Source of the DNA: a virus | Length of the DNA stretch: 64,000 nt | IMG/VR virus record: IMGVR_UViG_2917587430_000001 | Location: 25,228 to 89,227 of that record | Direction: 5' to 3' (one strand) | In this document: positions 1 through 64,000 of the stretch, piece after piece | How positions within the stretch are numbered: position 1 is the stretch's first letter | Layout of the letters: each line of letters starts with the position of its first letter | The notes under the pieces: model-generated | The model's input: only the letters and a program-made list of their open reading frames with translations | What the model was told of the DNA's origin: nothing | The model's database searches: none | Made by a program: the position numbers and the translations under genes

Positions 1-525
1 GTAACGGGTTCTCAGTTAATTGAGAATACTGCCGCTGGTGGCCCGCTGAGCCTCATCAAACTAGATGAGGTCATTGATCAGGTTGACGGAGCAACGCACC
101 TGGCAATGAGCAAGTCTATGCGCCGATTGCTGACGGCTGCGGCTCGTGACCCACAGGTGAGTGGACACATCAATTACGAGCAAAATCAGTTTGGTCAAAA
201 AGTCATGTACTACCAGGGTTTGCGAATCCTAATTCTAGACTATGACAACACCGGCGCGGACATCATGCCTTGGAACGAGGCTAGCGGTGACAGCAGCGCT
301 CTAGATTGCAGCTCAATCTATTGCCTCAGCTTTGGCGAAATGATGGTTTCTGGCATTCAGGGCAAGGTCAACGGGCGCTACGGCATTCAAGTGAAGGACA
401 TGGGCGAACTGCAAGAGAAGCCCGCTTTCAGAACTCGCGTGGAGTGGGATAACGCGATCACCGTTAAGCACGGACGCTCTGTTGCCCGTTTGCGCGGTAT
501 CAAGAACGCTCCTGTTGTGGCGTAA
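1..525 (+). CDS. Major capsid protein, C-terminal part (ORF open from window edge)
   Basis: Frame open from base 1 (VTGSQLIENTAAGGPLSLIKLDEVIDQVD...). C-terminus GELQEKPAFRTRVEWDNAITVKHGRSVARLRGIKNA resembles a widespread phage major capsid family. Confidence 0.75.
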   Translation, partial: VTGSQLIENTAAGGPLSLIKLDEVIDQVDGATHLAMSKSMRRLLTAAARDPQVSGHINYEQNQFGQKVMYYQGLRILILDYDNTGADIMPWNEASGDSSALDCSSIYCLSFGEMMVSGIQGKVNGRYGIQVKDMGELQEKPAFRTRVEWDNAITVKHGRSVARLRGIKNAPVVA

Positions 526-611
526 GAGGTTTTGCCTCGTCCCACCTCGACTGACCTCTTCACACCTCTTTTGACCTCTTGAAAACTCGTTTAACGAGGA
601 GAACCTAACTC

Positions 612-1019
612 ATGTCCCGTTCAACTATTGCGAACCGTCGCTCGGCTCAGTTTGATAAGGAGCTGGAGCTGCGGGATTACTCCAAAGTCGCTCTGGCTGC
701 GTCTGCACCGGAGGCGGCGATCGCCTTCCCTGCTACGAAGCAAATGACTTATCGCTGCATTGTCAATGTAGGCAGCCACACAGGTTATGTCGCTGGCACT
801 GCTCAGTGGAATATTGCCGTTGAAGCGTCTGCCGATAACGTCAGCTTTAAACCTGTTGGCTCTGTCGCCACAACTGGGGCGATCGCCGGTCTTGAGATTG
901 CTTTATCTGGCTCGTCTGTTGAGAGTGTGGTTCCGAACGCTGCTTACATTCGCGTTACCGCCACCAAAGTAGGCGCACCTGGAAACCTAACTTATGGCGC
1001 ATTTTTAGCGCTGTCCTGA
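612..1019 (+). CDS. Putative capsid accessory/decoration protein (beta-rich)
   Basis: Directly follows the capsid gene; RBS GAGGAG upstream; Ala/Val/Gly-rich beta-strand pattern. Confidence 0.5.
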   Translation: MSRSTIANRRSAQFDKELELRDYSKVALAASAPEAAIAFPATKQMTYRCIVNVGSHTGYVAGTAQWNIAVEASADNVSFKPVGSVATTGAIAGLEIALSGSSVESVVPNAAYIRVTATKVGAPGNLTYGAFLALS

Positions 1020-1020
1020 C

Positions 1021-1314
1021 ATGAAACAGGCAGATCCATTTCGCATTTATCGCGGCGGCGAATCTCGCATGGTTCATGGGGTGGACTTCCCGGCTTGGGA
1101 AGCCCAGGGTTGGAGCCGTGAGCCTCAAGCAAGTGCAGAGGAATCTATCAATGCCCAGTCTGATGATGTGGCTCAAAATGCTGGCAAGGAAGTTGTTGAG
1201 ACAACTGCTGAAACAGCTAATCCGGTGGGGACTGAAGCAAGCGCTGAGGAAGACACTGAGGCACCTCAAACGCAACGTCGCACCCGCCGCACCTCCCCAA
1301 CCTCTAACCCCTAA
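1021..1314 (+). CDS. Hypothetical acidic phage protein
   Basis: Operon position, 1 bp after the previous stop. Confidence 0.55.
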   Translation: MKQADPFRIYRGGESRMVHGVDFPAWEAQGWSREPQASAEESINAQSDDVAQNAGKEVVETTAETANPVGTEASAEEDTEAPQTQRRTRRTSPTSNP

Positions 1315-1323
1315 CCTCCAAAA

Positions 1324-1959
1324 ATGATCCCTGCCAACCTCAACCTATTCATTCCGCAGGGCGCAGATTGCAGCCTGACTATCACTGTGCTTCAAGGAGA
1401 GCCAATGAAAGCTGCGACAGATGTCGCAGCAGATTCACTCTCAATTCCCCTTGTGAAACCTATAACGGCTGCTCTGCCCCTCGGAACTCGGTTGATGTTT
1501 GGGGAGGCGATCGCCGAGCTTTCTGCACCTGCACCAATCGGCACTAAAGCATTGCCTATTACTGGGCTGCTATTACCGATTTCCAGGAATGCGATCGGAC
1601 AAATCGTAGCTGATCTAACTGGCTGCTCTGCCCGTTCGCAAATCAAGCGGAAACCTGGTACTCCGGCGATCGCCATCTTTACTCCCTGGTTCGACCCAGA
1701 CCCGCTCACGGGGCTATTCAGCCTGTCTCTGACCAATCAACAAACCAGCGCCCTACCTGCCAACTTGCCTCCCGGCACATCGTTGACGGAAGAGGAGTTG
1801 CAGGAGCGCAGACCACAGCCCACAGACTATTTTTGGGACGTGGAATTGGTTTACCCCAATGCCAAAGTTGAACGCCCTATGAATGGGTTGGTGCTGGTTA
1901 GCGCTGAGGTGACAACGCCTCTGATACCCCCCGAACCGGAAGAGGCAATAGCTCCATGA
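1324..1959 (+). CDS. Putative virion structural protein (beta-sandwich-like)
   Basis: Motifs LFIPQGAD...ARSQIK...LSLTNQQT...YFWDVEL are typical of phage structural beta-sandwich proteins; operon context. Confidence 0.5.
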   Translation: MIPANLNLFIPQGADCSLTITVLQGEPMKAATDVAADSLSIPLVKPITAALPLGTRLMFGEAIAELSAPAPIGTKALPITGLLLPISRNAIGQIVADLTGCSARSQIKRKPGTPAIAIFTPWFDPDPLTGLFSLSLTNQQTSALPANLPPGTSLTEEELQERRPQPTDYFWDVELVYPNAKVERPMNGLVLVSAEVTTPLIPPEPEEAIAP

Positions 1960-2402
1960 CTTACTCAATTCGCCAAGCCACGACTGTAGTGGTGAAGCCT
2001 GTCACCGTGAATGCGGTGGTGAGTCAGCCGAGCCAAGTAACTGCGGTGAGGGTGAATGCAGGCTTGCCCGGTCGTTCTGGTTCGGGGGGTGGAAGCATCA
2101 AGATCCCATTTTCTTGGGGTGACGCTTCGCCAAAAGCGGTTTATGAGGTGGAAGGGAACGGCACCGTCTTCAGAGCTTCAATTGTGATTCAGACTCCATT
2201 TGACGGAGTTGGAGCATCGCTGAGATTGGGAGATGGCGAAGTGGGCGATCGCCTAATTCGAGCCGATCAAAACCTTCCGTCTCAAGCTGGAGAGTACGCC
2301 ACTAGCCCAGGCATCACTTATATGACATCAACCTTCATCCTGCTAGAAATCACGCCAGGAGAAGGCAATCAAGGTTCAGGATTTGTTCTTCTGGAGATTT
2401 AA
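1956..2402 (+). CDS. Hypothetical virion-associated protein
   Basis: ATGA overlap with the upstream gene; structural operon. Confidence 0.55.
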   Translation: MTYSIRQATTVVVKPVTVNAVVSQPSQVTAVRVNAGLPGRSGSGGGSIKIPFSWGDASPKAVYEVEGNGTVFRASIVIQTPFDGVGASLRLGDGEVGDRLIRADQNLPSQAGEYATSPGITYMTSTFILLEITPGEGNQGSGFVLLEI

Positions 2403-2404
2403 CA

Positions 2405-3106
2405 ATGGGAATTTGGCAAGACTTTGTAGGAACAACAGAAGCCTTATTCAGAGTTGGTCTGACAGGTTTCTCGCTCAAAAACAACGGTGGCAACGTCGTT
2501 GTCCGCAACTCAGGCGACACAGCCGATGCAGAACTGACAGCTTCTCAGGTCAAAGTGAGTGGCGACAGCATTGTAATCAACAGTGACGCAGCTAATGCTG
2601 GCAACGATCGGAGCCTCACCTTGCAACGGGCAACTTCAGGTATGACGGGAGCCTTAACAGTCATCCTTCCAGCACTGACAGGAGCTGACGGACAGGTGTT
2701 GGCTAAGAAGGCCGGCTCGCCTGCTGGAGTGCTTGAGCTTGAACTCATCTCAGCAGCTAACACGGCTTTGAACACTGCCAATGACACGACAGCTTTGGCG
2801 TTTGGTTCTGCTGCAACCGTGCCTATGTTCACGTTGCCAGCGAACGCAATTATTCAAAGCGTCGAAACGGTTGTAGACGTGACGTTCAACGGCACCCCTT
2901 CAATCAGCGTTGGCATCAGCGGCAACGCTAGCAAGTATGTTGCTTCGACTCAAGTTGATCTCAAGGCAGCTGCAAGAACATCGTTTGTGGTTCACCCCGC
3001 CATTGCTCCAAGCGCTAACCCTGAGAACCTTGAGATTGCCTACTCAGCCGGGGGAGCAACCGCTGGAGCGGCACGGGTGATTGTCGCTTACACAATCCCA
3101 GCCTAG
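2405..3106 (+). CDS. Putative virion/fibre protein
   Basis: Ala/Thr/Gly/Ser-rich; N-terminus resembles that of the next ORF. Confidence 0.55.
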   Translation: MGIWQDFVGTTEALFRVGLTGFSLKNNGGNVVVRNSGDTADAELTASQVKVSGDSIVINSDAANAGNDRSLTLQRATSGMTGALTVILPALTGADGQVLAKKAGSPAGVLELELISAANTALNTANDTTALAFGSAATVPMFTLPANAIIQSVETVVDVTFNGTPSISVGISGNASKYVASTQVDLKAAARTSFVVHPAIAPSANPENLEIAYSAGGATAGAARVIVAYTIPA

Positions 3107-3120
3107 TGAGCGTGTAACTC

Positions 3121-4284
3121 ATGTTCTTTACCGACCTGATAGGGATCTTTGCCAATAGCCTACAGCTAGGCTTTGGTGGGGCAAGAGTTAAGAGCAACGG
3201 TGGCGCGATCGAGGCTCGGAATGCTGCTGACTCTGCCCTAGCTCCAGTTGTCGCTGACTCCTACAGGTATCTGCCGATCGTTCAACCTGCGACTCCCGCC
3301 AGTGGCATCGTTGAGTTTGCTGAACTGTCTAACGGCTTGCTGCGACTCAAAACCATTGACTCTACTGGCTTCATCACCGTTGACGGTCGGGACGTTACAT
3401 TAATTGTTCGCAACACAACCGCTGCAACTATCAACAAGGGTCAACCTGTCTATAGAACGGGTGCAAGCGGGGGAGTCCCAACGGTTGGGCTAGCACAAGC
3501 AAATGCCTTGACGACCGCTCCAGCATTAGGACTGGCGGCTGAGACGATCGCTGCCAATGGGTTTGGGCGGATCATGATTCTGGGATTGCTGGAAGGGGTC
3601 AACACTTTGGGCATGACCGAGGGAGGCACCGCTTACCTCAGTTCAACAACAGCGGGAGCCTTGACCACGACCAAGCCGAGTTTTCCAACCCTGCAACAAC
3701 GCTTAGGCTCGGTGGTAACAGTCAGTAATGGCATGGGTCGAGTCCAGGTCAGAATCCAAGGACTCGACAATGAGGAAGAGGGTTCGATCAACCCGTCCTG
3801 GCATATTGGCAATAACACCGCAGGTGTCAAATCTCTGCAATATCACAACGGCTTCACGCAGTCGCTCAACGCAAACCCGACTGCGAACCGGACAAATACC
3901 CTGCCCAACAAGGACGGAACACTCGCAACGTTGTCGGACGCGATCGCCCCTATCACCTCCAGCGATTTTTTGACCTGGCACGAGGGGCACGTTACAGCGG
4001 TTGCGCCCACAACATATCGAACTATTTTCTCGCTGACGGGAGCCGTCGATCTAGTTGGAGGTGCAATCTACAGTGCTGCACCTGGCTTCCGTCTGACAAT
4101 CGACGGAAGCCAGGTAATCAACCGTACTGTCATTTCCGCTGGAAGAGTTGGGACATCGGGCATGGGGGAACCTTTTGGAGTCATAGCTATCCCTCCTGCA
4201 AGAGCAGCATTCACAATGATTTTGGAACTTTATAACACCTCTGGGGCGATCCGCGACTTCGGTTGGAAGGTAGTGACACGATGA
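3121..4284 (+). CDS. Putative tail-fibre/virion appendage protein
   Basis: Central segment PVYRTG...ALGLAAETIAANGFGRIMILG...AYLSSTTAGALTTTKP is typical of phage fibre/cement-like domains. Confidence 0.55.
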   Translation: MFFTDLIGIFANSLQLGFGGARVKSNGGAIEARNAADSALAPVVADSYRYLPIVQPATPASGIVEFAELSNGLLRLKTIDSTGFITVDGRDVTLIVRNTTAATINKGQPVYRTGASGGVPTVGLAQANALTTAPALGLAAETIAANGFGRIMILGLLEGVNTLGMTEGGTAYLSSTTAGALTTTKPSFPTLQQRLGSVVTVSNGMGRVQVRIQGLDNEEEGSINPSWHIGNNTAGVKSLQYHNGFTQSLNANPTANRTNTLPNKDGTLATLSDAIAPITSSDFLTWHEGHVTAVAPTTYRTIFSLTGAVDLVGGAIYSAAPGFRLTIDGSQVINRTVISAGRVGTSGMGEPFGVIAIPPARAAFTMILELYNTSGAIRDFGWKVVTR

Positions 4285-4745
4285 GTTATCACATTGTTCG
4301 AGTCCTGAATGGGCAAGTGATTGGCACCCTTTCTCCTGTCAGCGACCCTGAAGCCTACCAGTGGGATGAAAGTGAGGTAGTTGAAGTTTTTGACAATCAG
4401 GAAGCGTTTGATGTTCGGCTAGAGCAACTACGGCAAGCCGCAGAGCCAAAGCCTGAAGACTTGCCGAGGTGGGATGACTTCCAAAATCTCATGTTGATGA
4501 ACAGCAACTATCTAAGGATTGTTGGAGCCAGCTCAGCTACGCTTGTCTACAACTCCACACTGATTTGGATTTTAGGGGAGATCGGGAAGCATCCCGAACG
4601 ACTCCCACACTTGATAAACGTGTGGAACGCGATCGCTTACATCGCACGGCCGACCCCTGAAGAAATCGAATCGCTCAACAAGGTTTGTGTGGCGACAAAC
4701 ATGCGGTTCTGGTTGAACGAGCGCGGCTTTATGGTTGCCGTTTAG
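4281..4745 (+). CDS. Hypothetical protein, last gene of the virion operon
   Basis: ATG at 4281 overlaps the upstream stop (ATGA). Confidence 0.55.
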   Translation: MSYHIVRVLNGQVIGTLSPVSDPEAYQWDESEVVEVFDNQEAFDVRLEQLRQAAEPKPEDLPRWDDFQNLMLMNSNYLRIVGASSATLVYNSTLIWILGEIGKHPERLPHLINVWNAIAYIARPTPEEIESLNKVCVATNMRFWLNERGFMVAV

Positions 4746-6864
4746 CCTGCAACTGACGTTCAATTTTGTCGATCTTCCGCTCTAGGGCGTTTACCTTACG
4801 GCGACGTTCTAGCCGCTCCTGCCACTCCTGATATTGAGGGTCAGCTTCAGTGCCCAAATGCAAGCGCTTAACGGGTTTGCCATCCTTCTCAAAGATGGCT
4901 TTCTCAGCCCTGATGCGCTTGTAGATAAATGGTTTTTTCTCACCTGAAGCCAGTTTTTTGTAGGTGGTGTAGTTTTCCATCCAACAGCCCGTGGGAGCGA
5001 TCGCCCCTTCCCGCCGAACCTTATCCAACTCGGCTAGCAGATCCCGGCGCTGGTTCTCAAGTTTGGGATCAGAATTTTTTACTTTTGAATACCCCTCTTC
5101 TAGTGACTTTCTAAACTTGTCATTTTCAACCTTTAAGGCAAATAGAGATTCAGTTGTAGCCCTTGCGTGGAGCCGGAGCGAGCTTCGAGGATAGGCAAAG
5201 TGTAGCCCATCATAAACAATCTCAACTTCAAAAGTTGGGAGTATGCGCGAGACGATGACAACCTTTTCATACAGGTCATCATCTGCCACAACTTGAACCC
5301 AGTCCCCAGGCTCTAATGTGACTGTTAAAGACTCATCTTGAAATGGCTTGATGGGTTGAATGTAGGGATCTGGTTCGGGGGGTATCGTTTCTTCCTCAAA
5401 GGGTTCTCTGAGAGAAAGATAGCGAGCAAGGCTACAGCGAGGGGCTGGTTCGTGAATTAGTTTAATGCGGTCTGGGTGAACGCAATCCCAAGCTTTTACT
5501 CCATTTGAGATCTCTCGGTCAAAGTGGATGTGTTCAATTGGGATGCCCTCACGGTCATAACGGTTGCGCTCTCGCACAACGCCTTGAACAGTAATCCAAC
5601 AACTGAGCCCTTCAGCATCAAAACCTATAATCTCTGCCTCAATTGAGTCACCCGCTTTCAGTTCGGGGGGTATGGGTGCCACATATAGGGAATCACTCTG
5701 CTGGTCATCACCAGCCGCCGAGCTTGCAGCCGGTAGAGGTACTTTCTCGCCATCCCCTGCGAGATTTGGAGTTTCTCGGCGATCGCCTTCGTCGTCAGTC
5801 CTGGGTTGCTCTGAACCAATTTGAGAATGTTTGCGCCCGGAGGTGTTGTCTCTACGGGTTGTCGCTTGTGTCGTGGAACTCCCATTAGCCTGTATGCATG
5901 TGTGCTTGTCTACAACCTTAAGTAGCGCAGTAGCACCCCAATTGCCCTCAGCCACATCGCCGTCAAATGTGACTAGCACAGGAGTTTTGCGGTCTTTTCT
6001 GAAGCCTGTAACTCTGCCGTATCGGCTGCCAGGTCGGTGCGCCGGGGTGATGCGATCGCCTACTGCCAACTCCTCAACAGATACGGGAACGAACTGCAAA
6101 TCGGATTCAGGCTGGGGCTTTCGCTGGCTCAGCCAAAGCACTTTTCCCAGCCTTGCCTGCTGGTAGGTGCCCAGTTTTTCAAGCTCGATTCTGATCGTCT
6201 CTGAGATAGCGATCGCCTGCTCCTGCAACTGCTGAAGCCGTTGCCACGCCGCGTCGTCGGGGCAACAGAACTTTCCTTGCTGGCTGGTAGGCTGCTCATA
6301 GGTGCCCTGCTGAAGCCGCATCATCACAGCAGAGTGTTTGACGATGGGGTAGCGCTCGACCCTAGAGACACCCCACCAGCCCAGATAGTTCGGGACACCC
6401 CACGAGGGTGAATCCGGGTCTTCAGCCAGAATTACCGTCGGCGTGAGTGGGTTAGGAGCCTTCTTCAGTCCGCCCGCTTCTTTCAGCCGGGTTGAGTAGG
6501 CTCCGAGGCTGCGGAGATGTTTGGCGATCGCCTCCAGTGCTGCCTGAAACTCACCGTGCAACCGCACCGCCGTTGCCCATGACTGCTCCTCGGGCAGGCA
6601 GTAGACGAAACTGTGATCAGCGTTGAATTCTGGCTTGTTGTATGTGACTCGCTTGGGGTACATATCAACAGACACCCCCCGAACCAAGCGCACTGATTGC
6701 GGCGTGGCATAGCCGACAGGAAGACGTTCTATCACTGGAGCTTGGTAGGGGTCGAGGCGATCGCCAATCACCAGGCAGTGAGAGACAACTGGCTTAACCT
6801 TTCCTGGCTTGATGGGTAGGGCAAGCTGGTCGCCTTCGTAAGGAATTACTCTGCACGTCACCAT
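4729..6864 (-). CDS. Large mosaic hypothetical protein with KOW/SH3-like modules and a basic C-terminal domain
   Basis: Long ORF; likely start 6864 after GGAGGAG; KOW-like segments LAVGDRI... and LEPGDWVQV... Confidence 0.65.
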   Translation of the reverse strand: MVTCRVIPYEGDQLALPIKPGKVKPVVSHCLVIGDRLDPYQAPVIERLPVGYATPQSVRLVRGVSVDMYPKRVTYNKPEFNADHSFVYCLPEEQSWATAVRLHGEFQAALEAIAKHLRSLGAYSTRLKEAGGLKKAPNPLTPTVILAEDPDSPSWGVPNYLGWWGVSRVERYPIVKHSAVMMRLQQGTYEQPTSQQGKFCCPDDAAWQRLQQLQEQAIAISETIRIELEKLGTYQQARLGKVLWLSQRKPQPESDLQFVPVSVEELAVGDRITPAHRPGSRYGRVTGFRKDRKTPVLVTFDGDVAEGNWGATALLKVVDKHTCIQANGSSTTQATTRRDNTSGRKHSQIGSEQPRTDDEGDRRETPNLAGDGEKVPLPAASSAAGDDQQSDSLYVAPIPPELKAGDSIEAEIIGFDAEGLSCWITVQGVVRERNRYDREGIPIEHIHFDREISNGVKAWDCVHPDRIKLIHEPAPRCSLARYLSLREPFEEETIPPEPDPYIQPIKPFQDESLTVTLEPGDWVQVVADDDLYEKVVIVSRILPTFEVEIVYDGLHFAYPRSSLRLHARATTESLFALKVENDKFRKSLEEGYSKVKNSDPKLENQRRDLLAELDKVRREGAIAPTGCWMENYTTYKKLASGEKKPFIYKRIRAEKAIFEKDGKPVKRLHLGTEADPQYQEWQERLERRRKVNALERKIDKIERQLQAKRQP
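5658..5885 (-). CDS. Winged-HTH protein nested in an alternative frame
   Basis: ILKLVQSNPGLTTKAIAEKLQISQGMARKYLYRLQARRLV fits the wHTH pattern. Confidence 0.45.
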   Translation of the reverse strand: MGVPRHKRQPVETTPPGANILKLVQSNPGLTTKAIAEKLQISQGMARKYLYRLQARRLVMTSRVIPYMWHPYPPN

Positions 6865-6868
6865 AAAA

Positions 6869-7513
6869 TCACTCCTCCTTTGCCCGTCGCATGGTGAGGC
6901 TGATGCGTCCGGGAGACTGCATTTCAAGATCTGCGGGGCAGGTGTTTGGCAAGATTTCAGTGATGCCGTGATATGCCAACCGTGAATGACCACTCATCAC
7001 TAACAAGTCACCAGACCGCAGCTCAATGTCTTTGTAGGGCGGGTCACGGTGGGCCACATTGCCCAAGCGAAACATGCCACTGTCGCCCAGGCTGACGGTG
7101 ACAATCGGGCTACCTGCGTCGATTAGCGGCTGATCTTCGCTCTTGTCTTGATGTAGCCCCAAACTAGAGCCGAGAGGAAACATATTGACAATGCCCGTGT
7201 CAGGCGTGAACGGCAGGTATCGTTGCAGATTGGTGTCGATTAGCGCCTGCACCGCCATGAGGATAAACTCGCCAGGAACAGGCACTCGCGCTTCGTAGTA
7301 CTCGTAGGGTCGCCATTGAAGCCCGATGCAGGCGATCGGGTGCTTCATGGGCGTTCCGTTGAGCATCTTGGGTGTGTACCACCCTTTTCTGGTGCAGTGC
7401 CTCAGCAGAGTCAGCACGGCGTTTTGCTGGTCGATTGGCAGCCAATCTGGGACGTGCCACACGCCGGGAGCTATCTGCTCCTGTGAGCGGGGAATCAGGT
7501 CAAGCTGATTCAT
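6869..7513 (-). CDS. alkB: AlkB-family 2OG-Fe(II) dioxygenase
   Basis: HxD (LGLHQD), distal H (YHGI), terminal R (RISLTMR), PIVTVSLG and LRSGDLLVMSG motifs. Confidence 0.9.
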   Translation of the reverse strand: MNQLDLIPRSQEQIAPGVWHVPDWLPIDQQNAVLTLLRHCTRKGWYTPKMLNGTPMKHPIACIGLQWRPYEYYEARVPVPGEFILMAVQALIDTNLQRYLPFTPDTGIVNMFPLGSSLGLHQDKSEDQPLIDAGSPIVTVSLGDSGMFRLGNVAHRDPPYKDIELRSGDLLVMSGHSRLAYHGITEILPNTCPADLEMQSPGRISLTMRRAKEE

Positions 7514-8153
7514 GGCGATCGCCCCCTTCAAACAATTCTTCTAATTGCCGTCGCTGACGAAAACCTTGAAATTCAGCAATCATCGGATAGGCTTCTTCTA
7601 CACTGATGCCGATTCGCTCCATCAGAAACCAGCGGAAATAGGCATCGCTCTCGGCCGCTTCAGCGGTTTCAATCAACCCAATGGCGTGATTGAGTGCCTG
7701 TACTGTTTCCCACTGGCACTTTTCGCCATACCAAAACACGTTGATTAAAGCCTTGCGGGTTTTCAGTCCAAAAATGACTTCAATCCCTTCGATTAGGGGC
7801 GATCGCCCTTCTTTAAGAAACTCGCGCAAGTGAGCAGATGTCACGAGCGCTTCATTTTCTGCCTGCGCTAAGTGCTGCGAATAGCTAATACCAAAGCCTT
7901 TTGGCGGTTGCTGCTGAGCCGAAGATCTGTACATTTGAACAAATCCTTTGACAATTGCAGCTTCTCCTTCGGCATAACCGATAGCCTGAAATATTGCTTG
8001 CGCTCTAGCTCTAGCCTCAGTCAAAGAGAGCAGCCCATTTTGCTGATTAAGCTGCCAGTAGATTGCCGGTTGGTAATTGTCAGCCCTAAACCAAGCATTG
8101 GTGAATATGATATTCGGCTCAATGTCCGGCATCAGTGGAAGTGAGTCAGTCAT
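7500..8153 (-). CDS. Hypothetical phage protein
   Basis: Overlapping early-operon gene. Confidence 0.6.
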   Translation of the reverse strand: MTDSLPLMPDIEPNIIFTNAWFRADNYQPAIYWQLNQQNGLLSLTEARARAQAIFQAIGYAEGEAAIVKGFVQMYRSSAQQQPPKGFGISYSQHLAQAENEALVTSAHLREFLKEGRSPLIEGIEVIFGLKTRKALINVFWYGEKCQWETVQALNHAIGLIETAEAAESDAYFRWFLMERIGISVEEAYPMIAEFQGFRQRRQLEELFEGGDRHESA

Positions 8154-8422
8154 TGGCGATCGCCCCCTCTCACCAAAATCTCAGGGATTTCTGCCCAGCC
8201 AAGTATTTCAAAATCTCCGTCTAACTCAGTAAAGCAATCGCCACACCAGTTCCAACCCACAAGTTGCCACTTGTCGTCACCTGTATTCGCAAGATTGTTG
8301 AATCCAATCGTTGTGAAAATTTCTTCATCTTCCAGGCGATGCTCGCAGTCCTCGGTAACTTTGACTCGCAGGAGCAGGAGACTGCCATCTTTAGGGGCAT
8401 TGTGCGGATATTCCTTAACCAT
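8150..8422 (-). CDS. Hypothetical phage protein
   Basis: Overlapping operon; W-rich motif WQLVGWNW...LGWAEIP. Confidence 0.55.
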   Translation of the reverse strand: MVKEYPHNAPKDGSLLLLRVKVTEDCEHRLEDEEIFTTIGFNNLANTGDDKWQLVGWNWCGDCFTELDGDFEILGWAEIPEILVRGGDRQ

Positions 8423-8693
8423 TACGATCGCCTCCCTCTACATCTTTAGGGCGTATTTTGCTGGCTACTTCTAACGCATCTTGAAGAGATCGGGGCTGAG
8501 CTTCAAGAACCGCTGCAAGCTGCCTTCCTGCCATAGCTGCAAAACCTGCTTGCTCATCCGTTTGCCCATAAGTGACAATGTTGAGATTGTGTCCTTGCTC
8601 ATCTGGTTTGGGGAACCGAGCTATCAAAACCAATTCACCTGCCCCGTACTCTTCAGCAATTCTTTTTAGTGCTTCAACAGGTATTTTCTTCAC
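8415..8693 (-). CDS. Hypothetical phage protein
   Basis: Overlapping operon gene. Confidence 0.55.
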   Translation of the reverse strand: MKKIPVEALKRIAEEYGAGELVLIARFPKPDEQGHNLNIVTYGQTDEQAGFAAMAGRQLAAVLEAQPRSLQDALEVASKIRPKDVEGGDRNG

Positions 8694-8983
8694 TGGCGAT
8701 CGCCTCCACCTTTACTCACTCGCTGTCTTTGCCAACTTAAGAACAAGTCCATGACTTCCTGAGCTTCCTCGGCTGAACAATGTACGGCTGCAACAATGCC
8801 ATCGCAGCCAGGGCGAATCTCTAAATGACCTTGCCTGACCTCACCCGGCTTAAGCCCTAACCCGTTACCAGGCGGAAACATGGGGATGAGCAGCGGCATT
8901 CCAGCTTCACTTGCTGCCTTGTGCAACACCTCAGCGGAGGTTGCTATAGGGTTGTTGCCCTGTTTTCCAAAACCTTTACTCAT
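8690..8983 (-). CDS. Hypothetical phage protein
   Basis: Likely start 8983, overlapping the upstream stop. Confidence 0.5.
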   Translation of the reverse strand: MSKGFGKQGNNPIATSAEVLHKAASEAGMPLLIPMFPPGNGLGLKPGEVRQGHLEIRPGCDGIVAAVHCSAEEAQEVMDLFLSWQRQRVSKGGGDRQ

Positions 8984-9260
8984 TAGCGATCGCCTCATTA
9001 ATACTTGTCTGCTCCGCTTCCAATGCCTGGGTGTAGGCATCTAGAAGGGCAAGTGCCGCTTCAACATCCGAGCTCATGAAAGGCTCTACATCATCTGCCC
9101 GATACAACATTGCAGTCCACACAGGAGAACCATCTGCACTGTGGCGACTCAACTCCAGAATCAAAACCCAGTCAGGTCTAGCAGCGATCGCCTCCTGAAG
9201 ACACCACTGGAGATGCTCATACTTTTCCAGTTCTGCCCATTCGTTAAAAATCTCCAGCAT
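8976..9260 (-). CDS. Hypothetical phage protein
   Basis: Likely start 9260 after GGAGG. Confidence 0.5.
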   Translation of the reverse strand: MLEIFNEWAELEKYEHLQWCLQEAIAARPDWVLILELSRHSADGSPVWTAMLYRADDVEPFMSSDVEAALALLDAYTQALEAEQTSINEAIANE

Positions 9261-10404
9261 CAGACACCTCCAGAGACACACGAATTAGCTGCCCTGACTC
9301 ATAGCGCACTTCCCAATGTGGGTTTTGGTCTACTAGCCACTTCACCTGGTTAGGGTCAGCCGGGTAAGTCGGGCCGCCCTTGAGCCGACGCTCCAGTGCA
9401 GCAAACAAGTCCTCTAACCGATTCTCGTCATAAAGTCTGTTGAGGTTTTGACTTGCCTGCTGCCACTCCTCAAGCTGGCGGTCACGGAGTGCTGCATCAG
9501 GAGTTTTTCCAGGTTTAACTTTGGATGGGGACTTCTTTAGTCCTGATTCAATTTCATACTCTTCATAAAACCTAGAACCATCGTTTTGAATCTTGGTAAG
9601 AGCGTAGTCTTCTATCGAATCAATTTTTTTTCTTTGGGATTTGACTCTGCGGGTGCTGTAGTCCTCTGTACGTTTGAGCATGTAGTTCCAGAACTCTGGA
9701 AGATCTTTTTGTAGAGACTCAATGGTGGCCGCACTCCATTGATAAGAGGTGGTATCAACAGAACGGGAAATACTCTTTGTTCCTTCTGGCTCGGAATTTG
9801 AAGTTTTTTTAACACCTTTCTCTCTCTCAGTTTTTAAACCGATCTGATTTAAAGATCTAGAAAGATCTATAGGAGAGCCGGAGTCCTTGCTGCTACTGAC
9901 TTCTAGAGGTTGAGGTGTCAAATTTAGCTGACAAAGTGTCAAATCCTCTGTAGAAGAGTCGGCTTTTTTTGACACCGTGTCAGAAGAGTTTGACACTTGA
10001 TCATCATCAGGGGTGTCAAATTTTTTTGACACCTGTCGGGATTTTTTGACACTTAAGTTTCGTCCTCTCCATTTCTCAATCCTGAAACTCCAAAGTCCAG
10101 CAGACTCAATTTCTGCTTGGGCTGTGTTGATGCTTTGCCTGGTAACACCAAGCCTTAGAGCAAGCTCTCCTTGGTTTGGCATATCAATGTAGCGATCGCC
10201 AAATGGATATAGTGCATTCAGGTAATTGAGCAACCGGTATGAGGTTTTAGATAGGTTCGCGTCCGTTGCCTTAATCAATGCCTCACAAAGATTTTGGCAA
10301 TACAATTCAGCTTCAATTACTGCCTGTTCTTGCGCCTTGAAATCCTCTAAAACGGTTTCTTCCCACGCCTGTTTATCTGCCTCGGAGCTAAACTTTCTAG
10401 GCAT
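9244..10404 (-). CDS. Putative replication initiator (lambda O/replisome-organiser type, N-terminal wHTH)
   Basis: wHTH (LSKTSYRLLNYL...PNQGELALRLGVTRQSINTAQAEIESAGL), low-complexity linker carrying internal repeats, position downstream of the switch. Confidence 0.7.
   Translation of the reverse strand: MPRKFSSEADKQAWEETVLEDFKAQEQAVIEAELYCQNLCEALIKATDANLSKTSYRLLNYLNALYPFGDRYIDMPNQGELALRLGVTRQSINTAQAEIESAGLWSFRIEKWRGRNLSVKKSRQVSKKFDTPDDDQVSNSSDTVSKKADSSTEDLTLCQLNLTPQPLEVSSSKDSGSPIDLSRSLNQIGLKTEREKGVKKTSNSEPEGTKSISRSVDTTSYQWSAATIESLQKDLPEFWNYMLKRTEDYSTRRVKSQRKKIDSIEDYALTKIQNDGSRFYEEYEIESGLKKSPSKVKPGKTPDAALRDRQLEEWQQASQNLNRLYDENRLEDLFAALERRLKGGPTYPADPNQVKWLVDQNPHWEVRYESGQLIRVSLEVSDAGDF
9915..10052. 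repeat. Iteron-like TGACAC/GTGTCA cluster, candidate replication origin
   Basis: Eight exact copies (9915, 9936, 9970, 9977, 9991, 10013, 10027, 10047) plus one near-copy, flanked by A/T tracts, inside the rep gene. Confidence 0.7.
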
Positions 10405-10553
10405 CGCTGCTCACCTCCTCAAAGGTGACAGCAACATCTAGAACATCTTGTTCCGACAGGACTAGTTGATTGGTCAGCTTTAATTCATGTGTCATAATTG
10501 AAGCAAGTATTCGATAAACAACAAAACCCCGAACTGTTGACGCAGTTGCGGGG

Positions 10554-10817
10554 TTATTTTTTTGCCAAAGCCTTAGATTCAAGGACTTCCGCAATCAATT
10601 CCTTGAGTAAGGAATCTTTGTATTGTTGCCATTCACCTCTGGGGTTTAACCATTCGGCTTTGACAATTTGTGCGATCGCATATCCCGCACTCTGCAAGTC
10701 TTCCAAAGCATCTTCCAGGTATCTGTAATTGCCTCTAAGCTGCTGTGGATTGCTCCACAAAGCAGACCTTAAAAGCAACCGAAATTCAGTTGGTTGGATG
10801 TCTGGAAGCGTGTGCAT
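10554..10817 (-). CDS. Hypothetical protein
   Basis: ORF in the leftward operon. Confidence 0.5.
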   Translation of the reverse strand: MHTLPDIQPTEFRLLLRSALWSNPQQLRGNYRYLEDALEDLQSAGYAIAQIVKAEWLNPRGEWQQYKDSLLKELIAEVLESKALAKK

Positions 10818-10867
10818 AGTGCGGAAATGATGAGGTGAATAAAGTGAGCTTTATATCCACTTGCGAT

Positions 10868-10891
10868 CTCAACGAGATCCCCGCAAGGGGT
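10868..10891 (+). repeat. 24-nt SDR5-like element inserted in a HIP1 site
   Basis: GCGAT[CTCAACGAGATCCCCGCAAGGGGT]CGC; removing the insert restores GCGATCGC. Confidence 0.7.
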
Positions 10892-11081
10892 CGCTCGTTA
10901 ACCCAACCAAGTTTTGAAACTCGGCGCGTTGAGCTTCGGGAATTTCAGATAAGATTGCGACTGCCCGACCTTGAAGCCTGCGGCAGTAGGAAGGCATCGC
11001 AGGATTCAGGGCCGCAAGCTTGCAATAGAAGCGGTAGCTATCCGCGTGGGCAGATAGCCAAGAGTTGGGTTTGACAGGCAT
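10869..11081 (-). CDS. Small hypothetical protein
   Basis: Starts 3 bp after the upstream stop; the product is not recognised. Confidence 0.35.
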   Translation of the reverse strand: MPVKPNSWLSAHADSYRFYCKLAALNPAMPSYCRRLQGRAVAILSEIPEAQRAEFQNLVGLTSDPLRGSR

Positions 11082-11084
11082 TCG

Positions 11085-11426
11085 TCATCTCCCCAGCGCT
11101 TTGTAGACGACTTCAAACGCTGGTGGGGAAGATTCTGTCTGGTAGTAAAGTTTTAGGGATTGAAGCCACTCTAAGTCGAGCTTGGCGATCGCCGCTAACT
11201 TGGGCAGCAATGCCATAATTACAGCGTGATTTTCAGGAACGGGAAGCCGCTCATTCTCAAGCTTTGAGAGCCACACAAAATCAACTTGAAGTTGAGCTGC
11301 AAACTCTCTCTGAGAAAGCCTTAATTTCCTACGGGCATTTTTAAAAGTTCGGTTGATTGTAACGGCGTTTTGTGCCGAACAATCCTGACGAGCACCATCG
11401 TCAGGTGATACAAATAGAGTATCCAT
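11085..11426 (-). CDS. XRE-family HTH regulator
   Basis: FKNARRKLRLSQREFAAQLQVDFVWLSKLENE. Confidence 0.8.
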   Translation of the reverse strand: MDTLFVSPDDGARQDCSAQNAVTINRTFKNARRKLRLSQREFAAQLQVDFVWLSKLENERLPVPENHAVIMALLPKLAAIAKLDLEWLQSLKLYYQTESSPPAFEVVYKALGR

Positions 11427-11544
11427 CGCAATTTTTTCCTTTTGCGTGTGGGTTTGCACAATGTGCCTGTCAGCTTGGGGAAGTAGGCGGCACAGCATTT
11501 TGAAGAGGGGCGACGCATTGGTAGTGCGATCGCCTCTCTGCTAT

Positions 11545-11805
11545 TCAGGCATTGTCAGGCTGGGCTTTAAATTGCTTGAACCGTTCCAGCATTGCTTGAA
11601 GCTGTTCGGGGTCAAGGTTTTTTTCTGCCTCTGCCTGCATGAAGATAGCCAAGTCAATCCAATCCTGCATTGTTAATGCTTCGCCATACAAAGTCGGCGA
11701 AAGAGCGGATTGTGCTTTAGCCAGAATGTGTGTTTTATTCGAGACGTAAGGGCGTTTGGAAGTAGACACTTCTTGCCCAATGTTAAGAACTAGAGTTTGA
11801 GGCAT
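11545..11805 (-). CDS. Hypothetical protein, first gene of the leftward early operon
   Basis: Divergent from 11924. Confidence 0.45.
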   Translation of the reverse strand: MPQTLVLNIGQEVSTSKRPYVSNKTHILAKAQSALSPTLYGEALTMQDWIDLAIFMQAEAEKNLDPEQLQAMLERFKQFKAQPDNA

Positions 11806-11824
11806 GGTATTTTTTGCCGTATGA

Positions 11825-11882
11825 GTGTCTTAGACACCTTAGACACCTTAACAAAAAATAGACTATTTGGACACTTTAGACA
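11825..11882. promoter_or_regulatory. Operator-like repeats in the divergent promoter region
   Basis: Palindrome GTGTCTTAGACAC (11825-11837) plus further (T)TAGACAC/GGACAC half-sites. Confidence 0.55.
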
Positions 11883-11923
11883 AGAGTTGGGTAATCTTAA
11901 GTAAGATTCGGGAAATCAACGAA

Positions 11924-12286
11924 ATGAAGATTGTTGCGGTAGATGTGTCTGAGGCGCAAATCACTTACACCCCGGAAGGGATTCAACGCTTGGCAAAGGC
12001 AATTAAAGCCACGCTGAAGCTGCGCGGCTGGTCAGAACGAGAACTTCATCGCCAGATGCAAGCCGCAGGTTCTACGATCGCCCTTGGCACAGTTAACCGC
12101 TATGCCAAAGGTCGTCCAATCAACCCTAAAAACGAGGTGCTAAGGGAAATTGCTCCGTTTATTTATCGGGTTGTCAGCATTGACGGAGATAGCGTTGAAG
12201 TTGATCCATCTCGAACTTATGCAGATGACTGGATTGCGTTTGCCAAGATCGGCTCAACTGAGTTTTCTAACTCGAATTCCCATTGA
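11924..12286 (+). CDS. HTH repressor-like protein (CI-like position)
   Basis: LKLRGWSERELHRQMQ...ALGTVNRYAKG XRE-like HTH; divergent from the early operon. Confidence 0.65.
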   Translation: MKIVAVDVSEAQITYTPEGIQRLAKAIKATLKLRGWSERELHRQMQAAGSTIALGTVNRYAKGRPINPKNEVLREIAPFIYRVVSIDGDSVEVDPSRTYADDWIAFAKIGSTEFSNSNSH

Positions 12287-12514
12287 GTCAATAGCCAGGT
12301 GCGTATCTGGCACTTCAACATCTTCAATTAGCGCTGCTAACTCCAAAAAATCTTGGTCTACGAAATCTTTTCCCGCTTCAACTGCTTCGTTTGCCGTTTG
12401 GTAGGTCGCCCAGTCTGTATAGGACTGGAAATCATCGGGGGAGAAGCAATGTGCTTCGTATCCTTGGCAAATGGGTACAGCGAAGATTAACCAGCCTCGA
12501 TACAGTATGAACAC
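12254..12514 (-). CDS. Hypothetical protein, paralogue of the C-terminal part of 30524..30952
   Basis: Shared YRGW...C.SP...DW..Y.....A..AG...D pattern. Confidence 0.5.
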   Translation of the reverse strand: MFILYRGWLIFAVPICQGYEAHCFSPDDFQSYTDWATYQTANEAVEAGKDFVDQDFLELAALIEDVEVPDTHLAIDSMGIRVRKLS

Positions 12515-12592
12515 GCAAACCTGATGGAGATACCAGCGATCTTTTCTAGTTGTAGCTTGCAGCTTTAAGGTTTGACTCCGTGTTTTTGCGGG

Positions 12593-12781
12593 TTATTGGG
12601 TACGCGATAACCAACCTTCAAGAAGTTCCTGTACGACTTCTGAGATTTCCCTATCCTCTTGAAAGCAACGGATTTTCATGTCTGTATATACTTTTTTGGT
12701 GATATAAGCCGAAATTTGAACGTAATTAGGGTCTGACTTTTTTCCTCTAGGTCTACCCGGTTTGCGTCTCGGCTTATTCAT
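12593..12781 (-). CDS. Ribbon-helix-helix (ParG/CopG-like) protein
   Basis: GRPRGKKSDPNYVQISAYI...EISEVVQELLEGW, typical of cyanobacterial plasmid RHH proteins. Confidence 0.7.
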   Translation of the reverse strand: MNKPRRKPGRPRGKKSDPNYVQISAYITKKVYTDMKIRCFQEDREISEVVQELLEGWLSRTQ

Positions 12782-12944
12782 TCGGTCTACACGTTGAACT
12801 CTTCAGCATTTCAGCGTGTCAGACTGTCAGCCCATTGGCTTATCGCGATTCTGAATTTCTAGACTTTCGCATACGCGAAAAATAAAAGCCCCACCAGTGG
12901 CGGGGCTTAAGCATCTACTGCTGTTAGTGTTCCCTCGGTCAAGT

Positions 12945-14024
12945 TTAGGAAGCGATCGCCTCCTGAACTTTGACTTCCTCCTTGCCCTGCATCTCTTTTG
13001 CGGTGGAGATGAACTCAGCCCGCATTTTGGGTGTGGGCTTTGTGGAGTAGGTGTTTAAGATTTTCTCAAGGCAGTGTTCGGCGTAGGACAGTTCTGAATC
13101 TTCACTGGGTGGCTCTAGCGGAAGTTCAGAAATCTGCTCGACCATTTCGATTCGCTTGCCATCATCCCAGCCCTGAGCTTCCAGGAACTTACCAATGGTG
13201 CGGTTGCGGGAGTTGGCTTTCTGGAAGTTTTTGAAGCGGGGCACGCCGCGTCTGCGTCCTCGTTTTGGCGAGGCAGTTTCAGTTTCTTCGGCTTGCAGTT
13301 CGGGGGGTGTCTCAACTTTGCCATTCGTAGCGATTGGCGCAGCGGTCTCTCCTAAGCCCATCAGCATCGCCTTCTGTTGGGCAATGATTTGCTGAGTCTG
13401 AGTTTGAACCCAATAATCAACCCAGGCGGCGATCGCCTCTTCTGTGGCTTTGTAGCTGCCTGTGTCGGGGTCGAAAGCAACGAGCTGCCCCAAGGATTGA
13501 ATTTGAGCTGCAATTTGTTCAAGCGGCTGGTGGCTGCGCTCTGCGTAGGGGGCTAGAGTTTTGAGAGTCGGGATGGTTAACGGTATTGCTGATTGAACTG
13601 TCTTAGACGTATTAGACGGAGCAGGGGCGATCGCCTGTTGGTCCTGAAGAGTTGCTGTTGCCATATTTACAAGTTCCAAACTTTTGATTTCTAGTTTAAG
13701 TGGATCTTGCAAAACTAGTTCAGGCAGGCGGGTAGCAGCGCTATAAATCAGGTCGTTTTCGCAGTAAAAGGCAATCGAGCTAGCGGCGCAAATATACCAG
13801 GCTTGCAGGCGCAAATCGACCAGGTTAGCTTCAATTACTGCCCTGAATTCAGCGGAGAAAATAACAATCAAACCCCGGTCTAACCCACTGAGAAATAGAG
13901 AGCAACCTCCCAAAACTTTAGGAAACTCAGCCTGATATCGGGCAACTCGAAAGGTGTCGAGTTCTCCCAGGTCGAGCTGGTCTAGCTCTGGAGTAAAGTT
14001 TGGTTCGGGGGGTGTGGGTTCCAT
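12945..14024 (-). CDS. Hypothetical protein (359 aa)
   Basis: Long ORF with backbone-like composition. Confidence 0.6.
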   Translation of the reverse strand: MEPTPPEPNFTPELDQLDLGELDTFRVARYQAEFPKVLGGCSLFLSGLDRGLIVIFSAEFRAVIEANLVDLRLQAWYICAASSIAFYCENDLIYSAATRLPELVLQDPLKLEIKSLELVNMATATLQDQQAIAPAPSNTSKTVQSAIPLTIPTLKTLAPYAERSHQPLEQIAAQIQSLGQLVAFDPDTGSYKATEEAIAAWVDYWVQTQTQQIIAQQKAMLMGLGETAAPIATNGKVETPPELQAEETETASPKRGRRRGVPRFKNFQKANSRNRTIGKFLEAQGWDDGKRIEMVEQISELPLEPPSEDSELSYAEHCLEKILNTYSTKPTPKMRAEFISTAKEMQGKEEVKVQEAIAS

Positions 14025-14068
14025 AGGTATGTGTGCGAACTGCGATCGCCCTATAGTTCCTACGGTAT

Positions 14069-14452
14069 CTACAAGCCTGTCCTGGAGCCGTTTCGCCCTC
14101 CTAGCACGGCATCTCCTGTCCCGGGTTTGCGATTCTGACCTCCCAGCACAGCATCTCCAGCTTGGGGGTGAGGATCAAACATAGACGGACGATTATTCTG
14201 TTCGATCGCCTCCTTAAGCTGCCTCAAAAGCTTTTCCCCATGAACCGCTCGAAAATAGTGCAGTCCACCTAGTTGGTTGCGGTAGCGATGCAGCATTTTC
14301 TCTAAAAAGGCTAACTGCTTCTCTGTCAGCGACTTTTCCGGTTCCTCAATGGCGATCGCTGCCATGTGACGGGCAAATCGCTTCTCATAGCTCCCAGGCA
14401 GGAAAACGCAGCCTGCGAGAGCCTTTGATACTTCAAGCTGTGCTGGTGTCAT
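14069..14452 (-). CDS. Hypothetical protein
   Basis: Operon gene; C-terminal GDAVLGG duplication. Confidence 0.55.
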   Translation of the reverse strand: MTPAQLEVSKALAGCVFLPGSYEKRFARHMAAIAIEEPEKSLTEKQLAFLEKMLHRYRNQLGGLHYFRAVHGEKLLRQLKEAIEQNNRPSMFDPHPQAGDAVLGGQNRKPGTGDAVLGGRNGSRTGL

Positions 14453-14732
14453 GGCGATCGCTCCTCCAGTGCGCCCAGTCCAAAGGGGTAAAACCTTTGA
14501 TATTCCAAACTAATGCAATACTGCATTGATGAAAACTGAGTTCGTAATCTAGCTGCTCTTCCACAGCGTAGGCAATGTTCTGTAGCCGTCTATCAAGCAA
14601 TTCGTTTGCGGTGTCCCAGATAAATGGGTCTTCCAAAGAAATGTTCTGACCCTCAAGAATTGTCTTTTGCTCATAGATTGCAGATGCCAAAGCTGCAATG
14701 GCGTTTTTATATTGTGGACTCCAATCAGTCAT
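14433..14732 (-). CDS. Hypothetical protein
   Basis: Operon gene. Confidence 0.5.
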   Translation of the reverse strand: MTDWSPQYKNAIAALASAIYEQKTILEGQNISLEDPFIWDTANELLDRRLQNIAYAVEEQLDYELSFHQCSIALVWNIKGFTPLDWAHWRSDRHDTSTA

Positions 14733-14776
14733 AGGCGATCGCCCAAAGTATTCGAACTGGAGACCTAAACACCAAT

Positions 14777-15748
14777 CTAATTCGCTTGCTGTCTACAATT
14801 CTCCCAATAGACTTGAGCAGCAAGGTTGCATTCTAAAATTTTTTGAGGATCTATCATGCAAGGTGGAGATACAGCTAGGTGGGAAACGTGGAGCTTCAAC
14901 ACAGGACTACTCAGCCCATCCATACCAACTTTTTCAAAAAAAATCTTCTTCCGAATACACCACTCATTTAATTTGACTATAGTTTCAAGGTCTTGCAGTC
15001 TAGTTGACCAGTAGTATGCAAGAGCATGAGGTCTTGGAAATCCATTTTGTTGATCCACAAATTTCATGGTTTCAATCATCGGAATTCCTGTGCCGGTATG
15101 TAGAAAGTCGTTTAGGAGTCGATGGACAAGAGCATACGCTTCTGGATCAAGGGTTGCTGCATGTCTTTCGAGAATATGTTCCGCTCTAGAACGAAACTCC
15201 TTGTCGTTCTGTTCCAACCATTTCCACCAGGTTCGAGGCGGAGCAACATTTGGTTGACTATCTAAGTCAAGACACATTCTTATTGCATCAATTGATTCCA
15301 GGGAAAATAACTGTTCTACCGTTAACGGTGGTGGTGTTTGCGGGACGTGACGGTTAGAAGGGTCGTTCCATAGAGCGATTAGCAACGGTGGAAGGGTTTG
15401 AGGAACAGATTCATAGAAAGCACTGTTCCAAAATCTAATGATTAATCCGACCAGTCTTGCCACATCTTCATAGGCGGCAACTTGAAGTGGCAGTGTCCTG
15501 CGTTGCTCTTGTCGCCGAATTAACTGATCCACAAAAACGATCGTTACGACAATACCCATTACCTCAGTGAATGCGTTTAACCCAAACTCTGACCATCCTG
15601 GGACACCTATCTTCCAAATCAGAAGACAGATAGTAGCTAGGACTATAAGCGGAACTGTCAGTTCACGGGTTTCTACAATTGGTGTCGCAAGAAGTTTTAG
15701 CCAGTCTTTAACGCTCAACAATGTGTGCCTCAAAAACCTTCTGAGCAT
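14777..15748 (-). CDS. AT-rich accessory membrane protein (two N-terminal TM segments)
   Basis: Hydrophobic segments LTVPLIVLATICLLIW and GIVVTIVFVD; compositionally foreign. Confidence 0.65.
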   Translation of the reverse strand: MLRRFLRHTLLSVKDWLKLLATPIVETRELTVPLIVLATICLLIWKIGVPGWSEFGLNAFTEVMGIVVTIVFVDQLIRRQEQRRTLPLQVAAYEDVARLVGLIIRFWNSAFYESVPQTLPPLLIALWNDPSNRHVPQTPPPLTVEQLFSLESIDAIRMCLDLDSQPNVAPPRTWWKWLEQNDKEFRSRAEHILERHAATLDPEAYALVHRLLNDFLHTGTGIPMIETMKFVDQQNGFPRPHALAYYWSTRLQDLETIVKLNEWCIRKKIFFEKVGMDGLSSPVLKLHVSHLAVSPPCMIDPQKILECNLAAQVYWENCRQQAN

Positions 15749-15891
15749 GTGTAGAGCCTTGCTTTATAGTAGATATTCCTTTGATTTTAGCTAAGTAGCA
15801 TTCAGCCTGTATTGATTCTGATGAAGGATGCAAAATGGCTAACTTATTCATGTTTTGCCATTATGTTCAACCTTCTCGTACCAGTCATTGA

Positions 15892-16917
15892 CTAAATCAA
15901 TCCAGCTAGCAGGTCAGTCATCTCCCCTTGAGCATTCTTGCGGTTGTCATCATACTTAAGCAGCGTGTCTAGGTTGGAATGTCGGCTCAACTTTTGCACC
16001 GATCTAACATTGCCATCGCTCTGGTCTAGGGCTGCTGTGATACCGCTGTGGCGGCACCGGTGCGGCGAGAAAATCTTCTTAATGCCTGCCTTCTCTGCAA
16101 ACTCATACCTGACCAAGTAATACAATCCATCGCCAGTTAACCGATGTCCAAAGTGGGCACGGTCAACGGCAATAAATAGCGGTGAGCGAGGTTCATAGGG
16201 GCTGCGTTCCTGACGTGCTTCTAGCCAGTCGGCGATCGCCTCAGAACCTAAACTGCTAATTGAAATCTTCTCTTTCTGAGTTCCCTTGCCCTTACCCAGA
16301 ATGGATAGACTGCGGGTGTCTGGGTCAAAGTCGCCCGTGTCAGCAGCGCAGATTTCATTGCGGCGCAGAACGTTGTCCCACAGCAGCCGAAGCAATGCAT
16401 AATCTCGCTTGCCTTTGAGGGTAGAGCGATCAGGAATTTCAAACAGACGCTTGAATGCATCAGACTCAATGCCTGTAGTATCTCGATAAGACGTGACCTT
16501 TTCAGATTGAACTTCTTCTAAGCTCCAACTGCATTTTCCAATCTTCTGAGCATACTTGACCAACGCTTTAACCGCTGAGATACGAGTATTCACAGTCGAT
16601 TCAGCTTTACCTTGCTCCATCAGATGGGCTTTGTACCCTAGAACAAGTTGAATGGCAGTGAATCGCTCAAGCTTCAGAAATTGCTCAATCAGTTGCGGTG
16701 AGGGTTCTTGGTTAGCAATGTGTTGAAAGAACATCGCCAGCCCCTTAGCGTAGGTGCGGCGAGTGTTAGGGCTGCGTTTATCCCTTAGCAATTCCTCCAT
16801 AATGTCTCGGTCAACAATCTGGATGAAGGGACTTGAAGCAGCAGTTTTAACTAAATTCGTTGCCACGTCAGGAGGCTCCATAAGTACTGGTAGTACTAAA
16901 GTTCCACCATGCCGCAA
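15892..16917 (-). CDS. Tyrosine recombinase (XerC-like, cyanobacterial plasmid/phage type)
   Basis: Catalytic R (LRRNE), K (LGKG), HxxR (HRCRH), H (SRH) and Y (LKYD). Confidence 0.92.
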   Translation of the reverse strand: MRHGGTLVLPVLMEPPDVATNLVKTAASSPFIQIVDRDIMEELLRDKRSPNTRRTYAKGLAMFFQHIANQEPSPQLIEQFLKLERFTAIQLVLGYKAHLMEQGKAESTVNTRISAVKALVKYAQKIGKCSWSLEEVQSEKVTSYRDTTGIESDAFKRLFEIPDRSTLKGKRDYALLRLLWDNVLRRNEICAADTGDFDPDTRSLSILGKGKGTQKEKISISSLGSEAIADWLEARQERSPYEPRSPLFIAVDRAHFGHRLTGDGLYYLVRYEFAEKAGIKKIFSPHRCRHSGITAALDQSDGNVRSVQKLSRHSNLDTLLKYDDNRKNAQGEMTDLLAGLI

Positions 16918-16932
16918 GTTGATGTTAAAGTC

Positions 16933-16964
16933 TAGCTACTGATAATAAAAGTTTCCGGTAGCTA
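16933..16964. other. Candidate recombination (lox/dif-like) site
   Basis: TAGCTACTGATAA-TAAAAG-TTTCCGGTAGCTA: 13-bp imperfect inverted arms, 6-bp spacer, just upstream of the recombinase. Confidence 0.5.
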
Positions 16965-17044
16965 AAATCAGCCATGTCTCAAGTTGTACTCTGCGACCTC
17001 TGCGGCAAGTCCTGTCAGAGGTGATGTGTTCTGTGATATCTGCC

Positions 17045-17316
17045 AAGCTTCCTGCTACGAGAAACATCGGAAGTTTCAATCCCAGTGGAAGACTTCGGAT
17101 GATTCAACAACTGAGACTGAGGTGTGCGATCGCTGTGTTAGGTCAAGGTTAAAGCCGCTAATCAAGCTTGAAACGGTGGCTGCTGTAAATGGCGATCGCC
17201 CAAAGCTGTTCAAAGGTTACTACAAGGCCTTTAGCCTGCCAAGCTCCTTAGAACTTTGCACTCAAACAGATAATTCTCAAATGCATACCTCTATGAACAG
17301 GTTGAGGCGGCACAAC
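17045..17316 (-). repeat. attI-platform repeat, copy A (5' part)
   Basis: Reverse complement aligns with 35248-35490 (GTTGTGCC.CCTCAACCTGTTCATAGAGGTATGCATTTGA...). Confidence 0.85.
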
Positions 17317-17395
17317 GGCGACATTCACCGGCTGCCAGCAACCTTTCAATCCTAGCCGATCGCTCTCCACAGTCCGGTGCAATGAAGGGTTAGGA
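17310..17395 (-). other. attC site
   Basis: TCCTAAC-CCTTCATTGCACCGGAC...GCAGCCGGTGAATGTCGCC-GTTGTGC. Confidence 0.85.
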
Positions 17396-17412
17396 TGCGG
17401 CAATTCACCAAA

Positions 17413-17850
17413 CTACATTTGGTCATACCCTGAAATGCCCTTCCTCTTACAAAACTGTACTGGATGCAGCAAGTATTCCCGTAACTCCGGATCTTCGTTG
17501 ATGTCTGTGAAACCCTTGATAATTTTGATGTGTGGAAGCGCAGCAACAACATCCTCAAAGACAGCGTTAGCCTCACGGTTGAAGGCAATGCATACCTGTT
17601 GCTGCCAAAGAGAAGGGAGCATTTGATACACGGGATTAAGATATGAGGAGTACCAGCTACCAAGATTTGTAATCTTCTGTATAAGCTCCTCAGATAAACC
17701 GAGTTTTTTTATGTCTTCAAGATTCAAGTAATGATTCCGTTCTTTATCAATCAACTCGCAAGAATAGTCATAGAGAGAGAACGTCAAGGTTTTATGTTCT
17801 TTCACGTAGCTTCTGGTTCTAAACAGAGGTATCAGAATTTTAACCTTCAA
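17413..17850 (-). CDS. Gene cassette: hypothetical protein
   Basis: Lies between two attC sites; TTG start. Confidence 0.65.
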   Translation of the reverse strand: MKVKILIPLFRTRSYVKEHKTLTFSLYDYSCELIDKERNHYLNLEDIKKLGLSEELIQKITNLGSWYSSYLNPVYQMLPSLWQQQVCIAFNREANAVFEDVVAALPHIKIIKGFTDINEDPELREYLLHPVQFCKRKGISGYDQM

Positions 17851-17877
17851 GACTATTCTTCTTACCAGGACACAGCA

Positions 17878-17964
17878 GCCTAACGATCGCGTTCAGCGGC
17901 TGCAAATAATATCGAACTCAGCACCAAAAGCTGTCCTCATTCCGTTGCAACGCACTGGTTAGGT
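17878..17964 (-). other. attC site
   Basis: ACCTAAC-CAGTGCGTTGCAACGG...GCCGCTGAACGCGATC-GTTAGGC; the upstream gene's stop lies in the inverse core. Confidence 0.9.
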
Positions 17965-18552
17965 TGCATTCCTCTGCCCCTGCTTGAGAACCCACAACAA
18001 CCCTGTTCCTTGAATCATGCCTGCTACTATTCCTCCTCTAATAGCAGCCCGCAGCCAATCAGAGCTCTCAGGAATTGTGGGATTATTAAAGAAGGCTGGT
18101 GATGCCAAAATTTGGATTAGCAGAAAGCTAGGAAGGCTGATACTGGCAGCAAGAGAGTCGATAACAATTAGCAACTGCGCTTGGCGATACCTCCTAAGTA
18201 CAAGGTATTGCCCACAGCCAAGCAAAGCACCACTGACAGCGTAGCCAATGCTGAGATTCAACTGTAAAGGTAGGGGTTCGGCAAACAGAAAAACACTGGA
18301 CAATACAAACCCCAACCAGAGACATAAAACGCCCCCAAGAGCTGTAACAGGAATCCACCAGACTGCTTGTCTTAATCTTTGACGAAGGACGAACCATTGC
18401 AAAATACCTAGCAGAAGCGATCCGGTAAAAATGCAGTGACGCAGATCAGAAAGGGGCAAGTTCAGGCTTGCATAGACGGGTAAGACAAAGCCCAACAAGG
18501 TTGTAATTACCCACAGAACTAAAAAGTACCAATAAGGGCGTTGCCTAACCAT
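17959..18552 (-). CDS. Gene cassette: multi-TM membrane protein
   Basis: Repeated G..QW/Y.VLR helices; TAA lies inside attC R''. Confidence 0.75.
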   Translation of the reverse strand: MVRQRPYWYFLVLWVITTLLGFVLPVYASLNLPLSDLRHCIFTGSLLLGILQWFVLRQRLRQAVWWIPVTALGGVLCLWLGFVLSSVFLFAEPLPLQLNLSIGYAVSGALLGCGQYLVLRRYRQAQLLIVIDSLAASISLPSFLLIQILASPAFFNNPTIPESSDWLRAAIRGGIVAGMIQGTGLLWVLKQGQRNAT

Positions 18553-18597
18553 ATATCGCGCCTAGTTAAAAGCAATTGCTGAACAACAACTTCTGCG

Positions 18598-18683
18598 ACC
18601 TAACGGCAGAGTTGAACGGCGGCAACCAACTTCTGCATCATAAACGATCGCCCCTGCTCCGCCGTTCCAACGCAGTGTTCGAC
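18598..18683 (-). other. attC site
   Basis: GTCGAAC-ACTGCGTTGGAACGGCGG...GCCGCCGTTCAACTCTGCC-GTTAGGT. Confidence 0.9.
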
Positions 18684-18786
18684 CATATTCAACAGGTTTG
18701 AGTTGATTTTACTTGCTTTCACTGATTGGTGTTCTTACAGAATTGGGTAGAGTTTTAAGCATAATTCAGTAGCAGGATTAACATCA

Positions 18787-19389
18787 ATGCCTCGTGTCAA
18801 ATGGTTGCTTCTAGGGCTATCTGGTCTCCTGTTAATTGGGTGTTGGCAGATGACTAACACCAATTATGGAAGATTGGAAGCTTTACTTGCTGCCCATCAG
18901 TGGCAGGAAGCTGACCAGCAGACGACTGATATCATCTTGAGAGAGTCTAATTGGGGAATCTCCACCTGGAAGATGTGGGGAGTCGCCCTACTATCAGGCA
19001 AGCTCACGGGTTGGTATGAACCCATCAAACAGTATCCCTGTCATGACCTCGAAATACTTGACAATCTCTGGTTAAAGCACAGTGATGGGCGATTTGGGCT
19101 GAGTGTTCAGCAGCAGATCTTTAAACGTATTGCTACACAATCTAACGATGAGTTTAGAACCTATGATGCCTTTATGGATGAGGTGGCTTGGGATCAACCT
19201 GATCGTTCAAGCAGCACCCCCATCGGGCATTTTCCATCAGAGGATTGGGTTCAAGCTACAACTTACGGTAAAGGAGAACCTTGGATGCTCAGTGCAGTGT
19301 ATATGTACGATCGCATCGAAGAATGCCAGATATCTCAGCCATCTTCGATGAGTCAAACAGATAATGCTAGTAAACCGCCCCAGAGATAA
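18787..19389 (+). CDS. Gene cassette (inverted): GUN4-domain lipoprotein
   Basis: LAAHQWQEADQQT...PCHDLEILDNLWLKHSDGRFGLSVQQQIF...W...PIGHFP; lipobox-like LLIGC. Confidence 0.85.
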   Translation: MPRVKWLLLGLSGLLLIGCWQMTNTNYGRLEALLAAHQWQEADQQTTDIILRESNWGISTWKMWGVALLSGKLTGWYEPIKQYPCHDLEILDNLWLKHSDGRFGLSVQQQIFKRIATQSNDEFRTYDAFMDEVAWDQPDRSSSTPIGHFPSEDWVQATTYGKGEPWMLSAVYMYDRIEECQISQPSSMSQTDNASKPPQR

Positions 19390-19396
19390 CCTTGCG

Positions 19397-19735
19397 GTCG
19401 AACTATTAATTAGACGGAACGATTCTGCCGATCCACCCAGCTTCGGAGAATAGGCAGAATAATTCTGTATATCACTCCAAAACAGGTGGATCGACAGAAT
19501 GATTCTACATAATAGACTGATTTGGGTGGATCTGCAGAATCGTTCCAAATGGAATCAATTCAGTGGAATACAGACCACGAACGTAGGCAAACCTGAAAAC
19601 CTAAGTCTGGGTAAGGGGAGGTCTGGCAGGGTTAAAGCAACTGAACCGTCATTTGCCTGCAAGAAGCACTTGAAGCTTCAGTCTCAGTGGAAAACTTTAG
19701 ATGACTCGACAACTGAAATCAAGGTACGCGCTCGC
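19397..19735 (-). repeat. attI-platform repeat, copy B, with attI-like site at 19397-19415
   Basis: Near-identical to 33225-33552; ends GTCTAAT-TAATA-GTTCGAC. Confidence 0.85.
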
Positions 19736-19739
19736 CCCC

Positions 19740-20234
19740 TCAACCAAATCCTTTTTTCTTATTCTTGCCCCTACCCTTCTTCTTAAAATCAATCGTCTCA
19801 AACGGAGCTGCTCCTAAACTCGGCTTCTGCCAGCCGTCCAGATCCCAAATCTTATAGAACGGAGTATGCTCAATGTCCAGACGTTGGCTGATGGCTTGAG
19901 TTAAAGCTTCCAGGTTCTGAAACATTAAACCTGCGATGTCACGTAGAGAATAAGCCAGATGAATGCTAGCCTCTGACCGCTCCGGCTCTGCTGACTTGGC
20001 ACGGAACCTAAACCCTTGCTCCTCAATTGAGATCATTGACCACTTAGGGAAGTTCAGTTTGAACTCTGCATGAGTGGATGAAGCCAGCCCATAAAAAGCA
20101 GCGATGCCATACTTCTTACAAATCGCATCAATCTCGGCGGCAGCTTCTTTGAGTTTGGGATCTGACTGAGGAAGATTCTCCAATGGGTCACTCATCATCA
20201 CTCCTCGAGTCTTTAACTTGGCGAACTGCATCAT
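19740..20234 (-). CDS. Hypothetical protein
   Basis: ORF; the start may be ~20198. Confidence 0.55.
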   Translation of the reverse strand: MMQFAKLKTRGVMMSDPLENLPQSDPKLKEAAAEIDAICKKYGIAAFYGLASSTHAEFKLNFPKWSMISIEEQGFRFRAKSAEPERSEASIHLAYSLRDIAGLMFQNLEALTQAISQRLDIEHTPFYKIWDLDGWQKPSLGAAPFETIDFKKKGRGKNKKKGFG

Positions 20235-20505
20235 TAAAAATTTCAGTTCCAGTTCGGGGGAAACTCATTTCTTGAAGTGGAAACCAGCCTGACCACTTTG
20301 CCTCTAAACTGGCAAGCTGTGACGGGATTGCATCAGGATGCTCGGCGAGAAACAGAATGTGCTTAGTTGCAGCCTGCCACGCGACCTGAATAGCCGGTGG
20401 TAAGTCCTCCCAGTTGGGCATCGTCTCCCCCCGATAGTTTTTGTTTCCAACGCTGTGCCCATAGGCGCGATAGGCACTAGCTGCAATGATTGAATCTTGG
20501 CTCAT
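20188..20505 (-). CDS. Hypothetical protein
   Basis: AYRAYG...MPNWEDLPPAIQVAWQAA motif seen in small phage proteins. Confidence 0.55.
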   Translation of the reverse strand: MSQDSIIAASAYRAYGHSVGNKNYRGETMPNWEDLPPAIQVAWQAATKHILFLAEHPDAIPSQLASLEAKWSGWFPLQEMSFPRTGTEIFNDAVRQVKDSRSDDE

Positions 20506-20548
20506 AGTGAGTGCGGGAATTTTATGGTGCTACTTCTTTCTAGCGCAC

Positions 20549-21163
20549 ATGAGCATTTTATTTCCCATTCATGAGACGTTTCAGCAGACTCTTCAGGGGG
20601 AAGGGTTTTGGGCTGGAACACCAGTTGATTTCATTCGGCTATCTGGCTGCCCTGTGTCATGCCACTTTTGCGATACAGGTTATGCCGATGGCGGCAAAGA
20701 TACCCCCCGAACCATGCGATCGCTCGACGAATTAATCGCTGAGCTAAAATCCCCGTTTGTGGTGATTTCTGGTGGTGAACCCTTCATCCATTCCAACCTG
20801 CCGGAGCTGGTCAAAGCCCTCGAGTTCAACGGTAAACGAGTGGCGATCGAAACCTCTGGAGCATTCTGGCAAGAGCTGCCCGAGTCAGTTTGGGTTACGG
20901 TTTCACCCAAGGAACACATCAGCCCTAAATATCCAGTTGATGAGCGCTGGTGGCGACGTGCCAACGAAATTAAGTTAGTCATTTCCAGTGGTCAGGAAGT
21001 GTGGTTCTACCGTCCCAAATTGGCTAAAACCACTTGCTCTATCTTCCTCCAGCCGGAGTGGGGCGATCGCGAGAAAACCTTGCCGCTGGTAATGGATTTG
21101 CTCCAGCGCTACACCAACTGTCGCCTCAGCCTACAACTTCACAAGTTTCTCGGAATTCAATAA
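20549..21163 (+). CDS. queE: 7-carboxy-7-deazaguanine synthase (radical SAM)
   Basis: ETFQQTLQGEG...FIRLSGCPVSCHFCDT (CxxxCxxC), ISGGEP, IETSG, TVSPK, LQPEW, SLQLHK. Confidence 0.93.
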   Translation: MSILFPIHETFQQTLQGEGFWAGTPVDFIRLSGCPVSCHFCDTGYADGGKDTPRTMRSLDELIAELKSPFVVISGGEPFIHSNLPELVKALEFNGKRVAIETSGAFWQELPESVWVTVSPKEHISPKYPVDERWWRRANEIKLVISSGQEVWFYRPKLAKTTCSIFLQPEWGDREKTLPLVMDLLQRYTNCRLSLQLHKFLGIQ

Positions 21164-21615
21164 TGAACCCCCAATTTCACTACCCAAAGCATCTACAGGG
21201 CACTGCTGCACCTTATCTGGAGGCGATCGCCTCAACCCAAGGCAGAGTACCAACCACGTTCCAATACCAGATCAGCACAGCCATTCGCCGCAAACACTGC
21301 AATCCGCCGATCTGGACTGACACTCACTTTCATAACTTCCAAATCACACTTCATCTCCAGGCAGTTCGGGGGGTGAGTGCGATGTATGGCATCGACATGA
21401 TTGAAGTTGAAATGCTGCTGAAGGCATGGGCAGAAGCATTGCCTGAAGTGGTCAATGAACACCCGCTCTGCATTGGCGGAACGACTGAGGATCTGTGCCT
21501 CTATTTTGCTCGAATCGAGCTAGACCCTCACATTCAACTGCTGCGCGTAGACGTGGCAGAAACCCCAGAACGTATTACCAGCCTTCCAATACTGCAAACG
21601 ACCTCTCTTAACTGA
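21163..21615 (+). CDS. Divergent QueD-like (T-fold) protein
   Basis: HCNP...HFHNFQIT, GIDM, TTEDL and VAETP parallel the QueD motifs HGHNY/IDF/PTxEN/ETP; translationally coupled to queE. Confidence 0.65.
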   Translation: MNPQFHYPKHLQGTAAPYLEAIASTQGRVPTTFQYQISTAIRRKHCNPPIWTDTHFHNFQITLHLQAVRGVSAMYGIDMIEVEMLLKAWAEALPEVVNEHPLCIGGTTEDLCLYFARIELDPHIQLLRVDVAETPERITSLPILQTTSLN

Positions 21616-21766
21616 GGGAACGTTACCGCAGATTTAGCATCTACTGCGAGGTTCGACAAGTGATTGAATTCAAAACCCTAACGGCAGGGGTGATTTTGGG
21701 CGCTATCTTTGCGATCGCCCATCTGCCAACTCCCGTTCCCTTCACAGTGGCAGGGAGGCTCTAGTA

Positions 21767-22645
21767 GTGGCTAAGAAGTTTTTGCCTACAGTGGTCTGGG
21801 TGCCAATCGACCAGATCACACCCTATATCCACAACAACAAACAGCACCCACAGAGCCAGATTGATAAGCTGGCGAGCTGCATCATTGAGTATGGTTTTGA
21901 TGTGCCCATCGTCGTGGATGAGGATAACGTCATTCTCAAAGGGCACGGGCGACGGATGGCAGCGCTGAAGCTGGGGCTAACTGAAGTTCCGGTGATTAAG
22001 CGAACTGACCTTACGCCAGCGCAAAAGAAAGCCTGCCGCATTGCTGACAATAAGGTTGCAGAATCCCCTTGGGATTTTGAGGCGTTGAAGTTGGAGATGG
22101 CAGCGCTGGATGAAATGAACTTTGATCTGCAGATGACAGGCTTCAGTCTGGAGGAATGCAGCAGTCTGTTTGACTTGGGAGTGATAGACTTCCAGGGCAA
22201 ACAAATCTTTGGTGAGGATGGGCCACCAACACCCCCCGAACCAGACACATCGCATGAGCTAGATGAGGGGCGATCGCCACAGTTCAGCAGGCAAGACGCT
22301 CACGACGACGATGATCAGTCAGAGCTGGAGCGATCGGACGGCTCATTGCTGGAACTGGTAGAGATTGTGATCGCAGAGCCACGCCACCAGGTTCAACGAG
22401 GTCAGGTCTGGCAGCTTGGCAACCATGTCCTGGTAGTCGCCGATGTCCTCACTGGCTGGCAGTCCTGGAAAGATTACCTCTCCGGCGATGCCATCTTTGC
22501 CCCATATCCTGGTCCGTTCGTGCCACTAACCGTCAAGGGTGAGGAACGACGGCTGGTGATGGTGCAGCCAGACGAGTACATTGCTGGGCACATCCTTGAC
22601 CAATATGAGAACGTCAAGGGGGCTGGTAGTGTCCAGCGGGGTTAA
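21767..22645 (+). CDS. ParB/Srx N-terminal domain protein
   Basis: ITPYIHNNKQH...IDKLASCIIEYGFDVPIVVDEDNVILKGHGRRMAALKLG...RIADNK. Confidence 0.85.
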   Translation: MAKKFLPTVVWVPIDQITPYIHNNKQHPQSQIDKLASCIIEYGFDVPIVVDEDNVILKGHGRRMAALKLGLTEVPVIKRTDLTPAQKKACRIADNKVAESPWDFEALKLEMAALDEMNFDLQMTGFSLEECSSLFDLGVIDFQGKQIFGEDGPPTPPEPDTSHELDEGRSPQFSRQDAHDDDDQSELERSDGSLLELVEIVIAEPRHQVQRGQVWQLGNHVLVVADVLTGWQSWKDYLSGDAIFAPYPGPFVPLTVKGEERRLVMVQPDEYIAGHILDQYENVKGAGSVQRG

Positions 22646-23567
22646 GCGCACCGGTGGGGGAACCTTTGACCCTGCTGAGGAGAATGTTTATTTTCTGGCA
22701 TCTGGAGTAGGACGGCTGGCGATCGCCGAGCCGGTCTATGACCACTTGCTGATTGCTGTGAACGAGCTGGAGGGTGAAGGAGCTCTCCAGCAGATTGAGC
22801 AGTGGTGTGACAGCGGCAAAAAGCTGTTCATCGACTCCGGCATCTTTCACCTGACCCAAGAGCACGCCAAGGCACACCGCTGCTCAATGGATCAGGCACT
22901 TGCCATGCCACCCGACGAGATTGACGGCTTCAAAGAACTGTTGGAGCGCTACGTCGAAATCTACAGGCGACTGGGAGATAAGTGCTGGGGCTTTATTGAG
23001 CTAGACCAGGGCGGACGGGAGAACAAGATTAAGACCAGGGCAATGCTGGAGGAGATGGGCTGCAAACCCATTCCGGTCTATCACCCATTCAACGATGGTT
23101 GGGACTACTTTGACTACCTTGCTGAGCGCTATGACCGCATCTGTTTCGGCAACGTGGTGCAGGCTGATCGGGAGACTCGGAAACGGTTTGTCGCCACTGC
23201 CTGGGAACGACACCGCAAGTATCCTCACCTCTGGATTCATCTGCTGGGGCTGACCCCAAACGAATGGCTCAACGCGATGCCAATCAACTCCGGCGACTCC
23301 TCAAGCTGGCTCTCCTGCGTTCGCTGGTCAAGTGGCTATCGGGAGCGCTGCGCGGGCAAAGCTCTCGGAGACATGCCCCGAAACTTCATGTATGCCTACG
23401 GTGCGGATAAGGACAGTCCCAGAGGCAATAACAAGGCTGTAGCGGCAGCCGCCTATGGGTCATTCATGCAGCAACGTAACTGGCGATCGCATCTCAACAG
23501 CTTAAAGAAACTGGGTTGTCAGATTTACCCCAACCCAGTCTCAGAGCAGCCCCCTACTACTGATTAG
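22581..23567 (+). CDS. DpdA/TGT-like guanine transglycosylase (true start probably a little downstream)
   Basis: FIDSG, IPVYH, HLLG and DSSSW motifs of phage TGT-like TIM barrels; adjacent to que genes. Confidence 0.7.
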   Translation: MLGTSLTNMRTSRGLVVSSGVKRTGGGTFDPAEENVYFLASGVGRLAIAEPVYDHLLIAVNELEGEGALQQIEQWCDSGKKLFIDSGIFHLTQEHAKAHRCSMDQALAMPPDEIDGFKELLERYVEIYRRLGDKCWGFIELDQGGRENKIKTRAMLEEMGCKPIPVYHPFNDGWDYFDYLAERYDRICFGNVVQADRETRKRFVATAWERHRKYPHLWIHLLGLTPNEWLNAMPINSGDSSSWLSCVRWSSGYRERCAGKALGDMPRNFMYAYGADKDSPRGNNKAVAAAAYGSFMQQRNWRSHLNSLKKLGCQIYPNPVSEQPPTTD

Positions 23568-23609
23568 TATGGCTCGACATCAATGCTGAAAGTTGTGCAA
23601 AGGCAGTTA

Positions 23610-24086
23610 TTATTCGTACTCTTGCTCACTGTATCTGAACTCAAATATGCGTTTAGCAATTAATTGCATTTTGAGATCAGCTCCCAGATAGTCTCCGCCT
23701 CGGACATCTTGAGAGTTTGCCGTTCCCTGAACATCACTTATCCAGTCCAGCCCCCGTCGATGATTGAATGAATACCAGCTAGAAATTTGTAAGTCCACTG
23801 CATTTTGAAACTGAGCAGATAAAACATTCAGCTCTTGAACATTAGATGCATCAGTTTCTACTTCAACGGACAAAGTTATACGTTGAGTAACTAAGATTCG
23901 CTCGGGGACAGATTGTCCACTAATCTTGCTAACCATCTCCCCCAACTTAAAGTTGATCTTCAGCGCTTTGCCAGTCAACTGAAATCGACTTTGATAACGT
24001 TCGTGTTGCAACGCCCTTTCAAGTCGTGGAATTAATCCAGCATCACCATCAAGCAAAAGTTTACGGACTGTTAGTTGCTCAGCCAT
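23610..24086 (-). CDS. Hypothetical protein, possibly tail-completion-like
   Basis: Length and beta-strand pattern only. Confidence 0.4.
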   Translation of the reverse strand: MAEQLTVRKLLLDGDAGLIPRLERALQHERYQSRFQLTGKALKINFKLGEMVSKISGQSVPERILVTQRITLSVEVETDASNVQELNVLSAQFQNAVDLQISSWYSFNHRRGLDWISDVQGTANSQDVRGGDYLGADLKMQLIAKRIFEFRYSEQEYE

Positions 24087-24388
24087 TGCCTTGCTCTTTC
24101 AAAACATCTTTCTGCTGTCCGCATTGTATCTACAAGACGATCGTCTAGAGAGGTTTGGTCTTTGCCACCTCGTTAAACGAGACTTGCCCTCGCGAACCGA
24201 CAAAACTCACACAAAAAAACGTGCGATCGCCTGTCGGTTTTAGTTAACAAATTAGGGGTAAAACGACCCATTAGGCAAAACGCTTACCTGTTTACAAATC
24301 AGGGCGAATTCGACAAATCGTTTACCTAGCACATGCATGTCAACACCCTGCCGCAAAGGGAACACTCGCTCAAACATCTGAACTCATC

Positions 24389-24754
24389 ATGATTGCAACT
24401 ACTACTGTTCCAACCGTCTCAATGACCACAGCGATCGCCCGCTTCCAGGTTCCCGGTTTCCATTGCTGGGCTGGGGCAAGTGGCGATCGCCAATACTTGG
24501 CTGACCGTCACCGTCACCTGTTTCATATCGAAGCTCGAATTGAATTATTTGGAGATGATCGGGAAGTCGAGTTTCACGACTTCTTGGACTTCTGCCGCGC
24601 TAACTTCCCAGGTGGAGAGATGGGAGGTCAGAGCTGTGAGCAGATGGCTGAGGATTTAATTGAGAAGATTGGCGATCGCTACCCAGGAAGATGGATTCAA
24701 GTGTCTGTTTTTGAAGATGGGGAAGTTGGGGCTGAAGTTAGCCAGTTGCCGTAG
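24389..24754 (+). CDS. Second, phage-type QueD-like T-fold protein
   Basis: GFHCW...YLADRHRHLFHIEARI...DREVEFH...SCEQMA...VSVFEDGEVGA. Confidence 0.7.
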   Translation: MIATTTVPTVSMTTAIARFQVPGFHCWAGASGDRQYLADRHRHLFHIEARIELFGDDREVEFHDFLDFCRANFPGGEMGGQSCEQMAEDLIEKIGDRYPGRWIQVSVFEDGEVGAEVSQLP

Positions 24755-24989
24755 GCAACCAGGTTTCATCAAAGAACTGACTTTGAGAAATCGGCTCTAA
24801 GCTCTTTCCCCAAACTCCAGCAGAAAACTTGCACTCACTAAGATCAGCATTCCGCAATTGCTGTATCACTTGCGATCGCTCACCTTGGAAGTCTGGCATC
24901 TGTTCACCAACGGCATTGAACACTGCCACCATGCCGTTGGTGAACAAAATTACTTCTTTGGGCGCGTTATCTGCGATCGGGTTGGTCAT
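24738..24989 (-). CDS. Hypothetical protein
   Basis: VILFTNGMVAVFNAVGEQMPDFQG motif. Confidence 0.55.
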   Translation of the reverse strand: MTNPIADNAPKEVILFTNGMVAVFNAVGEQMPDFQGERSQVIQQLRNADLSECKFSAGVWGKSLEPISQSQFFDETWLPTATG

Positions 24990-25237
24990 TCTACCTCTTC
25001 AGCACGCTTAATTGCTCGCAAGCTTTTCAAGCCTTCGATTGCACCTGTTAAACCTTCAACTGTGTTTCTAATCACCTCTCCACCTTGAGCGCCTTGCGCT
25101 TCAGATTGCAAAACACTGATTAATTGCTTTTGCTGCTCAATTAGTTGAGAGATTGAGATTTCAGGAGTTGCCATCGAATTACCAAGGTAGACTAAGGACA
25201 ATTTAACTTGGAAAACTTGGATTAGGGGCGATCGCAT
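24986..25237 (-). CDS. Hypothetical coiled-coil protein
   Basis: Operon gene; start uncertain. Confidence 0.4.
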   Translation of the reverse strand: MRSPLIQVFQVKLSLVYLGNSMATPEISISQLIEQQKQLISVLQSEAQGAQGGEVIRNTVEGLTGAIEGLKSLRAIKRAEEVE

Positions 25238-25309
25238 CTAATCAACAGTAGCAAAACTGATTTAACGTTACTTCTAGATAGTTAAAACAAGTCAAATTTC
25301 AAGAGGGCG

Positions 25310-25669
25310 ATGTTTATGAGTTTATCTAATGCATTACCTACAGAAGCTCGACCCAGAGTATACGTTTGGACAATATTGATTTGCATTAACGAAACCATAG
25401 GTTACGGCGCTTTCTCTACTGTCATGCCATACCCTCCAACTAAAGGAAATACTATTGAGTTTCGTGACACTCCAGAAGGAAACTTTTCGGGGACTATTTT
25501 CGATGTTGAGGAAGTAGTCAAATTTCAATCCTGTGAGACAGAACAACTAGACCCTAGTTTTGAGATTAGAAAAGCAATTGAAGTTTTACCCTCAGCAATT
25601 CAATTTCGAGTCTTCGTTGAGGTGAAATTCTCAAGTGAATTAACCAAGCAGGGAATTCCTAAGCTTTAG
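25310..25669 (+). CDS. AT-rich accessory hypothetical protein
   Basis: Opposite strand to its neighbours; HIP1 at 25228 and 25738. Confidence 0.5.
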   Translation: MFMSLSNALPTEARPRVYVWTILICINETIGYGAFSTVMPYPPTKGNTIEFRDTPEGNFSGTIFDVEEVVKFQSCETEQLDPSFEIRKAIEVLPSAIQFRVFVEVKFSSELTKQGIPKL

Positions 25670-25744
25670 AAACCCTCTAGCTTTTAACTCTTTCTCAACT
25701 GCTTCTCTGATTAAAGCTTGAGCCTCAATTGAAGAGAGCGATCG

Positions 25745-26053
25745 CTAAACTTCATCTGCATCTGGCTCTTGCGGCTGCAACTTGCCTAGAGCAATAAGAT
25801 GCGCCTCTACCGCTTCTCTAATTAGTCGGTGGCGTTCCTCCGAGTTCATTGCATCCAAGACTGCGTAAACATCTTCTGGATAGCGAGTGCTGACAACTTT
25901 TTTGCTCAGCAATCGTCCCAGGCGATCGCGCCTAGTATTTAACCGCTCTTTCCCAGGGGCACCAGCACCGGGGCGAACGCCGCCATGTCCATCTTTTTTG
26001 GTTCGTTTGACCATTCGACTGCCGAGTCTACGGCTAGGCACATACAGTTTCAT
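25745..26053 (-). CDS. Small DNA-binding (RHH-like) protein
   Basis: HGGVRPGAGAPG AT-hook-like motif, followed by VSTRYPEDVYAVL...LIREAV. Confidence 0.5.
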   Translation of the reverse strand: MKLYVPSRRLGSRMVKRTKKDGHGGVRPGAGAPGKERLNTRRDRLGRLLSKKVVSTRYPEDVYAVLDAMNSEERHRLIREAVEAHLIALGKLQPQEPDADEV

Positions 26054-26111
26054 CTACTGCCTCATGGTATCAAGTGTAGTGTCAACACTAAACAAAATTG
26101 GCAAAATGCTT

Positions 26112-26372
26112 TCATGCACGACTGTTCCACCAATCTATTAGAGATTTTGGATCATCCATGCTGTTTGCAACATTGCATGAACAACAGAAGATTGAATAGA
26201 GATGATATGGCTGGCTAACTTCCACTCCCTTGAGATGAATAGAGGTTTTGATGTCGTCACTTCCACAGAACGGGCAGAGCTTCAGTGTCTCGGATTCAAG
26301 AAGTTCATACAAAACATCGTCCTGCTGGGATATCGATTCAAAAGGAATTTCTCTGCTCATAATCACTCCCAT
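26112..26372 (-). CDS. Lar-family restriction alleviation protein
   Basis: LKLCPFCGS...IFCCSCN...LIDWWNSRA. Confidence 0.8.
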   Translation of the reverse strand: MGVIMSREIPFESISQQDDVLYELLESETLKLCPFCGSDDIKTSIHLKGVEVSQPYHLYSIFCCSCNVANSMDDPKSLIDWWNSRA

Positions 26373-26737
26373 TCGATAAGAACTCCCTCGAAGGGAAGTG
26401 TATAGCTAGGACTCATGCTGTCGGCTCCGTAGAAGAACTTTTGGAACTCTTCCAAACTTGCAAATCCATCGGCGATCGCCAGCTCCGTCTGTTGCTCCAC
26501 AGTCAAGGGCTGACCGCCTAACTCAACAGAGCCTCTATCAATTTTGATTGGAGTTACGCAGGTGCAGATTGGATCAGGTGCCCACAATTTGCGGCAGTGG
26601 CGCGTTCTCATGCCCGTGTAAAGCTGTAGCGCTTCTCCTGGTCTGGGGTTGCGCTTGCGGTTGGGTCTGATGGTTTGACGTTTAAAGCGAGTTTCGATCG
26701 GGTCAACGAATCGAGCTTTGAAGTTATAGGCGACCAT
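26363..26737 (-). CDS. ASCH/PUA-like phage protein
   Basis: NFKARFVDPI...KRQTIR...PGEALQLYTGMR...LAIADGF. Confidence 0.7.
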   Translation of the reverse strand: MVAYNFKARFVDPIETRFKRQTIRPNRKRNPRPGEALQLYTGMRTRHCRKLWAPDPICTCVTPIKIDRGSVELGGQPLTVEQQTELAIADGFASLEEFQKFFYGADSMSPSYTLPFEGVLIEWE

Positions 26738-26816
26738 TTTTTAAGCCTCAAAGGAAGCGATCGCCACTCCTCATTGAAGTGGCGATCGCTGTATCAGAAG
26801 TTAGTTAGCAAACATC

Positions 26817-27074
26817 TCACTCACCACATGAACATGGGTTAGGGCTGTCCACGTAACCAAAAGCGAAATGTTGTCCCGGCGAGTAGTGTTGAATTTGCCC
26901 TTTGTCATCGCAAGGTAATTCTTTTAGCTTTGCAACGTAGCCAGCAAGGTAATACCGATTATTGAATCGGGGGAGCTGGGCAAATGCTGCATCGTTCGAC
27001 CCATCTAGATAGAGTTTCAGGGCGATCGCATTCGGCTTCTTGCACGGTTGCGCTGATTGATTGGTCTGTATCAT
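26817..27074 (-). CDS. Hypothetical protein
   Basis: ORF in operon. Confidence 0.45.
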   Translation of the reverse strand: MIQTNQSAQPCKKPNAIALKLYLDGSNDAAFAQLPRFNNRYYLAGYVAKLKELPCDDKGQIQHYSPGQHFAFGYVDSPNPCSCGE

Positions 27075-27149
27075 GATGATGAAAGCTCCATCGCTAGGTG
27101 GTATACCCCTGCTCTTCCGCCAAGAATCAGCAGGGGTTAAACATTTGAA

Positions 27150-27698
27150 TTAATGAACGTAAACGCCAACAAGCTGCTGCATGAACTGCTGTTGGCGTTT
27201 TGCCTTGCTGCCCATCCAGAGGCTATTGAGCTGGGTTTCAGCCTGAGTCTTCTTGCCTTCCCAGTTGAAATATTCAGTGACCGAGTTGAGCAGTCCCCAG
27301 GCTGTGTTGTAGGCACTGTTGAGTGAAGCGCCTTTCGCTTCACCCTGGAAAAGTCTCAGGCAGGTCTGGATAAGCGCAGGCTGGTTCTGCACTGGTTTAG
27401 TCGGATCACCAAAGGCGCTAATTAGGTGCAAGGTTGCCTCTTCGACGGTGATAATCGTCTCTGCCAGTTGCTCTGACTGAGTTTCAAACTCACGGAAGTT
27501 GCTTTTGGCAGACTCCAATACCTCGGTGACGCGATCGCTATTCCACTCGTTAACGTGGGAGATCACTTTGCCATTCAAGCGAACCGGGACGGTCAGACCA
27601 TTGCCGCAGATGTTTCGCAGGGTCATCAGGTCAACGCGATGACCTTTGCCTTGCTCATGGAATCCAGTCAGCAGAATTTTGCCGTAGACCTCTGCCAG
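27150..27698 (-). pseudogene. 5'-truncated DUF932/DUF945-like phage protein
   Basis: Open frame LAEVYGKILLTGFH...LRNICGNGL...TAWGLLNSVTEY...LWMG; the N-terminal half is missing, directly downstream of tnpB. Confidence 0.65.
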
Positions 27699-27723
27699 CT
27701 AGCTACCTTCCCAAAAGATTGGA

Positions 27724-29589
27724 TCACTCCGACTCCCAAAGTTCAAGCTGTATATGGTCTTCTGGCAGCCTCTTCAAGGATCTCCTTTTGGGACGGTCTA
27801 CCCCGGTTTTTGCTAACTGTGAGCTGACTACAGGTGTCACCAGTTCACTTGGGTCAGAGGTTGCAAGCACCCCCATACCTCCCCTTGCCTGCGTCTTCCC
27901 ACTCGTAGCGGGGTTTCGGTCAGTTCTAGGGGCAACAGAGTCAGCAACAACGGCTGATTCCTGCAAGTCCGAAGACTTGTACCCTTTGGCTGAATCCTCA
28001 GCAGGTTCACAGACGGCAGAACCGTCAGGCGTAGGCATACGCAAGCCTTGTCGAATTGCCGGGGCAAGTCGCAAGGTTCTGTTTTGGGCGGGCTTAATTG
28101 CGCCACACGCCCCGTAGAGGACAGAGCTAAGGAAGTTGCAACCTCCTACTCCATCCCGATCGCCCAACCACCCACAGCCACCTTTACGAGGATTGCAGTA
28201 GTAGACGCGGTTGCGTGGCTTGTGCCTGCGACCGCAGTTTGGGCAAACTTGTGACGACCGTGCTTCGCTGGCTGTCTCTGTTCCTTCGCCGCCAGCTAAC
28301 AGCAACTTCTCGTCTAAATATTTTACTTGGGTTGGCATTTCCCAAAGGTTGTTTCGACCAACTTGCTTGATCCGACGCTTGCCCTTCTTCCTGGTCTTTG
28401 GCAGTGTCTTCAAGTCACCTACATAAACCTTGCCAACTTTATTTTCAACGCACCAATTAACGGCTGCACGGGTGACGCAATGGTTAGCGTAGGTCAATCT
28501 GACCCGGTAATAATCAGCCGCTTTATGCTGAGAGCGAAGCAACCGCATTTCTCTGCGGCTCCGCTTCTTTAGTCCTAAGTCCTTACGCCGTTGCCGAATA
28601 ATCCGAAACGCATATTTGATATCAGATCCCCGGCGCTTCAACCCCTGACGCTGCCGTTCGTTGTCCCGCTCCTGCAATTCTCGATAGGTTGCTTTTTCGT
28701 CAGGCGATAGGTATTGACGGATTTGACCCTTTAAAACCCGCGATCGCTTGCGGTTGATGCCTCGATAACGCCCATCGCGTTCGCGCTTGAGGGCACAGAT
28801 ATTCTTGCCGCTGATAGTCGCTGTAGTGCCATCCTTCAGAGCCAACACCATTGCTCGTTTCTGCCCAAAGTCAACGGCTGCAACTTCAATTAGTTCAGGG
28901 TTTGGTTCAACTGGTAATTTACGGGTGATGTGCAGGCAGAACCGACCACTGCGAGAGCGAGTAATCTTTACATCACCATCAATCGAAATGTTTAGAAGCT
29001 CTGGTACGCGCAGCTTCAACACGTAGGGCTTTGCGCCTAGAATCAGGCGATCGCCCGAGCGTTTCACCAATTGATTTGTAAAAAACAGAGTGTGCAGACC
29101 TTTGTACCGCCTGGGAAGTTGAGCGTTTGTATCCCCGTTCTTTCGGTGGGTGAAATAGCTAGCAATATTCGCTTCAAAGTCCTGAGTTAATACCACTTTT
29201 GACTGAGCCGGAATTCCATAGTCAGGTTTGGCATTCTTCTCGGTAGCAACGACTAACCGCTCCTTCCCTTTATCCTTTCCCTGTTTAGCGGGTTTGTTGA
29301 CTAACTGCCGAGGGTAAATACTTGATTGCTGAGTGATTAGAGTAATAATCAACTCATCTGCCCAACCTTTACGCCGAATATCAACGTAAGGATCAACCTC
29401 CCAGGCAGGCTGATCCGGATACTCTTCTCTAGCTTGTTTATAGGCACTTTGCTTGTAAGCCAAATGATCGATCAGCAGGTTGTAGATCATCGCACTCGAT
29501 CGCATCATCCCGTACAGCAGTTGCCGCTGCTGTGGTTTAGGATGAAACTCGATTTTTAACGTGCGGGTTTGATAGTGCTGGCTGGTCAT
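27724..29589 (-). CDS. tnpB: TnpB-family RNA-guided nuclease (621 aa)
   Basis: AAVDFG (RuvC-I), YVGDL, SEARSSQVCPNCG...C...CGW zinc finger, DRD (RuvC-III). Confidence 0.85.
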   Translation of the reverse strand: MTSQHYQTRTLKIEFHPKPQQRQLLYGMMRSSAMIYNLLIDHLAYKQSAYKQAREEYPDQPAWEVDPYVDIRRKGWADELIITLITQQSSIYPRQLVNKPAKQGKDKGKERLVVATEKNAKPDYGIPAQSKVVLTQDFEANIASYFTHRKNGDTNAQLPRRYKGLHTLFFTNQLVKRSGDRLILGAKPYVLKLRVPELLNISIDGDVKITRSRSGRFCLHITRKLPVEPNPELIEVAAVDFGQKRAMVLALKDGTTATISGKNICALKRERDGRYRGINRKRSRVLKGQIRQYLSPDEKATYRELQERDNERQRQGLKRRGSDIKYAFRIIRQRRKDLGLKKRSRREMRLLRSQHKAADYYRVRLTYANHCVTRAAVNWCVENKVGKVYVGDLKTLPKTRKKGKRRIKQVGRNNLWEMPTQVKYLDEKLLLAGGEGTETASEARSSQVCPNCGRRHKPRNRVYYCNPRKGGCGWLGDRDGVGGCNFLSSVLYGACGAIKPAQNRTLRLAPAIRQGLRMPTPDGSAVCEPAEDSAKGYKSSDLQESAVVADSVAPRTDRNPATSGKTQARGGMGVLATSDPSELVTPVVSSQLAKTGVDRPKRRSLKRLPEDHIQLELWESE

Positions 29590-29628
29590 ATCTGCAAAAG
29601 TGCATGGAGTGCTGAATGTTAGTTGCTG

Positions 29629-29814
29629 CTACTTGGTAGCGAGTCGCCGTTGTGCTTGCAGTTCTCGAATGAAGTCAGGAAATCGCTGGGCTAGCACGAC
29701 GTTCTCAATCAAGAAGCGGCGATCGTCATTTACTGCTAGCCCTATTTCCGCAACTAAGTTGGTCAAATCTTCGATGCTCATTGCTTCGAGCTGTTCAATC
29801 GTGTAGATGGTCAT
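29629..29814 (-). CDS. Small helical (HeH/Rho-N-like) protein, paralogue of 40724..40909
   Basis: YT..QLEAM...L..LV...DRRFLIENV..QRFPD is shared between the two. Confidence 0.65.
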   Translation of the reverse strand: MTIYTIEQLEAMSIEDLTNLVAEIGLAVNDDRRFLIENVVLAQRFPDFIRELQAQRRLATK

Positions 29815-29894
29815 TTCAGAAACCTAGTTAAGTTGAAATACTTCTAAATCAGGAAGAGGCAATCGCTTACGGGTGTCTTTTCAAGACCGCCCTC

Positions 29895-30479
29895 TCAACT
29901 CCCCTTCTCCTTTACATGCCTGGAAACCAGTGCTCTCTTCACGCCTGGGTCATAGAGATACAGCCCTAATCCAAATCGACAGCAGGCACGACGAAACGCT
30001 TGAGACTCGCTGTTGGTATTGCTGCTACCAAACTGCGTTCCCTCTAGCGCCTCATCACCTGTGCTAGCGCGAGAGATTGGTCCCTCTTCACAAAGCAGCG
30101 TAATTTCATAGCCCAACACATAGCGGCTGCCCTGCGGCATGTGAATTAACTGCCCAGTCCATCCAGGGCTGATGTAATCCAAAATTAGGTTGCAATCATA
30201 CCAATGCAGGTATGGAATGTAATTCAACTTTCCTGACTTTTTATCCTTCTTCTCAAGCCAGTTAATAAACGCCCAAGGAAGCGGCTTTGACAAGTCAGCT
30301 AGAACGTCAATGAACGGGCGACGAAACCCTAAAGTTTGCCCCTGAGTAATCAACCGTCGCAGATCAGAGCGAGTTTCAGGGATGACAGGTAAAACTTTGG
30401 ACGTGGTTTGAGATGTGGTTTGCATGGCGGTTGAGATAAGGCGATCGCCCCTTGGTTGGATAGATGGGCGATCGCTCAT
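29895..30479 (-). CDS. Rad52/Rad22-family single-strand annealing protein
   Basis: YLHW...ILDYISPGW...SRASTG...NSESQAFRRACCRFGLGLYLYD. Confidence 0.85.
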   Translation of the reverse strand: MSDRPSIQPRGDRLISTAMQTTSQTTSKVLPVIPETRSDLRRLITQGQTLGFRRPFIDVLADLSKPLPWAFINWLEKKDKKSGKLNYIPYLHWYDCNLILDYISPGWTGQLIHMPQGSRYVLGYEITLLCEEGPISRASTGDEALEGTQFGSSNTNSESQAFRRACCRFGLGLYLYDPGVKRALVSRHVKEKGS

Positions 30480-30523
30480 TTATCAGGTCTGTAGTAAGCG
30501 GTGCTGATAGGCAAGTTGCATCG

Positions 30524-30952
30524 TTACACCGCTGTTAAGTTGAAATACTCGTGAACATCAATCAAACCTGCCTCCAAGAAGTCCGCCAAAACGTCACTTA
30601 AAAGCATCCGAGTAGCGTCTAAGTCAATGTATTGCCGTCCTGCAATCAGAGCCGATTGGTAGTCCTGATAGAACCTCCAATCACCGCAGCGATCGCCTTC
30701 TGGAGAACGACAGAGGGGTCTAAATCCTTCTTGCTCTTGCTCCACTTCAACTTGCCAACCTCGATAAAAATCGACTGGAAGATTGCAAGCTGAAATAGGA
30801 GACTGAGCGAACTCCCAGAACTTGAGAATGCAGAGGTCAGAAGGCAGGTCGTGACCTAGCGTTGCCTGGTCATATAGCGGACAGTAGCCGACGTTTGAAG
30901 TGCGGCTTGACTCTTGCCAGAATGGGCATTGTGAACAATTTTGAGGCTCCAT
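30524..30952 (-). CDS. Hypothetical protein with N-terminal Cys motif
   Basis: CSQCPFW...GYC; C-terminus paralogous to 12254..12514. Confidence 0.55.
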   Translation of the reverse strand: MEPQNCSQCPFWQESSRTSNVGYCPLYDQATLGHDLPSDLCILKFWEFAQSPISACNLPVDFYRGWQVEVEQEQEGFRPLCRSPEGDRCGDWRFYQDYQSALIAGRQYIDLDATRMLLSDVLADFLEAGLIDVHEYFNLTAV

Positions 30953-30976
30953 AACTCTCCATCTAAATAAGTTGAA

Positions 30977-31000
30977 CCCCTACCCGAAAGCAGGTAGGGG
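30977..31000. terminator. Stem-loop, putative terminator
   Basis: CCCCTACC-CGAAAGCA-GGTAGGGG. Confidence 0.45.
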
Positions 31001-31252
31001 AAGAACGGTTTAGTCGATAGAGAGCCGAAGGGTTTTGCCGTCTTTGCAGCTTAAAACCGCAACAGAAGGACGCTTGCCGACACCAGGAATGATTTGGACA
31101 AGAGACTTTTGAGCGGATTCAGAAGTTTGTGCAATCATTAGAGAAATCCTTAACGAAGGTTGGATTTGAGAGAGGGGGGTCGTTTCTTTGGACGGAGGCG
31201 ATCGCCCTCTCTCTTTGTTTATTATTGCATATCGTATGTACGATTGCACCAA

Positions 31253-31311
31253 TATTGCATACGAAAAACTGATTAGCTAGATATCAGTTAATCAGTTTTT
31301 CGTATGCAATA
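31253..31311. repeat. Perfect 23-bp inverted repeat in a divergent intergenic region
   Basis: TATTGCATACGAAAAACTGATTA-13 nt-TAATCAGTTTTTCGTATGCAATA. Confidence 0.85.
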
Positions 31312-31378
31312 GTATGTACGTTTTCCCCAAAATTGTGTCACATTGAGTTTGTATTGTTCAATGGGTAAGGAAACCTGT

Positions 31379-31624
31379 ATGACAGAGATCATTGTGGGAA
31401 GAGCCAAAAAGCCAGCTAAGCGGCAGAATTACAAGATTTCGTATGAGTTACTGGCTGGGTTGAAGGGCGTGGCGATTTTGGAGGATCGTAGCGATACTGC
31501 TCAATTAGAAAGATGGATTAGAGAAGGAGTAGATCGTTGGCGATTAGAAAACCCTTCTAAAACAGAAAAGCTTGACGAGTTGATATCTAGCTTCTTAGCT
31601 AACGAGGGTGCTGAGGAGGGCTGA
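31379..31624 (+). CDS. RHH-like regulator
   Basis: KRQNYKISYELLAGLKGVAILEDRSDTAQLERWIREG. Confidence 0.6.
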   Translation: MTEIIVGRAKKPAKRQNYKISYELLAGLKGVAILEDRSDTAQLERWIREGVDRWRLENPSKTEKLDELISSFLANEGAEEG

Positions 31625-31712
31625 CAGCCTGCAACATCCGTTGCATCACTAGTACGTTGATGGGCGATCGCTCCCACCTCCCACTCAATCACTAACTCTA
31701 AGAGGCAGTCCT

Positions 31713-32024
31713 ATGAAATTGCTGCAAAAGAGCAGATCTTCACTCTGCTCCAAATCGTTATGTCTAAACTCTGATTTGCCGCCTCAAGTTCCACCTCCCA
31801 AATTCCGCTTCTGGCAGAAGGTTCGAGCTAAAGACCGCTGTGGGCACATAACGGGGATGGAATACATCGACACCCATGTTGCTCTAATAGATTTGTTAGA
31901 CACGCACGGCTGGTTCTACACCGTGAACTCTCTCTACGGTTGCACTACTGCCGAGATGCTTAAAGCTAAGCACGAGCCAACTCTGAGTATTGCTGAGTCC
32001 GAACTTGAAGCAGTGGAGGACTAG
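31713..32024 (+). CDS. Small SH3/KOW-like barrel protein
   Basis: PKFRFWQKV...GHITGMEY; tandem paralogue of the next gene. Confidence 0.55.
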   Translation: MKLLQKSRSSLCSKSLCLNSDLPPQVPPPKFRFWQKVRAKDRCGHITGMEYIDTHVALIDLLDTHGWFYTVNSLYGCTTAEMLKAKHEPTLSIAESELEAVED

Positions 32025-32029
32025 CAGAG

Positions 32030-32314
32030 ATGACTCAGTATCGAACACTGCTCACAACTGAATTTCCATCCAACATTCCACTACCCAAATTCCGATTATT
32101 TCAACGAGTTCGGTTTGAAGACCGCCCTAACTGCAAGCTAGTCGGTGAAATCGTTGGCATGGAGTACGTCACGTCCGACGCTCGCAAGATTGAAGATTTT
32201 GAACAGGAAGGCTGGACGTATCGAATCAAGACAGATGAAGCCGCAAACCCTAACCCCGCAGGCGCGCACATTTTTGCCTGGGAAGAAGACGTTGAGCTAC
32301 TGAAAGAGCAATAA
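32030..32314 (+). CDS. Small SH3/KOW-like barrel protein
   Basis: PKFRLFQRV...GEIVGMEY...GWTY. Confidence 0.6.
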   Translation: MTQYRTLLTTEFPSNIPLPKFRLFQRVRFEDRPNCKLVGEIVGMEYVTSDARKIEDFEQEGWTYRIKTDEAANPNPAGAHIFAWEEDVELLKEQ

Positions 32315-32319
32315 ATACT

Positions 32320-32706
32320 ATGATCAAGCGAATTAGTTCAGTTGCATTGATAGCGACTTTGACGTTCTCTGCCATGCCAGCAAAGGCGAATCCGGCACTA
32401 GTAGCGGCTCCGGCTATTTGTGCCACTGGAATCGGCTGCATTTTAATAGGAACCGCCATTATTGGTGGAGTAGCCTATTACGTCTGGCAAAATAGTCAAA
32501 CAGGTGAACAGTACCACATGCCTATTGAAGATCCTGAAGAGACTGCTCAGGAGTGGGATGAACCAATTATTGCAAGAGATCCAGAAGAAGCAAATCGGGA
32601 GTGTCAGGCTAGAGCAAGACAATACGGAGTGGAGCTTTCCAGGGTTCAGCCACCAAGACAGGTCAGGCGGGGACAGAACCAACAATATCGCTGTTGGTTT
32701 ATATAA
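32320..32706 (+). CDS. Secreted/membrane protein with signal peptide
   Basis: MIKR+hydrophobic+AKA signal; Gly/Ile-rich helix with two Cys. Confidence 0.6.
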   Translation: MIKRISSVALIATLTFSAMPAKANPALVAAPAICATGIGCILIGTAIIGGVAYYVWQNSQTGEQYHMPIEDPEETAQEWDEPIIARDPEEANRECQARARQYGVELSRVQPPRQVRRGQNQQYRCWFI

Positions 32707-32731
32707 TCAATCCAAAGGAGATAAACCTAAG

Positions 32732-33064
32732 ATGATCAACCTCGAAAGCATTCAAACCTCGAAACTCCCAATTGGAGCAAAGGCTGGACAAATTGTATTA
32801 CTGGTCGATTTGACTCAGACACCTAATCCCATAGAAACCCTGGATCTACTCAAATCTACAGGGTATGAACCTCAATTAAGATTTTGTGTCTTTGCAACTG
32901 GATTGCACATTGTTGCGGTCTTAAAGAACGAACAGTTCGATCCCAGTCAACCTATTGATGACGAGTATTTAATGGACGAATGGATTGAACTGGTTGAGAA
33001 AATCAACCCTGACGCTGTAAGGCTATGGAGAGGACATCCCAAACCACAGCCCTCACTCGTATAG
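32732..33064 (+). CDS. Hypothetical protein
   Basis: ATG 32732 with GGAG upstream. Confidence 0.55.
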   Translation: MINLESIQTSKLPIGAKAGQIVLLVDLTQTPNPIETLDLLKSTGYEPQLRFCVFATGLHIVAVLKNEQFDPSQPIDDEYLMDEWIELVEKINPDAVRLWRGHPKPQPSLV

Positions 33065-33102
33065 AAAAGCGTAGTTGATTAAACTCCTATTCTCCTCATA
33101 AT

Positions 33103-33141
33103 GCCTCCTAGAAACTCTAACTCAAAAACTAGGAGGCGTTT
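33103..33141 (+). terminator. Putative intrinsic terminator
   Basis: GCCTCCTAG...CTAGGAGGC followed by GTTT. Confidence 0.45.
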
Positions 33142-33155
33142 GTGCTCCTTTGCTG

Positions 33156-33552
33156 GCGATTGCCCTTTACAGCAGCCACCGTTTCAAACTCGATTAGCAA
33201 CTTCAACCTTGATTCAACACAGCGATCGCACACCTTGATTTCAGTTGTCGAGTCATCTAAAGCTTTCCACTGAAACTTCAAGTGCTTTTTGCAGACAAAT
33301 GATGGTTCAGTTGCTAACCCTGCCAGACCTCCCCTTACCCAGACTTAGGTTTTCAGGTTTGCCTACTTTCGTGGTCTGCATTCCACTGAGTTGATTCTAT
33401 TTGGAACGATTCTACAGATCCACCCAAATTAGTCTATTATGCAGAATAATTCTGTCGATCCACCTGTTTTGGAGTGATATACAGAATCATTCTGCCTATT
33501 CTCCGAAACTGGGTAGATAGGTAGAATCGTTCCGTCTAATCAATAGTTAGCT
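33156..33552 (+). repeat. attI-platform repeat, copy C, with attI-like site at 33534-33552
   Basis: Ends GTCTAAT-CAATA-GTTAGCT; begins at degenerate HIP1 GCGATTGC. Confidence 0.85.
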
Positions 33553-33635
33553 GTCTAGTTTCCTACATGAATCAGACAAAGAACTGTGAGGGTGTAGCAA
33601 CAGTTAGTACGTGAATTTTGAGGAAGGCTACTGAG

Positions 33636-34469
33636 ATGTCCAAATGGTATGAAAAGCTGGTACAGGAAACCTATCAAGCCCTTCTCGATCAAGAATCACA
33701 CATCAAGAACATAGTTGTGCAGCACGATGTCAAGTTGACTGGCAAAAGTGGTGCTTCTCACCAGATTGATGTCTATTGGGAATTCAGGATAGCCGATACC
33801 ATCTATCGGACATGTATTGAGTGCAGGAATTATACATCAAACATCAAAAAAAGTAGAGTTGTAGAATTCAAAGGTATTTTAGACGATATAGGTAACGCGA
33901 ACGGAATTATTGTAACTAGGGTCGGTTTTCAAGAAGGGGCTTTAACCTATGCCGAACATCACGGGGTTCGACTACTTCTTATTAATCCCGTGCTGCAAAG
34001 AATAGACGTGAACGTGCATATGGTTATTCCCCAGATAAGTAACATAGGATTTTTGTTCGATTCTTCTCACGCAAAGTTCGTTTTAGAAGCAGCAGGAGTT
34101 GATACCACAAGTATCTTATTGGAGTTAAACGCTTTAGCTAAAGACATTTATCTGTATGATGCCAATGGAAATAAAACACGTAATTTGTCGACAGTGTTAT
34201 CACAGCCTATAGGTAAAGTTGGTCAAATTGTTGTCGATCTTGATAATGAATATCTGGAAACATCGCATGGATTGATAAAACTCAATTCAATTAGTTTTGA
34301 GCGACAGGAAGAGATGGTCGAGAATAAAATTACAATTGGTGGTGGTGAAGATGTTGCTAAGACATTAATCCAAGATGTTCTCGAAAATACATCCAAGTAT
34401 CTTTTCAAGGATGGTGCTGTAGGCAGCGAATCTCGAAGAGACAAATTGTTGCCGCAACAGAACAGATAA
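33636..34469 (+). CDS. Gene cassette: Mrr-cat-like PD-(D/E)xK restriction endonuclease
   Basis: YEKLV...HQIDV...IECRNY...VVEF...GIIVTRVGFQEGA. Confidence 0.85.
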   Translation: MSKWYEKLVQETYQALLDQESHIKNIVVQHDVKLTGKSGASHQIDVYWEFRIADTIYRTCIECRNYTSNIKKSRVVEFKGILDDIGNANGIIVTRVGFQEGALTYAEHHGVRLLLINPVLQRIDVNVHMVIPQISNIGFLFDSSHAKFVLEAAGVDTTSILLELNALAKDIYLYDANGNKTRNLSTVLSQPIGKVGQIVVDLDNEYLETSHGLIKLNSISFERQEEMVENKITIGGGEDVAKTLIQDVLENTSKYLFKDGAVGSESRRDKLLPQQNR

Positions 34470-35254
34470 TCGGGTCGCCGGAGGGTTTTCCCCTCCAGCT
34501 CCCACAGCACCCCGCATGCGGCTCCGCACGGGGCGCTTCCTCAAAGAGGTTTAGACGGTTTGGTTCCGAAGAACCAATGTCCAGGGCTGGTTACGCAATT
34601 AAGCGCCGACTATTTAGCTCCCCCATCCGGGTTCATCGCCACGTCGAGCTTTACGACTCCTCCCCGCTCTCTGAAGTTCGGCCCTTCACCGTGTCTCATC
34701 CATTACGATGAGCGTTTGGCTACTATGGCTTCTGCTGACTTCTGCTCAATTACACAGGGCGTTTCCATACCTGTGCGCTGTCTGCTTTTCCTTAGGGTTC
34801 TGTGGCTACCTAACCGTTTCCAGTTAGACCTCAATCAGACTCCCGTAGAAGCTTAGACCGCCATTTGAGCAGATCTCCCCGGATAAGAACGTGAACTGTC
34901 CCTGCACAACCGCGTCATTTACTGCGTTCCCTGAACCAGGGGGCTTCGTTGTGTTGTGCCAACTTGCCCTAGGACTATCTCAGCCTTCTATGACGTTTCT
35001 GTTCGTCGGCTCACAGGTTTGCCTCCAGCTTCCTTCAGACATTCCCTCGCGAGTTTGCCCTTGCTCTTGGCTAGTGGTTGTCGTTACTCGGCTCCAATAC
35101 TTTCGAGCATTTGAACGCTGGTTCCACCACAGAGGACTTTCACCTCATAAGTTCACGCCCATGCCGGGCGTACACAACCCGATTGGAGCGGGCTACCGAG
35201 AGATATTGGTGGTGATGAAAAGGTTTTAATAGCCGCTCAATCGGAACGTTGTGC
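34464..35254 (+). other. attC site interrupted by the intron
   Basis: Splicing out restores AGATAAC-AACCCGATTGGAGCGGGCTA...TAGCCGCTCAATCGGAAC-GTTGTGC. Confidence 0.85.
34469..35173 (-). mobile_element. ORF-less group IIC-attC intron (705 nt)
   Basis: 5' GTACGCCCGGCATGGGCGTG...GAGGTGAAAGTCCTC; domain V/VI GAAGCGCCCCGTGCGGAGCCGCATGCGGGGTGCTG...GACCCGAT; target TTGT/TA; no RT ORF. Confidence 0.85.
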
Positions 35255-35714
35255 CACCTCAACCTGTTCATAGAGGTATGCATTTGAAAATTATCTGTTT
35301 GAGTGCAAAGTTCTAAGGATCTTGGCAGGCTAAAGACGTGGTAGTAACCTTTGAACAGCTTTGGGCGATCGCCCTTTACGTTTCAAACTCAATTAGCAAC
35401 TTCAACCTTGATTCAACATAGCGATCGCACACCTTAATTTCAGTTGTCGAGTCATCCAAAGTTTTTCACTAAGACTGAAGCTTCAAGCGCTTCTTGCAGG
35501 TTCAGGTGCTTTAACCCTGCCAGACTTTCCCTTGCTCTTACCCAGTCCTAGGTTGTCAGGTTTGCCTACGTTCATGGTCTGCATTCCACTTAGTTGATTT
35601 CATTTGGAAGGATTCTGCCGATCCAGCTAGATCGTTTATTATTCAGAATCATTCTGTCGATCCACCTGTTTTGGAGTGATATACAGAATCGTTCCGTCTA
35701 ATCAATAGTTAGAC
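35248..35714 (+). repeat. attI-platform repeat, copy D (complete), with attI-like site at 35696-35714
   Basis: Runs from attC core GTTGTGC to GTCTAAT-CAATA-GTTAGAC. Confidence 0.85.
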
Positions 35715-36101
35715 CACTAGATTTCGGTTGAAGCGGTTCTTTAGAGATATCTGTGGGTGTATCTGACTTTTCTCTGACCTTTTGCTGACTTTGCACGGCT
35801 GCCAAAGTCAATTTGTGAAGGTTAGGGTAGATTCAATTTCAAGTGTTGTGCCAAATCATTCTGCCTGTCACCCTCTATGGGATCTTAGACGGAATAGTTC
35901 TATCTACATAATAGATAGAAGCCCATTACTAGAGGTGAAATTGCTAAGTAGCTTTAGGCTGATTTACTTCAAATCTTCCGGTTTCCAATCCATGAACAGA
36001 GGAAGTTCGGTTAAGTGTATCAGGTTACGTGCACAAAGCAAGGATCAATCGACATTCAAAGCAAGTTTTCCTACAGTCGTTCAACCAGCATAGAGAGCAT
36101 T

Positions 36102-36686
36102 ATGAGAACTTCTCCACTACGCCTTCTTCAAGACCCTACAGTTGTTGTGTTAGCTGCTGGACACGGGGGCAGCGATCCAGGTGCTGTTAACTTGCCTCAT
36201 AAAGAGCGTGATCAAGCAATTACTATCACTGATCAAACTGCTGATCTACTTCGAGGGCAAGGTGTGGAAGTTGAGATCGCACCGCATGATGAAGATACTG
36301 AGAGATCAATTCAATGGGTCAATAGAAACTTTAGTTTTGGCGATGCTTGGGTTTTGGAATTGCATCGTGACTCGGCAAGTGGACTAGATCTAGACGATGC
36401 CTCGCGGCGCTGCGGAATTTATTATGGTACATCTGAAAGTAGCAAGGATATAGGCAATTTTGTCCGTAGTTCCTTCATCCTAAATGGTACTCATCCCAAT
36501 TCTTGGGCACGCCCTGATACAGCATCAAACTTTGGAAGACTAGGTTGGATTCGTCAAACGCGACCGGTTGCTCACCTGCTAGAGTTGGGCTTTATGCAGG
36601 GTAAAAATGACGATGCTCATCTTAGCTGGTTAGCAAAAGTCGCGGCTACAACCATCATGGAAGCTTTTACCGGGCGTTCTTTTTAG
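36102..36686 (+). CDS. N-acetylmuramoyl-L-alanine amidase (Amidase_3)
   Basis: LAAGHGGSDPGAV...ERD...LELHRDS...LLELGF. Confidence 0.85.
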   Translation: MRTSPLRLLQDPTVVVLAAGHGGSDPGAVNLPHKERDQAITITDQTADLLRGQGVEVEIAPHDEDTERSIQWVNRNFSFGDAWVLELHRDSASGLDLDDASRRCGIYYGTSESSKDIGNFVRSSFILNGTHPNSWARPDTASNFGRLGWIRQTRPVAHLLELGFMQGKNDDAHLSWLAKVAATTIMEAFTGRSF

Positions 36687-36777
36687 TAACTGTTGATTAG
36701 AACAGTTAAGCTGCTTCAACCTAGAGAAGCCAACACTTGAAATCTACCTGATGTGAAGGGTTAAAGAGGAGAAATTT

Positions 36778-37539
36778 TTGTCTATTTGGAAAGTTAATAC
36801 TGATTCACTCAACCTGCGGAGCAGCCCTGAAAAGACGAATGACAACATCATTCGAGCACTTCCACTTGCTCAAGAGGTTAAAGTTCTTACTGGAACACCC
36901 GCAGACCGATGGTGGAGAGTTGAAACTGTAGTAGAAGGAGCATCACTCACGGGATTTGTGAGTTCAGCTTTTCTACGCCAACCTTTAAGTGCAGCAAAAG
37001 AAGCGTTGATCAGCGCAGCCGTAACAGAGTGGTTGCGATTTAAGTTAGGCAGTGGGTTAGAAACTAAAGACCCTTACTATAAATACATTGGAGAATATTG
37101 GAGAGCACTCGATTTGCCTCATGATGGGCGAGATACAGAAATATATTGGTCGGCAGCATTTATATCCTTTGTTGCTCGTAAAGCAGGATACGAAAACTTC
37201 AAATTCTCGATCGCTCATCATTCCTATATCCGCGACTCTATAGAAAAGCGTATTTCTGGCGATACGAATTCTTCATTCTGGGGCTTTAGGCTAAACGAAC
37301 ATAAGCCCCAACTGGGTGACTTGGTGTGTCTATGGAGAGGTACACCTGTAATATTTGATGATCTCCCATCCGAATTTTCAAGTCACTGTGACATTATTGT
37401 TGATGTTCGTGACACAGAAGTTCGAGCCTTAGGTGGCAATGTTGGAGATTCGGTTTCAATGAACACCTTTCAACTCGATTTAGATGGCTTCCTAAAACCC
37501 ACTGGGAGAGTGTTTGCAATATTACGCAATAACGAATAG
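36778..37539 (+). CDS. SH3b + DUF2272 (CHAP/NlpC-like) protein
   Basis: LNLRSSP SH3; WSAAFISFV...H..YI...PQLGDLVC...SHCDIIV...GGNVGDSV. Confidence 0.8.
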   Translation: MSIWKVNTDSLNLRSSPEKTNDNIIRALPLAQEVKVLTGTPADRWWRVETVVEGASLTGFVSSAFLRQPLSAAKEALISAAVTEWLRFKLGSGLETKDPYYKYIGEYWRALDLPHDGRDTEIYWSAAFISFVARKAGYENFKFSIAHHSYIRDSIEKRISGDTNSSFWGFRLNEHKPQLGDLVCLWRGTPVIFDDLPSEFSSHCDIIVDVRDTEVRALGGNVGDSVSMNTFQLDLDGFLKPTGRVFAILRNNE

Positions 37540-37641
37540 GAGTTTTTCGCTAAATCTGGTTTAGGCTTACACTGATTCTTTCTCAATGCTTGTTAGGACT
37601 TGAACCGAGTTTTACAGTGGCTTTCTTTAGGAGATGAAGTG

Positions 37642-38541
37642 ATGAACCGATTTAGAGTAATAGCCGATGGATTAAATTTACGTTCAGCCCCTACAACTGG
37701 GGGTAACGTGATAGCAGTTCTCCCCAAAAATCAAATCGTTACTAAGCTTGTAGTAGCTAGCAACGATAATTGGTGGAAAGTAGCAACGACCTTGAATGGA
37801 GGAAGTTTAGAAGGTTTTGTCGCTCATCGTTTTCTTACTTCAGATACAGCGTTTTCTGTAGAAAGCTTTGATTTACCCAATCCTGCTGATGGCGATCGCG
37901 GTTCGCCACTGACTCTTTGGGCGACATTCTACAACGTGCATACAGCACAGGGTTCCTCGGGTGGAAATCCTTTGCTTGATTTAGCGGGTAGCAGTTTGGG
38001 ACCTACACTTTCGGATAGGGATTGGTGTAACGCAGCTGTAGAAGGCACTGTAAGAATCCTGGATGCCAGTAGTAATGTGGTAGGAACTTATAACTTTGCT
38101 GGAAGAGGTTCTACAGAGCAGGTTAACTGTTCCCGATTCTTTCCCGGACTGTCTTCCAGCATAATTACAGGTACCAATAGGGCGCGATTTAAAGTTTCTA
38201 AAGGTGCGTATGGAGAGGGAACCAGAGGATTTACACTAGTTCCCTACCGTACAGTAGCGGTTGATGACACTTTCATCCCGATTGGCTCTGCTGTTTTTAT
38301 TCCAGAAGCAAGGGGGAAAACTGTGCTGCTGCCATCAGGTAGAAGTGTTACTCATGATGGCTACTTCTTTGCTGCAGATGTTGGAGGAGCAATTAAGGAC
38401 AATCATATTGATGTCTTCTTAGGAGTGTCTACAGCAAATCCTTTCGCATTCATCCAAAGTAGAAGAGATCGTACTTTTTCTGCATTCCTAATTAGGAATA
38501 GCCAAACGGTTGGAACTTTAGAAGCATTACATAGAGTTTAG
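37642..38541 (+). CDS. SH3b + 3D-domain (MltA-like) protein
   Basis: LNLRSAP SH3; VAVDDTFIPIGS...AADVGGAIKDNHIDVF (three Asp). Confidence 0.85.
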   Translation: MNRFRVIADGLNLRSAPTTGGNVIAVLPKNQIVTKLVVASNDNWWKVATTLNGGSLEGFVAHRFLTSDTAFSVESFDLPNPADGDRGSPLTLWATFYNVHTAQGSSGGNPLLDLAGSSLGPTLSDRDWCNAAVEGTVRILDASSNVVGTYNFAGRGSTEQVNCSRFFPGLSSSIITGTNRARFKVSKGAYGEGTRGFTLVPYRTVAVDDTFIPIGSAVFIPEARGKTVLLPSGRSVTHDGYFFAADVGGAIKDNHIDVFLGVSTANPFAFIQSRRDRTFSAFLIRNSQTVGTLEALHRV

Positions 38542-38582
38542 ATAGATTTGGATTGTCACTAGCAAAGCTGTTGCGCCAAGCG

Positions 38583-38667
38583 CTCTAAATTCCAATGCAC
38601 CGGAACAAAGTCAAATGATCAGTGAGTTGCAGAAGTTGTCTGTGTCCGGTGATTGGAACCGTTAGCT
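38583..38667 (+). other. attC site
   Basis: CTCTAAA-TTCCAATGCACCGGAAC...GTCCGGTGATTGGAACC-GTTAGCT. Confidence 0.8.
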
Positions 38668-38720
38668 AGCTTGAGTAAATGAGAAAATTCTATGAAAGAT
38701 TATAGTCAACATTATTCAAG

Positions 38721-39818
38721 CTAAAAGATTGAACCCTGCCAAACTTCCTCAGGGTCGTTCTTTCCCTTGCGTCTGCGCTTCTTGATGGGTTCAAATCGCC
38801 ACTGGTTCTCTGCGTCGTGTTCTGTCCCTGCCAGATATTCAGCCGCAGCGGGATTCTGATCGGCGGTCGCAGTCATGGAGTCCGAGGTAGCTTCACTGTC
38901 GCCATGAAGCAGTTCAGAATCTAGGAACGGCAGTGGCTTGACCAGCCAGGGAGCGTAGAGATAGCCGTTAACTAGGGCAGCTTTAATTACCGTGTCGTTG
39001 ATGTCCTGCCCATACAGCCTCAGTGAGTAGTTGGAGGCAGTCAGCAGCAAGCGACCGGTACCCAAGCATGGATCGCATACCGTCTCCAGTCGCGAATCGT
39101 GGCGACCCCTTGCGGGTATCTCTGCGAGATCGCCAGAGATGACATCATGCATCAACACCTGGGTCATCAGGATGCAGACGGGCATGGGAGTTGGGTAAAA
39201 CCCTGAGCGCTTGCCGAAATGGTTGATTGCCAGGATGTCTCCCAAATAGTCGTGAGGGTAGGCAGTCAGCAGATTCAGATTGAACATCTGATAGAGCCTC
39301 ATGCTGGCTCCGCTACATCCGCTCGGTTCATCGGGCAGGTCATAGCCTGGGTGACCAAACCCAAACAGTAGCCAGTCGAGGAAATAGTTCATGTATGTCC
39401 AGCTCGACCAACCTTGCCAACCCCCCGAACCGCAATTAGTAACGAGGTCTAAGCAGCGCTCCAAATGCTTGTGCCCTTGCTGGTCAAATAAATGGCGACT
39501 GTGTTCATCTGTTGCCCATTCGATTTTGGGAATCGGGCGATCGCCTAGTTTCTGAGTCTCCATCAACTCAACCCAGTAGACCCAGCGCTGCCACGTCAGT
39601 TCATCGGCTCGAAGTAGGTAGGGAAGGAGCCAGCCCCGTTCCAAGTTGCGCTGTAAGTTGGGGTCAAGCTTGTATTTCTGCCGCGCTTTAAGCTGCTCCC
39701 TAAGTTCTGCGCGAAACCATGACAATCTATCCCGTGACTCTTCCTGAGCCGGGATGCTATCGCTGTTCATTATTGAAGTTGCCTTAAATCTTGTTGCTTG
39801 ATAGGTGGCGATCGCCAT
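38721..39818 (-). CDS. N-6 DNA methylase-like protein (SAM-binding part only)
   Basis: GFYPTP...VCDPCLGTGRLL...LYGQDIN; no NPPY/F motif visible. Confidence 0.7.
   Translation of the reverse strand: MAIATYQATRFKATSIMNSDSIPAQEESRDRLSWFRAELREQLKARQKYKLDPNLQRNLERGWLLPYLLRADELTWQRWVYWVELMETQKLGDRPIPKIEWATDEHSRHLFDQQGHKHLERCLDLVTNCGSGGWQGWSSWTYMNYFLDWLLFGFGHPGYDLPDEPSGCSGASMRLYQMFNLNLLTAYPHDYLGDILAINHFGKRSGFYPTPMPVCILMTQVLMHDVISGDLAEIPARGRHDSRLETVCDPCLGTGRLLLTASNYSLRLYGQDINDTVIKAALVNGYLYAPWLVKPLPFLDSELLHGDSEATSDSMTATADQNPAAAEYLAGTEHDAENQWRFEPIKKRRRKGKNDPEEVWQGSIF
39105..39128 (-). repeat. 24-nt SDR5-like element inserted in a HIP1 site (in frame within the CDS)
   Basis: GCGAT[CTCGCAGAGATACCCGCAAGGGGT]CGC. 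Confidence 0.7.
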
Positions 39819-39921
39819 CCAGAGCGCAGCGCTTCACTCTGGTGGGTTCATGTGGCTAGGCACAACGTCTCGCTTGCGATCAAAGGCTTTACACCACCCT
39901 TGATGGCGATCGCCAAACTTG

Positions 39922-40677
39922 TTAAGCGGACATCCGAGCTTCAGCAGTCTCTACGGTGTCTGCCTTCTTGAAGCTAAATGCCAGGTTGTAGAGTTCAGTC
40001 CAGTTCAGTTCTCCAGCATCGTAGGCAGTCCGGATTTTGCTGGAAGCCTCATACAACTCATACGCCTTAGCAATCACTTTGGTGTAGTGAGCCGACTTGC
40101 CCACAGTTTCCCCGGCTGCTTTGGTGTCACCGTTGCAGCGGACTACTGCCTCATAAACTTCTCTGGCTTGAGCCAACTTCTCTGCCGGGTCAGTAATCCG
40201 AGGTGTTCCGGTTCGGGGGGTGCCACCTCTGCGAGTTTTGGCAGGTTGGGCAATGGCGATCGCGGTCAGCAATTGCTTGAAGGCTCCAAAATTCTCTAGC
40301 AGGTAAGTTGCTTCGGCACAGCTCCCTACATTGGCATTCTCATCCAGGTAGAGGATCAAGCGTTGTTCATAGGTCAAGTCAGACTTTTGCTCCTCAGCCT
40401 CCAGCTCCGGTTCGGGGGGTGCTACCTCTTCAACTTCGACTTCAACAGCAGCTTCAGAATCATCATCTGTAGCAATTGCCATTTGCTCAAAGTCTTCTTC
40501 ATCGTCAGATTCAACCTGATCTTCAACCTGCCCTTGAGCAAACAGAATCCAGTCAATTAACTGTGCTTTCGTGTCGCTTGGCTCAAACTCAATCTCCAGT
40601 CCAGCAGCAATGTTCTGGAGTTTGGGTTTGGTCATTTCACGGGTGGTCAGTTGGTCGCGAGTGTAGGTGGTAGTCAT
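39922..40677 (-). CDS. Hypothetical protein with N-terminal HeH/Rho-N-like domain, acidic linker and C-terminal HTH-like region
   Basis: YTRDQL...KPKLQNIA...DTKAQLIDWIL. Confidence 0.6.
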   Translation of the reverse strand: MTTTYTRDQLTTREMTKPKLQNIAAGLEIEFEPSDTKAQLIDWILFAQGQVEDQVESDDEEDFEQMAIATDDDSEAAVEVEVEEVAPPEPELEAEEQKSDLTYEQRLILYLDENANVGSCAEATYLLENFGAFKQLLTAIAIAQPAKTRRGGTPRTGTPRITDPAEKLAQAREVYEAVVRCNGDTKAAGETVGKSAHYTKVIAKAYELYEASSKIRTAYDAGELNWTELYNLAFSFKKADTVETAEARMSA

Positions 40678-40723
40678 TGTTTTGCCTTGATTAATGTCTA
40701 GTGAGTTAACGGTCAAGCGGTCA

Positions 40724-40909
40724 TCAGTTAGCACGTTGGCGGTCAGCTTTTAGCTGTTGAATGTAATCCGGGAAGCGTTGACCCAACAACACGTTCTCAA
40801 TCAGGAAGCGGCGATCGCCTTTGGTCGATAAACACAGCTCAGAAACGAGCTTGGTCAGTTCTTCGGTGGTCATCGCTTCAAGTTGTTGAACGGTGTAGTT
40901 GGTAATCAT
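40724..40909 (-). CDS. Small helical protein, paralogue of 29629..29814
   Basis: High visible identity to 29629..29814. Confidence 0.65.
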   Translation of the reverse strand: MITNYTVQQLEAMTTEELTKLVSELCLSTKGDRRFLIENVLLGQRFPDYIQQLKADRQRAN

Positions 40910-41757
40910 CTCAGTGCCTCGTTTGCTTGTGATGCCCCTATCCTCACCAGCTTTTTTGGTAGTGTCAGCAGCAATCCAAGTGTTTTACGATTCGAGTTAC
41001 TGACAGGTTTTAAGTCACTCCATCAGCTAGGCGAATCAGAGTTTTCAGGCATCAAAAAGAGCGCTCGACAGCAGAAGTCAGGCGCTCAATATGAGGAGTA
41101 TTGAAAACCAAATTAACTGACATTCAAGAATGCCAAAGCCAATTCTCCAAGTTGGACAGGCCTTCTGATTCAGTGCCTTGGCATATCTGTTCTTAGTGAT
41201 CCGCCAGTTGTGTACTTCACTTTCCTCCAACTTCCAACTTTCTGTCGGATCGCTTTCACACCTTTCGTATCAAGGTTCTTAGGGGTTGAGAGAGCAGGGC
41301 GATCGCAATTTAAGTCGGATGAAGCCGACTTAAATTGGAAAGATGTCGGTCTTGTCGGAGAAATTCAGTTTTTTATCGCCTTTACGGGGTGCAGTTAAAC
41401 GAGACTTGTCGCCTCACTAAATGTGTAGAGAGATCAGAGGCCCTAAGTTAAACTTTGCCGTCTTTAGGGGCACTTGAAAGGGATCGGATACGGCTTGAGG
41501 ATCATCGTGGGAAAGGAAGTAGTTGAGGAATTCCCTCACATTTAACAATGATGTGGGCGATCGCCCATACTCTTCACCCCAGATATCCGCGTGTGGATTC
41601 CCCTCACTGTCATGCCAGATGCCCTGGCTCTTAAAGTACTGAATGCCAGCGTAGGGAATGCCCAGCATCAGGACAGCGGCGATCGCCCAGTTGCGCGCTG
41701 TTAAGGTTGGAAGACTGAAGTATAGATAGTGTTTGGGAACCCTATAGTATACAGGCA

Positions 41758-41842
41758 CCCCAACTCTACGTTGGAGCCGACGAACACCGTTGGCCCGACG
41801 ACGCGAATAAGCGGCATTCGCGGCTCAACTCCGCTGTTATGC
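41758..41842 (+). other. attC site
   Basis: CCCCAAC-TCTACGTTGGAGCCGAC...GCGGCTCAACTCCGCT-GTTATGC. Confidence 0.85.
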
Positions 41843-42124
41843 CGCTTATTCCTTGCTGGGGCACAGCTGAAAGATTTTCTGGAGGCGTTGAGGATTGGGG
41901 GACTATAGGGTTAGTGGTGCAAGAGCTAAAGATGGTTGTTCAGGGGCATCGGCCATTGAGTATTAGTGTTATCTATAATACAGTTTGAGCGATGAGTATT
42001 GAGGGGTTGATGCATTAGCCTGTGGTGCCCCTGTACTACACAGTTGTCGTTTCATAGCACAATGTTGCAAAATGAGAGAAATTCGGTTTGCCGAGTGATT
42101 TTTTACACCCTCACCCTTGCGCTT

Positions 42125-43135
42125 ATGTCAGAAGATTCCCAGCGTAACTCTGCTTTCAATGCTGCTGTGAGTTCAAAAGTTCATCACGCTCAACTAAACG
42201 ATACTGGCAAGTACACACCAGAAAAGTTAGGGCATCTGTACAGAGGTGGTATACGTACTGGTGCAGGGCGAACCGAAGCGCAAGCTCAACAAATGTTAGA
42301 CAAAATCCCACCTTCTCAGAGGGCTGGAGTTGATGGTCAATCCGCTGCTGCTAAAGTCAAAGAATATTTAGCTGATAAGGATGCTAGTCATATAAAACCA
42401 CATAGTAAAGGTGGTTCAAGTCATCCAGATAATATCAAATGGGAAGGTAAAACTGCTAATCGTGCTCGTGGCGATCAACACATGACCAGCCAAGAGCAAA
42501 GACAACTAAATGTTAAGGCACAAGCTGATAACATACGTGGAGCATTGAAAGCTGGTGTAGAGGCTGCGTCCAAAGGAGCAGTAATTGGTGCAGTAACAAC
42601 GGCTCCTTTCTCTATGCTTAGAAATGCATTGCGAGTTGTACGAGGTGAAATGTCAGCTCAAGATGCTGCTCTAGAAACTGTAAAAGAAACTGCTGTTGGT
42701 GGGGGAGTTGGAGCTACAACAGCATTTACGGTTACGGCGGTAGCATCTGCTTGTCCTCCTATTGCTGTTGCATTAACAGCTATGTCACCAGTTTTACTTG
42801 CTGCTGGTGGTGTTGGAATGGTATGTGAGTTTTTCAAGATTCTTGGTGACCATAAGCAGCAGGTGAAAGAGTATTATTCATCATTGACTCAGAGAGAACT
42901 GCAATATCTCCAGGATGTTGAGAGTGAACTTCTGTACGAACACTCTAAGAATTCAGAGTTTCTGAATAAGTCCGCAGAATTAAACGCTGAGATTACACAC
43001 AGACCTATCGAGTCTGGTGTAGAAGGTGCATTAAAGCGATATCTTGAGTCTGCTGCAATTGCTAAAGCTTTGGGAGCTACACCAATCGGTAATAAGCAGT
43101 TGCCTGTTTCAAAAAAAACTTTGCCCTCAGCTTAA
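42125..43135 (+). CDS. Gene cassette: HNH-like nuclease domain plus Gly/Ala-rich membrane hairpin
   Basis: DASHIKPHSKGGSSHPDNIKWEGKTANRARG; hydrophobic GAVIGAV...AGGVGMV. Confidence 0.6.
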   Translation: MSEDSQRNSAFNAAVSSKVHHAQLNDTGKYTPEKLGHLYRGGIRTGAGRTEAQAQQMLDKIPPSQRAGVDGQSAAAKVKEYLADKDASHIKPHSKGGSSHPDNIKWEGKTANRARGDQHMTSQEQRQLNVKAQADNIRGALKAGVEAASKGAVIGAVTTAPFSMLRNALRVVRGEMSAQDAALETVKETAVGGGVGATTAFTVTAVASACPPIAVALTAMSPVLLAAGGVGMVCEFFKILGDHKQQVKEYYSSLTQRELQYLQDVESELLYEHSKNSEFLNKSAELNAEITHRPIESGVEGALKRYLESAAIAKALGATPIGNKQLPVSKKTLPSA

Positions 43136-43159
43136 TAATTTTAGGATTGGTAAATACTT

Positions 43160-43651
43160 ATGTTTTTTCTGCTTCCTTTAGTTGGTGCGGCAGTTGGTGC
43201 AGCAGTTGGTGCTCTTGTTACTCATGCTAGCGGCGAGAAAGATAGACAGGCGGCAGAGCATCATAGAAAAGTTGCTAATGACTTGACCAACAAATTCTCA
43301 AATTTAGAGAAAAGATACAGCGAATATGCCGATAAGAGTAAGAGTCAAATTGATGACTTGACCAGGCAACACGCTTTAGATGAAGCAGAGAAAGATCTTC
43401 TGCGTTTAGCCATCAGGTTGCAGCAGAGCTTGTATATGCTTATGTGGGATATAGATAATAAGCCTACATATGATGCTTTGATAGATTTTGAACAAGCTGT
43501 TGAGGCAACTAACAGAGTTTTATCCGAGTTAAGCGAGGAGAAAATTCAAATCCCAAGTAAGTACTTTTCTCGCAACCTGACACGGGTTAAGAGGCGTGAA
43601 AAGCTCGCTGAAACGAGGCAGAAGAAAATAGAAAGTAGCAGCGCGGCATAG
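43160..43651 (+). CDS. Gene cassette: membrane-anchored coiled-coil partner protein
   Basis: MFFLLPLVGAAVGAAVGALV; the stop lies in attC R''. Confidence 0.7.
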   Translation: MFFLLPLVGAAVGAAVGALVTHASGEKDRQAAEHHRKVANDLTNKFSNLEKRYSEYADKSKSQIDDLTRQHALDEAEKDLLRLAIRLQQSLYMLMWDIDNKPTYDALIDFEQAVEATNRVLSELSEEKIQIPSKYFSRNLTRVKRREKLAETRQKKIESSSAA

Positions 43652-43732
43652 CAATTCGGGTGCAGCGGATTGACCGAAGCCGCTTGGGTTAGATGCAAAG
43701 ACCTCGGCAACCGCTGACCCGACTCGTTAGGT
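43646..43732 (+). other. attC site
   Basis: GCATAGC-AATTCGGGTGCAGCGGATTG...CAACCGCTGACCCGACTC-GTTAGGT. Confidence 0.85.
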
Positions 43733-43790
43733 GGAATTTGAGACATCAATTAGAACATTAAATACCTCTAAAGTTGAGGCTAGTACAAAA

Positions 43791-45635
43791 ATGTTAAAAG
43801 ACAAAGCGGTGATCATTATCGCAGTATCAAAATATGCTGGTACTTATGACAATCTTCCAGGGGCAATAACAAGTGCTAGGAGACTGCGTGAATGGGCTGA
43901 ACAGTCTGACGAAGACTGTAAATATAAAGTTCTTTATCTAGCTGATGACGTCTTTGAGAAGATTGACGTTCAACTCGTGCGCGAACAAGTTAGCCAATTT
44001 GTTAACAGTAACTTCATAGATCGACTCATCGTCTATTTCGCTGGACATGGCATTGTTCGCTCAGCTGGTGACCAGTTTTGGCTTCTTACCAATGCGGCGC
44101 AGGATCTACGAGAAGGAATTGATGTAGAAGCCTTTAGGCGGGGTTTACTAAAATGCAATATTGGTAATGCTGATTTTGCAGGTCAATTGTGCATTATTGG
44201 TGATGCCTGTCGAAATACTGGGCGAGATGCTATCGAATTTTACGGTGATCCAATTCTGACTTCGACAGCAAAGAGGAATAGTCGTATTCAGCTTGATAAG
44301 TTTCTGTCCACAGGGCTTGGCAATTACTCATTCCAAATCAATCAAATTGGTAGTCAAAGTGCGTACTGTCTGTTTTCGGAGGTGATGCTGAGTGCCTTGC
44401 GAGGCGAAGTTAAGGAAGCAATTGACACGGAAGACCATCGATTCAAACCAGTTATCACAAATCATAAACTAGCTGAATATTTAGAGAAAGAGGTCAGAAG
44501 TCGTGCTGCTGCAATTGGAGAGGAGATGGAGCCTGATCTGCTTACTGGAATCCATCCTCCCCATAACTTCTACAAAAGATTAAAGGAACCGATTTCTGAT
44601 GTAATAGCTAGTTCGCAAGATTCGCAACTGGCGGCAGCAATCCAAATGGCAATACATGATCCCCATCCAGAAAGCAGTAATGAGAAACTTACAGCAGCTC
44701 AAGAAGGTCGTAAACAAACTCTTTTGGGATTGAAAGACCGTATTAAATTGAACTATTCCCGACTATCAATCAGAGTTAGACGTCGTTTCGATCCTAATAA
44801 TCCTAATTTTTTAACTGTTAGTGATTTTCGCCCAAACTTTATAGCTGTACCTCGTAGTGCAACGGTTGAAGTGGCACATCGGGAAGAAACACTCTATGAG
44901 ATACTAGCGTTTAACTGTTACGATTCGCCTATTTTAATCCACCAAGATGGACAATGGATAATTATTCCTAATTACCTCAATGTTGTTGCTGTCATATCTC
45001 GCAATTTACCTGGCGACATCTTATTCTTTAAGACTGGACATTTTACTAAACGAGATGAAGTGTGGGATACATATTTAAGTGATTTTTCAAATCTTGCTGG
45101 CAGTGTTCCATTACGCGCCGCAGAGGCTAAAAAATTTGCAGATAGGGTTAGAGTGGGAAAAGAGGAATATCCTCATCAAGCAGTGACAGCAGGATATCTT
45201 TATGAATTTTCCAACGACTACGATAATATTGCTAGAACTGCACATTATATGGCTAGAAACACAGATTCGGTGCCATTCGATCTAGCACTACTATGTGCAG
45301 ACAAAATATGGTGGAGTAAAGAAAATGGCAGGTTGGTCGCATTTGCAGATCTGCCAGCCGTTGAACCCTCACAACCGAGTGAGCAAAAGGATAATCGCCC
45401 CTATTATGCTAGACGTGAATTTGCGGCACACAAGAATGTCCAACTTTGGGGAATTACACCAATCTTTCGTCAGGGTTGGAGTTTTATGCAGACTGAACTA
45501 TACCTTGATATTCCAGACAAGATCAGGTTAATTAGCGAAAATATGATTGGGAGATCGGCAGCAAGCTTAACAGATGAGGGACTTAGAATGTTTCTTAAAG
45601 CCTTTGACTATCGAGTTATTGAGATTGACACCTAA
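43791..45635 (+). CDS. Gene cassette: caspase-family (C14) peptidase with uncharacterised C-terminal domain
   Basis: VIIIAVSKY...LPGA...VYFAGHG...IIGDACR (His-Cys dyad). Confidence 0.85.
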   Translation: MLKDKAVIIIAVSKYAGTYDNLPGAITSARRLREWAEQSDEDCKYKVLYLADDVFEKIDVQLVREQVSQFVNSNFIDRLIVYFAGHGIVRSAGDQFWLLTNAAQDLREGIDVEAFRRGLLKCNIGNADFAGQLCIIGDACRNTGRDAIEFYGDPILTSTAKRNSRIQLDKFLSTGLGNYSFQINQIGSQSAYCLFSEVMLSALRGEVKEAIDTEDHRFKPVITNHKLAEYLEKEVRSRAAAIGEEMEPDLLTGIHPPHNFYKRLKEPISDVIASSQDSQLAAAIQMAIHDPHPESSNEKLTAAQEGRKQTLLGLKDRIKLNYSRLSIRVRRRFDPNNPNFLTVSDFRPNFIAVPRSATVEVAHREETLYEILAFNCYDSPILIHQDGQWIIIPNYLNVVAVISRNLPGDILFFKTGHFTKRDEVWDTYLSDFSNLAGSVPLRAAEAKKFADRVRVGKEEYPHQAVTAGYLYEFSNDYDNIARTAHYMARNTDSVPFDLALLCADKIWWSKENGRLVAFADLPAVEPSQPSEQKDNRPYYARREFAAHKNVQLWGITPIFRQGWSFMQTELYLDIPDKIRLISENMIGRSAASLTDEGLRMFLKAFDYRVIEIDT

Positions 45636-45691
45636 CAACTAATACATCAACGAAACATTCTACCTTTCAATACTATTTGGAGCATTTGTTA

Positions 45692-46597
45692 ATGACAACA
45701 GTTCTTTTAATTCACGGCATTAATAATCAGGGTAATTCAAAGGATAACATTGAAAAAACGTGGAGTTATGCCCTTAGAAGCAGTGCTGCTACCGCAGGAC
45801 TAACGATACCTGATGATGTGAAATTTATTGCAGCGTTCTATGGCGACGTACTCTTTAACGAAACAGAATCCTGGAACAAGAACAAACCTACTTCAAGTCC
45901 TATGAGTGTCGAATCTCCGGACGAAGATTATGCGGATGATGAAGTTGCGGCTTTATATCTTGAATTCCAGCAAAAATATGGTATCGGCGATGAGCAAGTT
46001 TCTCGGGAACTTGAGGCTGAAGATAATCTTCAAGCTCAAAAGCGCATGGCTAAAGGAATTCATAAGAGGTGGTTAAAGGCGATAGCGAAAGCTTTGGAAA
46101 CGGTACTTCCTTCAAAGGGTAAACGAGTAGCAGCAGCTTTTATAAGTCAAGCTGCCGCATATCTTCATAAGCCCGGTTTAAAGGAAAAAGTTGACGATCT
46201 CGTTATGACCCAAGTGATAGACGGACTACCAAAAGATGAAAAGGTTGTTATTATTAGTCATTCCCTTGGCACTATTGTAGCTTATGACTTAATGCGCCGT
46301 CTTAGGCATCAAGTAAAGGTTGGGTTGCTGCTAACTGCCGGTTCACCTCTTGGGATTGAGATAGTCAAACGTAGGCTGGGTACACCGCTTATCTGCCTTC
46401 CAAATGTAGATAAATGGGTAAATATATCAGATGATGAAGACTTTGTTGCCTTCCAAACAAAGCTAACTAGTACGACTTTTGGATGTGATAAGATTGTAAA
46501 TATTGATCAGTTAGATAATGGCGATGAAGATGCACACGATATTCTGAAATATCTTGCACATGATATTGTCGCAAAAGAAATTGTGTTGAATCTCTAA
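45692..46597 (+). CDS. Alpha/beta-hydrolase (lipase-like)
   Basis: LIHGI...ISHSLG nucleophile elbow, LTAGSPL, W.N..D.EDFV, terminal AH...YL. Confidence 0.85.
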   Translation: MTTVLLIHGINNQGNSKDNIEKTWSYALRSSAATAGLTIPDDVKFIAAFYGDVLFNETESWNKNKPTSSPMSVESPDEDYADDEVAALYLEFQQKYGIGDEQVSRELEAEDNLQAQKRMAKGIHKRWLKAIAKALETVLPSKGKRVAAAFISQAAAYLHKPGLKEKVDDLVMTQVIDGLPKDEKVVIISHSLGTIVAYDLMRRLRHQVKVGLLLTAGSPLGIEIVKRRLGTPLICLPNVDKWVNISDDEDFVAFQTKLTSTTFGCDKIVNIDQLDNGDEDAHDILKYLAHDIVAKEIVLNL

Positions 46598-46657
46598 CTG
46601 GACAAACAAATTAGTCGATTGTGAACATTTAGTTTGACATTTCCACTACACTATTCC

Positions 46658-46743
46658 ACCTAACCCTTACATGCACCGGACGGACTGGACACCTCTGGCT
46701 TCGTTTAAGTGACATCTGACGCCGTTGATGTCCGCCGTTAGCA
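46658..46743 (+). other. attC site
   Basis: ACCTAAC-CCTTACATGCACCGGACG...GACGCCGTTGATGTCCGCC-GTTAGCA. Confidence 0.85.
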
Positions 46744-47205
46744 GTTAACATCATTGCCGAAAATGACCCTTCTCGGCATTGTTTGATTCAATGCCCATAT
46801 CAAAAGCCTCTTTCAGACATAGATTTAGGCTTTACTACTTACAGTACTCAATGGTCATTTTCGGCAGAGTTAAGCTGTTCAGACGTGGAAGGGGCAATCG
46901 CTCTATCTTCTACTGATACCTACCCATAAAAACGGGTAGCTTCCCGACTATCTCAAAGCCAAAGGAGGCGGGATGATACATCCATATCAAAGCCGCCGAC
47001 CACGCTTTACAAGGTCGGCATATAGAAAAACAAAGCCCTGACCGGTAAGGTTAGGGCTTATTGTTTTGGTCAACGTCTTAAATAGCGTGACTAGGGCAGC
47101 AGGGCGATCGCCCAACTCCTTCTCAATAAAGCCGATTGGGTCATTGGTGTCCCGTGTCACCATTGCCGCAACTCCAGCTCACCCCTAGCCCGAATTTGAT
47201 CCCCT

Positions 47206-47724
47206 TCAAGCGACAGCAAGGACATTGCGTGGGTTCTCTCCAGCGGCTAATCTCTCAAGCTGCTCATCTGAGAGATTTGAATAATCAATTTTGACGTTGA
47301 GCTTGGTTTCCTCCTTCTCACCTAGAGCAGTTTTTCCAATCTTTTGAAGTCGCTCTAGCGCCTTGGCTAACTCATCCAACTGTTTGGGAGATGGTAGATC
47401 ATTGCCTTTTGCCACTCCTTCAGTTGCTTCTTTAAGTTGCATGAAAACAAGATTCAAGCCGCCTTTCGCAAGTTCATAGCACTGGGCATCCCATGCAGCT
47501 AAGTCGCCCGCTAAAGCAGTCGATTTGTGTTCCTGGCGTTTATCTGAAACAGTTTGAACAAAACGCTCAGCCTCAACTTTCCAATGCTCTTTAGCTGCTT
47601 TTTCCCGCAGATATGAGGGCGAACAGGTATACTTCGCAGCCAATTGCTCTAAGGTTGGACGAGACTTCTCATCCGGAGCCTGGACGTATTCATCTTTGAT
47701 GACCTGCCAGTTGTGCTTCGCCAC
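47206..47724 (-). CDS. Terminase small subunit-like protein
   Basis: HNWQVIKDEYV...TLEQLAAKY...LREKAAKEHW HTH; C-terminal DYSNLSDEQLERLA. Confidence 0.65.
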   Translation of the reverse strand: MAKHNWQVIKDEYVQAPDEKSRPTLEQLAAKYTCSPSYLREKAAKEHWKVEAERFVQTVSDKRQEHKSTALAGDLAAWDAQCYELAKGGLNLVFMQLKEATEGVAKGNDLPSPKQLDELAKALERLQKIGKTALGEKEETKLNVKIDYSNLSDEQLERLAAGENPRNVLAVA

Positions 47725-48238
47725 TTTCCCTCAGCTTCCTGCAATTTCCGACTTTCTGTCGGATCGTTCCCACGCCTTGTGGGGTGGGGTTTTCACGGAC
47801 ATGGAAAAGGGTAGGGCGATCGCATTCAAGTCGGTTAAAGGCAACTGTTCTGGTAAAAATGCTGATCTTGCCAAAGATCTTTAACTTTCTGAAGTTATAA
47901 AGGGAACACCAGATCTTCATCGACCAGTGCAACAGATGGCAAAAATCTTTTCAAGGCGAACTGAGGAACAGGAAAAATTTCGTCAGGATCTATGCTTGGT
48001 TATTCAATCTGAAGAAGAGCGCAGGATTCAAGAGCAGTCTGCTGAACGTCTTGTCATGCCTATGACTTTAAGTACGTGGGAAGACGACTGGAAGAGTTGA
48101 TTTCAAGCTGCTTACCGGCAGTATAACGATTCACTCGGGTTGGATCTAAGGGTTTAACATTGCGGAAGCTAACATATCAGCTTCATTCAGAAGGAGCTGG
48201 GCGAGTAGCTGACGGAAGAACAGCGGGCGATCGCGGCG

Positions 48239-48329
48239 GTATAACATATTTCCTGTTGCGCCCGACCATTGAAAAGTTATCGGTAGATTATTCGAGGTTG
48301 TCTACAGTGGGTTAAGCGGAACGTTAGAC
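48239..48329 (+). other. attC site (degenerate)
   Basis: GTATAAC...TTGCGCCCGACCATTG...CAGTGGGTTAAGCGGAAC-GTTAGAC. Confidence 0.6.
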
Positions 48330-48433
48330 CACAAGATCTCGGTTGGAATGGTGCTGTAACCGCTCTAAGTATCAATAGGGAAACCGCTCTAAGTGCTAGC
48401 TTTGAATGGATGATTGCAATAAGGAAAAATTAG

Positions 48434-48931
48434 GTGTCAAAAGGCATCCCTGCAAAGCTTAAAAAGGTTTCAGTTAAACTCCCATTTGGTATTGGTGGAG
48501 CAGAATGGGAAGCCGACTCGACAGAACGCAAAGCGGCTTGGGCGATTTATGTTGAGTTAGTTACTCGCATCGCTGTTCAAGACCTTGATAAAGACCAAGG
48601 ACTTTTGCGAGAGTTGCTAAACTCGCTACATAGTTTGTTTGGTATTACACGTCAAATCCTGCGGGAAGCTGGTCCAGATGTTGGTGCATCATACGAATCA
48701 GTTGGGGGTACAGCAATTACTGTCCTTAACAGAGGACTACGCCCTTTTTTGTCTACATGGCATCCTGCACTTCAGGCATGGGAGGCGCAACGCCCTGTAA
48801 ATCTTAGTCCAAAAGAGCATGAGAAGAATTGGATTCATGAACCTAAATTACGTAGTGAATTAAAATCCCTTAATCTAGATTTAGAGCAATATGCTAATGC
48901 GTTAGCAGAGATAGCTGGAGTTAAGTGTTGA
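48434..48931 (+). CDS. Gene cassette: conserved-looking helical hypothetical protein
   Basis: ERKAAWAIYVELVTRIA...LNRGLRPFLSTWHP; co-cassette with SIR2-TIR. Confidence 0.7.
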   Translation: MSKGIPAKLKKVSVKLPFGIGGAEWEADSTERKAAWAIYVELVTRIAVQDLDKDQGLLRELLNSLHSLFGITRQILREAGPDVGASYESVGGTAITVLNRGLRPFLSTWHPALQAWEAQRPVNLSPKEHEKNWIHEPKLRSELKSLNLDLEQYANALAEIAGVKC

Positions 48932-49018
48932 TAGGCTAGTAGGCGCTTGACAACCTCTCAGAATAGTTAAAGATGGTATTAATCACATTATTAGAATTAG
49001 TAATTTATCTTTAGCAGA

Positions 49019-50266
49019 ATGAATGAGCTAATCATACAAAGACTAAAAAGAAAGTCACGCGGAAATCAAGTGGCAATCGCAGTCAGCAGTTCGCTGTCAG
49101 AAGAAAAATTTTCTATTCCAAGTCTAGCGAAAAAAATAATTAGCCACTGCAATTTAGAATTTGAAGTTCAGGAATTGACACAATATTTCAAAGTATGGAA
49201 CGCCCTGATTGAAGAAGCTGAGAAAAAAGTAAGTAGAGATTATTTGGTTAAATTGGTGAGAGATTTCGTATCCACCGCAGAGCCTCTTCCGGTGCATTAT
49301 AAAATTGCATCACTACCTATTTCAAACTTTATAGATGCTACTTTCGATCGATCACTGTATAAAGCTCTTATTCAATTGAATAAAAATCCAATCATTCATG
49401 ATTGGAATCATCAATCTATTGGGGCATGGAAGCAAAGTAATCCAAATCAACCCAGTATATTCTTCTTGTTCTGCAATTTAAGTCCACCTCATCCTTGGCA
49501 TGGAGTCTATGAACCCATCAGTAGAGCTGGCAGTAGGGGTGATCAAATTCAGATAATGAATATTGCAGAGATGCTCAATGATAAAGACTTGATTCTCGCA
49601 GGATTTACCTCTCACGAGGCAGAATTTACCCTACACTTATCTTCATTAATCAGTTCTTGCAATAAAGTAGTTAATTGTCTTGATTATATTGATGATTCTA
49701 CTTACTGGTGTCAAAGAGGGGTTTGCATCCTTAATAAGGAAGCTGAGCAAGTAATCGATTACTTACTTCCCTATGAGATGGGTGAGTACACGTTTTGGGA
49801 TATGCCTATACCGAGGAGAGAAATAATGGATGTAGTGCGAGACAAGCAGTATGACTGCTTTATCAGTCATTTCAGTGGCGATAAACCTTTTGCAAAGAGA
49901 TTATCTCAAGATCTTGAGATGCGTGGTCTTTATGTCTGGGTTGACGAGAACGAAATTGATATTGGGGATTCTCTTTCAGATAAAATTCAAGATGGTTTAG
50001 GAAGCTCATATTCGTTTGCAATTATCCTATCCAATGAATCCATTTCTAGACCTTGGGTCAAGGAAGAATTAAGAGCAGCATATGCTTTAAGATTAGCGGG
50101 AGAATCTAAGATACTGCCAATTTTGTACAAGGAATGTGATATTCCTATACTTCTGAAAGACTACAGATATGCAGATTTTAGAAGTGAAGGTCGGTATCAT
50201 GAGGAGATTCCTACTTTGGAACGCTCTATTAGAAATGCTATGCGCCAAGCGAGGGGCAAGAAATAG
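49019..50266 (+). CDS. Gene cassette: SIR2-like + TIR domain protein
   Basis: LPISNFIDATFDRSLYKAL (SIR2-like); YDCFISH..DK..A.RL..DL..RGL.VW.D...WVKEEL (TIR with catalytic Glu). Confidence 0.8.
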   Translation: MNELIIQRLKRKSRGNQVAIAVSSSLSEEKFSIPSLAKKIISHCNLEFEVQELTQYFKVWNALIEEAEKKVSRDYLVKLVRDFVSTAEPLPVHYKIASLPISNFIDATFDRSLYKALIQLNKNPIIHDWNHQSIGAWKQSNPNQPSIFFLFCNLSPPHPWHGVYEPISRAGSRGDQIQIMNIAEMLNDKDLILAGFTSHEAEFTLHLSSLISSCNKVVNCLDYIDDSTYWCQRGVCILNKEAEQVIDYLLPYEMGEYTFWDMPIPRREIMDVVRDKQYDCFISHFSGDKPFAKRLSQDLEMRGLYVWVDENEIDIGDSLSDKIQDGLGSSYSFAIILSNESISRPWVKEELRAAYALRLAGESKILPILYKECDIPILLKDYRYADFRSEGRYHEEIPTLERSIRNAMRQARGKK

Positions 50267-50300
50267 TTGACGCAGTTCTATAGTTTCATAAGCTCAGGCG

Positions 50301-50386
50301 TTCTAACAATTTAAATGCAGGCGGACGTTGAAAGCCACTCTGCTTAGTTCGAGGTTACTTGCCGTCACTGATTCAAACCGTTAGCC
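50301..50386 (+). other. attC site
   Basis: TTCTAAC-AATTTAAATGCAGGCGGACG...CCGTCACTGATTCAAACC-GTTAGCC. Confidence 0.8.
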
Positions 50387-50599
50387 TGTTTTGTTCCGCA
50401 TTGAAGGCAGTATTTATTAGCTAGCAAACGTAAACCGCGTCGAAGCCAGCAGGCGGGCGATCGCTACTTCCTAGTTTGGATTCTTTGATTCGTTTAATTG
50501 TCTAACCGTTGCTTTCAGGGAGAGTTTGCCGATTATAGCTTCGCGCCATTCTTTAATATTGCTTTGAATGAAGAGCAGGAAACACAGATCAAATGTCTT

Positions 50600-50682
50600 C
50601 TAGAACAGCAGAAGCCATCTGCGATGATAACCTTCATCCTCCCACGGCAAGCTTCCATCTGTCCGCTGCATTAAAGTTAGAC
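50600..50682 (-). other. attC site (right arm degenerate)
   Basis: Clear left arm GTCTAAC-TTTAATGCAGCGGAC; probable core GTTCTAG. Confidence 0.5.
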
Positions 50683-50755
50683 TGCCCAACGTGGCATCAG
50701 GCTTCATTAGGTAAAATTGGATGGGGAATCCTAAATGCTCCCTAAGATGAACACT

Positions 50756-50893
50756 CTACAAGCTATTCAGTTTTGTGATTGGCTGGGACTCGTTTGCGAA
50801 GAGCAAGTAACAAATGGCTAGTGTTACACCTAGTACAGCTAATGTTCTACGGATTTTTAGAACGAGGTTGATTTCATCTATGATTTTTTTCAT
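50756..50893 (-). CDS. 45-aa single-TM peptide in a gene cassette
   Basis: Strong RBS AAGGAGGT; MKKIIDEINLVLKIRRTLAVLGVTLAICYLLFANESQPITKLNSL. Confidence 0.55.
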   Translation of the reverse strand: MKKIIDEINLVLKIRRTLAVLGVTLAICYLLFANESQPITKLNSL

Positions 50894-51243
50894 AGTTTTT
50901 TACCTCCTTCGCCCCCATCTGCAGGAGGCAAGCTCTTCGATCTTTTCCGTAGCTTGATCACCACGTACACGATCGGGGTAGCCATTTGCGCCATACCGTT
51001 AGCCTTCGCAACGAAGTCCCTCCCCTCGGAGAGGCTTTTGGCAATCAGAAGCAAGAACTTGGTTCATGATTGCCTTGATTTACAAAATATCACAATCAAA
51101 GAATTGGTCTGAGGTAGGACATCAAGGATCTATTGGTGTGATAACCGAACATTCTCAAAGTCCTCTTCTCATGCTGTTTATGCCAATAAGTCTTGTACCT
51201 TCAGTAGTCAGCCTTTAAGCTACTACCCCAGAGATACCCAGCA

Positions 51244-51328
51244 ATCTAACGTTCGCAATCACCGGACACAGATCACTTTTACTAAAAACAGCATACTTCA
51301 AAGTTTCGATGCATTGTGATTGTTGGGT
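51244..51328 (-). other. attC site
   Basis: ACCCAAC-AATCACAATGCATCGAAAC...GTCCGGTGATTGCGAAC-GTTAGAT. Confidence 0.8.
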
Positions 51329-51345
51329 GGCGGAACACTGTTGTC

Positions 51346-52197
51346 CTATCCGTTCGCCTCTTTTTCAGCGTCTATTTCAAGACGTATGCCCTTGCCAGGG
51401 ATAAATATCAATTTACCGATTGTCTTCCGAGGCGCTCTCCGCTCAAGCTCAGATTTCATCTCGATTTCCAGTTCGCTGACGTGTTCCAACATATGAACGA
51501 GATCTGTTCCAATCTCATACGCGTCGCGATGAAGCTCGGCCCGCGATTCAATAGCCGTCCGGATTTGCAGATCTGGCATACCGGAATGCGCAGCCTTACT
51601 GTTTCGGCGTCTCCCCGCAATTCGCAAGTGATCCTTCAGACAGTGTTCGTATTTGAGGCAATGCCCGTATCTGTGAGCAAGCGAACCCAAAATCGATATC
51701 TTGTGCGCTGGCTTTTTCTCCCGTCGGCACTCTTTACAATCTGTAGCAAGCAACGCACCAAGGCTTGCTTTGAAGTAGTAGTGTTTCGGAATATTTGTAC
51801 AAAAGGCTAGTTGCTTGATGAGCGCTTCACATAACCTCGTGACATAAAGAACTAGCTCATTGTAGATCCGTATCCGTTGAATCTCGGCATCGAGAGCATT
51901 CATGGGCTCTTGGCTCGTTGAGATGGAATGCGAGTCATTAATTACATGACTCATGACTCCGGCGAGAGCCGACGCTTCATAGGTGTGCAGGTTCGTGAAC
52001 GCACCTTCAGCGGTGCGATTTGAGAAAACTTCAAAGGTGCCTTCTTGCTTTAGCCACTTCCGAAATTCAGTTGCAATTGGATAGAAGTTAATGCCGATAA
52101 CGTCGGCGCTGTTCCAAATATAAGCTTCCTTGCGAAACTCCCATTCAAAATGAAATGCCATATCCAGCTGGTCATGATCTGCGTGCTCAATGCCCAA
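51346..52197 (-). CDS. Gene cassette: HEPN-like hypothetical protein with CxxC
   Basis: TTG start after TAAGGAGG; RRNSKAAH and DCKEC. Confidence 0.55.
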   Translation of the reverse strand: MGIEHADHDQLDMAFHFEWEFRKEAYIWNSADVIGINFYPIATEFRKWLKQEGTFEVFSNRTAEGAFTNLHTYEASALAGVMSHVINDSHSISTSQEPMNALDAEIQRIRIYNELVLYVTRLCEALIKQLAFCTNIPKHYYFKASLGALLATDCKECRREKKPAHKISILGSLAHRYGHCLKYEHCLKDHLRIAGRRRNSKAAHSGMPDLQIRTAIESRAELHRDAYEIGTDLVHMLEHVSELEIEMKSELERRAPRKTIGKLIFIPGKGIRLEIDAEKEANG

Positions 52198-52230
52198 GAT
52201 ATCGATCCTCCTTAACAGCGCGTCTTTCCA

Positions 52231-52315
52231 CCCGAAGGTTTGCTTGAGCGGTTGCAAACGACCTTCACCATAAACCAAGCTTTTTCGGCAATCCGCTCCA
52301 GGGGAATTGTTAGCC
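52231..52315 (-). other. attC site (core mutated to CTT)
   Basis: GGCTAAC-AATTCCCCTGGAGCGGATTGC...GCAACCGCTCAAGCAAAC-CTTCGGG. Confidence 0.75.
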
Positions 52316-52380
52316 TGCTGGCAGAGTGAGTTTAGCCAATTCTCAAAACATTTAAAGATTTTACTTTTGCTAGGTTAGAA

Positions 52381-53895
52381 CTAAGAAAATGCTGGCTTTC
52401 CATCACCTTCAGGACCACCTAATGGACAATCAATATCTCTAATTGGATAACCGTAAGTAGAGTAATCGATATAATGATCATTGGCTTCAGTTATTTTTAA
52501 CAATAACCTGTTGAATAAAGAATATAAAGCACCTGAAGTCATCGACAGCCTATGACAGTCCAGAGGCTTATAGCGATGACCATGAGCAGATTTATTACGC
52601 TCTTTTAGTGCTTGTAATTCAACTCGTCCAACTTGAAGAGAGAGAAGATCAAAGAATTTTTCATACTGCATATTAGAGCTTTTTTTGTTTAAATCCTCTA
52701 GTTTTCTCTTTAAAATGTCCAAGTTCTTACTTTCAATAGATTCTTTGTCTAGAGAAGATGTAACTTCATCGAAAGTATCCATTAGTGGCTTTCTAATTTT
52801 TGTCTTCCAAACACTTTTAGGAATTAGTAAAGGCGATAACTCGTTCTCGTTAGCACAGTAGGAATCCCGCAGAGACTCTATCGCAGCACCAAAATGAACA
52901 GCTTGTACATCCAGGGGAGAGGTTAAACCTAGCCATATGAGAAAAAGTGGATATTCAATATTAATAGTTTCCATTTTAGTAGCGACGGAACTTATCATTC
53001 TAGATATTCTTTTCTCATCTAGGTACCATTCTTCTGTAGAGATTCCAAGTGAAACAGGTGGTTTACATGGGTATTTGTAAGCTCTTTCACCTAGTATATA
53101 AATTTCCCTAACAACACACCCAATGCGACCACCATCTTTACTTAGAGATGTTGAACCAACCGAAACTAACTGCCTACCAAGGGTAAAGGATAAGGCAGCT
53201 AAAATAGTTTGTTTTGTATCTTCTGAGGGCAATCTATTTTCGTTTAGGTCTTCAAACTCTACAAAACCTGGTTTATATTTTTGTGGAGCAATATCATCCA
53301 TGGTATGTCCAACTGTAAGTGACCATTTTTGATCACTCATAGTACATTCACATTTGAAATGATCTAGAGAACTATCGAAATTTTTATTAAGATCAAGTTC
53401 AAGTACACCTCCACCACTGCGCTCTCTCTTGAAGGAAGCTGAATGTTCTCTAGTTGTACACCTACTGAAAATGTATCTGTCAGCAGAAAAGTTAACAATC
53501 CACTCAACTTGGGCGACAGCTGGTAACTCACTTTGAAAAATTTCAGCTTCATTAACTTTCGCATGAATGAACAAGGGATCTGTCTCTTCTACTTGTAAAC
53601 TCTTACTCTTATTACTTGTAGAAGTTATTAGTACTCCTCTCAATCGAACTAAAACACCAGTCATAGTTTGTCCGATGGTTTCTTCTGCATAGGAGGGAGC
53701 TTCACCCGGTCGTAAATTTATGTGTTCTTCAAGCGAAAACGAACCCATGCCTTTACCAACCGCTGTCAACCGCAAATCTGCATCTCTTGAAAGGTCTATT
53801 TCAGTAATTTTTTCAGGAAAAGCTCCCCGCTGGATAACCCTGAAGCTTAAGGGAGTAGTTACAGTTTGCCATTCCAGCCAGTCTAAGTTTTCCAT
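52381..53895 (-). CDS. Gene cassette: ApeA-like C-terminal HEPN protein
   Basis: FGAAIESLR...RNKSAHG (RxxxxH) after a beta-rich N-terminus. Confidence 0.65.
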   Translation of the reverse strand: MENLDWLEWQTVTTPLSFRVIQRGAFPEKITEIDLSRDADLRLTAVGKGMGSFSLEEHINLRPGEAPSYAEETIGQTMTGVLVRLRGVLITSTSNKSKSLQVEETDPLFIHAKVNEAEIFQSELPAVAQVEWIVNFSADRYIFSRCTTREHSASFKRERSGGGVLELDLNKNFDSSLDHFKCECTMSDQKWSLTVGHTMDDIAPQKYKPGFVEFEDLNENRLPSEDTKQTILAALSFTLGRQLVSVGSTSLSKDGGRIGCVVREIYILGERAYKYPCKPPVSLGISTEEWYLDEKRISRMISSVATKMETINIEYPLFLIWLGLTSPLDVQAVHFGAAIESLRDSYCANENELSPLLIPKSVWKTKIRKPLMDTFDEVTSSLDKESIESKNLDILKRKLEDLNKKSSNMQYEKFFDLLSLQVGRVELQALKERNKSAHGHRYKPLDCHRLSMTSGALYSLFNRLLLKITEANDHYIDYSTYGYPIRDIDCPLGGPEGDGKPAFS

Positions 53896-53963
53896 TGTAT
53901 TGAAGTTGAACTACACTACTCACCAATAATAATTGGGAGTACTTTTACAAAGGGGTGAAAGCA

Positions 53964-54036
53964 GTCTAACGACTAAGATAAGTGACAATAGATATACTAA
54001 GATTTCTCAATTATTCGTTCCATCAGCTTGTTAGCT
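53964..54036 (-). other. attC site (degenerate)
   Basis: AGCTAAC-AAGCTGATGGAACG...CACTTATCTTAGTC-GTTAGAC. Confidence 0.6.
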
Positions 54037-54053
54037 GGCTGGGCAACACCAAA

Positions 54054-54974
54054 TCACTGATCATCAATCAAATCGCTACACAATTCACAAAACAAATCGA
54101 CATCATCTACTGAATTTATCCAACTAGGATATCTAGAATCATCAATCTCTTTTTCCCACTCGTGCAGAAAAGAAATGTATGGTTGTTCGCATTTAATACA
54201 ATAGTTAATTGCGTATTCTGCCAAACAGTTAAAGCAATGAGCAACCCTAAGATATTTTGCAGTTGGGTCAGGAACAGCAACTGCTTCTTCGTCACAAATT
54301 CCACACGTAAAGTATTGATAATCAATCCATTTTTCTTTTGGGTCTGAAATTGGTATTCCTTCTTTCTCCATGTGTTGGATATAGAACAAATAAGACATAG
54401 ACAGAGTTCGATAAGTACTTTGACTTTCAAGAGCATCAATCTCTCCTCCATCTTCAAAAAGCTCTTCTTTACGGGCTTCGTCAAGTTTATCTAGTTCAGT
54501 TTTAAGGCTCAAGCCTAATTCCTCAGCCACAAACGTATCTAGAAAAATAAAAGCAGTACCTAAAAATTCTTTAACTTCATTTGATTTGAGAGCAGCTTCT
54601 CTATGTTCAATGCAGTTTCTAGCTTTTCGCAAAGCATTTAGTGCCCCACCCAGCTTGTATTTTCCTGATTCTTGACGCTCCGCATACTGAAATAGTGGCA
54701 GCTTGACTTCTCTGACTAAAAGATCGATCGCTTCATCAGAGCCTACTGTACTACCACTTTTTCGGTTTCGATAGATCAATGACTCATCATGTTTAGCCAA
54801 CCTCGCTTTTAGAAAAAGTTCAACAGCGTGAAAAACATGCAGAATCACATATTTCCAATCCGTATTTCTTCTACCGTGAAGATGGTGCTCTACACCATGT
54901 ACAAGAGAATCCATTGCGTTCTCTTCAAGCTTTACGATTAATCTCTGCTGGCTTGAGGTCGTTTCGTTGGTCAT
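54054..54974 (-). CDS. Gene cassette: HEPN-like N-terminus plus zinc ribbons
   Basis: YVILHVFHAVELFLKARL...RNCIEH; C-terminal CxxC pairs. Confidence 0.65.
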   Translation of the reverse strand: MTNETTSSQQRLIVKLEENAMDSLVHGVEHHLHGRRNTDWKYVILHVFHAVELFLKARLAKHDESLIYRNRKSGSTVGSDEAIDLLVREVKLPLFQYAERQESGKYKLGGALNALRKARNCIEHREAALKSNEVKEFLGTAFIFLDTFVAEELGLSLKTELDKLDEARKEELFEDGGEIDALESQSTYRTLSMSYLFYIQHMEKEGIPISDPKEKWIDYQYFTCGICDEEAVAVPDPTAKYLRVAHCFNCLAEYAINYCIKCEQPYISFLHEWEKEIDDSRYPSWINSVDDVDLFCELCSDLIDDQ

Positions 54975-55085
54975 TTCTACTGTGTTACTGATTGATACGA
55001 CAAACTCGCGAGATAATACCTAGTTTTTCAATAACTAATGCAGAATAACTCTCCCAGTTCCGGTATTACCCAGCATTTATCCTTG

Positions 55086-55275
55086 ATGGCACAACATCCT
55101 TCCCCTTGCCTATTAGGTCAGGTACAGCAATCTATCCAACTCAAGCATTTCAGCTTAAAGACTGAGAAATCCTATATTGACTACATCCGCGATTTCATCC
55201 TGTTTCATTACAGCGGCACCTTGAAGGAATGAGGACAGATGGAACTCAAGCCTACTTGGAACTAGCTAGAAGGTT
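55086..55275 (+). pseudogene. intI: Integron integrase 5' remnant, frameshifted and truncated
   Basis: LLGQVQQSIQLKHFSLKTEKSYIDYIRDFILFH, then in a shifted frame RHLEGMRTDGTQAYLELA, matching the IntI N-terminal SAM-like domain. Confidence 0.8.
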
Positions 55276-55495
55276 TGAATACTTTCGAGGTTTAACATCG
55301 AGTTCATCTCATTAGGCAGTTGCTTCAACATACCAGCAGACGCAAATTGCATCAAATCCAGCAGGAGAGCGATCGCCCGTCAAAACGCTGCCTCAAAGAC
55401 CTCTAGTCTTTTGCATTCACTAACTTGAGGAAAGCCGCAGAATTCCCGTAATCCTTGGCGTGGGAACTCTCGGACGGAGTTTCTGAGCGTCTTCT

Positions 55496-58400
55496 GTGGC
55501 AACTACTGTTGGCGAATTAGTGCTGGAGTTGGGCTTAGACCCAACTATTTATAACGAAGGTCTGGAGAACGCGCACAAAGACGCGATCGCCATTGGTCAG
55601 GAGATAGAGGCAAGCTTACGGACATCTCTACCAGTCCTTACGCCCAAAGTTGATGACTCAGCTCTAACGAAACTGAATAAGCATTATGACCTTAAAGAAC
55701 GCCATGCCAAGCAGGTCAACCGCTACCTTTCTCAGAACCCGCTCAAAGTCAAAGTTGATTTCTCTCAACTGAACCAGCTTGAGCGCAAATTAGACAGGCT
55801 TGAGCGACGCAGAACCATTGCCTCAATTAGCACTCAAGCTAGCGGCAGTTCGGGGGGTGACTCTAACTCTCAACTTGCTGAGATGATCGGCAAGGCAGTT
55901 GCACGAAATCTTAGACCGGGTTTGGCAGGACGCGCAGCGGGGTTAGTGGGGAATGTTCTAGCAACTCCCGGCAGGGTAGCTGGCAGAACACTGGCTGGGG
56001 TTGCTGAAGGGTTGATGTTCGGCGTAACGCAGGAGGTCAGCCGCAACTTAGGCAAAGGGTTATCAAAAGCAATTGAGAATAGCCTTTCTAGTTCTGTAGG
56101 CAGTTCAGAGCTATTAGGGGAGAAGGTTGGAGGGGCGATCGCTCAATCAATGGGGCGATCGATGTCCAGCAAGTTTAAGGATTTACCTGAGAACTTAAAC
56201 AACCTGGTAGATGGATTAGAAGTTGACTCTAAGCTAAGGCGTAAGTTCAAGCAAGCGATTACTGAAATAGAAGATTTTCAGAAGCAGGCTGGAGAACTGC
56301 TAACCGAAACTTTGGGCGGACAACCAGCAATTCAACAAGAAGCGTTATATCAGCGTGGAACTCAATCTCGCGATCGCCGGCGCAAAACTCCTATAACTCA
56401 AGACCAGGCAGCAGAAGAGTGGCGCGAGTCGTTACGGACTAGGGATCGGGTACAGGCTTTAGCAGCCACCAGGACAACTAAAAACAGTCAACAACTCCAA
56501 CGCTTGAGGGGTGAATACGGCGGCACTCAGCGACAGTTTGCAGAACTGGAGAACCAGATTCAACAAGCTCAACAGTCTGGTGCTCCAGCCGAAGAAATCG
56601 AAGGGCTGACAACTCAGCTCAGGCGAACTGGAGCTAAGCTGCAAGGCTTGGCTCAAGCAATGCAGAACGTTATTAAGTACCAAGAAACTGTTGATAAGGC
56701 TGTAGTTGAAGCACAACAACGTGTCAGGGCAGGCTATCAACGAGTACAGACTCTAGCTCCAAAACCTCAGCCTAGAACTTATGTAGATTTAGTTCGTCAA
56801 GTCACCGGCAAAGATTTAGCACCAGACAAAATTCCTCAATTGAGGATTGCAGACGCTTCACTCAAAAAATCTGGAGCGCTCAGCCAATACGACCCCGCTC
56901 GAAATGCAATCGAAGTAACTCGTAAAACTTACGAAGCGATTGAGAATAACACCCTCACTCCTCAGCAAGTTGAGATGCTGAAGGAGGAGCTAGAACATGC
57001 TGTAGATTTCGACTTTGGCTCCTTCCGTGGGCTACAAGCTGCCAAACAGAGCCGAGTAGTGGGTAAACCTGTTGTTCCTACTGCTGAGGAGTTTGCTGCG
57101 ATCGCCCCTGGACTAGCTCCCTATGCTCCAGAGCGGAGGGCACTAGAGCTAAATGCCAAAGTCAAAGCCCGTAGAGGCATGACTGCCTATGAACAAGAGT
57201 CTAAGCAAGGACTGTTGCTCAATAATGTCCCAACTCTGGCTTCTAATAAGGAGGCGATCGCTAACCAAAGAACGCAGTTGCAGGCAAAATTGCAACAGAT
57301 TGGAAAAATTAGCGCTCTAACCGGAAACGACCTATCAAAAGCACTTGAGTCTTACAACGGTTTCTTCGATTCACTTCAGCAGAAAATAGAACGAACTGTT
57401 GAAGAAATGCTGTCAGATATTGATGGCTTAGATCAGTCTAAGGTCAACTCTATCGTCCAGAAGATAAAAGGCTATTGGGGAACCGTAGAGGGATTGAATC
57501 AGAAGGTCAATCAACTACTTCAGAAACAAATTGATGATGTTTCTGTTACCTCTAACTATGACGTTTGGACGGGCAAATTAGAGCGTTCTAAAAATTCAGG
57601 CTTATCCAATCAACCTCTAGGAACGGTTGATGATAAGTTTCTAGATCCAAATTTCGATCCGTTTGCGATAGATCGTCCCCCTGTTGCAATTCCCCTTCAG
57701 TTATCCATGCCAGAGGCAGAGCTTGTACCCGTACAGATTCAGCCTAAGCAGTCTCAAGCCATATCTAACACAGGTAAAGGCTTTACAAAACCAGCACAGA
57801 AGACAATTGATGCAACTAATCAAACCATTGCAAAAGTCACTCAAGCTGCTGCTCAAACTACTCAAAGTGCGATCGCTGAAGCCCAGAAGTTAGAAAATGC
57901 TTTCTCTGGCTTGTACAAGGGGTTGCAGGACGCAATCAAGAAGGGGGATGACCAGCTTGTAAAGGCTTACGGCAACGAGCTTAAAGATATGGCAGAGACT
58001 AGCCGCTCTGCCATCAACGCTTTAGTTGAACAAGCTAAACAGTCTGGTGAGGCGTTTGGATCAGAAGCCTTAGCCAAATTGGGAGGAGTGAAAGGTAGGC
58101 TAACTCAGCGCTTCAACTTAGCTCAACGAGGTACGGCAAAATACGAGCGGAAGAGGGCTGCTGAAGGAGAAGACTTAACGGCTCAATCCTTAGACCCAGA
58201 AGCCGCTAGGGGAGTTAACAAAACCCTTCAAACTCTAAAGCGCTCAATCCACAGATCAATTGATACGCTAAATTCTCTAACTGCCAGTCTCGCCAATGTT
58301 GAGCCACAAGAGAGCTTTGGAAAAACCCTTCAGAAAGCAGCGGTTTCGGAGCGTGGCAAAGACCTTTTAGTCAATACTGGCGGATTCATCGCATCTAACC

Positions 58401-61400
58401 TTGCCAGCCAGCAGGGACTGTTGCCAGAACTGGGAGGCGATTTGATTGGAGCACTTGTTACTCGACAAGTCGTTGAAGCTGGCATTGCTGGCAAGGATGC
58501 TTACAGCAAGCTTCAGAACGACGAAACCTTTAAAGCAGCAGATGCTCTGAAGAAGTTTTCGATGATCCTTACCGAGGTCACCGCAAAGCTGCAAAGTTCT
58601 GAATTTGGTGAGGAGCAGAACGGGGCGTTATTTGGTGACATTGCAGGGTTTACTGTCGGCAATTTGATTAAGGAGTTGCCTAAAACCATTGCTCCAGGTC
58701 TACCAGGAATGGATCTGCTAGGTCAGATACCCGGTAGAGGAGCACTGGCAGCTTCTCAGGCAGTTCCAATGCTCTCGAAGATGAGGGCGCAGATTACTCA
58801 GCAATTACAGTCCGGTCAATACAGTGGCGAAGAGTTGAAAGCTCAACGCCTAGACCTCAGCTACAAAGGGCTGAAACCCAATAAGCAGATGAATGATGCC
58901 GAGAGAGTCTTTCTTGAGCACATCATTGAGCTGTTGGACGATGCGATTGTCAAAGCAAGACAATTTGACCTTGCTTTTGGCATGTTAGACGCGCCTTCAA
59001 TGAGGCAGTTTGAAGAGAGCCTTGAGGGAGTAAACGAAGCGCTGGACTCAGACGGCACAAAGATTGTTGCTCAGGTTCAGAAAACTATTGCTGATTACGA
59101 AAGAACTGTTCAAGAGTTAGAGAAAAGCTACGCTGAGCGATTCCAAACCTCACAGGATGACCTTGATGAAACATTCCGCTATCGCGAAGCTTATGCCGAG
59201 TTACTTGGAGATGGACAAGACCCACAGGAGTTAGACCTGGCGATCGTTCCTCCCAGACCACCTGAGGGTGACGGTTTCTTTGGAGCACTGAGAGGAGATC
59301 TTGACGATATTGTTCAACGGCTCGGCGGCTTAAAGAACGCCGCAGGAGTGGCGTTCAAGGCAATCGTTGGGTTTGCGGCAGCTAGCATTGTTCTCCCATT
59401 TTTGACCGAGCTTGCGACCTCTGCTCTGGACGTAGCAACGGAGATGGAAGGGCTAGAGCGTCGGTTTAAGTTTGCCTATGGGTCGATGGCGGAGGGGCGT
59501 GCTGTCATAGCAGAGGTTAGAACCGATGCAAATGCGCTCGGAGCTGACCTGAGACAGGCATTGGAGGGGCGTGCTCAGTTGGCGATCGCTGCGAAGGGTA
59601 CGGCGGCACAAGGCGAAATCGCAGACCAAACAGCCAGAGCAATCACGCAGGCGGGTACTGTGTATGGACTGAACCCAGAGCGACAGCAAAATGCAAATCT
59701 GGCAGTCGCCCAGATGTTTCAAAAATCGGTGATCAGCGCAGAAGAACTGCGTGGGCAGCTCTCGGAGACGGGGCTAGGTAACCCTATTCAGACAATGGCG
59801 GACGCAGTGGGTGTTGACGTTGCTGAGTTGAACAAAATGATGGAAAGACGGGAATTGGTAATCGAAGAGGTATTTCCTAAATTTTCGGCACAACTTAACG
59901 CTGAAACTTCTGTTGCTATTCCTGACCTAGCATCGTCTTCTCAAGCTTCGATCAACCGCTTCAATAACTCAATGTTGAACGTGCAGGAGAGCATTGGTAA
60001 GCCTCTGCTACCTGTTCGCAATACAGGATTAGATGTTCTTGCAAGCAGTATGGATTTAGCGTCCAACTCAGCCGGAACATTGGTGAAGACATTTGGGGCG
60101 ATCGCACTGACCCCAGTTGTCAAAATGTTGTTTGATGTTGCTAAGTCAGCGATCGCCTCAGCTCAAGGAATGACACTGGCTGGAGTTGGAGTTAAAACGC
60201 TTGACTTCAGCATGAAATCGCTTGCTAGCACTGCAAAGTTTGTGAAAGGGGCTTTAGGAGCAGTTGCGCTTCCTGCTGCCATTTTCTTGGCGATCGATGT
60301 CGTTAGCTCTTTTGGCAAAGCCTTCAAGGACGCAGGTGGAGAGGTGCGAGAATTTGCAGAGCAAGGCGTAACCAGTTTGCAAAAATATGACGAAGCTCTA
60401 GCCAATCTACAAAATCGTTCTGGTAGAGGTTTAACACCCCCCGAACTACCACAGCCGACTGGAGTTCAAACCGAGTTTGGCGACACAGGTGAAACACTAA
60501 TGAGTGGACCGCTCGGTGCCTTTGAGCGATTTATTCAGAATGACTCGATTGGCAAGGCGATCGGAACATACATGCCTCTTAGAACGTATGGGCAAGTTCA
60601 GGCGGAGCAACAATCTATTGCCCAAAGCGACTTTTTGCTTAATACCAGCGATACTCGCGGACGACTTTTAGGGGAACTTCAGAGGTATGACCTAAACCCT
60701 GACGGAGAAGGGTTAATTGCTCAAGTTCGAGGCATTGATCAGCAGTTAGAGGAAACCCAGGGACAACGACGGGCACTGTTGCCGGGAGATATAGAAGGAC
60801 GTAGAGCGCTCGACAAGCAAATAGACGAGTTGTTGCAACAGCGTGAAGAACCTGGTCGGCTGTTGGCACAGTTGAAACAGCTAAATTTGAGCAAAATTGA
60901 GCAGCTTCAGCAGCAGATTCAGGCAGCTTCAGCAGCAGGTGACACCGAGTCTTTAAGCAGGCTTCAAAGCGAGTTAGACGCTACTACTGCGGCAGTAGAC
61001 AAGCTCAACGGCTTGATTGGCAAAACTCCTGATGTGCTGGGACGGTTGGCGCGTGGGTTTGCTGAAATTCAGGCTGAGCTGGAACAACTGAACATGGAGC
61101 TGGATCGCAGCGCTGCCTCTAATCGGAAAGCGATCGCCTCTGCCCAAATCTCGGGTGCAACGCCGGGAGAGCTTGAGTTTGCCCGGAGTTTGGCAGATCA
61201 AACCAATATGCGCGGAAGGATAGGCGCGAACCAGTCTGCAATCGATCGGATTCGCAGCACGGTAACAGGTAGTCAGGAAACAATGGATGCTTTGAGTTCT
61301 GTAGGAATCAACTCCATTGACCAGATTAATCCTGCTGACCTGACTGGAAGAATCCAAAACATGGAGGACTCCACTCAAAAGAGTCTGATTGAGCAGGCGA

Positions 61401-63433
61401 TCGCCCAGAAACAGCAGATTGATAGCCTCACTACCCAGAACTTCGATTTGGATGCCCAAGTTCAAGAGAGCCAAGCCGCTGCTGTTGAAAAGCTGAGAAG
61501 CTTGGCAAATCAGGTTTTTGACTTCTTCAGAGGCATTGAGCAAGCCGCACGGGATACTCAATTACAAGCCCAACAGACCGCTCTGCAAATCCAAACTGAG
61601 GCGGCTCAGAGCAGATTGAAAGGGGCACTGATCGGTTTCCAAGACTCGTTCCTCAATGATTTTGTCAACTCGCTGGTTGGCATGATTGAGGCACTGAATA
61701 AGCCGCTCAATGATGCGATCGCCGCTCAGCAGCAAATTCTTTCAGCTCAAAATCAATACTTCCAGCAGATTCAACAGTCGTTCCAACTGGGTCAGCAATT
61801 ACCTAGCAATCAACAAGTGGCAGCGATGGCAGGTGAACAAACTGCCCCGTCTGACCCATTCACCCCACTGCCAGCGGGTCTGCCTATTGCACCAACTAGT
61901 GGGCAGGGACAAGGACGAGGGGTGATTGCCCCCGGTTCACGGCAGTTAGCAGCAGCTGTGCCAGCCATCCCAGTTGGGTCTACTCAGATGACGGCTCCTC
62001 AAATTCAGGGGCAGCTTGGGGCACTGGCGCAACTCGACCCAGTATCGGCGCAAGCATTCAGCCAACAAGGGTTAGACGCTGCGGCAGCGCAGGCAGCGCA
62101 GAACTACCAGGCGCAGGTAGACATGATTAATCAGCAGCTTGCAGCCTCACAGCAGTTTGCTCAGCTTGAGGCAACGATGCAGGCAGACTCAGCCAATCGT
62201 TCCCTGTGGGAGGCAACGCGACGGATTGACGACACGTCGAGGGGCTATACCCGCAGTCTGCAAGACCTATTTGCACGGGGAGAGGTAGAGACACCGCTCA
62301 CCCAAATTCAGGGGACTTTCCGAGGCATGACGCGAGAGTTTGAGGACTCTATGCGCGGCATGGAGGACTTCCGGCGTGGTTTGCAACAGACTGTAGACCA
62401 AGCTGAGATGTTGCAACAGGTCATTCGTGACGGTGTGGCTCAAGGCATCATGCCGCGTGAAATGCTGCAAATGTTGCCGCAGTTGCAACAAATGTCAGAT
62501 GCAGCTAGAGATGACCTGAACGAGCTAGCTGGCACGATGACTGATTATGAGCAAGCCTTTGAACAGGCAGTGCGACGGCAACAGGATGAGTTCAAACGAC
62601 AAGAGGGTGAGCGGCGTTTTCAGGCACGGCAACGGCTTGGAGGATACGACGTACAGATGTATGGCGAACGAGCGCAGCAGGCACGGCTAGGAGGCAACGA
62701 GGGTGTTGCTCGCAGTTTGGAGTATCGGGCTAGATATCTGGAGACGCAAAACCAGTATGAGGGACAGTTCCGGGAACTTCAGGAGTTGCAGCGCACCGGA
62801 CAGATTACCGCTAACGAATTTGAACGGATGGCAGGGGCGTTGCAAGGACTGAACCAGATTTCACTAAGGAACCTGCGAACGGAGGTAGAGAAGACGAACA
62901 ATGAGATTGCAGCTAGTGCTCTATTTGGGGGACAGGGGCAGGATATGAACCGAGGCGATCGCCGTCGAGTGCTGCGGGATGCCCAGGAAGATTTCAGGTT
63001 GGCAGCTAGCACTGGAGAGTTAAACCAGAGTCAACAAAGAGAGTTTCGCGAAGCATTCAGTGCAGTTAACAGCAGCGGGAATGCCTCAGATCAACAGTTG
63101 GTCAGACTGTCCAATCGCTTTCAGGACAATGCTTTCTTCAACGAATTGATGCAGATGACAGGGCGTGGAGATATAACGGCGATCGCCGGCATTTCGGAGC
63201 AAACTGCCTCTACTCGAATGACTGAGACAGCAGATCAAGGTTCGTCAATGATCGAGGCATATCGAGCTGCAAACAGTGGTGTTGAGCAGCGGTTAGACAC
63301 ACTCAACACCAATATTATTCAATTGGCAAACTCGCCGCGATCGCTGACCGTGCAAACTCCAGACCCCATTAGGGATATGGGTCAAATTCTTTCCGAGCAA
63401 AGTAGACAGAAAATGGAGTCGATAGGACTGTGA
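55496..63433 (+). CDS. Tape measure protein (2645 aa)
   Basis: MATTVGELVLELGLD N-terminus; tape-measure motif QMFQKSVISAEELRGQLSE; extended Ala/Gln-rich helices. Confidence 0.88.
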   Translation: MATTVGELVLELGLDPTIYNEGLENAHKDAIAIGQEIEASLRTSLPVLTPKVDDSALTKLNKHYDLKERHAKQVNRYLSQNPLKVKVDFSQLNQLERKLDRLERRRTIASISTQASGSSGGDSNSQLAEMIGKAVARNLRPGLAGRAAGLVGNVLATPGRVAGRTLAGVAEGLMFGVTQEVSRNLGKGLSKAIENSLSSSVGSSELLGEKVGGAIAQSMGRSMSSKFKDLPENLNNLVDGLEVDSKLRRKFKQAITEIEDFQKQAGELLTETLGGQPAIQQEALYQRGTQSRDRRRKTPITQDQAAEEWRESLRTRDRVQALAATRTTKNSQQLQRLRGEYGGTQRQFAELENQIQQAQQSGAPAEEIEGLTTQLRRTGAKLQGLAQAMQNVIKYQETVDKAVVEAQQRVRAGYQRVQTLAPKPQPRTYVDLVRQVTGKDLAPDKIPQLRIADASLKKSGALSQYDPARNAIEVTRKTYEAIENNTLTPQQVEMLKEELEHAVDFDFGSFRGLQAAKQSRVVGKPVVPTAEEFAAIAPGLAPYAPERRALELNAKVKARRGMTAYEQESKQGLLLNNVPTLASNKEAIANQRTQLQAKLQQIGKISALTGNDLSKALESYNGFFDSLQQKIERTVEEMLSDIDGLDQSKVNSIVQKIKGYWGTVEGLNQKVNQLLQKQIDDVSVTSNYDVWTGKLERSKNSGLSNQPLGTVDDKFLDPNFDPFAIDRPPVAIPLQLSMPEAELVPVQIQPKQSQAISNTGKGFTKPAQKTIDATNQTIAKVTQAAAQTTQSAIAEAQKLENAFSGLYKGLQDAIKKGDDQLVKAYGNELKDMAETSRSAINALVEQAKQSGEAFGSEALAKLGGVKGRLTQRFNLAQRGTAKYERKRAAEGEDLTAQSLDPEAARGVNKTLQTLKRSIHRSIDTLNSLTASLANVEPQESFGKTLQKAAVSERGKDLLVNTGGFIASNLASQQGLLPELGGDLIGALVTRQVVEAGIAGKDAYSKLQNDETFKAADALKKFSMILTEVTAKLQSSEFGEEQNGALFGDIAGFTVGNLIKELPKTIAPGLPGMDLLGQIPGRGALAASQAVPMLSKMRAQITQQLQSGQYSGEELKAQRLDLSYKGLKPNKQMNDAERVFLEHIIELLDDAIVKARQFDLAFGMLDAPSMRQFEESLEGVNEALDSDGTKIVAQVQKTIADYERTVQELEKSYAERFQTSQDDLDETFRYREAYAELLGDGQDPQELDLAIVPPRPPEGDGFFGALRGDLDDIVQRLGGLKNAAGVAFKAIVGFAAASIVLPFLTELATSALDVATEMEGLERRFKFAYGSMAEGRAVIAEVRTDANALGADLRQALEGRAQLAIAAKGTAAQGEIADQTARAITQAGTVYGLNPERQQNANLAVAQMFQKSVISAEELRGQLSETGLGNPIQTMADAVGVDVAELNKMMERRELVIEEVFPKFSAQLNAETSVAIPDLASSSQASINRFNNSMLNVQESIGKPLLPVRNTGLDVLASSMDLASNSAGTLVKTFGAIALTPVVKMLFDVAKSAIASAQGMTLAGVGVKTLDFSMKSLASTAKFVKGALGAVALPAAIFLAIDVVSSFGKAFKDAGGEVREFAEQGVTSLQKYDEALANLQNRSGRGLTPPELPQPTGVQTEFGDTGETLMSGPLGAFERFIQNDSIGKAIGTYMPLRTYGQVQAEQQSIAQSDFLLNTSDTRGRLLGELQRYDLNPDGEGLIAQVRGIDQQLEETQGQRRALLPGDIEGRRALDKQIDELLQQREEPGRLLAQLKQLNLSKIEQLQQQIQAASAAGDTESLSRLQSELDATTAAVDKLNGLIGKTPDVLGRLARGFAEIQAELEQLNMELDRSAASNRKAIASAQISGATPGELEFARSLADQTNMRGRIGANQSAIDRIRSTVTGSQETMDALSSVGINSIDQINPADLTGRIQNMEDSTQKSLIEQAIAQKQQIDSLTTQNFDLDAQVQESQAAAVEKLRSLANQVFDFFRGIEQAARDTQLQAQQTALQIQTEAAQSRLKGALIGFQDSFLNDFVNSLVGMIEALNKPLNDAIAAQQQILSAQNQYFQQIQQSFQLGQQLPSNQQVAAMAGEQTAPSDPFTPLPAGLPIAPTSGQGQGRGVIAPGSRQLAAAVPAIPVGSTQMTAPQIQGQLGALAQLDPVSAQAFSQQGLDAAAAQAAQNYQAQVDMINQQLAASQQFAQLEATMQADSANRSLWEATRRIDDTSRGYTRSLQDLFARGEVETPLTQIQGTFRGMTREFEDSMRGMEDFRRGLQQTVDQAEMLQQVIRDGVAQGIMPREMLQMLPQLQQMSDAARDDLNELAGTMTDYEQAFEQAVRRQQDEFKRQEGERRFQARQRLGGYDVQMYGERAQQARLGGNEGVARSLEYRARYLETQNQYEGQFRELQELQRTGQITANEFERMAGALQGLNQISLRNLRTEVEKTNNEIAASALFGGQGQDMNRGDRRRVLRDAQEDFRLAASTGELNQSQQREFREAFSAVNSSGNASDQQLVRLSNRFQDNAFFNELMQMTGRGDITAIAGISEQTASTRMTETADQGSSMIEAYRAANSGVEQRLDTLNTNIIQLANSPRSLTVQTPDPIRDMGQILSEQSRQKMESIGL

Positions 63434-63539
63434 GATATGGACGAGCAGCATCTTCTCATCATTGCCTAACTGGAATTGATAGCTGCAATTTAGAGAAAGA
63501 CATTTAGGCTTAATTATTGGATTGGGTCACCGTTCTTGA

Positions 63540-63622
63540 GCAGAACTTTTCATGTAAGCGGCATGAGTTTTTGAGATATTACCAGCAGTTTTGCGTCCGT
63601 CCGCTGCAAGCGCTGGTTAGAC
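63540..63622 (-). other. attC site
   Basis: GTCTAAC-CAGCGCTTGCAGCGGACG...CATGCCGCTTACATGAAAA-GTTCTGC. Confidence 0.8.
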
Positions 63623-63633
63623 CACGACCTACA

Positions 63634-64000
63634 TCACAAGTGCTTTTGGATATAAGTCGCTGTTGAGTTCTCATGAGGAAATGCCTCTTCTGGAATTTCT
63701 AGATCAAGCGCTCGACACAGCGGCTCCCAGCCGTTACTAGCCTCCCATTCAAGTAGCCTTTGCCCTAAGCCAGAGTTCCGGACAAGCTCATTGTGCCGAT
63801 CAAAAGCTTCGATACAGACTGAGCGATTAGCCAGGTCTAGGGTAAATTTATTCTCAAACAATTCATTGATCATAGAGCGCCACGCACCTTCCGATTTCCT
63901 GATTCTTGGAAAGATCGTTGAACTTGCACTCTGCCACCATAAATCAGCGTCTCTATGGGAAAGAATAATAAGAGAGTTAGGGTAGATAGTACTCAACTCA
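63634..64000 (-). CDS. Gene cassette: P-loop sulfotransferase-family protein, C-terminal part
   Basis: YPNSLIILSHRDADLWWQS...HNELVR...RLLEW...GWEPLCRAL..IPEEAFPHEN; ORF runs off the window. Confidence 0.8.
   Translation of the reverse strand, partial: ELSTIYPNSLIILSHRDADLWWQSASSTIFPRIRKSEGAWRSMINELFENKFTLDLANRSVCIEAFDRHNELVRNSGLGQRLLEWEASNGWEPLCRALDLEIPEEAFPHENSTATYIQKHL

Follow-up and report, generated by a model that had tools for sequence, protein, structure and literature searches.

An exact DNA word in the backbone genes of a lineage of temperate cyanobacterial phages, its dialects and a candidate reader

The 64-kb stretch of DNA analysed in this study (the window) is part of the 113,599-bp (113.6-kb) record of phage G000. 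Exact copies of the word GTTCGGGGGGT number 15 in the window and 20 in the whole record, where the core 10-mer GTTCGGGGGG has 24. A sequence-only reading had listed at least 14 copies in the window; the one it overlooked lies at 6674..6684 (-). Its plus-strand positions were right, while its minus-strand starts were off by one and should be 1926, 20702, 22231, 39420 and 60436.

The copy at 1926..1936 (-) lies antisense over PPEP in a 211-aa gene of the head/tail module (1324-1959), and the gene at 1956-2402 carries one at 2080..2090 (+) that reads GSGG. Three copies were found in a 754-aa gene at 4729-6993 (-), two of them antisense over PPEP (5373..5383, +) and PPEL (5661..5671, +), and the third, the overlooked copy, read in sense as VRG. 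The gene at 12945-14024 (-) has antisense copies over PPEL at 13298..13308 (+) and over PPEP at 14003..14013 (+). Further copies lie antisense over TPRT in a QueE-like gene (20702..20712, -; gene 20486-21163), within a PTPS/QueD-like ORF (21364..21374, +; ORF 21034-21615), and antisense over PPEP in a ParB/DpdB-like gene (22231..22241, -; gene 21767-22645). The PTPS/QueD-like ORF was omitted from our greedily built gene set, so the copy at 21364 was scored as intergenic in the frame count. An N6_Mtase-like gene (38721-39818, -) contains a sense copy, GSGG, at 39420..39430 (-), and the gene at 39922-40734 (-) two antisense copies, over TPRT at 40211..40221 (+) and over PPEP at 40410..40420 (+). 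The remaining two are in the second tape-measure gene (55496-63433), one in sense as SSGG at 55848..55858 (+) and one antisense over PPEL at 60436..60446 (-). This gene has a paralogue outside the window. The SSGG copy is kept there; at the PPEL site the paralogue has CCT CCT for CCC CCC, and the two synonymous differences make the word.

Dinucleotide-preserving shuffles of the window gave GTTCGGGGGGT a mean of 0.01 copies and a maximum of 1, against the 15 observed. For GTTCGGGGGG in G000, 300 synonymous-codon shuffles within genes, which keep the protein and the codon usage, averaged 0.73 copies and never exceeded 4, against 24 observed (the shuffling was repeated). A shuffle of this kind had been named beforehand as the test that could refute a DNA-level signal, and the excess persisted under it. 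One-mismatch variants of GTTCGGGGGG number only 2 in G000 and 1 in a distant relative, G004. In G000, GTTC is never followed by G7. The flanks of GTTCGGGGGG(T) are weakly preferred, roughly as YR-GTTCGGGGGG-W-R.

As would be expected of an uptake sequence, the word is a non-palindromic 9-12-mer, and by the counts in the window and in G004 it is intragenic, in both orientations and in several frames. GTTCGGGGGG occupies all six frames in G000 and G004; copies that follow the direction of the gene and copies that oppose it number 11 and 12 in G000, and 6 and 8 in G004. PPE[PL] is its most frequent reading in G000, beside [TS]PRT, [GS]SGG and VRG; the frames given in the sequence-only reading (PPE, TPRT, GSGG, VRG) were correct, and one FGG is added to them. 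Many copies sit in proline- or glycine-rich, change-tolerant linkers. Since six frames and both orientations are used and one-mismatch forms are nearly absent, GTTCGGGGGG is a DNA-level signal laid over coding sequence, as had been claimed. A coding or codon-usage artefact, in which peptides such as PPEP linkers recur in favoured codons, would suit the prevalence of PPE[PL] and the many copies in linkers, but it is already refuted by the six frames, the two strands and the shuffles that keep amino acids and codons (0.7 versus 24), and a true codon-level word from a relative, G408, behaves otherwise. The G408 word, CAAGCTCAA, is over-represented and read KLN, with 11/15 copies in one frame and 12/15 on the sense strand; as a DNA-level word it was rejected as a codon-level KLN artefact.

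The copies are largely confined to the backbone, the genes common to related phages. The backbone comprises 36% of the G000 genome (~41 kb) and holds 21/24 copies of GTTCGGGGGG (binomial p = 3e-7). No copy was found in the window at 22242-39419 or 40421-55847, and the cassette regions of G000 with TIR, caspase or TnpB genes are free of the word. The earlier impression that the word keeps to backbone CDSs and avoids cassette blocks is therefore borne out. G000 is also saturated with the host-type HIP1 word GCGATCGC, which is far less confined, with 76 of its 147 copies in the backbone. HIP-type words are palindromic, genome-wide in the host, and linked to a cognate methyltransferase. As cyanobacterial highly iterated palindromes they resemble GTTCGGGGGG in being exact short words imposed on coding sequence through codon choice. 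HIP1, however, is palindromic, genome-wide in hosts and reaches the accessory regions of G000, whereas GTTCGGGGGG is asymmetric, phage-only and backbone-bound. An HIP-type iterated palindrome was thus rejected, the word being non-palindromic and absent from the sampled hosts, with no methyltransferase found in G004; the distinction from HIP1 drawn in the sequence-only reading holds.

Megablast found nothing nearly identical to the window in collections of phages and plasmids, and the matches listed in a 14-mer scan of viral contigs were all single and attributable to chance. A full-text literature search for GTTCGGGGGGT in either orientation returned only primers and synthetic oligonucleotides. 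The host sample totalled 458 cyanobacterial genomes (401 + 57). GTTCGGGGGGT was found 0-10 times per genome in the 401, not above the reversed control. The four-word family was counted in the 57 genomes of the likely host order, the order with related prophages, and its 16-93 copies per 3-9 Mb equalled the control; its density in G000 is ~220 per Mb. Three genomes that carry related prophages were likewise at control level. The strands of GTTCGGGGGG in G000 (15 plus, 9 minus) are interleaved along the whole record, which shows no strand polarity and no dif-like switch point. The word is a trait of the phage lineage, not a host word.

A host chromosome word shared by the phage, be it an uptake sequence, Chi, KOPS or a second HIP, was suggested by the length, asymmetry and CDS embedding of the word, which recall DUS/USS, by its G-richness, as in Chi and KOPS, and by the presence of host HIP1 in the phage. 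Against it stand the control-level counts in both genome sets, the lack of strand polarity, and the different HIP flavours of G000 and G004. This reading is largely refuted and is left with very little probability. Because the 458 sampled genomes have no excess, uptake-sequence, Chi, KOPS and HIP1-like readings are excluded; the likeness to uptake sequences, Chi and KOPS seen in the sequence alone was not upheld, and the two checks proposed with it, a host-chromosome count and a strand-skew analysis, both came out negative. The DUS of Neisseriaceae and the USS of Pasteurellaceae are like the word in being 10-12 nt, non-palindromic, in both orientations and coding-embedded in many frames, in having dialects among lineages, and in tagging 'own' DNA. 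They fill the host chromosome with hundreds to thousands of copies read by competence machinery, whereas the word is confined to the phage backbone, and a shared-ORF comparison found no competence gene common to the carrier phages. Chi and KOPS/SRS are, like the word, asymmetric and rich in G, and a motor enzyme reads them along the DNA, but they are host-wide, 5-8 nt long and polarised with replication, none of which is true of the word. KOPS/SRS was rejected on the interleaved strands and the missing skew switch, and Chi on the host counts and the 15 to 9 strand distribution without polarity.

Phage G004 has ~14 proteins in common with G000 and a different HIP flavour. It carries 18 copies of GTTCGGGGGG, its top 10-mer, and 2 more just past the provirus call, all at other positions than the G000 copies. 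Other relatives spell the word GTTCTGTGGG or GTTCTGGGGG, and variant words were found in G408, L170, L153 and L175. At orthologous sites the spelling follows lineage through synonymous Arg CGA/AGA exchange or Pro/Thr replacement. The G408 orthologue of the QueE-like gene keeps TPRT at the site corresponding to 20702..20712 with Arg AGA, not CGA; its site for 40211..40221 is GTTCTGGGGG, TPRT again with CGA replaced by AGA; and its site for 22231..22241 is a variant word that reads PTEP. Of 3 sites, 3 are conserved when G408 is compared with L170, at a nucleotide identity of 82%. The over-represented palindromes of G409, G410 and G466 are a different kind of element; in G409 and G410 they lie mostly between genes.

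GTTCGGGGGG(T) is a recognition word that characterises a single lineage of temperate phages infecting filamentous cyanobacteria, and for it we can name a reader as a candidate only. Its copies entered backbone genes through changes that were synonymous or conservative, and they are kept exact. It was gained and lost at differing places among phages, and sister lineages re-spell it. Because the sampled hosts are without the word and sister phages spell it differently, a phage-borne reader is needed. We infer a trans-acting factor that would read ~10-13 bp of dsDNA in either orientation and would be carried by the phage, not by the host chromosome; its specificity has probably drifted.

One rival reading concerns the genes at 20486-23567 of the window. 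QueE-like, PTPS-like, ParB/DpdB-like and DpdA-like (phrog_887, 3e-22) genes are found there, their G408 counterparts are 61-85% identical, and the word is G-rich, so it might be where an enzyme modifies or nicks the DNA site-specifically, e.g. a DpdA/DpdB-type 7-deazaguanine system acting on the G run. Bacterial DpdA requires the ParB-like DpdB (PMC10164549), which would fit the gene set. G004, however, carries the word with no DpdA, DpdB, QueE or methyltransferase detectable in 74 kb, so DpdA, present in G000 and G408, is not found in every carrier. The DpdA proteins of G000 and G408 are 85% identical, yet the spellings of the two phages differ. The phage DpdA targets reported to date are 2-3 nt, shorter than the word. 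Two papers give GA (PMC10484667, PMC7544227). GGC is reportedly a further target beside GA. A target role alone also leaves the accumulation of copies unexplained, and we regard modification as improbable.

Stoperators are mainly intergenic or sit where genes end. Cluster A mycobacteriophages have 20-30 of these asymmetric 13-bp sites per genome, with a subcluster-specific consensus, bound by the immunity repressor (PMC6550527, PMC9283540) and pointing with transcription (PMC6550527). The word resembles them in being phage-only, asymmetric, ~10-13 bp long and dispersed in tens of copies, with a consensus that varies with sub-lineage and evolves along with it. In stoperator-like silencing, a prophage repressor on many backbone sites would block transcription in the lysogen, and the expressed accessory and defence cassettes would be spared. 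The 24 copies in ~41 kb of backbone match stoperators in number and density, the spellings are lineage-specific, and the backbone bias and the word-free TIR, caspase and TnpB regions agree with such a role. Unlike stoperators, the word is intragenic in all frames and randomly oriented in both G000 and G004, and the carriers revealed no common repressor, the lysogeny module of G004 lying outside the DNA covered. LexA-type genes were found only in G000 and L170, and the two of G000 are ordinary host-type genes, 50-57% identical to Leptolyngbyaceae LexA. The RGTTCK portion of the word is similar to a LexA-box half-site. A LexA-box reading was rejected since, by comparison with the cyanobacterial LexA-box consensus, the upstream flank fails to complete the box and the phage LexA genes are host-type. 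We consider silencing unlikely. A promoter reading was rejected as well: no second element accompanies the word at the distance expected of a promoter. The phage has a SigF-like sigma factor, and the likely late promoter of this factor, (TG)TGGGAACTC, is separate, intergenic and co-oriented, and occurs in non-carriers as well as in carriers of either spelling.

Another reading that we judge unlikely is a lineage-specific mutation or repair drive, as proposed for HIP1, in which a sequence-specific repair or gene-conversion activity would turn near-cognates into the exact word and the word would have no function. It would account for the scarcity of one-mismatch forms beside 24 and 18 exact copies, the two coordinated synonymous changes between the tape-measure paralogues, and the clustering of copies in tolerant linker segments, and the saturation of the phage with host-type HIP1 indicates that such drives act on it. 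Carriers, however, have no nuclease, methyltransferase or repair gene in common, a host enzyme would write the word into host chromosomes too, where the sampled hosts lack it, and in G408 one-mismatch forms (11) are as frequent as exact copies (10). A primase word of the T7 gp4 type was rejected, since G000 and G004 have no replication gene in common and the spacing in G000 is irregular, with 10/23 gaps <1 kb.

The shared genes offer one candidate reader. A1, a 172-aa protein with a small-terminase-type HTH, is encoded twice in G000, at 47206..47724 (-) in the window and at genome positions 96358-96873, where it adjoins TerL. Among ORFs of at least 40 aa in six frames, A1 is the only one present in the three near-complete carrier records (G000, G004, G408) and missing from the non-carriers G005, G409 and G410, three incomplete records. 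The A1 family is encoded by every carrier whose packaging region was sampled. Its gene lies directly upstream of TerL and overlaps it, and the TerL proteins belong to two unrelated families. In the structure model of A1, a three-helix HTH at the N-terminus precedes several long helices. No fold match was obtained by HMM search of the PDB, and Foldseek gave none that was significant, the weak match being 2AO9. A metagenome scan for further TerS relatives yielded one locus.

Because A1 is the only protein common to the carriers and missing from the non-carriers, a packaging or self-recognition word is our leading guess. A protein-binding or packaging motif was the final option raised in the sequence-only reading, and we favour it as belonging to the phage lineage and not to the host. 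It is possible, and we say so tentatively, that the packaging module reads the word through its small terminase, A1, as candidate reader, and that the word is a dispersed packaging or self-recognition word. The copies would then serve for self-recognition or as starting points of packaging, and would set phage DNA apart from host DNA, which is free of the word. If packaging of a concatemer began at any copy and ran in either direction, the headful would still hold the whole genome, which would leave orientation and position free, as observed. Terminase sites such as pac and cosB are phage-specific and read by an HTH small terminase, and the sole shared candidate reader here is of the small-terminase type.

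Several results weigh against packaging. The predicted recognition helix of A1 is nearly identical across phages of different spelling, and L171, L172 and G466 encode A1 but lack any GTTCNNNGGG word. The co-occurrence of A1 and the word is confounded by relatedness, and the non-carrier records in that comparison are incomplete; the fold search gave no significant match. Pac sites usually lie in or beside terS. The pac and cos sites known so far each form one locus, often made up of arrayed short repeats, whereas the word has 20-24 single dispersed copies, and neither a copy nor a cluster was found in terS or next to it. Dispersed or over-represented terminase motifs had no precedent in our literature search, and we know of no dsDNA phage that uses dispersed packaging sites. 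The broader proposal, that the dsDNA phages of one lineage tag their own DNA with a dispersed, orientation-free packaging or self-recognition word of evolving spelling, read by the terminase or another virion or late-module factor, is put forward as a rather doubtful possibility.

Other iterated recognition words, from USS/DUS, Chi and KOPS to HIP1 and stoperators, have each brought a DNA-reading machine to light. A word that is exact, backbone-bound, absent from the sampled hosts and re-spelled at orthologous sites is an unusually clean case and the footprint of a co-evolving reader, for which the list of candidates is short. The word and its dialects provide a marker that could separate prophage backbone from cargo or host DNA and sort uncultured cyanophage contigs into lineages. 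If the terminase is the reader, we know of no earlier dsDNA phage whose packaging or self-recognition sites are dispersed. The word would then be a viral counterpart of uptake sequences, by which packaging tells phage from host DNA without a single pac site.

The 11-mer GTTCGGGGGGT was counted in the virus record G000 and its window. The sequence-only reading listed 14 copies in the window. All were confirmed, and a copy on the minus strand at 6674-6684 was added, giving 15 against a shuffle expectation of 0.01. Over the whole record the 11-mer occurs 20 times and its 10-mer core, GTTCGGGGGG, 24 times; no more than two sequences differ from the core by a single mismatch. The base following the core is never G among the G000 copies, and the flanks have weak preferences (T at -4, Y at -2, R at -1, T at +1, R at +2). 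The peptides encoded across the copies are PPE[PL], [TS]PRT, [GS]SGG, VRG and FGG. Of the copies, 11 run with and 12 against gene direction, and they lie on the plus (15) and minus (9) strands without polarity. Within-gene synonymous-codon shuffling, which preserved every protein and the codon usage of each gene, produced a mean of 0.73 copies and a maximum of 4 compared with the 24 observed. The excess thus survives when codon usage and amino acids are held constant. In paralogue pairs inside G000, two synonymous changes create the word (CCT CCT vs CCC CCC; CGA GGA vs CGG GGG).

G000 is a linear IMG/VR record of 113,599 bp (CheckV 100%) and is a tailed phage, probably temperate. The window covers its bases 25228-89227, and subtracting 25227 turns a genome position into a window position. 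It encodes a large terminase (TerL), a GP7-type major capsid protein, scaffold, tail and two tape-measure proteins, two LexA homologues and a sigma factor of SigF type. Genes for methyltransferases, TnpB, TIR and caspase are also present. The word was earlier reported as missing from cassette blocks. This held, as the TnpB, TIR and caspase regions have no copies and 21/24 copies fall in backbone genes, those that G000 shares with the related provirus G004 or phage G408 (36% of the genome; p = 3e-7). HIP1 sites are more widely scattered, with 76/147 in these genes.

The 147 HIP1 sites indicate that the phage lives in HIP1-rich cyanobacteria. Terminase relatives are prophages of Phormidium tenue, Iningainema and Trichocoleus, and a Timaviella genome holds a small-terminase relative. 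The host order is likely that of Phormidium tenue FACHB-886. Both LexA homologues (genome 16275-16913 and 93301-93939, beyond the window) are full length, with a DNA-binding and an S24 peptidase domain, and share 50-57% identity with Leptolyngbyaceae chromosomal LexA. They represent a captured host SOS repressor, which points to the host order. Large internal duplications, 78-91% identical in nucleotides, pair genome positions 6471-14468 with 80689-88662, 15969-16912 with 92994-93938, 72394-73032 with 96319-96954, and 54854-56456 with 110694-109097. Tape-measure (2653 and 2645 aa), LexA and small-terminase-type genes are doubled, while the capsid gene and TerL are single. These are either true segmental duplications or a chimeric assembly from two related phages.

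The word had been likened to uptake sequences, Chi or KOPS sites. Across 401 cyanobacterial genomes spanning the phylum the 11-mer occurred 0-10 times per genome, not above the reversed control, and 0-3 times in three genomes with related prophages. In 57/57 genomes of the Phormidium tenue FACHB-886 order, the four words of the family GTTCKGKGGG stayed at the level of the control, with 16-93 per 3-9 Mb, compared with about 220 per Mb in G000. Host genomes being no richer than control, all three likenesses and a second HIP are removed as explanations within this sample.

The second carrier, G004, is the nearest terminase relative of G000 (TerL 78%), a 73.7-kb provirus within a 2.2-Mb metagenomic contig. 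The core, with 18 copies, is its commonest 10-mer, and there is one one-mismatch variant. Two further copies lie just outside the provirus call, together with an Mrr-type nuclease gene and transposase genes. Of the two prophage edges (L145 1738-3144; L173 1-5000), one adjoins a comM-like Mg-chelatase gene, and at the other the IMG/VR provirus call probably stops short. A GIY-YIG gene sits between the sigma and TerL genes. Only about 14 proteins are common to G000 and G004, at 27-78% identity, with nearly no alignable DNA. Only one copy position is orthologous, [TS]PRTRAIA in a 160-aa tail-module protein; the remaining copies occupy different places, often low-complexity linkers, and even opposite orientations inside orthologous genes. 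G004 copies use six frames, 6 with and 8 against the gene. Cas12f-like TnpB genes (G000 window 27724-29589, minus strand; G004 contig L148 11435-12652, minus strand) have no mutual similarity detectable by BLAST. The HIP flavour is classical GGCGATCGCC in G000, whereas G004 has CGATCG-centred words with looser flanks (AGCGATCG, 107; GCGATCGC, 55). This suggests different host methylation or repair backgrounds and argues for different hosts.

Relatives nearer G000 in capsid and early genes use another spelling. G408 (89.5 kb, complete) has ten copies of GTTCTGTGGG(T), with YR...T flanks as in G000, and one of GTTCTGGGGG. Contig L170 (20 kb) has three and one, respectively, L153 (16 kb) three copies of a variant word, and L175 (12 kb) two of GTTCTGGGGG. 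Neither form exceeds chance in G000 and G004. At orthologous sites the spelling follows lineage. TPRT in two genes is ACC CCC CGA ACC in G000 and has AGA for Arg in G408, where one site is exactly GTTCTGGGGG and the other one mismatch away. In the ParB-like gene, PPEP (CCC CCC GAA CC) in G000 corresponds to PTEP (CCC ACA GAA CC) in G408, a pairing read by eye across an alignment gap. Between G408 and L170 (82% nucleotide identity), 3/3 alignable sites are identical across the word with divergent flanks, so conservation at orthologous positions was found. Sites are kept over short evolutionary distances and turned over or re-spelled over long ones. The word differs from the other phage iterated words AGTACT, GTCCGAAA and a 14-bp palindrome. 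The word-free relatives G409 (L162-L164), G410 (L165-L168) and G466 (L206-L210) have their own iterated palindromes. Those of G409 and G410, of the TGAAAAATTTTTCA type with 14 full copies and CCCTATGGAAAATTTTCCATAGGG with 8, lie mostly between genes. G466 has about 15 copies of the palindrome AATCAATTGATT and five of the asymmetric GTATCTCGAAGAG. We are confident that the word is a genuine and strongly non-random feature at the DNA level, one that is specific to the phage lineage and evolves.

To account for this pattern, a trans-acting factor is needed that recognises 10-13 bp and is carried along by the phage. Stoperator-like silencing at the copies would match their numbers, dialects and backbone restriction, but not their orientation (11 with/12 against in G000; 6/8 in G004), and no repressor common to the carriers was found. 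DpdA/DpdB belong to a 7-deazaguanine DNA-modification cluster (window 20486-24754: QueE-like radical SAM, weak PTPS/QueD-like, ParB/DpdB-like and DpdA-like genes, the last matching phrog_887, E 3e-22, with no Pfam TGT match). The cluster is 61-85% identical in G408; as readers these proteins are unlikely, being undetected in G004 and 85% identical between phages of differing spelling. The sigma factor was rejected: the promoter it probably uses, (TG)TGGGAACTC, lies between genes as a separate element and is common to all dialects. The late-promoter-like element (TG)TGGGAACTCC, probably read by the phage SigF-like factor, occurs in G004 (L145-L148) at 7986, 8859, 34880, 36708 and 45462, directly after terminator hairpins; in L171, whose TerL contains an intein, at 295, 4013, 4137, 4674 and 7666, 36-114 bp ahead of start codons; in G408 at 31051; and in G000 shortly before each of the two tape-measure genes (window about 55460). 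Some of the sites have another conserved box, GCGGGATGCC, about 25 nt farther downstream. The LexA homologues are host-type and not common to the carriers.

The packaging module is the leading candidate. When all ORFs of at least 40 aa were compared in six frames, G000, G004 and G408 had nothing in common beyond structural proteins, the sigma factor and A1, a protein of 160-205 aa. Of these only A1 was absent, HMM search included, from the word-free relatives G005, G409 and G410. Its gene lies directly upstream of TerL, overlapping it, in many contigs and with two unrelated TerL families. A1 has a predicted N-terminal three-helix HTH and long helices, and no significant match in Pfam, PHROGs, NCBIfam or PDB; by position and modelled architecture it looks like a small terminase. 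The case is weak: the recognition helix predicted for A1 does not change along with the spelling, three A1-positive lineages lack the word, no copy lies at the small-terminase gene, and A1/word co-occurrence is confounded by kinship of the phages. We propose the terminase module as reader only tentatively. On concatemers, dispersed sites of either orientation would be harmless, and they would give phage DNA an advantage over host DNA. On balance, what maintains the word is probably selection for a reader that the phage carries, not a purely mutational drive.

Follow-up and report, generated by a model that had tools for sequence, protein, structure and literature searches.

The stretch of DNA analysed here, which we call the window, comprises 64,000 nt (positions 25,228 to 89,227) from the middle of the 113.6-kb (~114 kb) metagenome-derived record IMGVR_UViG_2917587430_000001. 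Between its phage genes lie seven blocks of integron DNA (eight in the record as a whole) that occupy both strands and add up to ~20 kb of the window and ~26 kb, or roughly a quarter, of the record. An earlier note on this DNA had described 15 attC-like sites in several AT-rich blocks set between backbone genes in both orientations, and this picture holds: 13 of the 15 sites fit the covariance model described below (R2, which had 11 of them as training members), one is weak and one is marginal, while GC content is 42.6% in the blocks and 49.5% in the backbone. The density of HIP1 differs likewise (0.49 per kb in blocks, 1.91 per kb in backbone). At the head of a block stands either an attI-like platform (three copies) or a truncated intI relic (three copies), or else nothing that we recognise. 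Five blocks (A, D, E, F and G) are CALINs, each with 2-4 attC sites less than 4 kb apart, and blocks B, C and H each consist of a single attC with a platform. The features are collected in Table 1.

The backbone is that of a temperate siphovirus-like cyanophage or prophage, with capsid, terminase, tail and lysogeny genes distributed across the record. We identify a major capsid protein (phrog_212, 8.6e-80), TerL (1.9e-105), scaffold and tail genes, a tape-measure domain, a major-tail-like protein, a tyrosine integrase, a sigma factor and CI/LexA-like repressors, and the frames of all searched head, terminase, tail, integrase and repressor genes are open. The tyrosine integrase (341 aa) is a generic phage integrase; it reaches only 20.6 bits with TIGR02249, which rules it out as IntI. 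IMG/VR lists the record as a whole viral contig, not as a trimmed provirus; both ends lack recognisable host genes, the record has no terminal repeats, and a tRNA scan of it found none. It also carries an IS-type transposase, an intron, pseudogenes, segmental duplications and partial duplicates of backbone genes. The tape-measure gene is present as two 2,650-aa paralogues, and since the flanks of the two loci differ we reject a wrap-around assembly of a 74-kb circle.

All relatives that we find are distant, with major capsid proteins 62-76% identical to that of the record. A complete relative (G001; 89,480 bp, with terminal repeats) is collinear with the record in its backbone, is 24 kb shorter and contains no attC; the blocks lie between backbone genes that are conserved in it, and where the giant gene and the gene next to it are only 48 bp apart in the relative, the record has a 2.6-kb integron relic. 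Conserved backbone positions that hold blocks are found behind the integrase gene and behind each of the tape-measure genes, and also where the methyltransferase gene meets the TerS-like gene. A megablast of the backbone against GenBank phages gives zero matches, a search of IMG/VR with the integrase finds no relatives, and metagenome contigs searched with the LexA-like protein yield only distant ones (28-43% identical). The major capsid protein is absent from four attC-rich cyanobacterial genomes and has four distant matches among 401 sampled cyanobacterial genomes (best 63%); in the genome with this best match, the attC sites lie off the prophage contig.

Table 1. Integron-derived features of the window and the remainder of block G. 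Positions are those of the window unless marked genome; R1 and R2 are the covariance models of the text, and z refers to bottom-strand folding energy.
Feature	Position	Strand	Details
Partial platform copy directly downstream of attC 17310	17055..17309	-	76-87% identical to 35255-35499
attC, last site of block A	17310..17395	-	R2 79.5 bits, E 7e-20, training; R' GTTGTGC, followed by the partial attI platform copy; predicted bottom-strand hairpin has a bulged base
attC	17878..17964	-	R1 E 1e-4, untrained; R2 E 5e-16, R2 training; closes cassette of ORF 17959-18552(-), whose TAA stop falls inside the inverse core; core matches upstream site at 7/7 positions
attC, first site of block A	18598..18683	-	R2 E 2e-17, training
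attI-like platform copy heading block A	19401..19735	-	91-94% identical to 33222-33548, 83% to 35421-35703; architecture recurs upstream of attC arrays in cyanobacterial genomes
attI-like platform heading block B	33155..33552	+	palindromes at 40-nt spacing
ORF-less group II intron	34469..35173	-	in bottom strand of attC 35172-35254
attC	35172..35254	+	R1 E 2e-6, untrained; R2 E 5e-15, R2 training; fold z -4.1; closes Mrr-like restriction-endonuclease cassette (ORF 33618-34469; Pfam Mrr_cat); R'' split by intron
attI-like platform heading block C	35255..35714	+	begins right after attC core
attC	38583..38667	+	R1 E 1e-5, untrained; R2 E 4e-16, R2 training; fold z -4.0; inverse core mutated (AAA); closes three-ORF cell-wall-hydrolase unit 36015-38541 (Pfam Amidase_3, DUF2272, 3D, SH3)
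attC, first site of block D	41758..41842	+	R2 E 1.5e-14, training; 83% identical to attC at genome 92653-92737, flanks unrelated
Cassette	41835..43730	+	363-aa ORF, YtxH-like 163-aa ORF, own attC 43646-43732
attC	43646-43732	+	R2 E 1e-12 or better, training
attC	46658..46743	+	R2 E 2e-16, training; closes caspase-like and alpha/beta-hydrolase unit 43731-46597 (Pfam Peptidase_C14); core matches upstream site at 7/7 positions
Weak, degenerate attC, start of block E	48239..48329	+	R2 24.5 bits, E 3e-4, untrained; no hairpin in predicted fold
attC	50301..50386	+	R2 E 1.5e-13, training; closes cassette 49019-50266 (165-aa ORF and TIR-domain protein; Pfam TIR_2 1e-24; PADLOC PDC-S66 and ThsB-like)
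Marginal attC remnant, distal end of block F	50600..50682	-	R2 13 bits, E 0.46; 5' half good, 3' half degenerate or lost; R'' matches upstream R' at 6/7
attC, block F	51244..51328	-	R2 E 2e-14, training
attC, block F	52231..52315	-	R2 E 3e-12, training; R' damaged (CTTCGGG)
Short attC, 73 nt	53964..54036	-	R2 31.5 bits, E 3e-6, untrained; closes first cassette of block F (ORF 54054-54974, PADLOC PDC-S64-like)
Truncated intI relic	55038..55378	+	TIGR02249 N-terminal match only; frameshifted; divergent from block F
Weak attC, distal site of block G	63540..63622	-	R2 18.3 bits, E 0.014, untrained; directly follows tape-measure gene
Block G remainder, outside window	genome 89488, 90529, 92653		R2 E 1e-14 or better; block runs past window to second intI relic; cores match at 3-4 of 4 variable positions

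The attC sites were detected with covariance models built in two rounds. The first model (R1) was bootstrapped from four hand-aligned sites of equal length, chosen because a MAFFT alignment of nine sites misplaced the boxes, a fault of spacers that are 8 nt long in some sites and 9 nt in others; the second (R2) was rebuilt from 15 hits and run over the window without filters. R1 had already recovered seven untrained window sites at E <0.01, down to 2e-6. Our count for the record is ~19 attC sites, of which 15 fall in the window and four outside it. The 42 kb of window backbone gives no R2 match better than E 0.2, and four related phage records (~172 kb) give none at E 0.01 or better. Simpler searches fared worse: a scan for complementary RYYYAAC/GTTRRRY pairs returns 108 hits across the whole record and does not discriminate, and a scan with a hand-made architecture returns 26 hits (~11 in shuffles) and misses most of the true sites. 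One 121-nt candidate after the helicase gene (genome 102478-102598) was discarded, having no L-box fold.

The sites share a common layout of 7-nt boxes, a 5-nt spacer opposite a 6-nt spacer, a 3-bp stem, an unpaired base, a 6-bp stem and a further unpaired base, and the unpaired (extrahelical) bases all lie on the R''-L'' arm. It is from these bases and the spacer asymmetry that site orientation is read; the cores are symmetric and do not give it. The comparison with classical sites is made with the aadA site. On the bottom strand, the unpaired base beside the 3-bp L stem is a C; the corresponding extrahelical position of classical attC sites is G20'' (PMC2727003). The boxes follow RYYYAAC/GTTRRRY with both AAC and GTT in 15 of the 19 sites, the cores of the other four being changed to AAA, AGC, CTTCGGG and GGTAG; altogether damage to the core or a weak L box affects ~7 of the 19 sites, and ~12 are well formed. 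Pair cells are 91% paired, against 25-42% after sliding the partners, and compensatory changes occur in 10 of 16 pairs, figures that lean towards structure because the alignment was fitted to the model.

How do these sites behave when judged by folding and by their neighbours? The bottom-strand folding that the earlier note had proposed as a check gives a divided answer: three of the 15 sites reach z <= -3.4, most are no different from shuffles by energy alone, and the expected L-box stem with its bulge or bulges appears in ~9 of the 15 minimum-energy folds. The claim that the core and inverse core of each cassette are complementary is borne out, with adjacent sites matching at 2.79 of 4 variable positions and non-adjacent sites at 1.87 of 4 (p ~7e-4); among pairs inside a block, agreement at 3-4 of the 4 is seen in 10 of 11. 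Neighbouring sites thus keep the core complementarity expected of cassettes that were once circularised. The stop codons said to lie in most inverse cores are found there at only ~3 sites.

We find the same kind of site next to intact integrases in bacterial chromosomes. Scanning 596 Gb of genomes for the exact pattern returns at least 120 stretches, mostly from filamentous cyanobacteria, together with multi-site arrays in Proteobacteria, Planctomycetota and Acidobacteria, and an IntI above the TIGR02249 cut-off is encoded by five of five tested pattern-positive genomes and by none of 14 control genomes. Three cyanobacterial genomes and one proteobacterial genome provided six full-length intI genes for a test with R2, and each of the six is flanked by R2 arrays, with the strand of the hits always pointing away from intI. 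R2 was trained on the phage's own sites, yet it detects these host arrays. The sites are genuine integron attC, of the class that stands beside intact intI in cyanobacterial and other chromosomes.

The platforms and relics at the block heads tell us more about how the blocks are related. The three attI-like platforms are 80-94% alike; the one heading block B ends ...TCTAATCAATA|GTTAG, beyond which the copies diverge. Their architecture, with the tail ...TCTAAT(C/A)AATA|GTTAG, is common to eight cyanobacterial attC loci, where it lies upstream of the attC sites and is always co-oriented with them, and the region sits between a full intI and the array in Microcystis (L035) and Leptothermofonsia (L153). 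What the host loci conserve is this looser architecture and not the exact 13-bp palindrome of the platform. The three intI relics keep about the first 40-55 residues of IntI, are 50-57% identical to cyanobacterial IntI N-termini, and end at one common truncation point followed by a shared tail of ~100 bp (~190 bp in two copies); two of the three have frame breaks. LexA/CI-like genes adjoin the relics. Nowhere in the record is there an intact intI to make a complete integron with attI and cassettes, the best TIGR02249 matches scoring 20-31 bits against a cut-off of 265 and the intI remains being N-terminal fragments only. Any recombination would therefore need a host IntI, just as the earlier note had supposed. 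The two paralogous loci, each composed of a tape-measure gene, an array, an intI relic and a LexA-like gene, have flanks that are 78-90% identical, and they hold one and four attC sites, respectively, with unrelated cargo.

The group II intron in the attC that closes the Mrr-like cassette matches RF02001 (128.8 bits), RF01998 (50.7 bits) and RF00029 (45.9 bits). Its junctions read ...GGGTTGT|GTACG... and ...CCCGAT|TATC, which places the insertion at TTGT/T of R''. Group IIC-attC introns insert at TTGT/T of R'' in the attC bottom strand (PMC7923331), and the intron described here lies in the same position, in the bottom strand and antisense to cassette transcription, so that we assign it to this class by position rather than by phylogeny. 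It is unlike those introns in being a copy of ~705 nt with no reverse-transcriptase ORF or intron-encoded protein.

One cassette can be followed into a chromosome. The cassette of block D that carries the YtxH-like ORF is also the first cassette of the complete chromosomal integron of Leptothermofonsia sp. ETS-13, whose intI scores 469 bits against the cut-off of 265. The two copies share 1,897 bp at 88.7% nucleotide identity, and the homology starts at the GTTATGC core and stops at the GTTAG of the cassette's attC, both of which are recombination cores. At least one cassette is thus common to the phage and a host chromosomal integron, with boundaries at the crossover points. The inverse core of this cassette is AAC in the host and mutated to AGC in the phage, which, together with the degenerate sites, argues against current activity at those sites.

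As for what the cassettes carry, the expectation of defence and envelope genes is upheld, the cargo being mostly of defence-type and cell-wall genes. Its members are, among others, a GmrSD/NsnA-like protein that has a HEPN partner, a caspase-like protease paired with a hydrolase, an Mrr-like nuclease and a TIR protein, and the PDC-S59- and PDC-S64-like proteins are further defence candidates. The lysogen probably uses this cargo to defend itself against phages; some cell-wall enzymes come with it.

Drawing these observations together, we consider the record to be a cyanophage or prophage that carries captured, duplicated and trans-recombined integron fragments, a reading to which we give a probability of about 0.8. 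A cyanobacterial host would have been the source from which the phage lineage acquired integron fragments, one or a few of them and each made up of platform and cassettes, and these would then have been copied and relocated inside the phage genome. Cassette content would afterwards have been altered by attC x attC and attI x attC recombination with IntI supplied in trans, in IntI-positive hosts, during lysogeny, and the present load would be a mixture of apparently intact sites (~12) and decayed ones (~7). The earlier note had gone further, to a phage that repeatedly captures cassette blocks as a renewable supply. Such an active, self-renewing collector, with many separate captures, ongoing exchange through host IntI and carriage between hosts in virions, could draw on the three attI-like platforms with intact GTTAG crossover tails, the well-formed attC sites, the different cassettes at the paralogous tape-measure loci, the cassette common to a host integron and the IntI encoded by candidate hosts. 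We nevertheless regard it as doubtful. One or a few captures followed by internal duplication fit the shared truncation point of the relics and the close likeness of the platforms better than many captures do, and give a simpler account of the dispersal. With damage at roughly one site in three and no intact IntI, present-day activity, repeated capture and transfer in virions can be proposed only tentatively; the cassette in common with the host reaches no more than 88.7% identity and has a decayed attC in the phage, and the searches for close relatives gave only distant ones. With damaged sites and a mutated inverse core in the shared cassette, a good part of the load looks frozen.

The remaining alternatives question whether the element is infective, whether it is real and whether its sites are attC at all. 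With no terminal repeats, and with an IS, an intron, pseudogenes and duplications, the record may be a resident or defective prophage, that is, a decaying prophage or phage-derived island in a cyanobacterial chromosome that gathered integron fragments, IS and intron as any chromosomal hot spot does and whose cassettes are not moved in virions. The transposase, the ORF-less intron, the pseudogenised intI relics, the partial duplicates of backbone genes and a length 24 kb beyond that of the complete relative would all suit this view. We think it unlikely, however, given a whole viral contig whose ends show no recognisable host genes, open frames in the searched head, terminase, tail, integrase and repressor genes, and blocks that lie inside the stretch whose gene order is shared with the relative bearing terminal repeats. 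An assembly chimera, in which phage contigs were joined to pieces of a host chromosomal integron via shared repeats, might be suspected in any metagenome record with repeats of 80-94% identity, but these repeats are too diverged for assembly collapse, each of the seven or eight separate blocks has phage backbone genes on both sides, and the paralogous loci retain the same flanks, all of which makes a chimera very improbable. We give practically no credence to the idea that the sites are unrelated palindromic repeats (REP-/MITE-like elements or terminators) merely resembling attC. Folding energies mostly no better than those of shuffles favour it. Against it stand the arrays that the same model finds beside six of six intI genes in canonical orientation, the cassette-exact homology with a host integron, the core complementarity, the intron of the IIC-attC type at its canonical position, and blocks that are headed by intI relics and attI-like platforms.

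Integron cassettes are now regarded as storing a great many compact anti-phage systems, and their movement between distant bacteria is only partly understood. Phage-borne integrons have already been published, and the record is an unusually large new case. A survey of 10,705 phage genomes found three complete integrons, one In0 and 17 CALINs (Qi, Rajabal, Ghaly, Tetu, Gillings 2023, PMC9892861), with attC sites, cassettes, truncated or complete intI, attI sites, multi-ORF units and divergent attC orientations among them. Its illustrated examples have ~2-4 attC sites each, a Shewanella prophage carries two arrays that both possess an attI, the authors proposed that phages transfer such elements, and the main text names no cyanophage (PMC9892861). 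Our record resembles these phages in having attC sites, cassettes, truncated intI and putative attI in a phage genome, and differs from the examples in its 19 sites in eight blocks, its three attI-like platforms and three intI relics, its intron of the IIC-attC type and a cassette that can be traced to the chromosomal integron of a host. Among the phage-borne integron cassette loads that we could find, it is the richest.

Sedentary chromosomal integrons and CALINs of Cyanobacteria are known (Cury et al. 2016, PMC4889954; cyanobacterial attC model in Ghaly et al. 2021, PMC8352920), and the attC class and attI-like architecture of the record are those of cyanobacterial chromosomal integrons (Leptothermofonsia, Egbenema, Leptolyngbya JSC-1, Microcystis). 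Unlike these, the phage arrays are short and scattered in the backbone instead of forming a single array beside intI. A minority of known CALINs have an intI pseudogene nearby, and the phage relics differ in that no more than about the first 40-55 residues are left. Integron cassettes that encode defence systems are described in two reports on bacterial chromosomal and plasmid integrons (Darracq et al. 2024, 10.1101/2024.07.02.601686; Kieffer et al., 10.1101/2024.07.02.601719). Compact genes of the defence type dominate the cargo here as well (TIR, REase, GmrSD/NsnA-like with HEPN, caspase-like and PDC candidates), and it differs in its carrier, which is the phage itself and not a bacterial chromosome or plasmid.

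What does this mean for the phage and its hosts? Phage-borne integrons are extended to Cyanobacteria, at a much larger scale than in earlier reports, and roughly a quarter of the phage DNA is integron material from the cassette pool of cyanobacterial chromosomal integrons. The record also supplies candidate defence cassettes that are carried by a phage. The attI-like platforms, the well-formed attC sites and the two differing paralogous loci would be candidate substrates for a trans-acting IntI on the viral genome. It is a tentative and rather improbable suggestion that the phage is an integrase-less integron shuttle with multiple platforms, whose platforms and arrays would be loaded and unloaded during lysogeny by any IntI-positive cyanobacterial host; the loading might be coupled to the SOS response via the LexA/CI-like genes beside the intI relics. 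If this were true, the virus would take a shifting stock of defence cassettes from one host to another.

We find that genuine integron cassettes, headed in some blocks by an attI-like repeat unit (the platform), lie within a phage backbone. The record (113,599 bp, linear class, IMG/VR CheckV completeness estimate 100%) carries phage genes across its entire length in profile searches, and the HIP1 repeat GCGATCGC is frequent in it; HIP1 abundance is a cyanobacterial trait. The window covers bases 25228-89227 of this record. A related phage record without attC sites (G001; 89,480 bp, direct terminal repeats) has a capsid protein 74% identical to that of our phage and shares the collinear order of giant gene, head genes, integrase, 7-deazaguanine genes, methyltransferase, TerS-like gene and sigma factor. 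Our record may be either an infective phage or a resident prophage: it is without terminal repeats, contains segmental duplications and bears both an intron and an IS-type transposase.

Within this backbone, an integron relic and a LexA/CI-like gene come after each of the two giant-gene copies, and a tape-measure domain was confirmed on the window copy; the G001 homologue is single (3,369 aa) and sits upstream of the head genes, an unusual position. The 7-deazaguanine-type cluster is conserved with G001 (85% protein identity for the TGT/DpdA-like gene) and is backbone, not a cassette block. The transposase-like gene lies within a stretch missing from G001, and nearby segments (window 29627-31229 and 31700-32336) have inverted duplicates towards the record's right end (genome 108071-110694). 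A GTTCGGGGGGTG-type motif is repeated in backbone genes (window 13981-14019, 21340-21376, 55824-55860 and elsewhere; repeat families D13 and I14). The 3' part of the helicase/HNH gene matches, over ~2.5 kb and at 86% nucleotide identity, a contig (L071) from a MAG of Microcystis aeruginosa, in which an attC directly follows the homologue; phage homology ends at the stop codon, after which we found no attC-like fold in the phage.

Features of the phage record, in window or whole-record (genome) coordinates
Feature	Frame	Position	Strand	Remark
Block A	window	17045-19735	-	
Block B	window	33155-35254	+	
Block C	window	35255-38667	+	
Block D	window	about 41400-46743	+	
Block E	window	about 47933-50386	+	
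Block F	window	50387-55037	-	
Block G	window	63434 onward	-	past window end
Eighth block				outside window, after first tape-measure gene
Platform	window	33155-33552	+	unit of ~345-460 bp, three full copies listed
Platform	window	35255-35714	+	
Platform	window	19401-19735	-	
Partial fourth platform copy	window	17055-17309		
Truncated intI relic	window	55038-55378		
Truncated intI relic	genome	15961-16206		
Truncated intI relic	genome	92994-93233		
Group II intron	window	34469-35173	-	~705 nt, ORF-less
Tape-measure-domain protein	window	55496-63433	+	2,645 aa; PF20155
Paralogue of giant gene	genome	6505-14466	+	2,653 aa; 78-85% nt identity
Generic tyrosine integrase	window	15892-16917		
7-deazaguanine-type cluster	window	20486-24754		radical-SAM QueE-like, PTPS/QueD-like, ParB-like, TGT/DpdA-like
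Transposase-like gene	window	27724-29589	-	621 aa; phrog_506
TerS-like gene	window	47206-47724	-	between blocks D and E
TerS-like paralogue	genome	96358-96873		78% nt; adjoins large terminase
Helicase/HNH gene	genome	102601-106656	-	1,351 aa; outside window
Major capsid protein				phrog_212, E 8.6e-80
Large terminase				phrog_38, E 1.9e-105
Scaffold and major-tail-like proteins				profile matches in record
Sigma factor, two CI/LexA-like repressors				profile matches in record

The AT-rich blocks between backbone genes, in both orientations, that the earlier note had described are borne out: seven lie in the window, totalling 20.4 kb at 42.6% GC and 0.49 HIP1 per kb, against 49.5% GC and 1.91 HIP1 per kb for the backbone. 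Backbone genes flanking the blocks (e.g. the methyltransferase, a 270-aa gene and the TerS-like gene) have homologues close together in G001. After the giant gene G001 has 48 bp where the phage has a 2.6-kb relic, and the integron load of ~26 kb matches the 24-kb size gap between the two records.

Read directly on the strand bearing the cassette ORFs, a single layout recurs at the places that the earlier note listed as attC-like: an outer arm (7-nt R'' box, 5 unpaired bases, 3-bp stem, unpaired G), an inner part (6-bp stem, mostly CAsCGG, an unpaired A and ~41 variable bases) and a return arm (6-bp and 3-bp partner strands, 6 unpaired bases, R' box GTTRRRY). The geometry is that of attC, in agreement with the published definition by asymmetric spacer and unpaired bases on the R''-L'' arm (PMC2727003), the phage spacers being 5 vs 6 nt. 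Because the R'' and R' boxes are mutually reverse-complementary, orientation is readable only from these asymmetries, and once so read every site lies downstream of its own ORF. Next to the 3-bp L stem the cassette-coding strand has an unpaired G, hence the recombined bottom strand has C there (e.g. window 43646-43732), and the same is seen in host-genome arrays adjoining intact intI; 6 bp further inward comes another unpaired base, which is T on the bottom strand. Classical attC sites have G20'' at the position where the phage class has C.

A first covariance model trained on four sites of equal length detected seven more window sites and four outside the window, all untrained (E 2e-12 to 0.05); a second model, rebuilt from these 15 matches, scored three further listed, untrained sites at E 3e-6, 3e-4 and 0.014. 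One listed site, 50600, stayed marginal (E 0.46). With it counted, the record has 19 attC sites. The second model gave no match better than E 0.2 in the backbone, used as control, and none at E <=0.01 in four related phage records (~172 kb in total). As for hairpin folding, in the model-fitted alignment 91% of the pair cells are paired, against 25-42% for slid partners, with compensatory changes in 10 of 16 pairs, but folding energy by itself is not distinctive.

Four independent lines of evidence show that these are integron sites. An exact pattern made from the layout and scanned over 596 Gb of genomes gave at least 120 stretches, mostly in filamentous cyanobacteria, with dense arrays also in a few Proteobacteria, Planctomycetota and Acidobacteria; all five pattern-positive genomes tested hold an IntI above the curated TIGR02249 cut-off, and none of 14 control genomes does. 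Beside six full-length intI genes the phage-derived model finds 41 sites, every one on the strand facing away from intI, which validates the orientation assignment. One proteobacterial MAG contig (CAVTQT010000004.1) has 27 matches within 15 kb, adjoining an intI with one in-frame TGA; this large sedentary integron has an attC class near to that of cyanobacteria.

The phage and the pool of host integrons have exchanged at least one cassette, at the level of the cassette itself. Over 1,897 bp, the phage cassette at window 41835-43730 shares 88.7% identity with the cassette that comes first in a complete integron of Leptothermofonsia sp. ETS-13; homology begins at the GTTATGC core, upstream of which lies an attC in the phage and an attI in the host, and ends at GTTAG in the attC that belongs to the cassette. 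The core/inverse-core complementarity claimed in the earlier note also holds: adjacent sites retain it, as in once-circular cassettes, except for three pairs, each split by a platform or backbone genes, which defines the block edges. Rfam matches identify a group II intron, which is inserted on the bottom strand of site 35172-35254, at TTGT/T within R'', where group IIC-attC introns insert by rule (PMC7923331); as it has no reverse transcriptase, it would need a helper. Once the intron is taken out, the Mrr-like gene regains its TAA stop and the inverse core is restored as well.

The platform has palindromes spaced 40 nt and a terminus ...TCTAATCAATA|GTTAG, beyond which copies diverge. Eight cyanobacterial loci share its tail and repeat architecture, in every case upstream of attC sites and in their orientation; one of them, a Microcystis contig, has it between the array and a full intI, and analogous repeats precede the shared cassette in Leptothermofonsia. 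Since tail and repeats are conserved upstream of host arrays, we read the platform as a candidate cyanobacterial-type attI. The three intI relics face away from minus-strand blocks, the classical divergent layout, and their first ~40 codons are 50-57% identical to cyanobacterial IntI. All three end at the same point, followed by a shared unrelated tail, and two carry a frameshift or stop codons; they are copies of one relic.

The relics closely resemble one another, as do the platforms, so the phage probably captured integron fragments once or a few times and later duplicated them inside its genome. The cassettes then probably turned over through a host IntI acting in trans, the source of recombinase that the earlier note proposed; a search of the whole record found no intact IntI. 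The two paralogous tape-measure loci have different cassettes between like flanks (78-90% identical). Cores or L boxes are damaged in ~7 of 19 sites and the shared cassette has AGC in the phage where the host keeps AAC, changes that speak against present-day activity.

The cargo includes an Mrr-like nuclease, a TIR protein (PDC-S66 and ThsB-like), a caspase-like protease with alpha/beta hydrolase, a GmrSD_N/NsnA-like protein with HEPN partner, PDC-S59- and PDC-S64-like proteins, a sulfotransferase, a YtxH-like protein and three cell-wall hydrolases (amidase, DUF2272, and 3D with SH3 domains); several other proteins had no family match in our searches. This fits the enrichment of defence systems that two reports describe for integron cassettes (10.1101/2024.07.02.601686; 10.1101/2024.07.02.601719). 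Integrons of cyanobacteria have been described, as has an attC model for them (PMC4889954; PMC8352920); among the top-ranked literature matches for cyanophages with integrons or attC, none dealt with cyanophage integrons. Qi et al. 2023 (PMC9892861) surveyed 10,705 phage genomes and report three complete integrons, one In0 and 17 CALINs; one prophage had two arrays, each with its own attI, and phage attC sites recombined with IntI1. In IMG/VR only seven other contigs match our site pattern, and the six searched have 1-5 sites each, several at contig ends. Set against these published elements and the few IMG/VR matches, the present record with its 19 attC is an unusually large example of a kind, the phage-borne integron, that is already known.

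Follow-up and report, generated by a model that had tools for sequence, protein, structure and literature searches.

Do the ends of accessory gene blocks in cyanophage-like DNA coincide with HIP1, and what part could HIP1 have played in placing them there? HIP1 (GCGATCGC) is an abundant cyanobacterial palindrome; to our knowledge, its function has been an open question for 30 years, and natural examples of HIP1 joints are few. The window analysed here, 64,000 nucleotides long (positions 25,228 to 89,227 of IMG/VR virus record IMGVR_UViG_2917587430_000001), is part of a mosaic, cyanophage-like contig of 113.6 kb, and all positions not marked 'contig' are those of the window. A preliminary description proposed that cassette-block ends fall on HIP1 sites and that the blocks entered by short-homology recombination between two HIP1 words. 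We lean towards a more modest role, in which HIP1 is a passive but very frequent microhomology here and not a general cassette border.

Abundance of HIP1

The window holds 92 HIP1 copies, against 0.6 expected. The HIP1 word (GCGATCGC/GGCGATCGCC) is the commonest exact short repeat of the contig DNA, accounting for 5.7%, 17% and 26% of identical 8-, 9- and 10-mer pairs, respectively, in the non-repeated part of the contig. Its distribution is uneven, with 1.3-2 copies per kb in a HIP1-rich backbone that contrasts with HIP1-poor accessory blocks. Exact and one-mismatch sites together reach 1.88 per kb. Every octamer cited in the preliminary description exists in the sequence.

Platform copies

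The platform is a repeated intergenic element of ~300-490 bp that flanks variable accessory genes, and part of it is similar to the 5' region of group II introns. The HIP1 positions considered in it are as follows (here and below, a strand is given where the feature has one):

19728-19735, degenerate HIP1 GCGCTCGC at the cut end of platform copy B (platform alignment and boundary view)
33156-33163, degenerate HIP1 GCGATTGC close to the left end of platform copy C (alignment to A and D)
33222-33229, intact HIP1 of platform C, homologous to the copy B joint (platform alignment)
35421-35428, intact HIP1 of platform D, homologous to the copy B joint (platform alignment)
35365-35372, second HIP1 of platform D, homologous to 33156 (C) and 17192 (A)

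In relation to the other copies, GCGCTCGC occupies the platform position of HIP1#2 and GCGATTGC that of HIP1#1. The homology of platform B to C and D begins exactly at the column where those two copies have GCGATCGC, and the flank beyond is unrelated, which bears out the earlier claim that copy B is cut at HIP1. The same was claimed of copy C. There the octamer does lie inside the homology to A and D, near the left end, but this homology extends 5 to ~19 bp beyond it; the position of the left joint of platform C is therefore ambiguous, and the homology possibly reaches a GTTTGTG core-like site. The left edge of platforms A and D is a CGTTGTG word in the self-homology search, with weaker similarity to a group II intron remnant extending past it, and the right ends of the platforms lie away from HIP1. 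As a separate observation, ORF 19740-20234 (minus strand) has its stop codon 4 nt from GCGCTCGC at 19728.

A filled and an empty site

The clearest joint is found in a pair of paralogous copies, one of which contains a segment that the other lacks:

39126-39135, left 10-bp repeat GAGATCGCCA of the filled site, one mismatch to HIP1 (global alignment)
39136-39915, 780-bp segment ending in GCGATCGCCA (39906-39915), missing from the inverted paralogue at contig 97838-98479

The segment spans the N-terminal two thirds of ORF 38721-39818 (minus strand). At the empty paralogous site (contig 98015-98022) there is one GAGATCGCCA only. Global alignment gave blocks 0-68 and 848-921 of the filled copy against 0-141 of the empty one, and blocks 0-68 and 68-141 of contig 97950-98090 (reverse complement) are colinear with 39060-39127 and 39908-39980. 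Thus two words in direct register flank the filled site, one of them with a mismatch to HIP1, and the empty allele retains one HIP1 word with colinear flanks on both sides, the arrangement expected of a deletion of the type of Gupta et al. (1993). The event is deduced from paralogous copies within the contig, not from laboratory observation, and would seem to be a deletion within a decayed copy. This pair bears out the prediction that a single HIP1 should sit at an empty allele, with one HIP1-like word in the empty and two flanking words in the filled copy.

The intI relic module and the block at 50.5-55.4 kb

A third group of joints involves relics of an integron integrase gene (intI):

50392-50464, plus strand, decayed remnant of the tail of an older intI relic, with HIP1 50457-50464 as its last word; left border of 50465-55376
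50465-55037, minus strand, HIP1-free accessory gene block between two relic tails (genes 51346-52278, 52381-53895, 54054-54974 and small ORFs)
55038-55376, plus strand, N-terminal intI relic (copy 2) and the region upstream of it; the last 8 bases are HIP1 55369-55376 (profile matches)
55377-55461, 85-bp spacer between HIP1 and the start of homology between the tape measure genes (55462)

Profile matches of the relics are confined to the N-terminal ~50 model positions (TIGR02249 2-51, PF13495 1-50), TIGR02249 scores are 20-31 bits against a cut-off of 265, and some copies contain stop codons. No intact integron integrase was found in the contig, the best TIGR02249 score being 31 bits. There are five relic copies: three full, one left part cut by an IS end, and one decayed tail. 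The decayed tail and that of copy 2 align over 42 nt (79% identity, score 24 against a null maximum of 14), or over ~73 nt once gaps are allowed, and the decayed tail also has a gapped alignment to all three full copies. The similarity ends at the right edge of HIP1. The HIP1 sites at 50457 and 55369, previously described as lying between two convergent arrays and after the intI remnant, are thus the final 8 bases of homologous relic tails, and these two claims are strengthened. Together they bracket the 4.9-kb block 50465-55376.

All three full copies have the same right end as the tail fragment. Relic copy 2 is homologous to contig 15961-16206 and 92891-93233, and those copies run past the same HIP1 into lexA. 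The relic HIP1 leads into three unrelated continuations: lexA in two copies, the block at 50465, and the spacer that precedes tape measure gene 2. The second breakpoint, where tape measure homology starts at 55462, is not at HIP1. The intact integrase gene of Leptolyngbya sp. FACHB-8 (440 bits), considered for a HIP1 at the position of the relic end, has none there; it is too diverged to have been a donor, and hence uninformative.

Cited sites near attC-like elements

Three further coincidences had been put forward around proposed attC sites:

48227-48234, HIP1 cited as 4 bp before 'attC 48239'; unsupported as a joint
41679-41686, HIP1 within ORF 41417-41758 (minus strand); unsupported as a joint
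46894-46901, one-mismatch HIP1 GCAATCGC in non-coding DNA; unsupported as a joint

None of them held up. HIP1 is present at 48227, but 48236-48332 has no attC-like fold (z +1.05). The site at 41679 is internal to an ORF, 71 bp from the attC point named, a distance with a probability of ~12-19% by chance at this HIP1 density. The degenerate site at 46894 is ~140 bp from the last attC-like site, for which chance gives ~40% at 1.88 sites per kb; GCAATCGC occurs 7 times in the contig, so that one copy within 140 bp is expected by chance. Two candidate joints in this region were also rejected. The 29-nt inverted repeat 47108-47136/48170-48198, considered as a joint inside HIP1, reflects coding-level paralogy (C-terminal peptides FIEKELGD and FIQKELGE). 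The extended direct repeat at 41679/47104, considered as the borders of a 41.7-47.1 kb block, has ungapped flanks identical at 6 of 16 positions, which is ordinary among HIP1 pairs.

attC-like elements were found at 17878-17964 and 43648-43733 (z -4.2); a fold of this kind was not supported at 48236-48332, 50292-50382 or 52286-52384. The strict scan of the cassette regions returned one attC site only, which makes attC a soft criterion for block ends. The examined joints lie at HIP1 or in unrelated sequence and not at the G/TT of an attC core, and IntI chemistry is therefore no explanation for them. The recombinase encoded at 15892-16917 is a tyrosine recombinase of the XerC/D type (22.9 bits with the integron model).

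Frequency of joints at HIP1

Four joints coincide exactly with HIP1, namely those at the left end of platform B, at the right end of the relic module, at the end of the relic tail 50392-50464, and in the 780-bp pair. When all self-homology joints of the contig are counted, 3 events out of 32 lie exactly at HIP1, where 0.92-0.98 would be expected (P = 0.064-0.071). With the relic tail included, a biased addition as it was spotted by inspection of HIP1 flanks, the count becomes 4 of 34 (P = 0.014-0.019). Exact HIP1 joints thus number 3-4 times what would be expected; this enrichment is not robust once the relic tail is left out, and the two relic-tail joints may be interdependent. About 90% of joints lie away from HIP1, which speaks against HIP1 as a general property of block ends. 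The ends of tape measure homology, lexA and IS are all elsewhere, as are both ends of the insertion that follows tape measure gene 1 (contig 14467-17091), defined against an Oculatella prophage in which the homologous gene directly follows the tape measure gene. Small indels between paralogues used other short repeats (0 of 4 at HIP1).

These counts raise the question whether the coincidences reflect chance and the picking of sites, the first HIP1 beside a HIP1-poor block having been mistaken for the block edge. The preliminary description admitted one-mismatch sites and distances up to 140 bp, 3 of its 7 cited coincidences (48227, 41679, 46894) are within chance or on unsupported attC, and the unbiased test remains at P ~0.065. 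An apparent joint at contig 21182 was likewise discarded, HIP1 having been made there by substitutions inside a coding paralogue. Against this stand the exact cases, none of which can individually be put down to chance. GCGCTCGC and GCGATTGC, at the HIP1 positions of the platforms, occur once each in the whole contig, and the imperfect HIP1 GAGATCGC is confined, contig-wide, to the two homologous copies of the 780-bp indel site, which has textbook direct repeats. In addition, HIP1 occurs just once in the 7 kb from 48235 to 55368, and this one copy has the relic tail before it. We regard chance and picking as a doubtful account of the coincidences.

Proposed mechanism and alternatives

We propose that the contig combines one tailed temperate cyanophage with remnants of a related phage in a mosaic that went through many rearrangements, and that about one joint in 10 would have fallen on an 8-10 bp GCGATCGC/GGCGATCGCC word because HIP1 is the commonest exact short repeat of this DNA. 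With two HIP1 words as partners, slippage, single-strand annealing or another kind of illegitimate joining could delete, duplicate or join segments, and one HIP1 would stay at the joint. How the joints arose, which way each event ran and which enzymes took part is our inference. The share of HIP1 among identical 8-10-mer pairs (6-26%) brackets its share among joints (9-12%), and passive microhomology thus explains the rate; the small indels also agree with it. The three continuations after one relic HIP1 suggest an excess over purely random choice among 147 HIP1 sites, and count against passive microhomology. Of the entry of blocks by HIP1-to-HIP1 short homology, three to four real HIP1 joints stand, but most block ends lie elsewhere and entry cannot be told from deletion.

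It is unlikely that the relic end is instead the terminus or attachment site of a mobile unit, with 50392-50464 and ~55304-55376 as attL- and attR-like sequences, joined site-specifically or in a Campbell-type event through relic homology; equally unlikely is its corollary that HIP1 is incidentally the last conserved word. Such a unit would account for the 42-73 nt direct repeats around the 4.9-kb block and for the right end shared by three full relic copies and a tail fragment, and the tyrosine recombinase gene at 15892-16917 also counts in its favour. However, two relic copies run through HIP1 into homologous lexA genes, so HIP1 is no element end there, the bracketing repeats are only 79% identical, and an intact IntI is lacking (TIGR02249, 20-31 bits against 265).

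An active HIP1-specific process, either a CGATCG-/GCGATCGC-specific endonuclease with rejoining or HIP1-bounded circles reinserting at another HIP1, seems to us distinctly improbable. It would explain the reuse of one HIP1 with three continuations and the bracketing of both the 4.9-kb block and the 780-bp segment by HIP1 or HIP1-like words, and it agrees with the site-specific-like recombination reported for HIP1 in Synechococcus PCC 7002 and with the reported insertion of an SDR5 repeat inside HIP1 (Elhai 2015, PMC4390886). Yet ~90% of joints lie elsewhere, the contig yielded no HIP1-specific nuclease or recombinase, one repeat of the indel is an imperfect HIP1, and passive microhomology already predicts the rate of HIP1 joints. 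There is similarly little to commend HIP1 as a generic attachment site, at which segments between two HIP1 words would be actively excised and reinserted elsewhere, possibly depending on methylation or a nuclease. If true, an active process would explain accessory gene movement in HIP1-rich cyanobacteria and their phages, and a generic attachment site would let cyanophages and hosts swap accessory blocks, relic integron modules included, without a dedicated integrase.

We consider an assembly chimera an unlikely origin of the HIP1 joints, on the reasoning that the shared words at which assemblers make joins exceed 8-10 bp.

It is doubtful that 'the phage' is a single genome, given the two diverged 8-kb tape measure genes of the contig and what remains there of a second phage. 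Close relatives with true empty sites were not found among GenBank phages, PLSDB plasmids, IMG/VR, GTDB genomes and JGI metagenomes, and the large blocks are consequently without a true ancestral empty site, a point against the passive reading; the sole IMG/VR DNA match (L018) proved to be a chance 18-23-mer. Relatives at the protein level (tape measure homologues, 37-48% identity; homologues of ORF 19740-20234, 55-67%) are too distant for joints to be compared at the base level, and the absence in all of them of HIP1 directly after the homologous stop codon is uninformative at such distance. The annealase invoked as a possible aid to recombination is represented by one candidate:

29895-30479, minus strand, candidate single-strand annealing protein (sub-threshold profile matches)

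Its label as Rad52-like goes beyond these matches (18.8 bits with Pfam Mgm101p, whose cut-off is 27; PHROG Erf-like, E 5.6e-4). No NCBIfam family was found for it, and its two PDB matches are weak and unrelated (E 0.086 and 0.66).

Comparison with known systems

T4-like phages shuffle genes by means of promoter-early stem-loops, which act as repeated regulatory cassettes. The platform repeats similarly flank variable accessory genes; in contrast to those cassettes, two of the platform copies terminate at or close to a HIP1 within the element, and part of the platform is group II intron-like. As in integron arrays, N-terminal intI relics face away from minus-strand accessory genes and a few attC-like elements are present, whereas an intact IntI is lacking and several proposed attC have no fold. 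The joints at 8-10 bp identities resemble those of microhomology-mediated or homology-facilitated illegitimate recombination, slippage or annealing deletion, and so does the bracketing of 50465-55376 by adjacent sequence in a diverged second copy, the end of which is the microhomology. Unlike generic microhomology, one word, 250-fold over-represented, dominates the pool.

The nearest precedent, according to PMC13756078 and PMC4390886, is a HIP1-flanked deletion in Synechococcus PCC 6301, at its smtB/metallothionein locus (Gupta et al. 1993), together with low-frequency HIP1 excision (Robinson et al. 1997). As in the smtB deletion, a few-hundred-bp segment lies between two direct-register HIP1 words, one of which is left at the deleted allele (39136-39915 against contig 98015-98022). 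The present events differ in that they are read from paralogous copies in a phage-like mosaic, one repeat is the imperfect GAGATCGC, and HIP1 also occurs at the joins of modules. The HIP1 joints described here match these known HIP1-flanked deletions. To them the contig adds a clean filled/empty pair and one HIP1 joined to three different partners, in phage-like DNA with relic integrons. It also sets a baseline: the HIP1 share of short exact repeats (6-26%) suffices for its share of joints, and claims of a special role must exceed it.

HIP1 at the ends of repeated units

The window contains 92 copies of HIP1, the cyanobacterial palindromic octamer GCGATCGC (0.6 expected), and the contig, i.e. 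the entire 113,599-bp IMG/VR virus record in its own coordinates, 147 (1.29 per kb). The window covers bases 25228-89227 of this record; its stretches 41.7-47.1, 48.2-50.4 and 50.5-55.4 kb are HIP1-poor. The same HIP1 terminates all three full copies of a repeated relic module containing an N-terminal remnant of intI, the integron integrase gene. This remnant (55.1-55.3 kb), named in the preliminary description, is genuine; TIGR02249 and PF13495 match over their first ~50 model positions only.

Copies of the intI relic module
contig 15961-16206, full copy 1
window 55038-55376, full copy 2
contig 92891-93233, full copy 3
contig 106792-106952, fourth copy, left part only, ended by an IS end
window 50392-50464, fifth relic tail, more decayed, ending at the right edge of HIP1

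In copies 1 and 3, homology runs beyond HIP1 through a LexA box into lexA itself. It ends within 1-2 bases of HIP1 in the window copy, where an 85-bp spacer separates this HIP1 from the start of tape measure homology (55462), and unrelated DNA lies beyond HIP1 at the end of the decayed tail. One HIP1 is therefore joined on its right to three different partners. Block 50465-55376, which is HIP1-free, has direct copies of relic tail plus HIP1 on both sides; the sites at 50457 and 55369, previously proposed as block borders, indeed both terminate relic-tail copies with unrelated continuations. Since integrase coding similarity fades ~18 nt ahead of HIP1, the octamer marks the end of a repeated unit, with no demonstrable cut in intI; that this end is an att-like element end remains a rival explanation.

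A layout of minus-strand accessory genes, plus-strand intI N-terminal relic and HIP1 is common to three units.

Units with the accessory-relic-HIP1 layout
contig 14467-17091
contig 88663-93939
window 50465-55376

Two of these three then carry a bona fide lexA with the LexA-box-like word TAGTACAAACGTYCTAAC, and both lie immediately behind a tape measure stop codon. An 83-bp inverted repeat (87%; contig 6447-6529 vs 16916-16998), with one arm around the start of tape measure gene 1 and the other just past lexA copy 1, could be an inversion trace. A 130-155-bp repeat (window 27983-28112, contig 2788-2940, contig 106928-107082) looks like an IS200/605-type element end; its window member lies within the TnpB-like ORF 27724-29589(-), in the 3' part, and at contig 106952 a copy breaks the fourth relic at ...AAGCATTTC.

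Platform copies and the 780-bp pair

The ends of the platform, a repeated intergenic element (copies A-D), were defined by four-copy alignment and boundary views. As first noted for 19728, copy B joins the others exactly at the alignment column occupied by GCGATCGC in C, D and A and by GCGCTCGC in B; past this joint, 4 nt from the ORF 19740-20234 stop codon, the DNA is unrelated to the other copies. The parallel claim for copy C (33156) held only in part: the degenerate octamer GCGATTGC is present near its end, but homology extends 5 to ~19 bases further, so the true end may be a GTTTGTG word. HIP1 was found at none of the remaining platform ends examined; on the right, B, C and D end at one shared non-HIP1 sequence and copy A diverges at a GAAG word, and on the left, A and D adjoin the 5' end of a group II intron, whose extent was set from its homologue on Kovacikia minuta plasmid pA.

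Intron adjoining the platform
window 34467-35250 (-), ORF-less group II intron, matched at 82% identity by four sites of Kovacikia minuta CCNUW1 plasmid pA

The intron end at 35250 is the exact start of platform D, and a 60-nt remnant of the intron 5' end (17324-17382) lies beside platform A. A 90-100-nt platform part (19553-19650, 33305-33397, 35499-35590) shows 75-79% identity to a Fischerella plasmid and to an Acaryochloris marina S15 sequence that precedes a group II intron maturase gene by ~370-470 bp. Part of the platform is possibly descended from the 5' region of an intron; no intron domain was identified in it by Rfam.

Window 38698-39135 (83%) and 39908-40092 (95%) are homologous to a contiguous inverted stretch, contig 97838-98479, the intervening 780 bp being present in the window copy only. 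This segment is bordered by GAGATCGCCA and GCGATCGCCA; a lone GAGATCGCCA occupies the site in the other copy, the single HIP1-type word anticipated at an empty site. As the window copy holds an intact 365-aa ORF and the other only gene fragments, deletion between two HIP1-type words is the simpler reading.

Other sites and the joint statistics

Three further proposed coincidences were not upheld. The "attC at 48239" (attC, the integron cassette recombination site) beside HIP1 48227 has no attC-like fold (z +1.05); 41679 lies inside an ORF, 71 bp off the named point; and 46894 is a one-mismatch site ~140 bp away from the final attC-like element, a distance with a chance expectation of ~40% at 1.88 exact or one-mismatch HIP1 per kb. 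A 29-nt inverted repeat near 48227, considered as a joint, is explained by coding paralogy. Good-looking attC sites are limited to 17878-17964 and 43648-43733.

All distinct self-homology ends in the contig were taken as events, counted at HIP1 when the boundary lay within an exact HIP1 or at most 1 base away in at least one copy.

Events at HIP1
BLAST-derived events only: 3/32; expected 0.92-0.98; P 0.064-0.071
With the relic tail fragment, which came from an inspection of HIP1 flanks: 4/34; expected ~1.0; P 0.014-0.019

Chance remains a rival explanation. None of four small indels (at least 6 nt) between paralogues was at HIP1, other short repeats being used, and both ends of the insertion after tape measure gene 1 lack it. 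One apparent joint was dropped as a HIP1 born by substitution in a coding paralogue: in contig 20406-20456 / 21132-21182, GGAGCAATTATC vs GGGGCGATCGCC encode G-A-I-I and G-A-I-A, a small natural case of HIP1 spread by point changes.

Nature of the contig

The contig is phage-like, as judged by its encoded genes.

Contig-encoded features
major tail protein
contig 6505-14466 and window 55496-63433, two tape measure proteins (2653 and 2645 aa)
large terminase subunit
sigma factor
two bona fide LexA repressors (TIGR00498, 171 bits)
XerC/D-like integrase
TnpB-type transposase
group II intron

Self-comparison showed that it does not have a simple-genome structure: the tape measure genes are 78-85% identical (nucleotide) across 8 kb, and many further segments are repeated, direct or inverted. 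In an Oculatella prophage and a Logan contig, both distant relatives, the tape measure gene lies within a colinear tail operon and is directly followed by a 160-aa gene, whose homologue here (31% identity, E 4e-24) lies 2.6 kb past tape measure gene 1; no tail genes lie downstream of gene 2. We read the record as one temperate cyanophage with remnants of a related one; it may not be a single molecule.

The gene just upstream of the large terminase has three paralogues (window 47215-47829(-), contig 96364-96978(-), window 41137-41378). That at 47.2-47.8 kb, where the adjoining terminase is reduced to its first ~13 codons, forms a HIP1-rich island amid HIP1-poor blocks. An attC-like element (window 18601-18683) has a counterpart on Kovacikia minuta plasmid pA at ~92% identity (95% over 74 nt). 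The 22-nt core of this element is also present in Leptolyngbya sp. FACHB-8, which encodes an intact integron integrase (440 bits). These matches point to a Leptolyngbyaceae-like host or donor.

Mechanism and comparison with known systems

Among identical word pairs in the non-repeated part of the contig, the share that contains HIP1 is 5.7% for 8-mers, 17% for 9-mers and 26% for 10-mers. Illegitimate joining via 8-10 bp identities would thus be expected to place 6-26% of joints on HIP1. Because the observed share, 9-12%, falls within this range, we lean somewhat towards passive microhomology for the HIP1 joints. An active HIP1-directed process remains a rival. Matches of ORF 29895-30479(-), the candidate for the proposed Rad52-like phage annealase, are all sub-threshold.

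That HIP1 can lie at a deletion or recombination joint has been on record since 1993. What is new is the phage-like and relic-integron setting, a HIP1 reused as the joint for three partners, and the quantitative baseline. Published accounts describe the HIP1-flanked smtB deletion, which the 780-bp pair resembles if read as a deletion, and HIP1 excision at low frequency (PMC13756078, PMC4390886); passive microhomology agrees with both.
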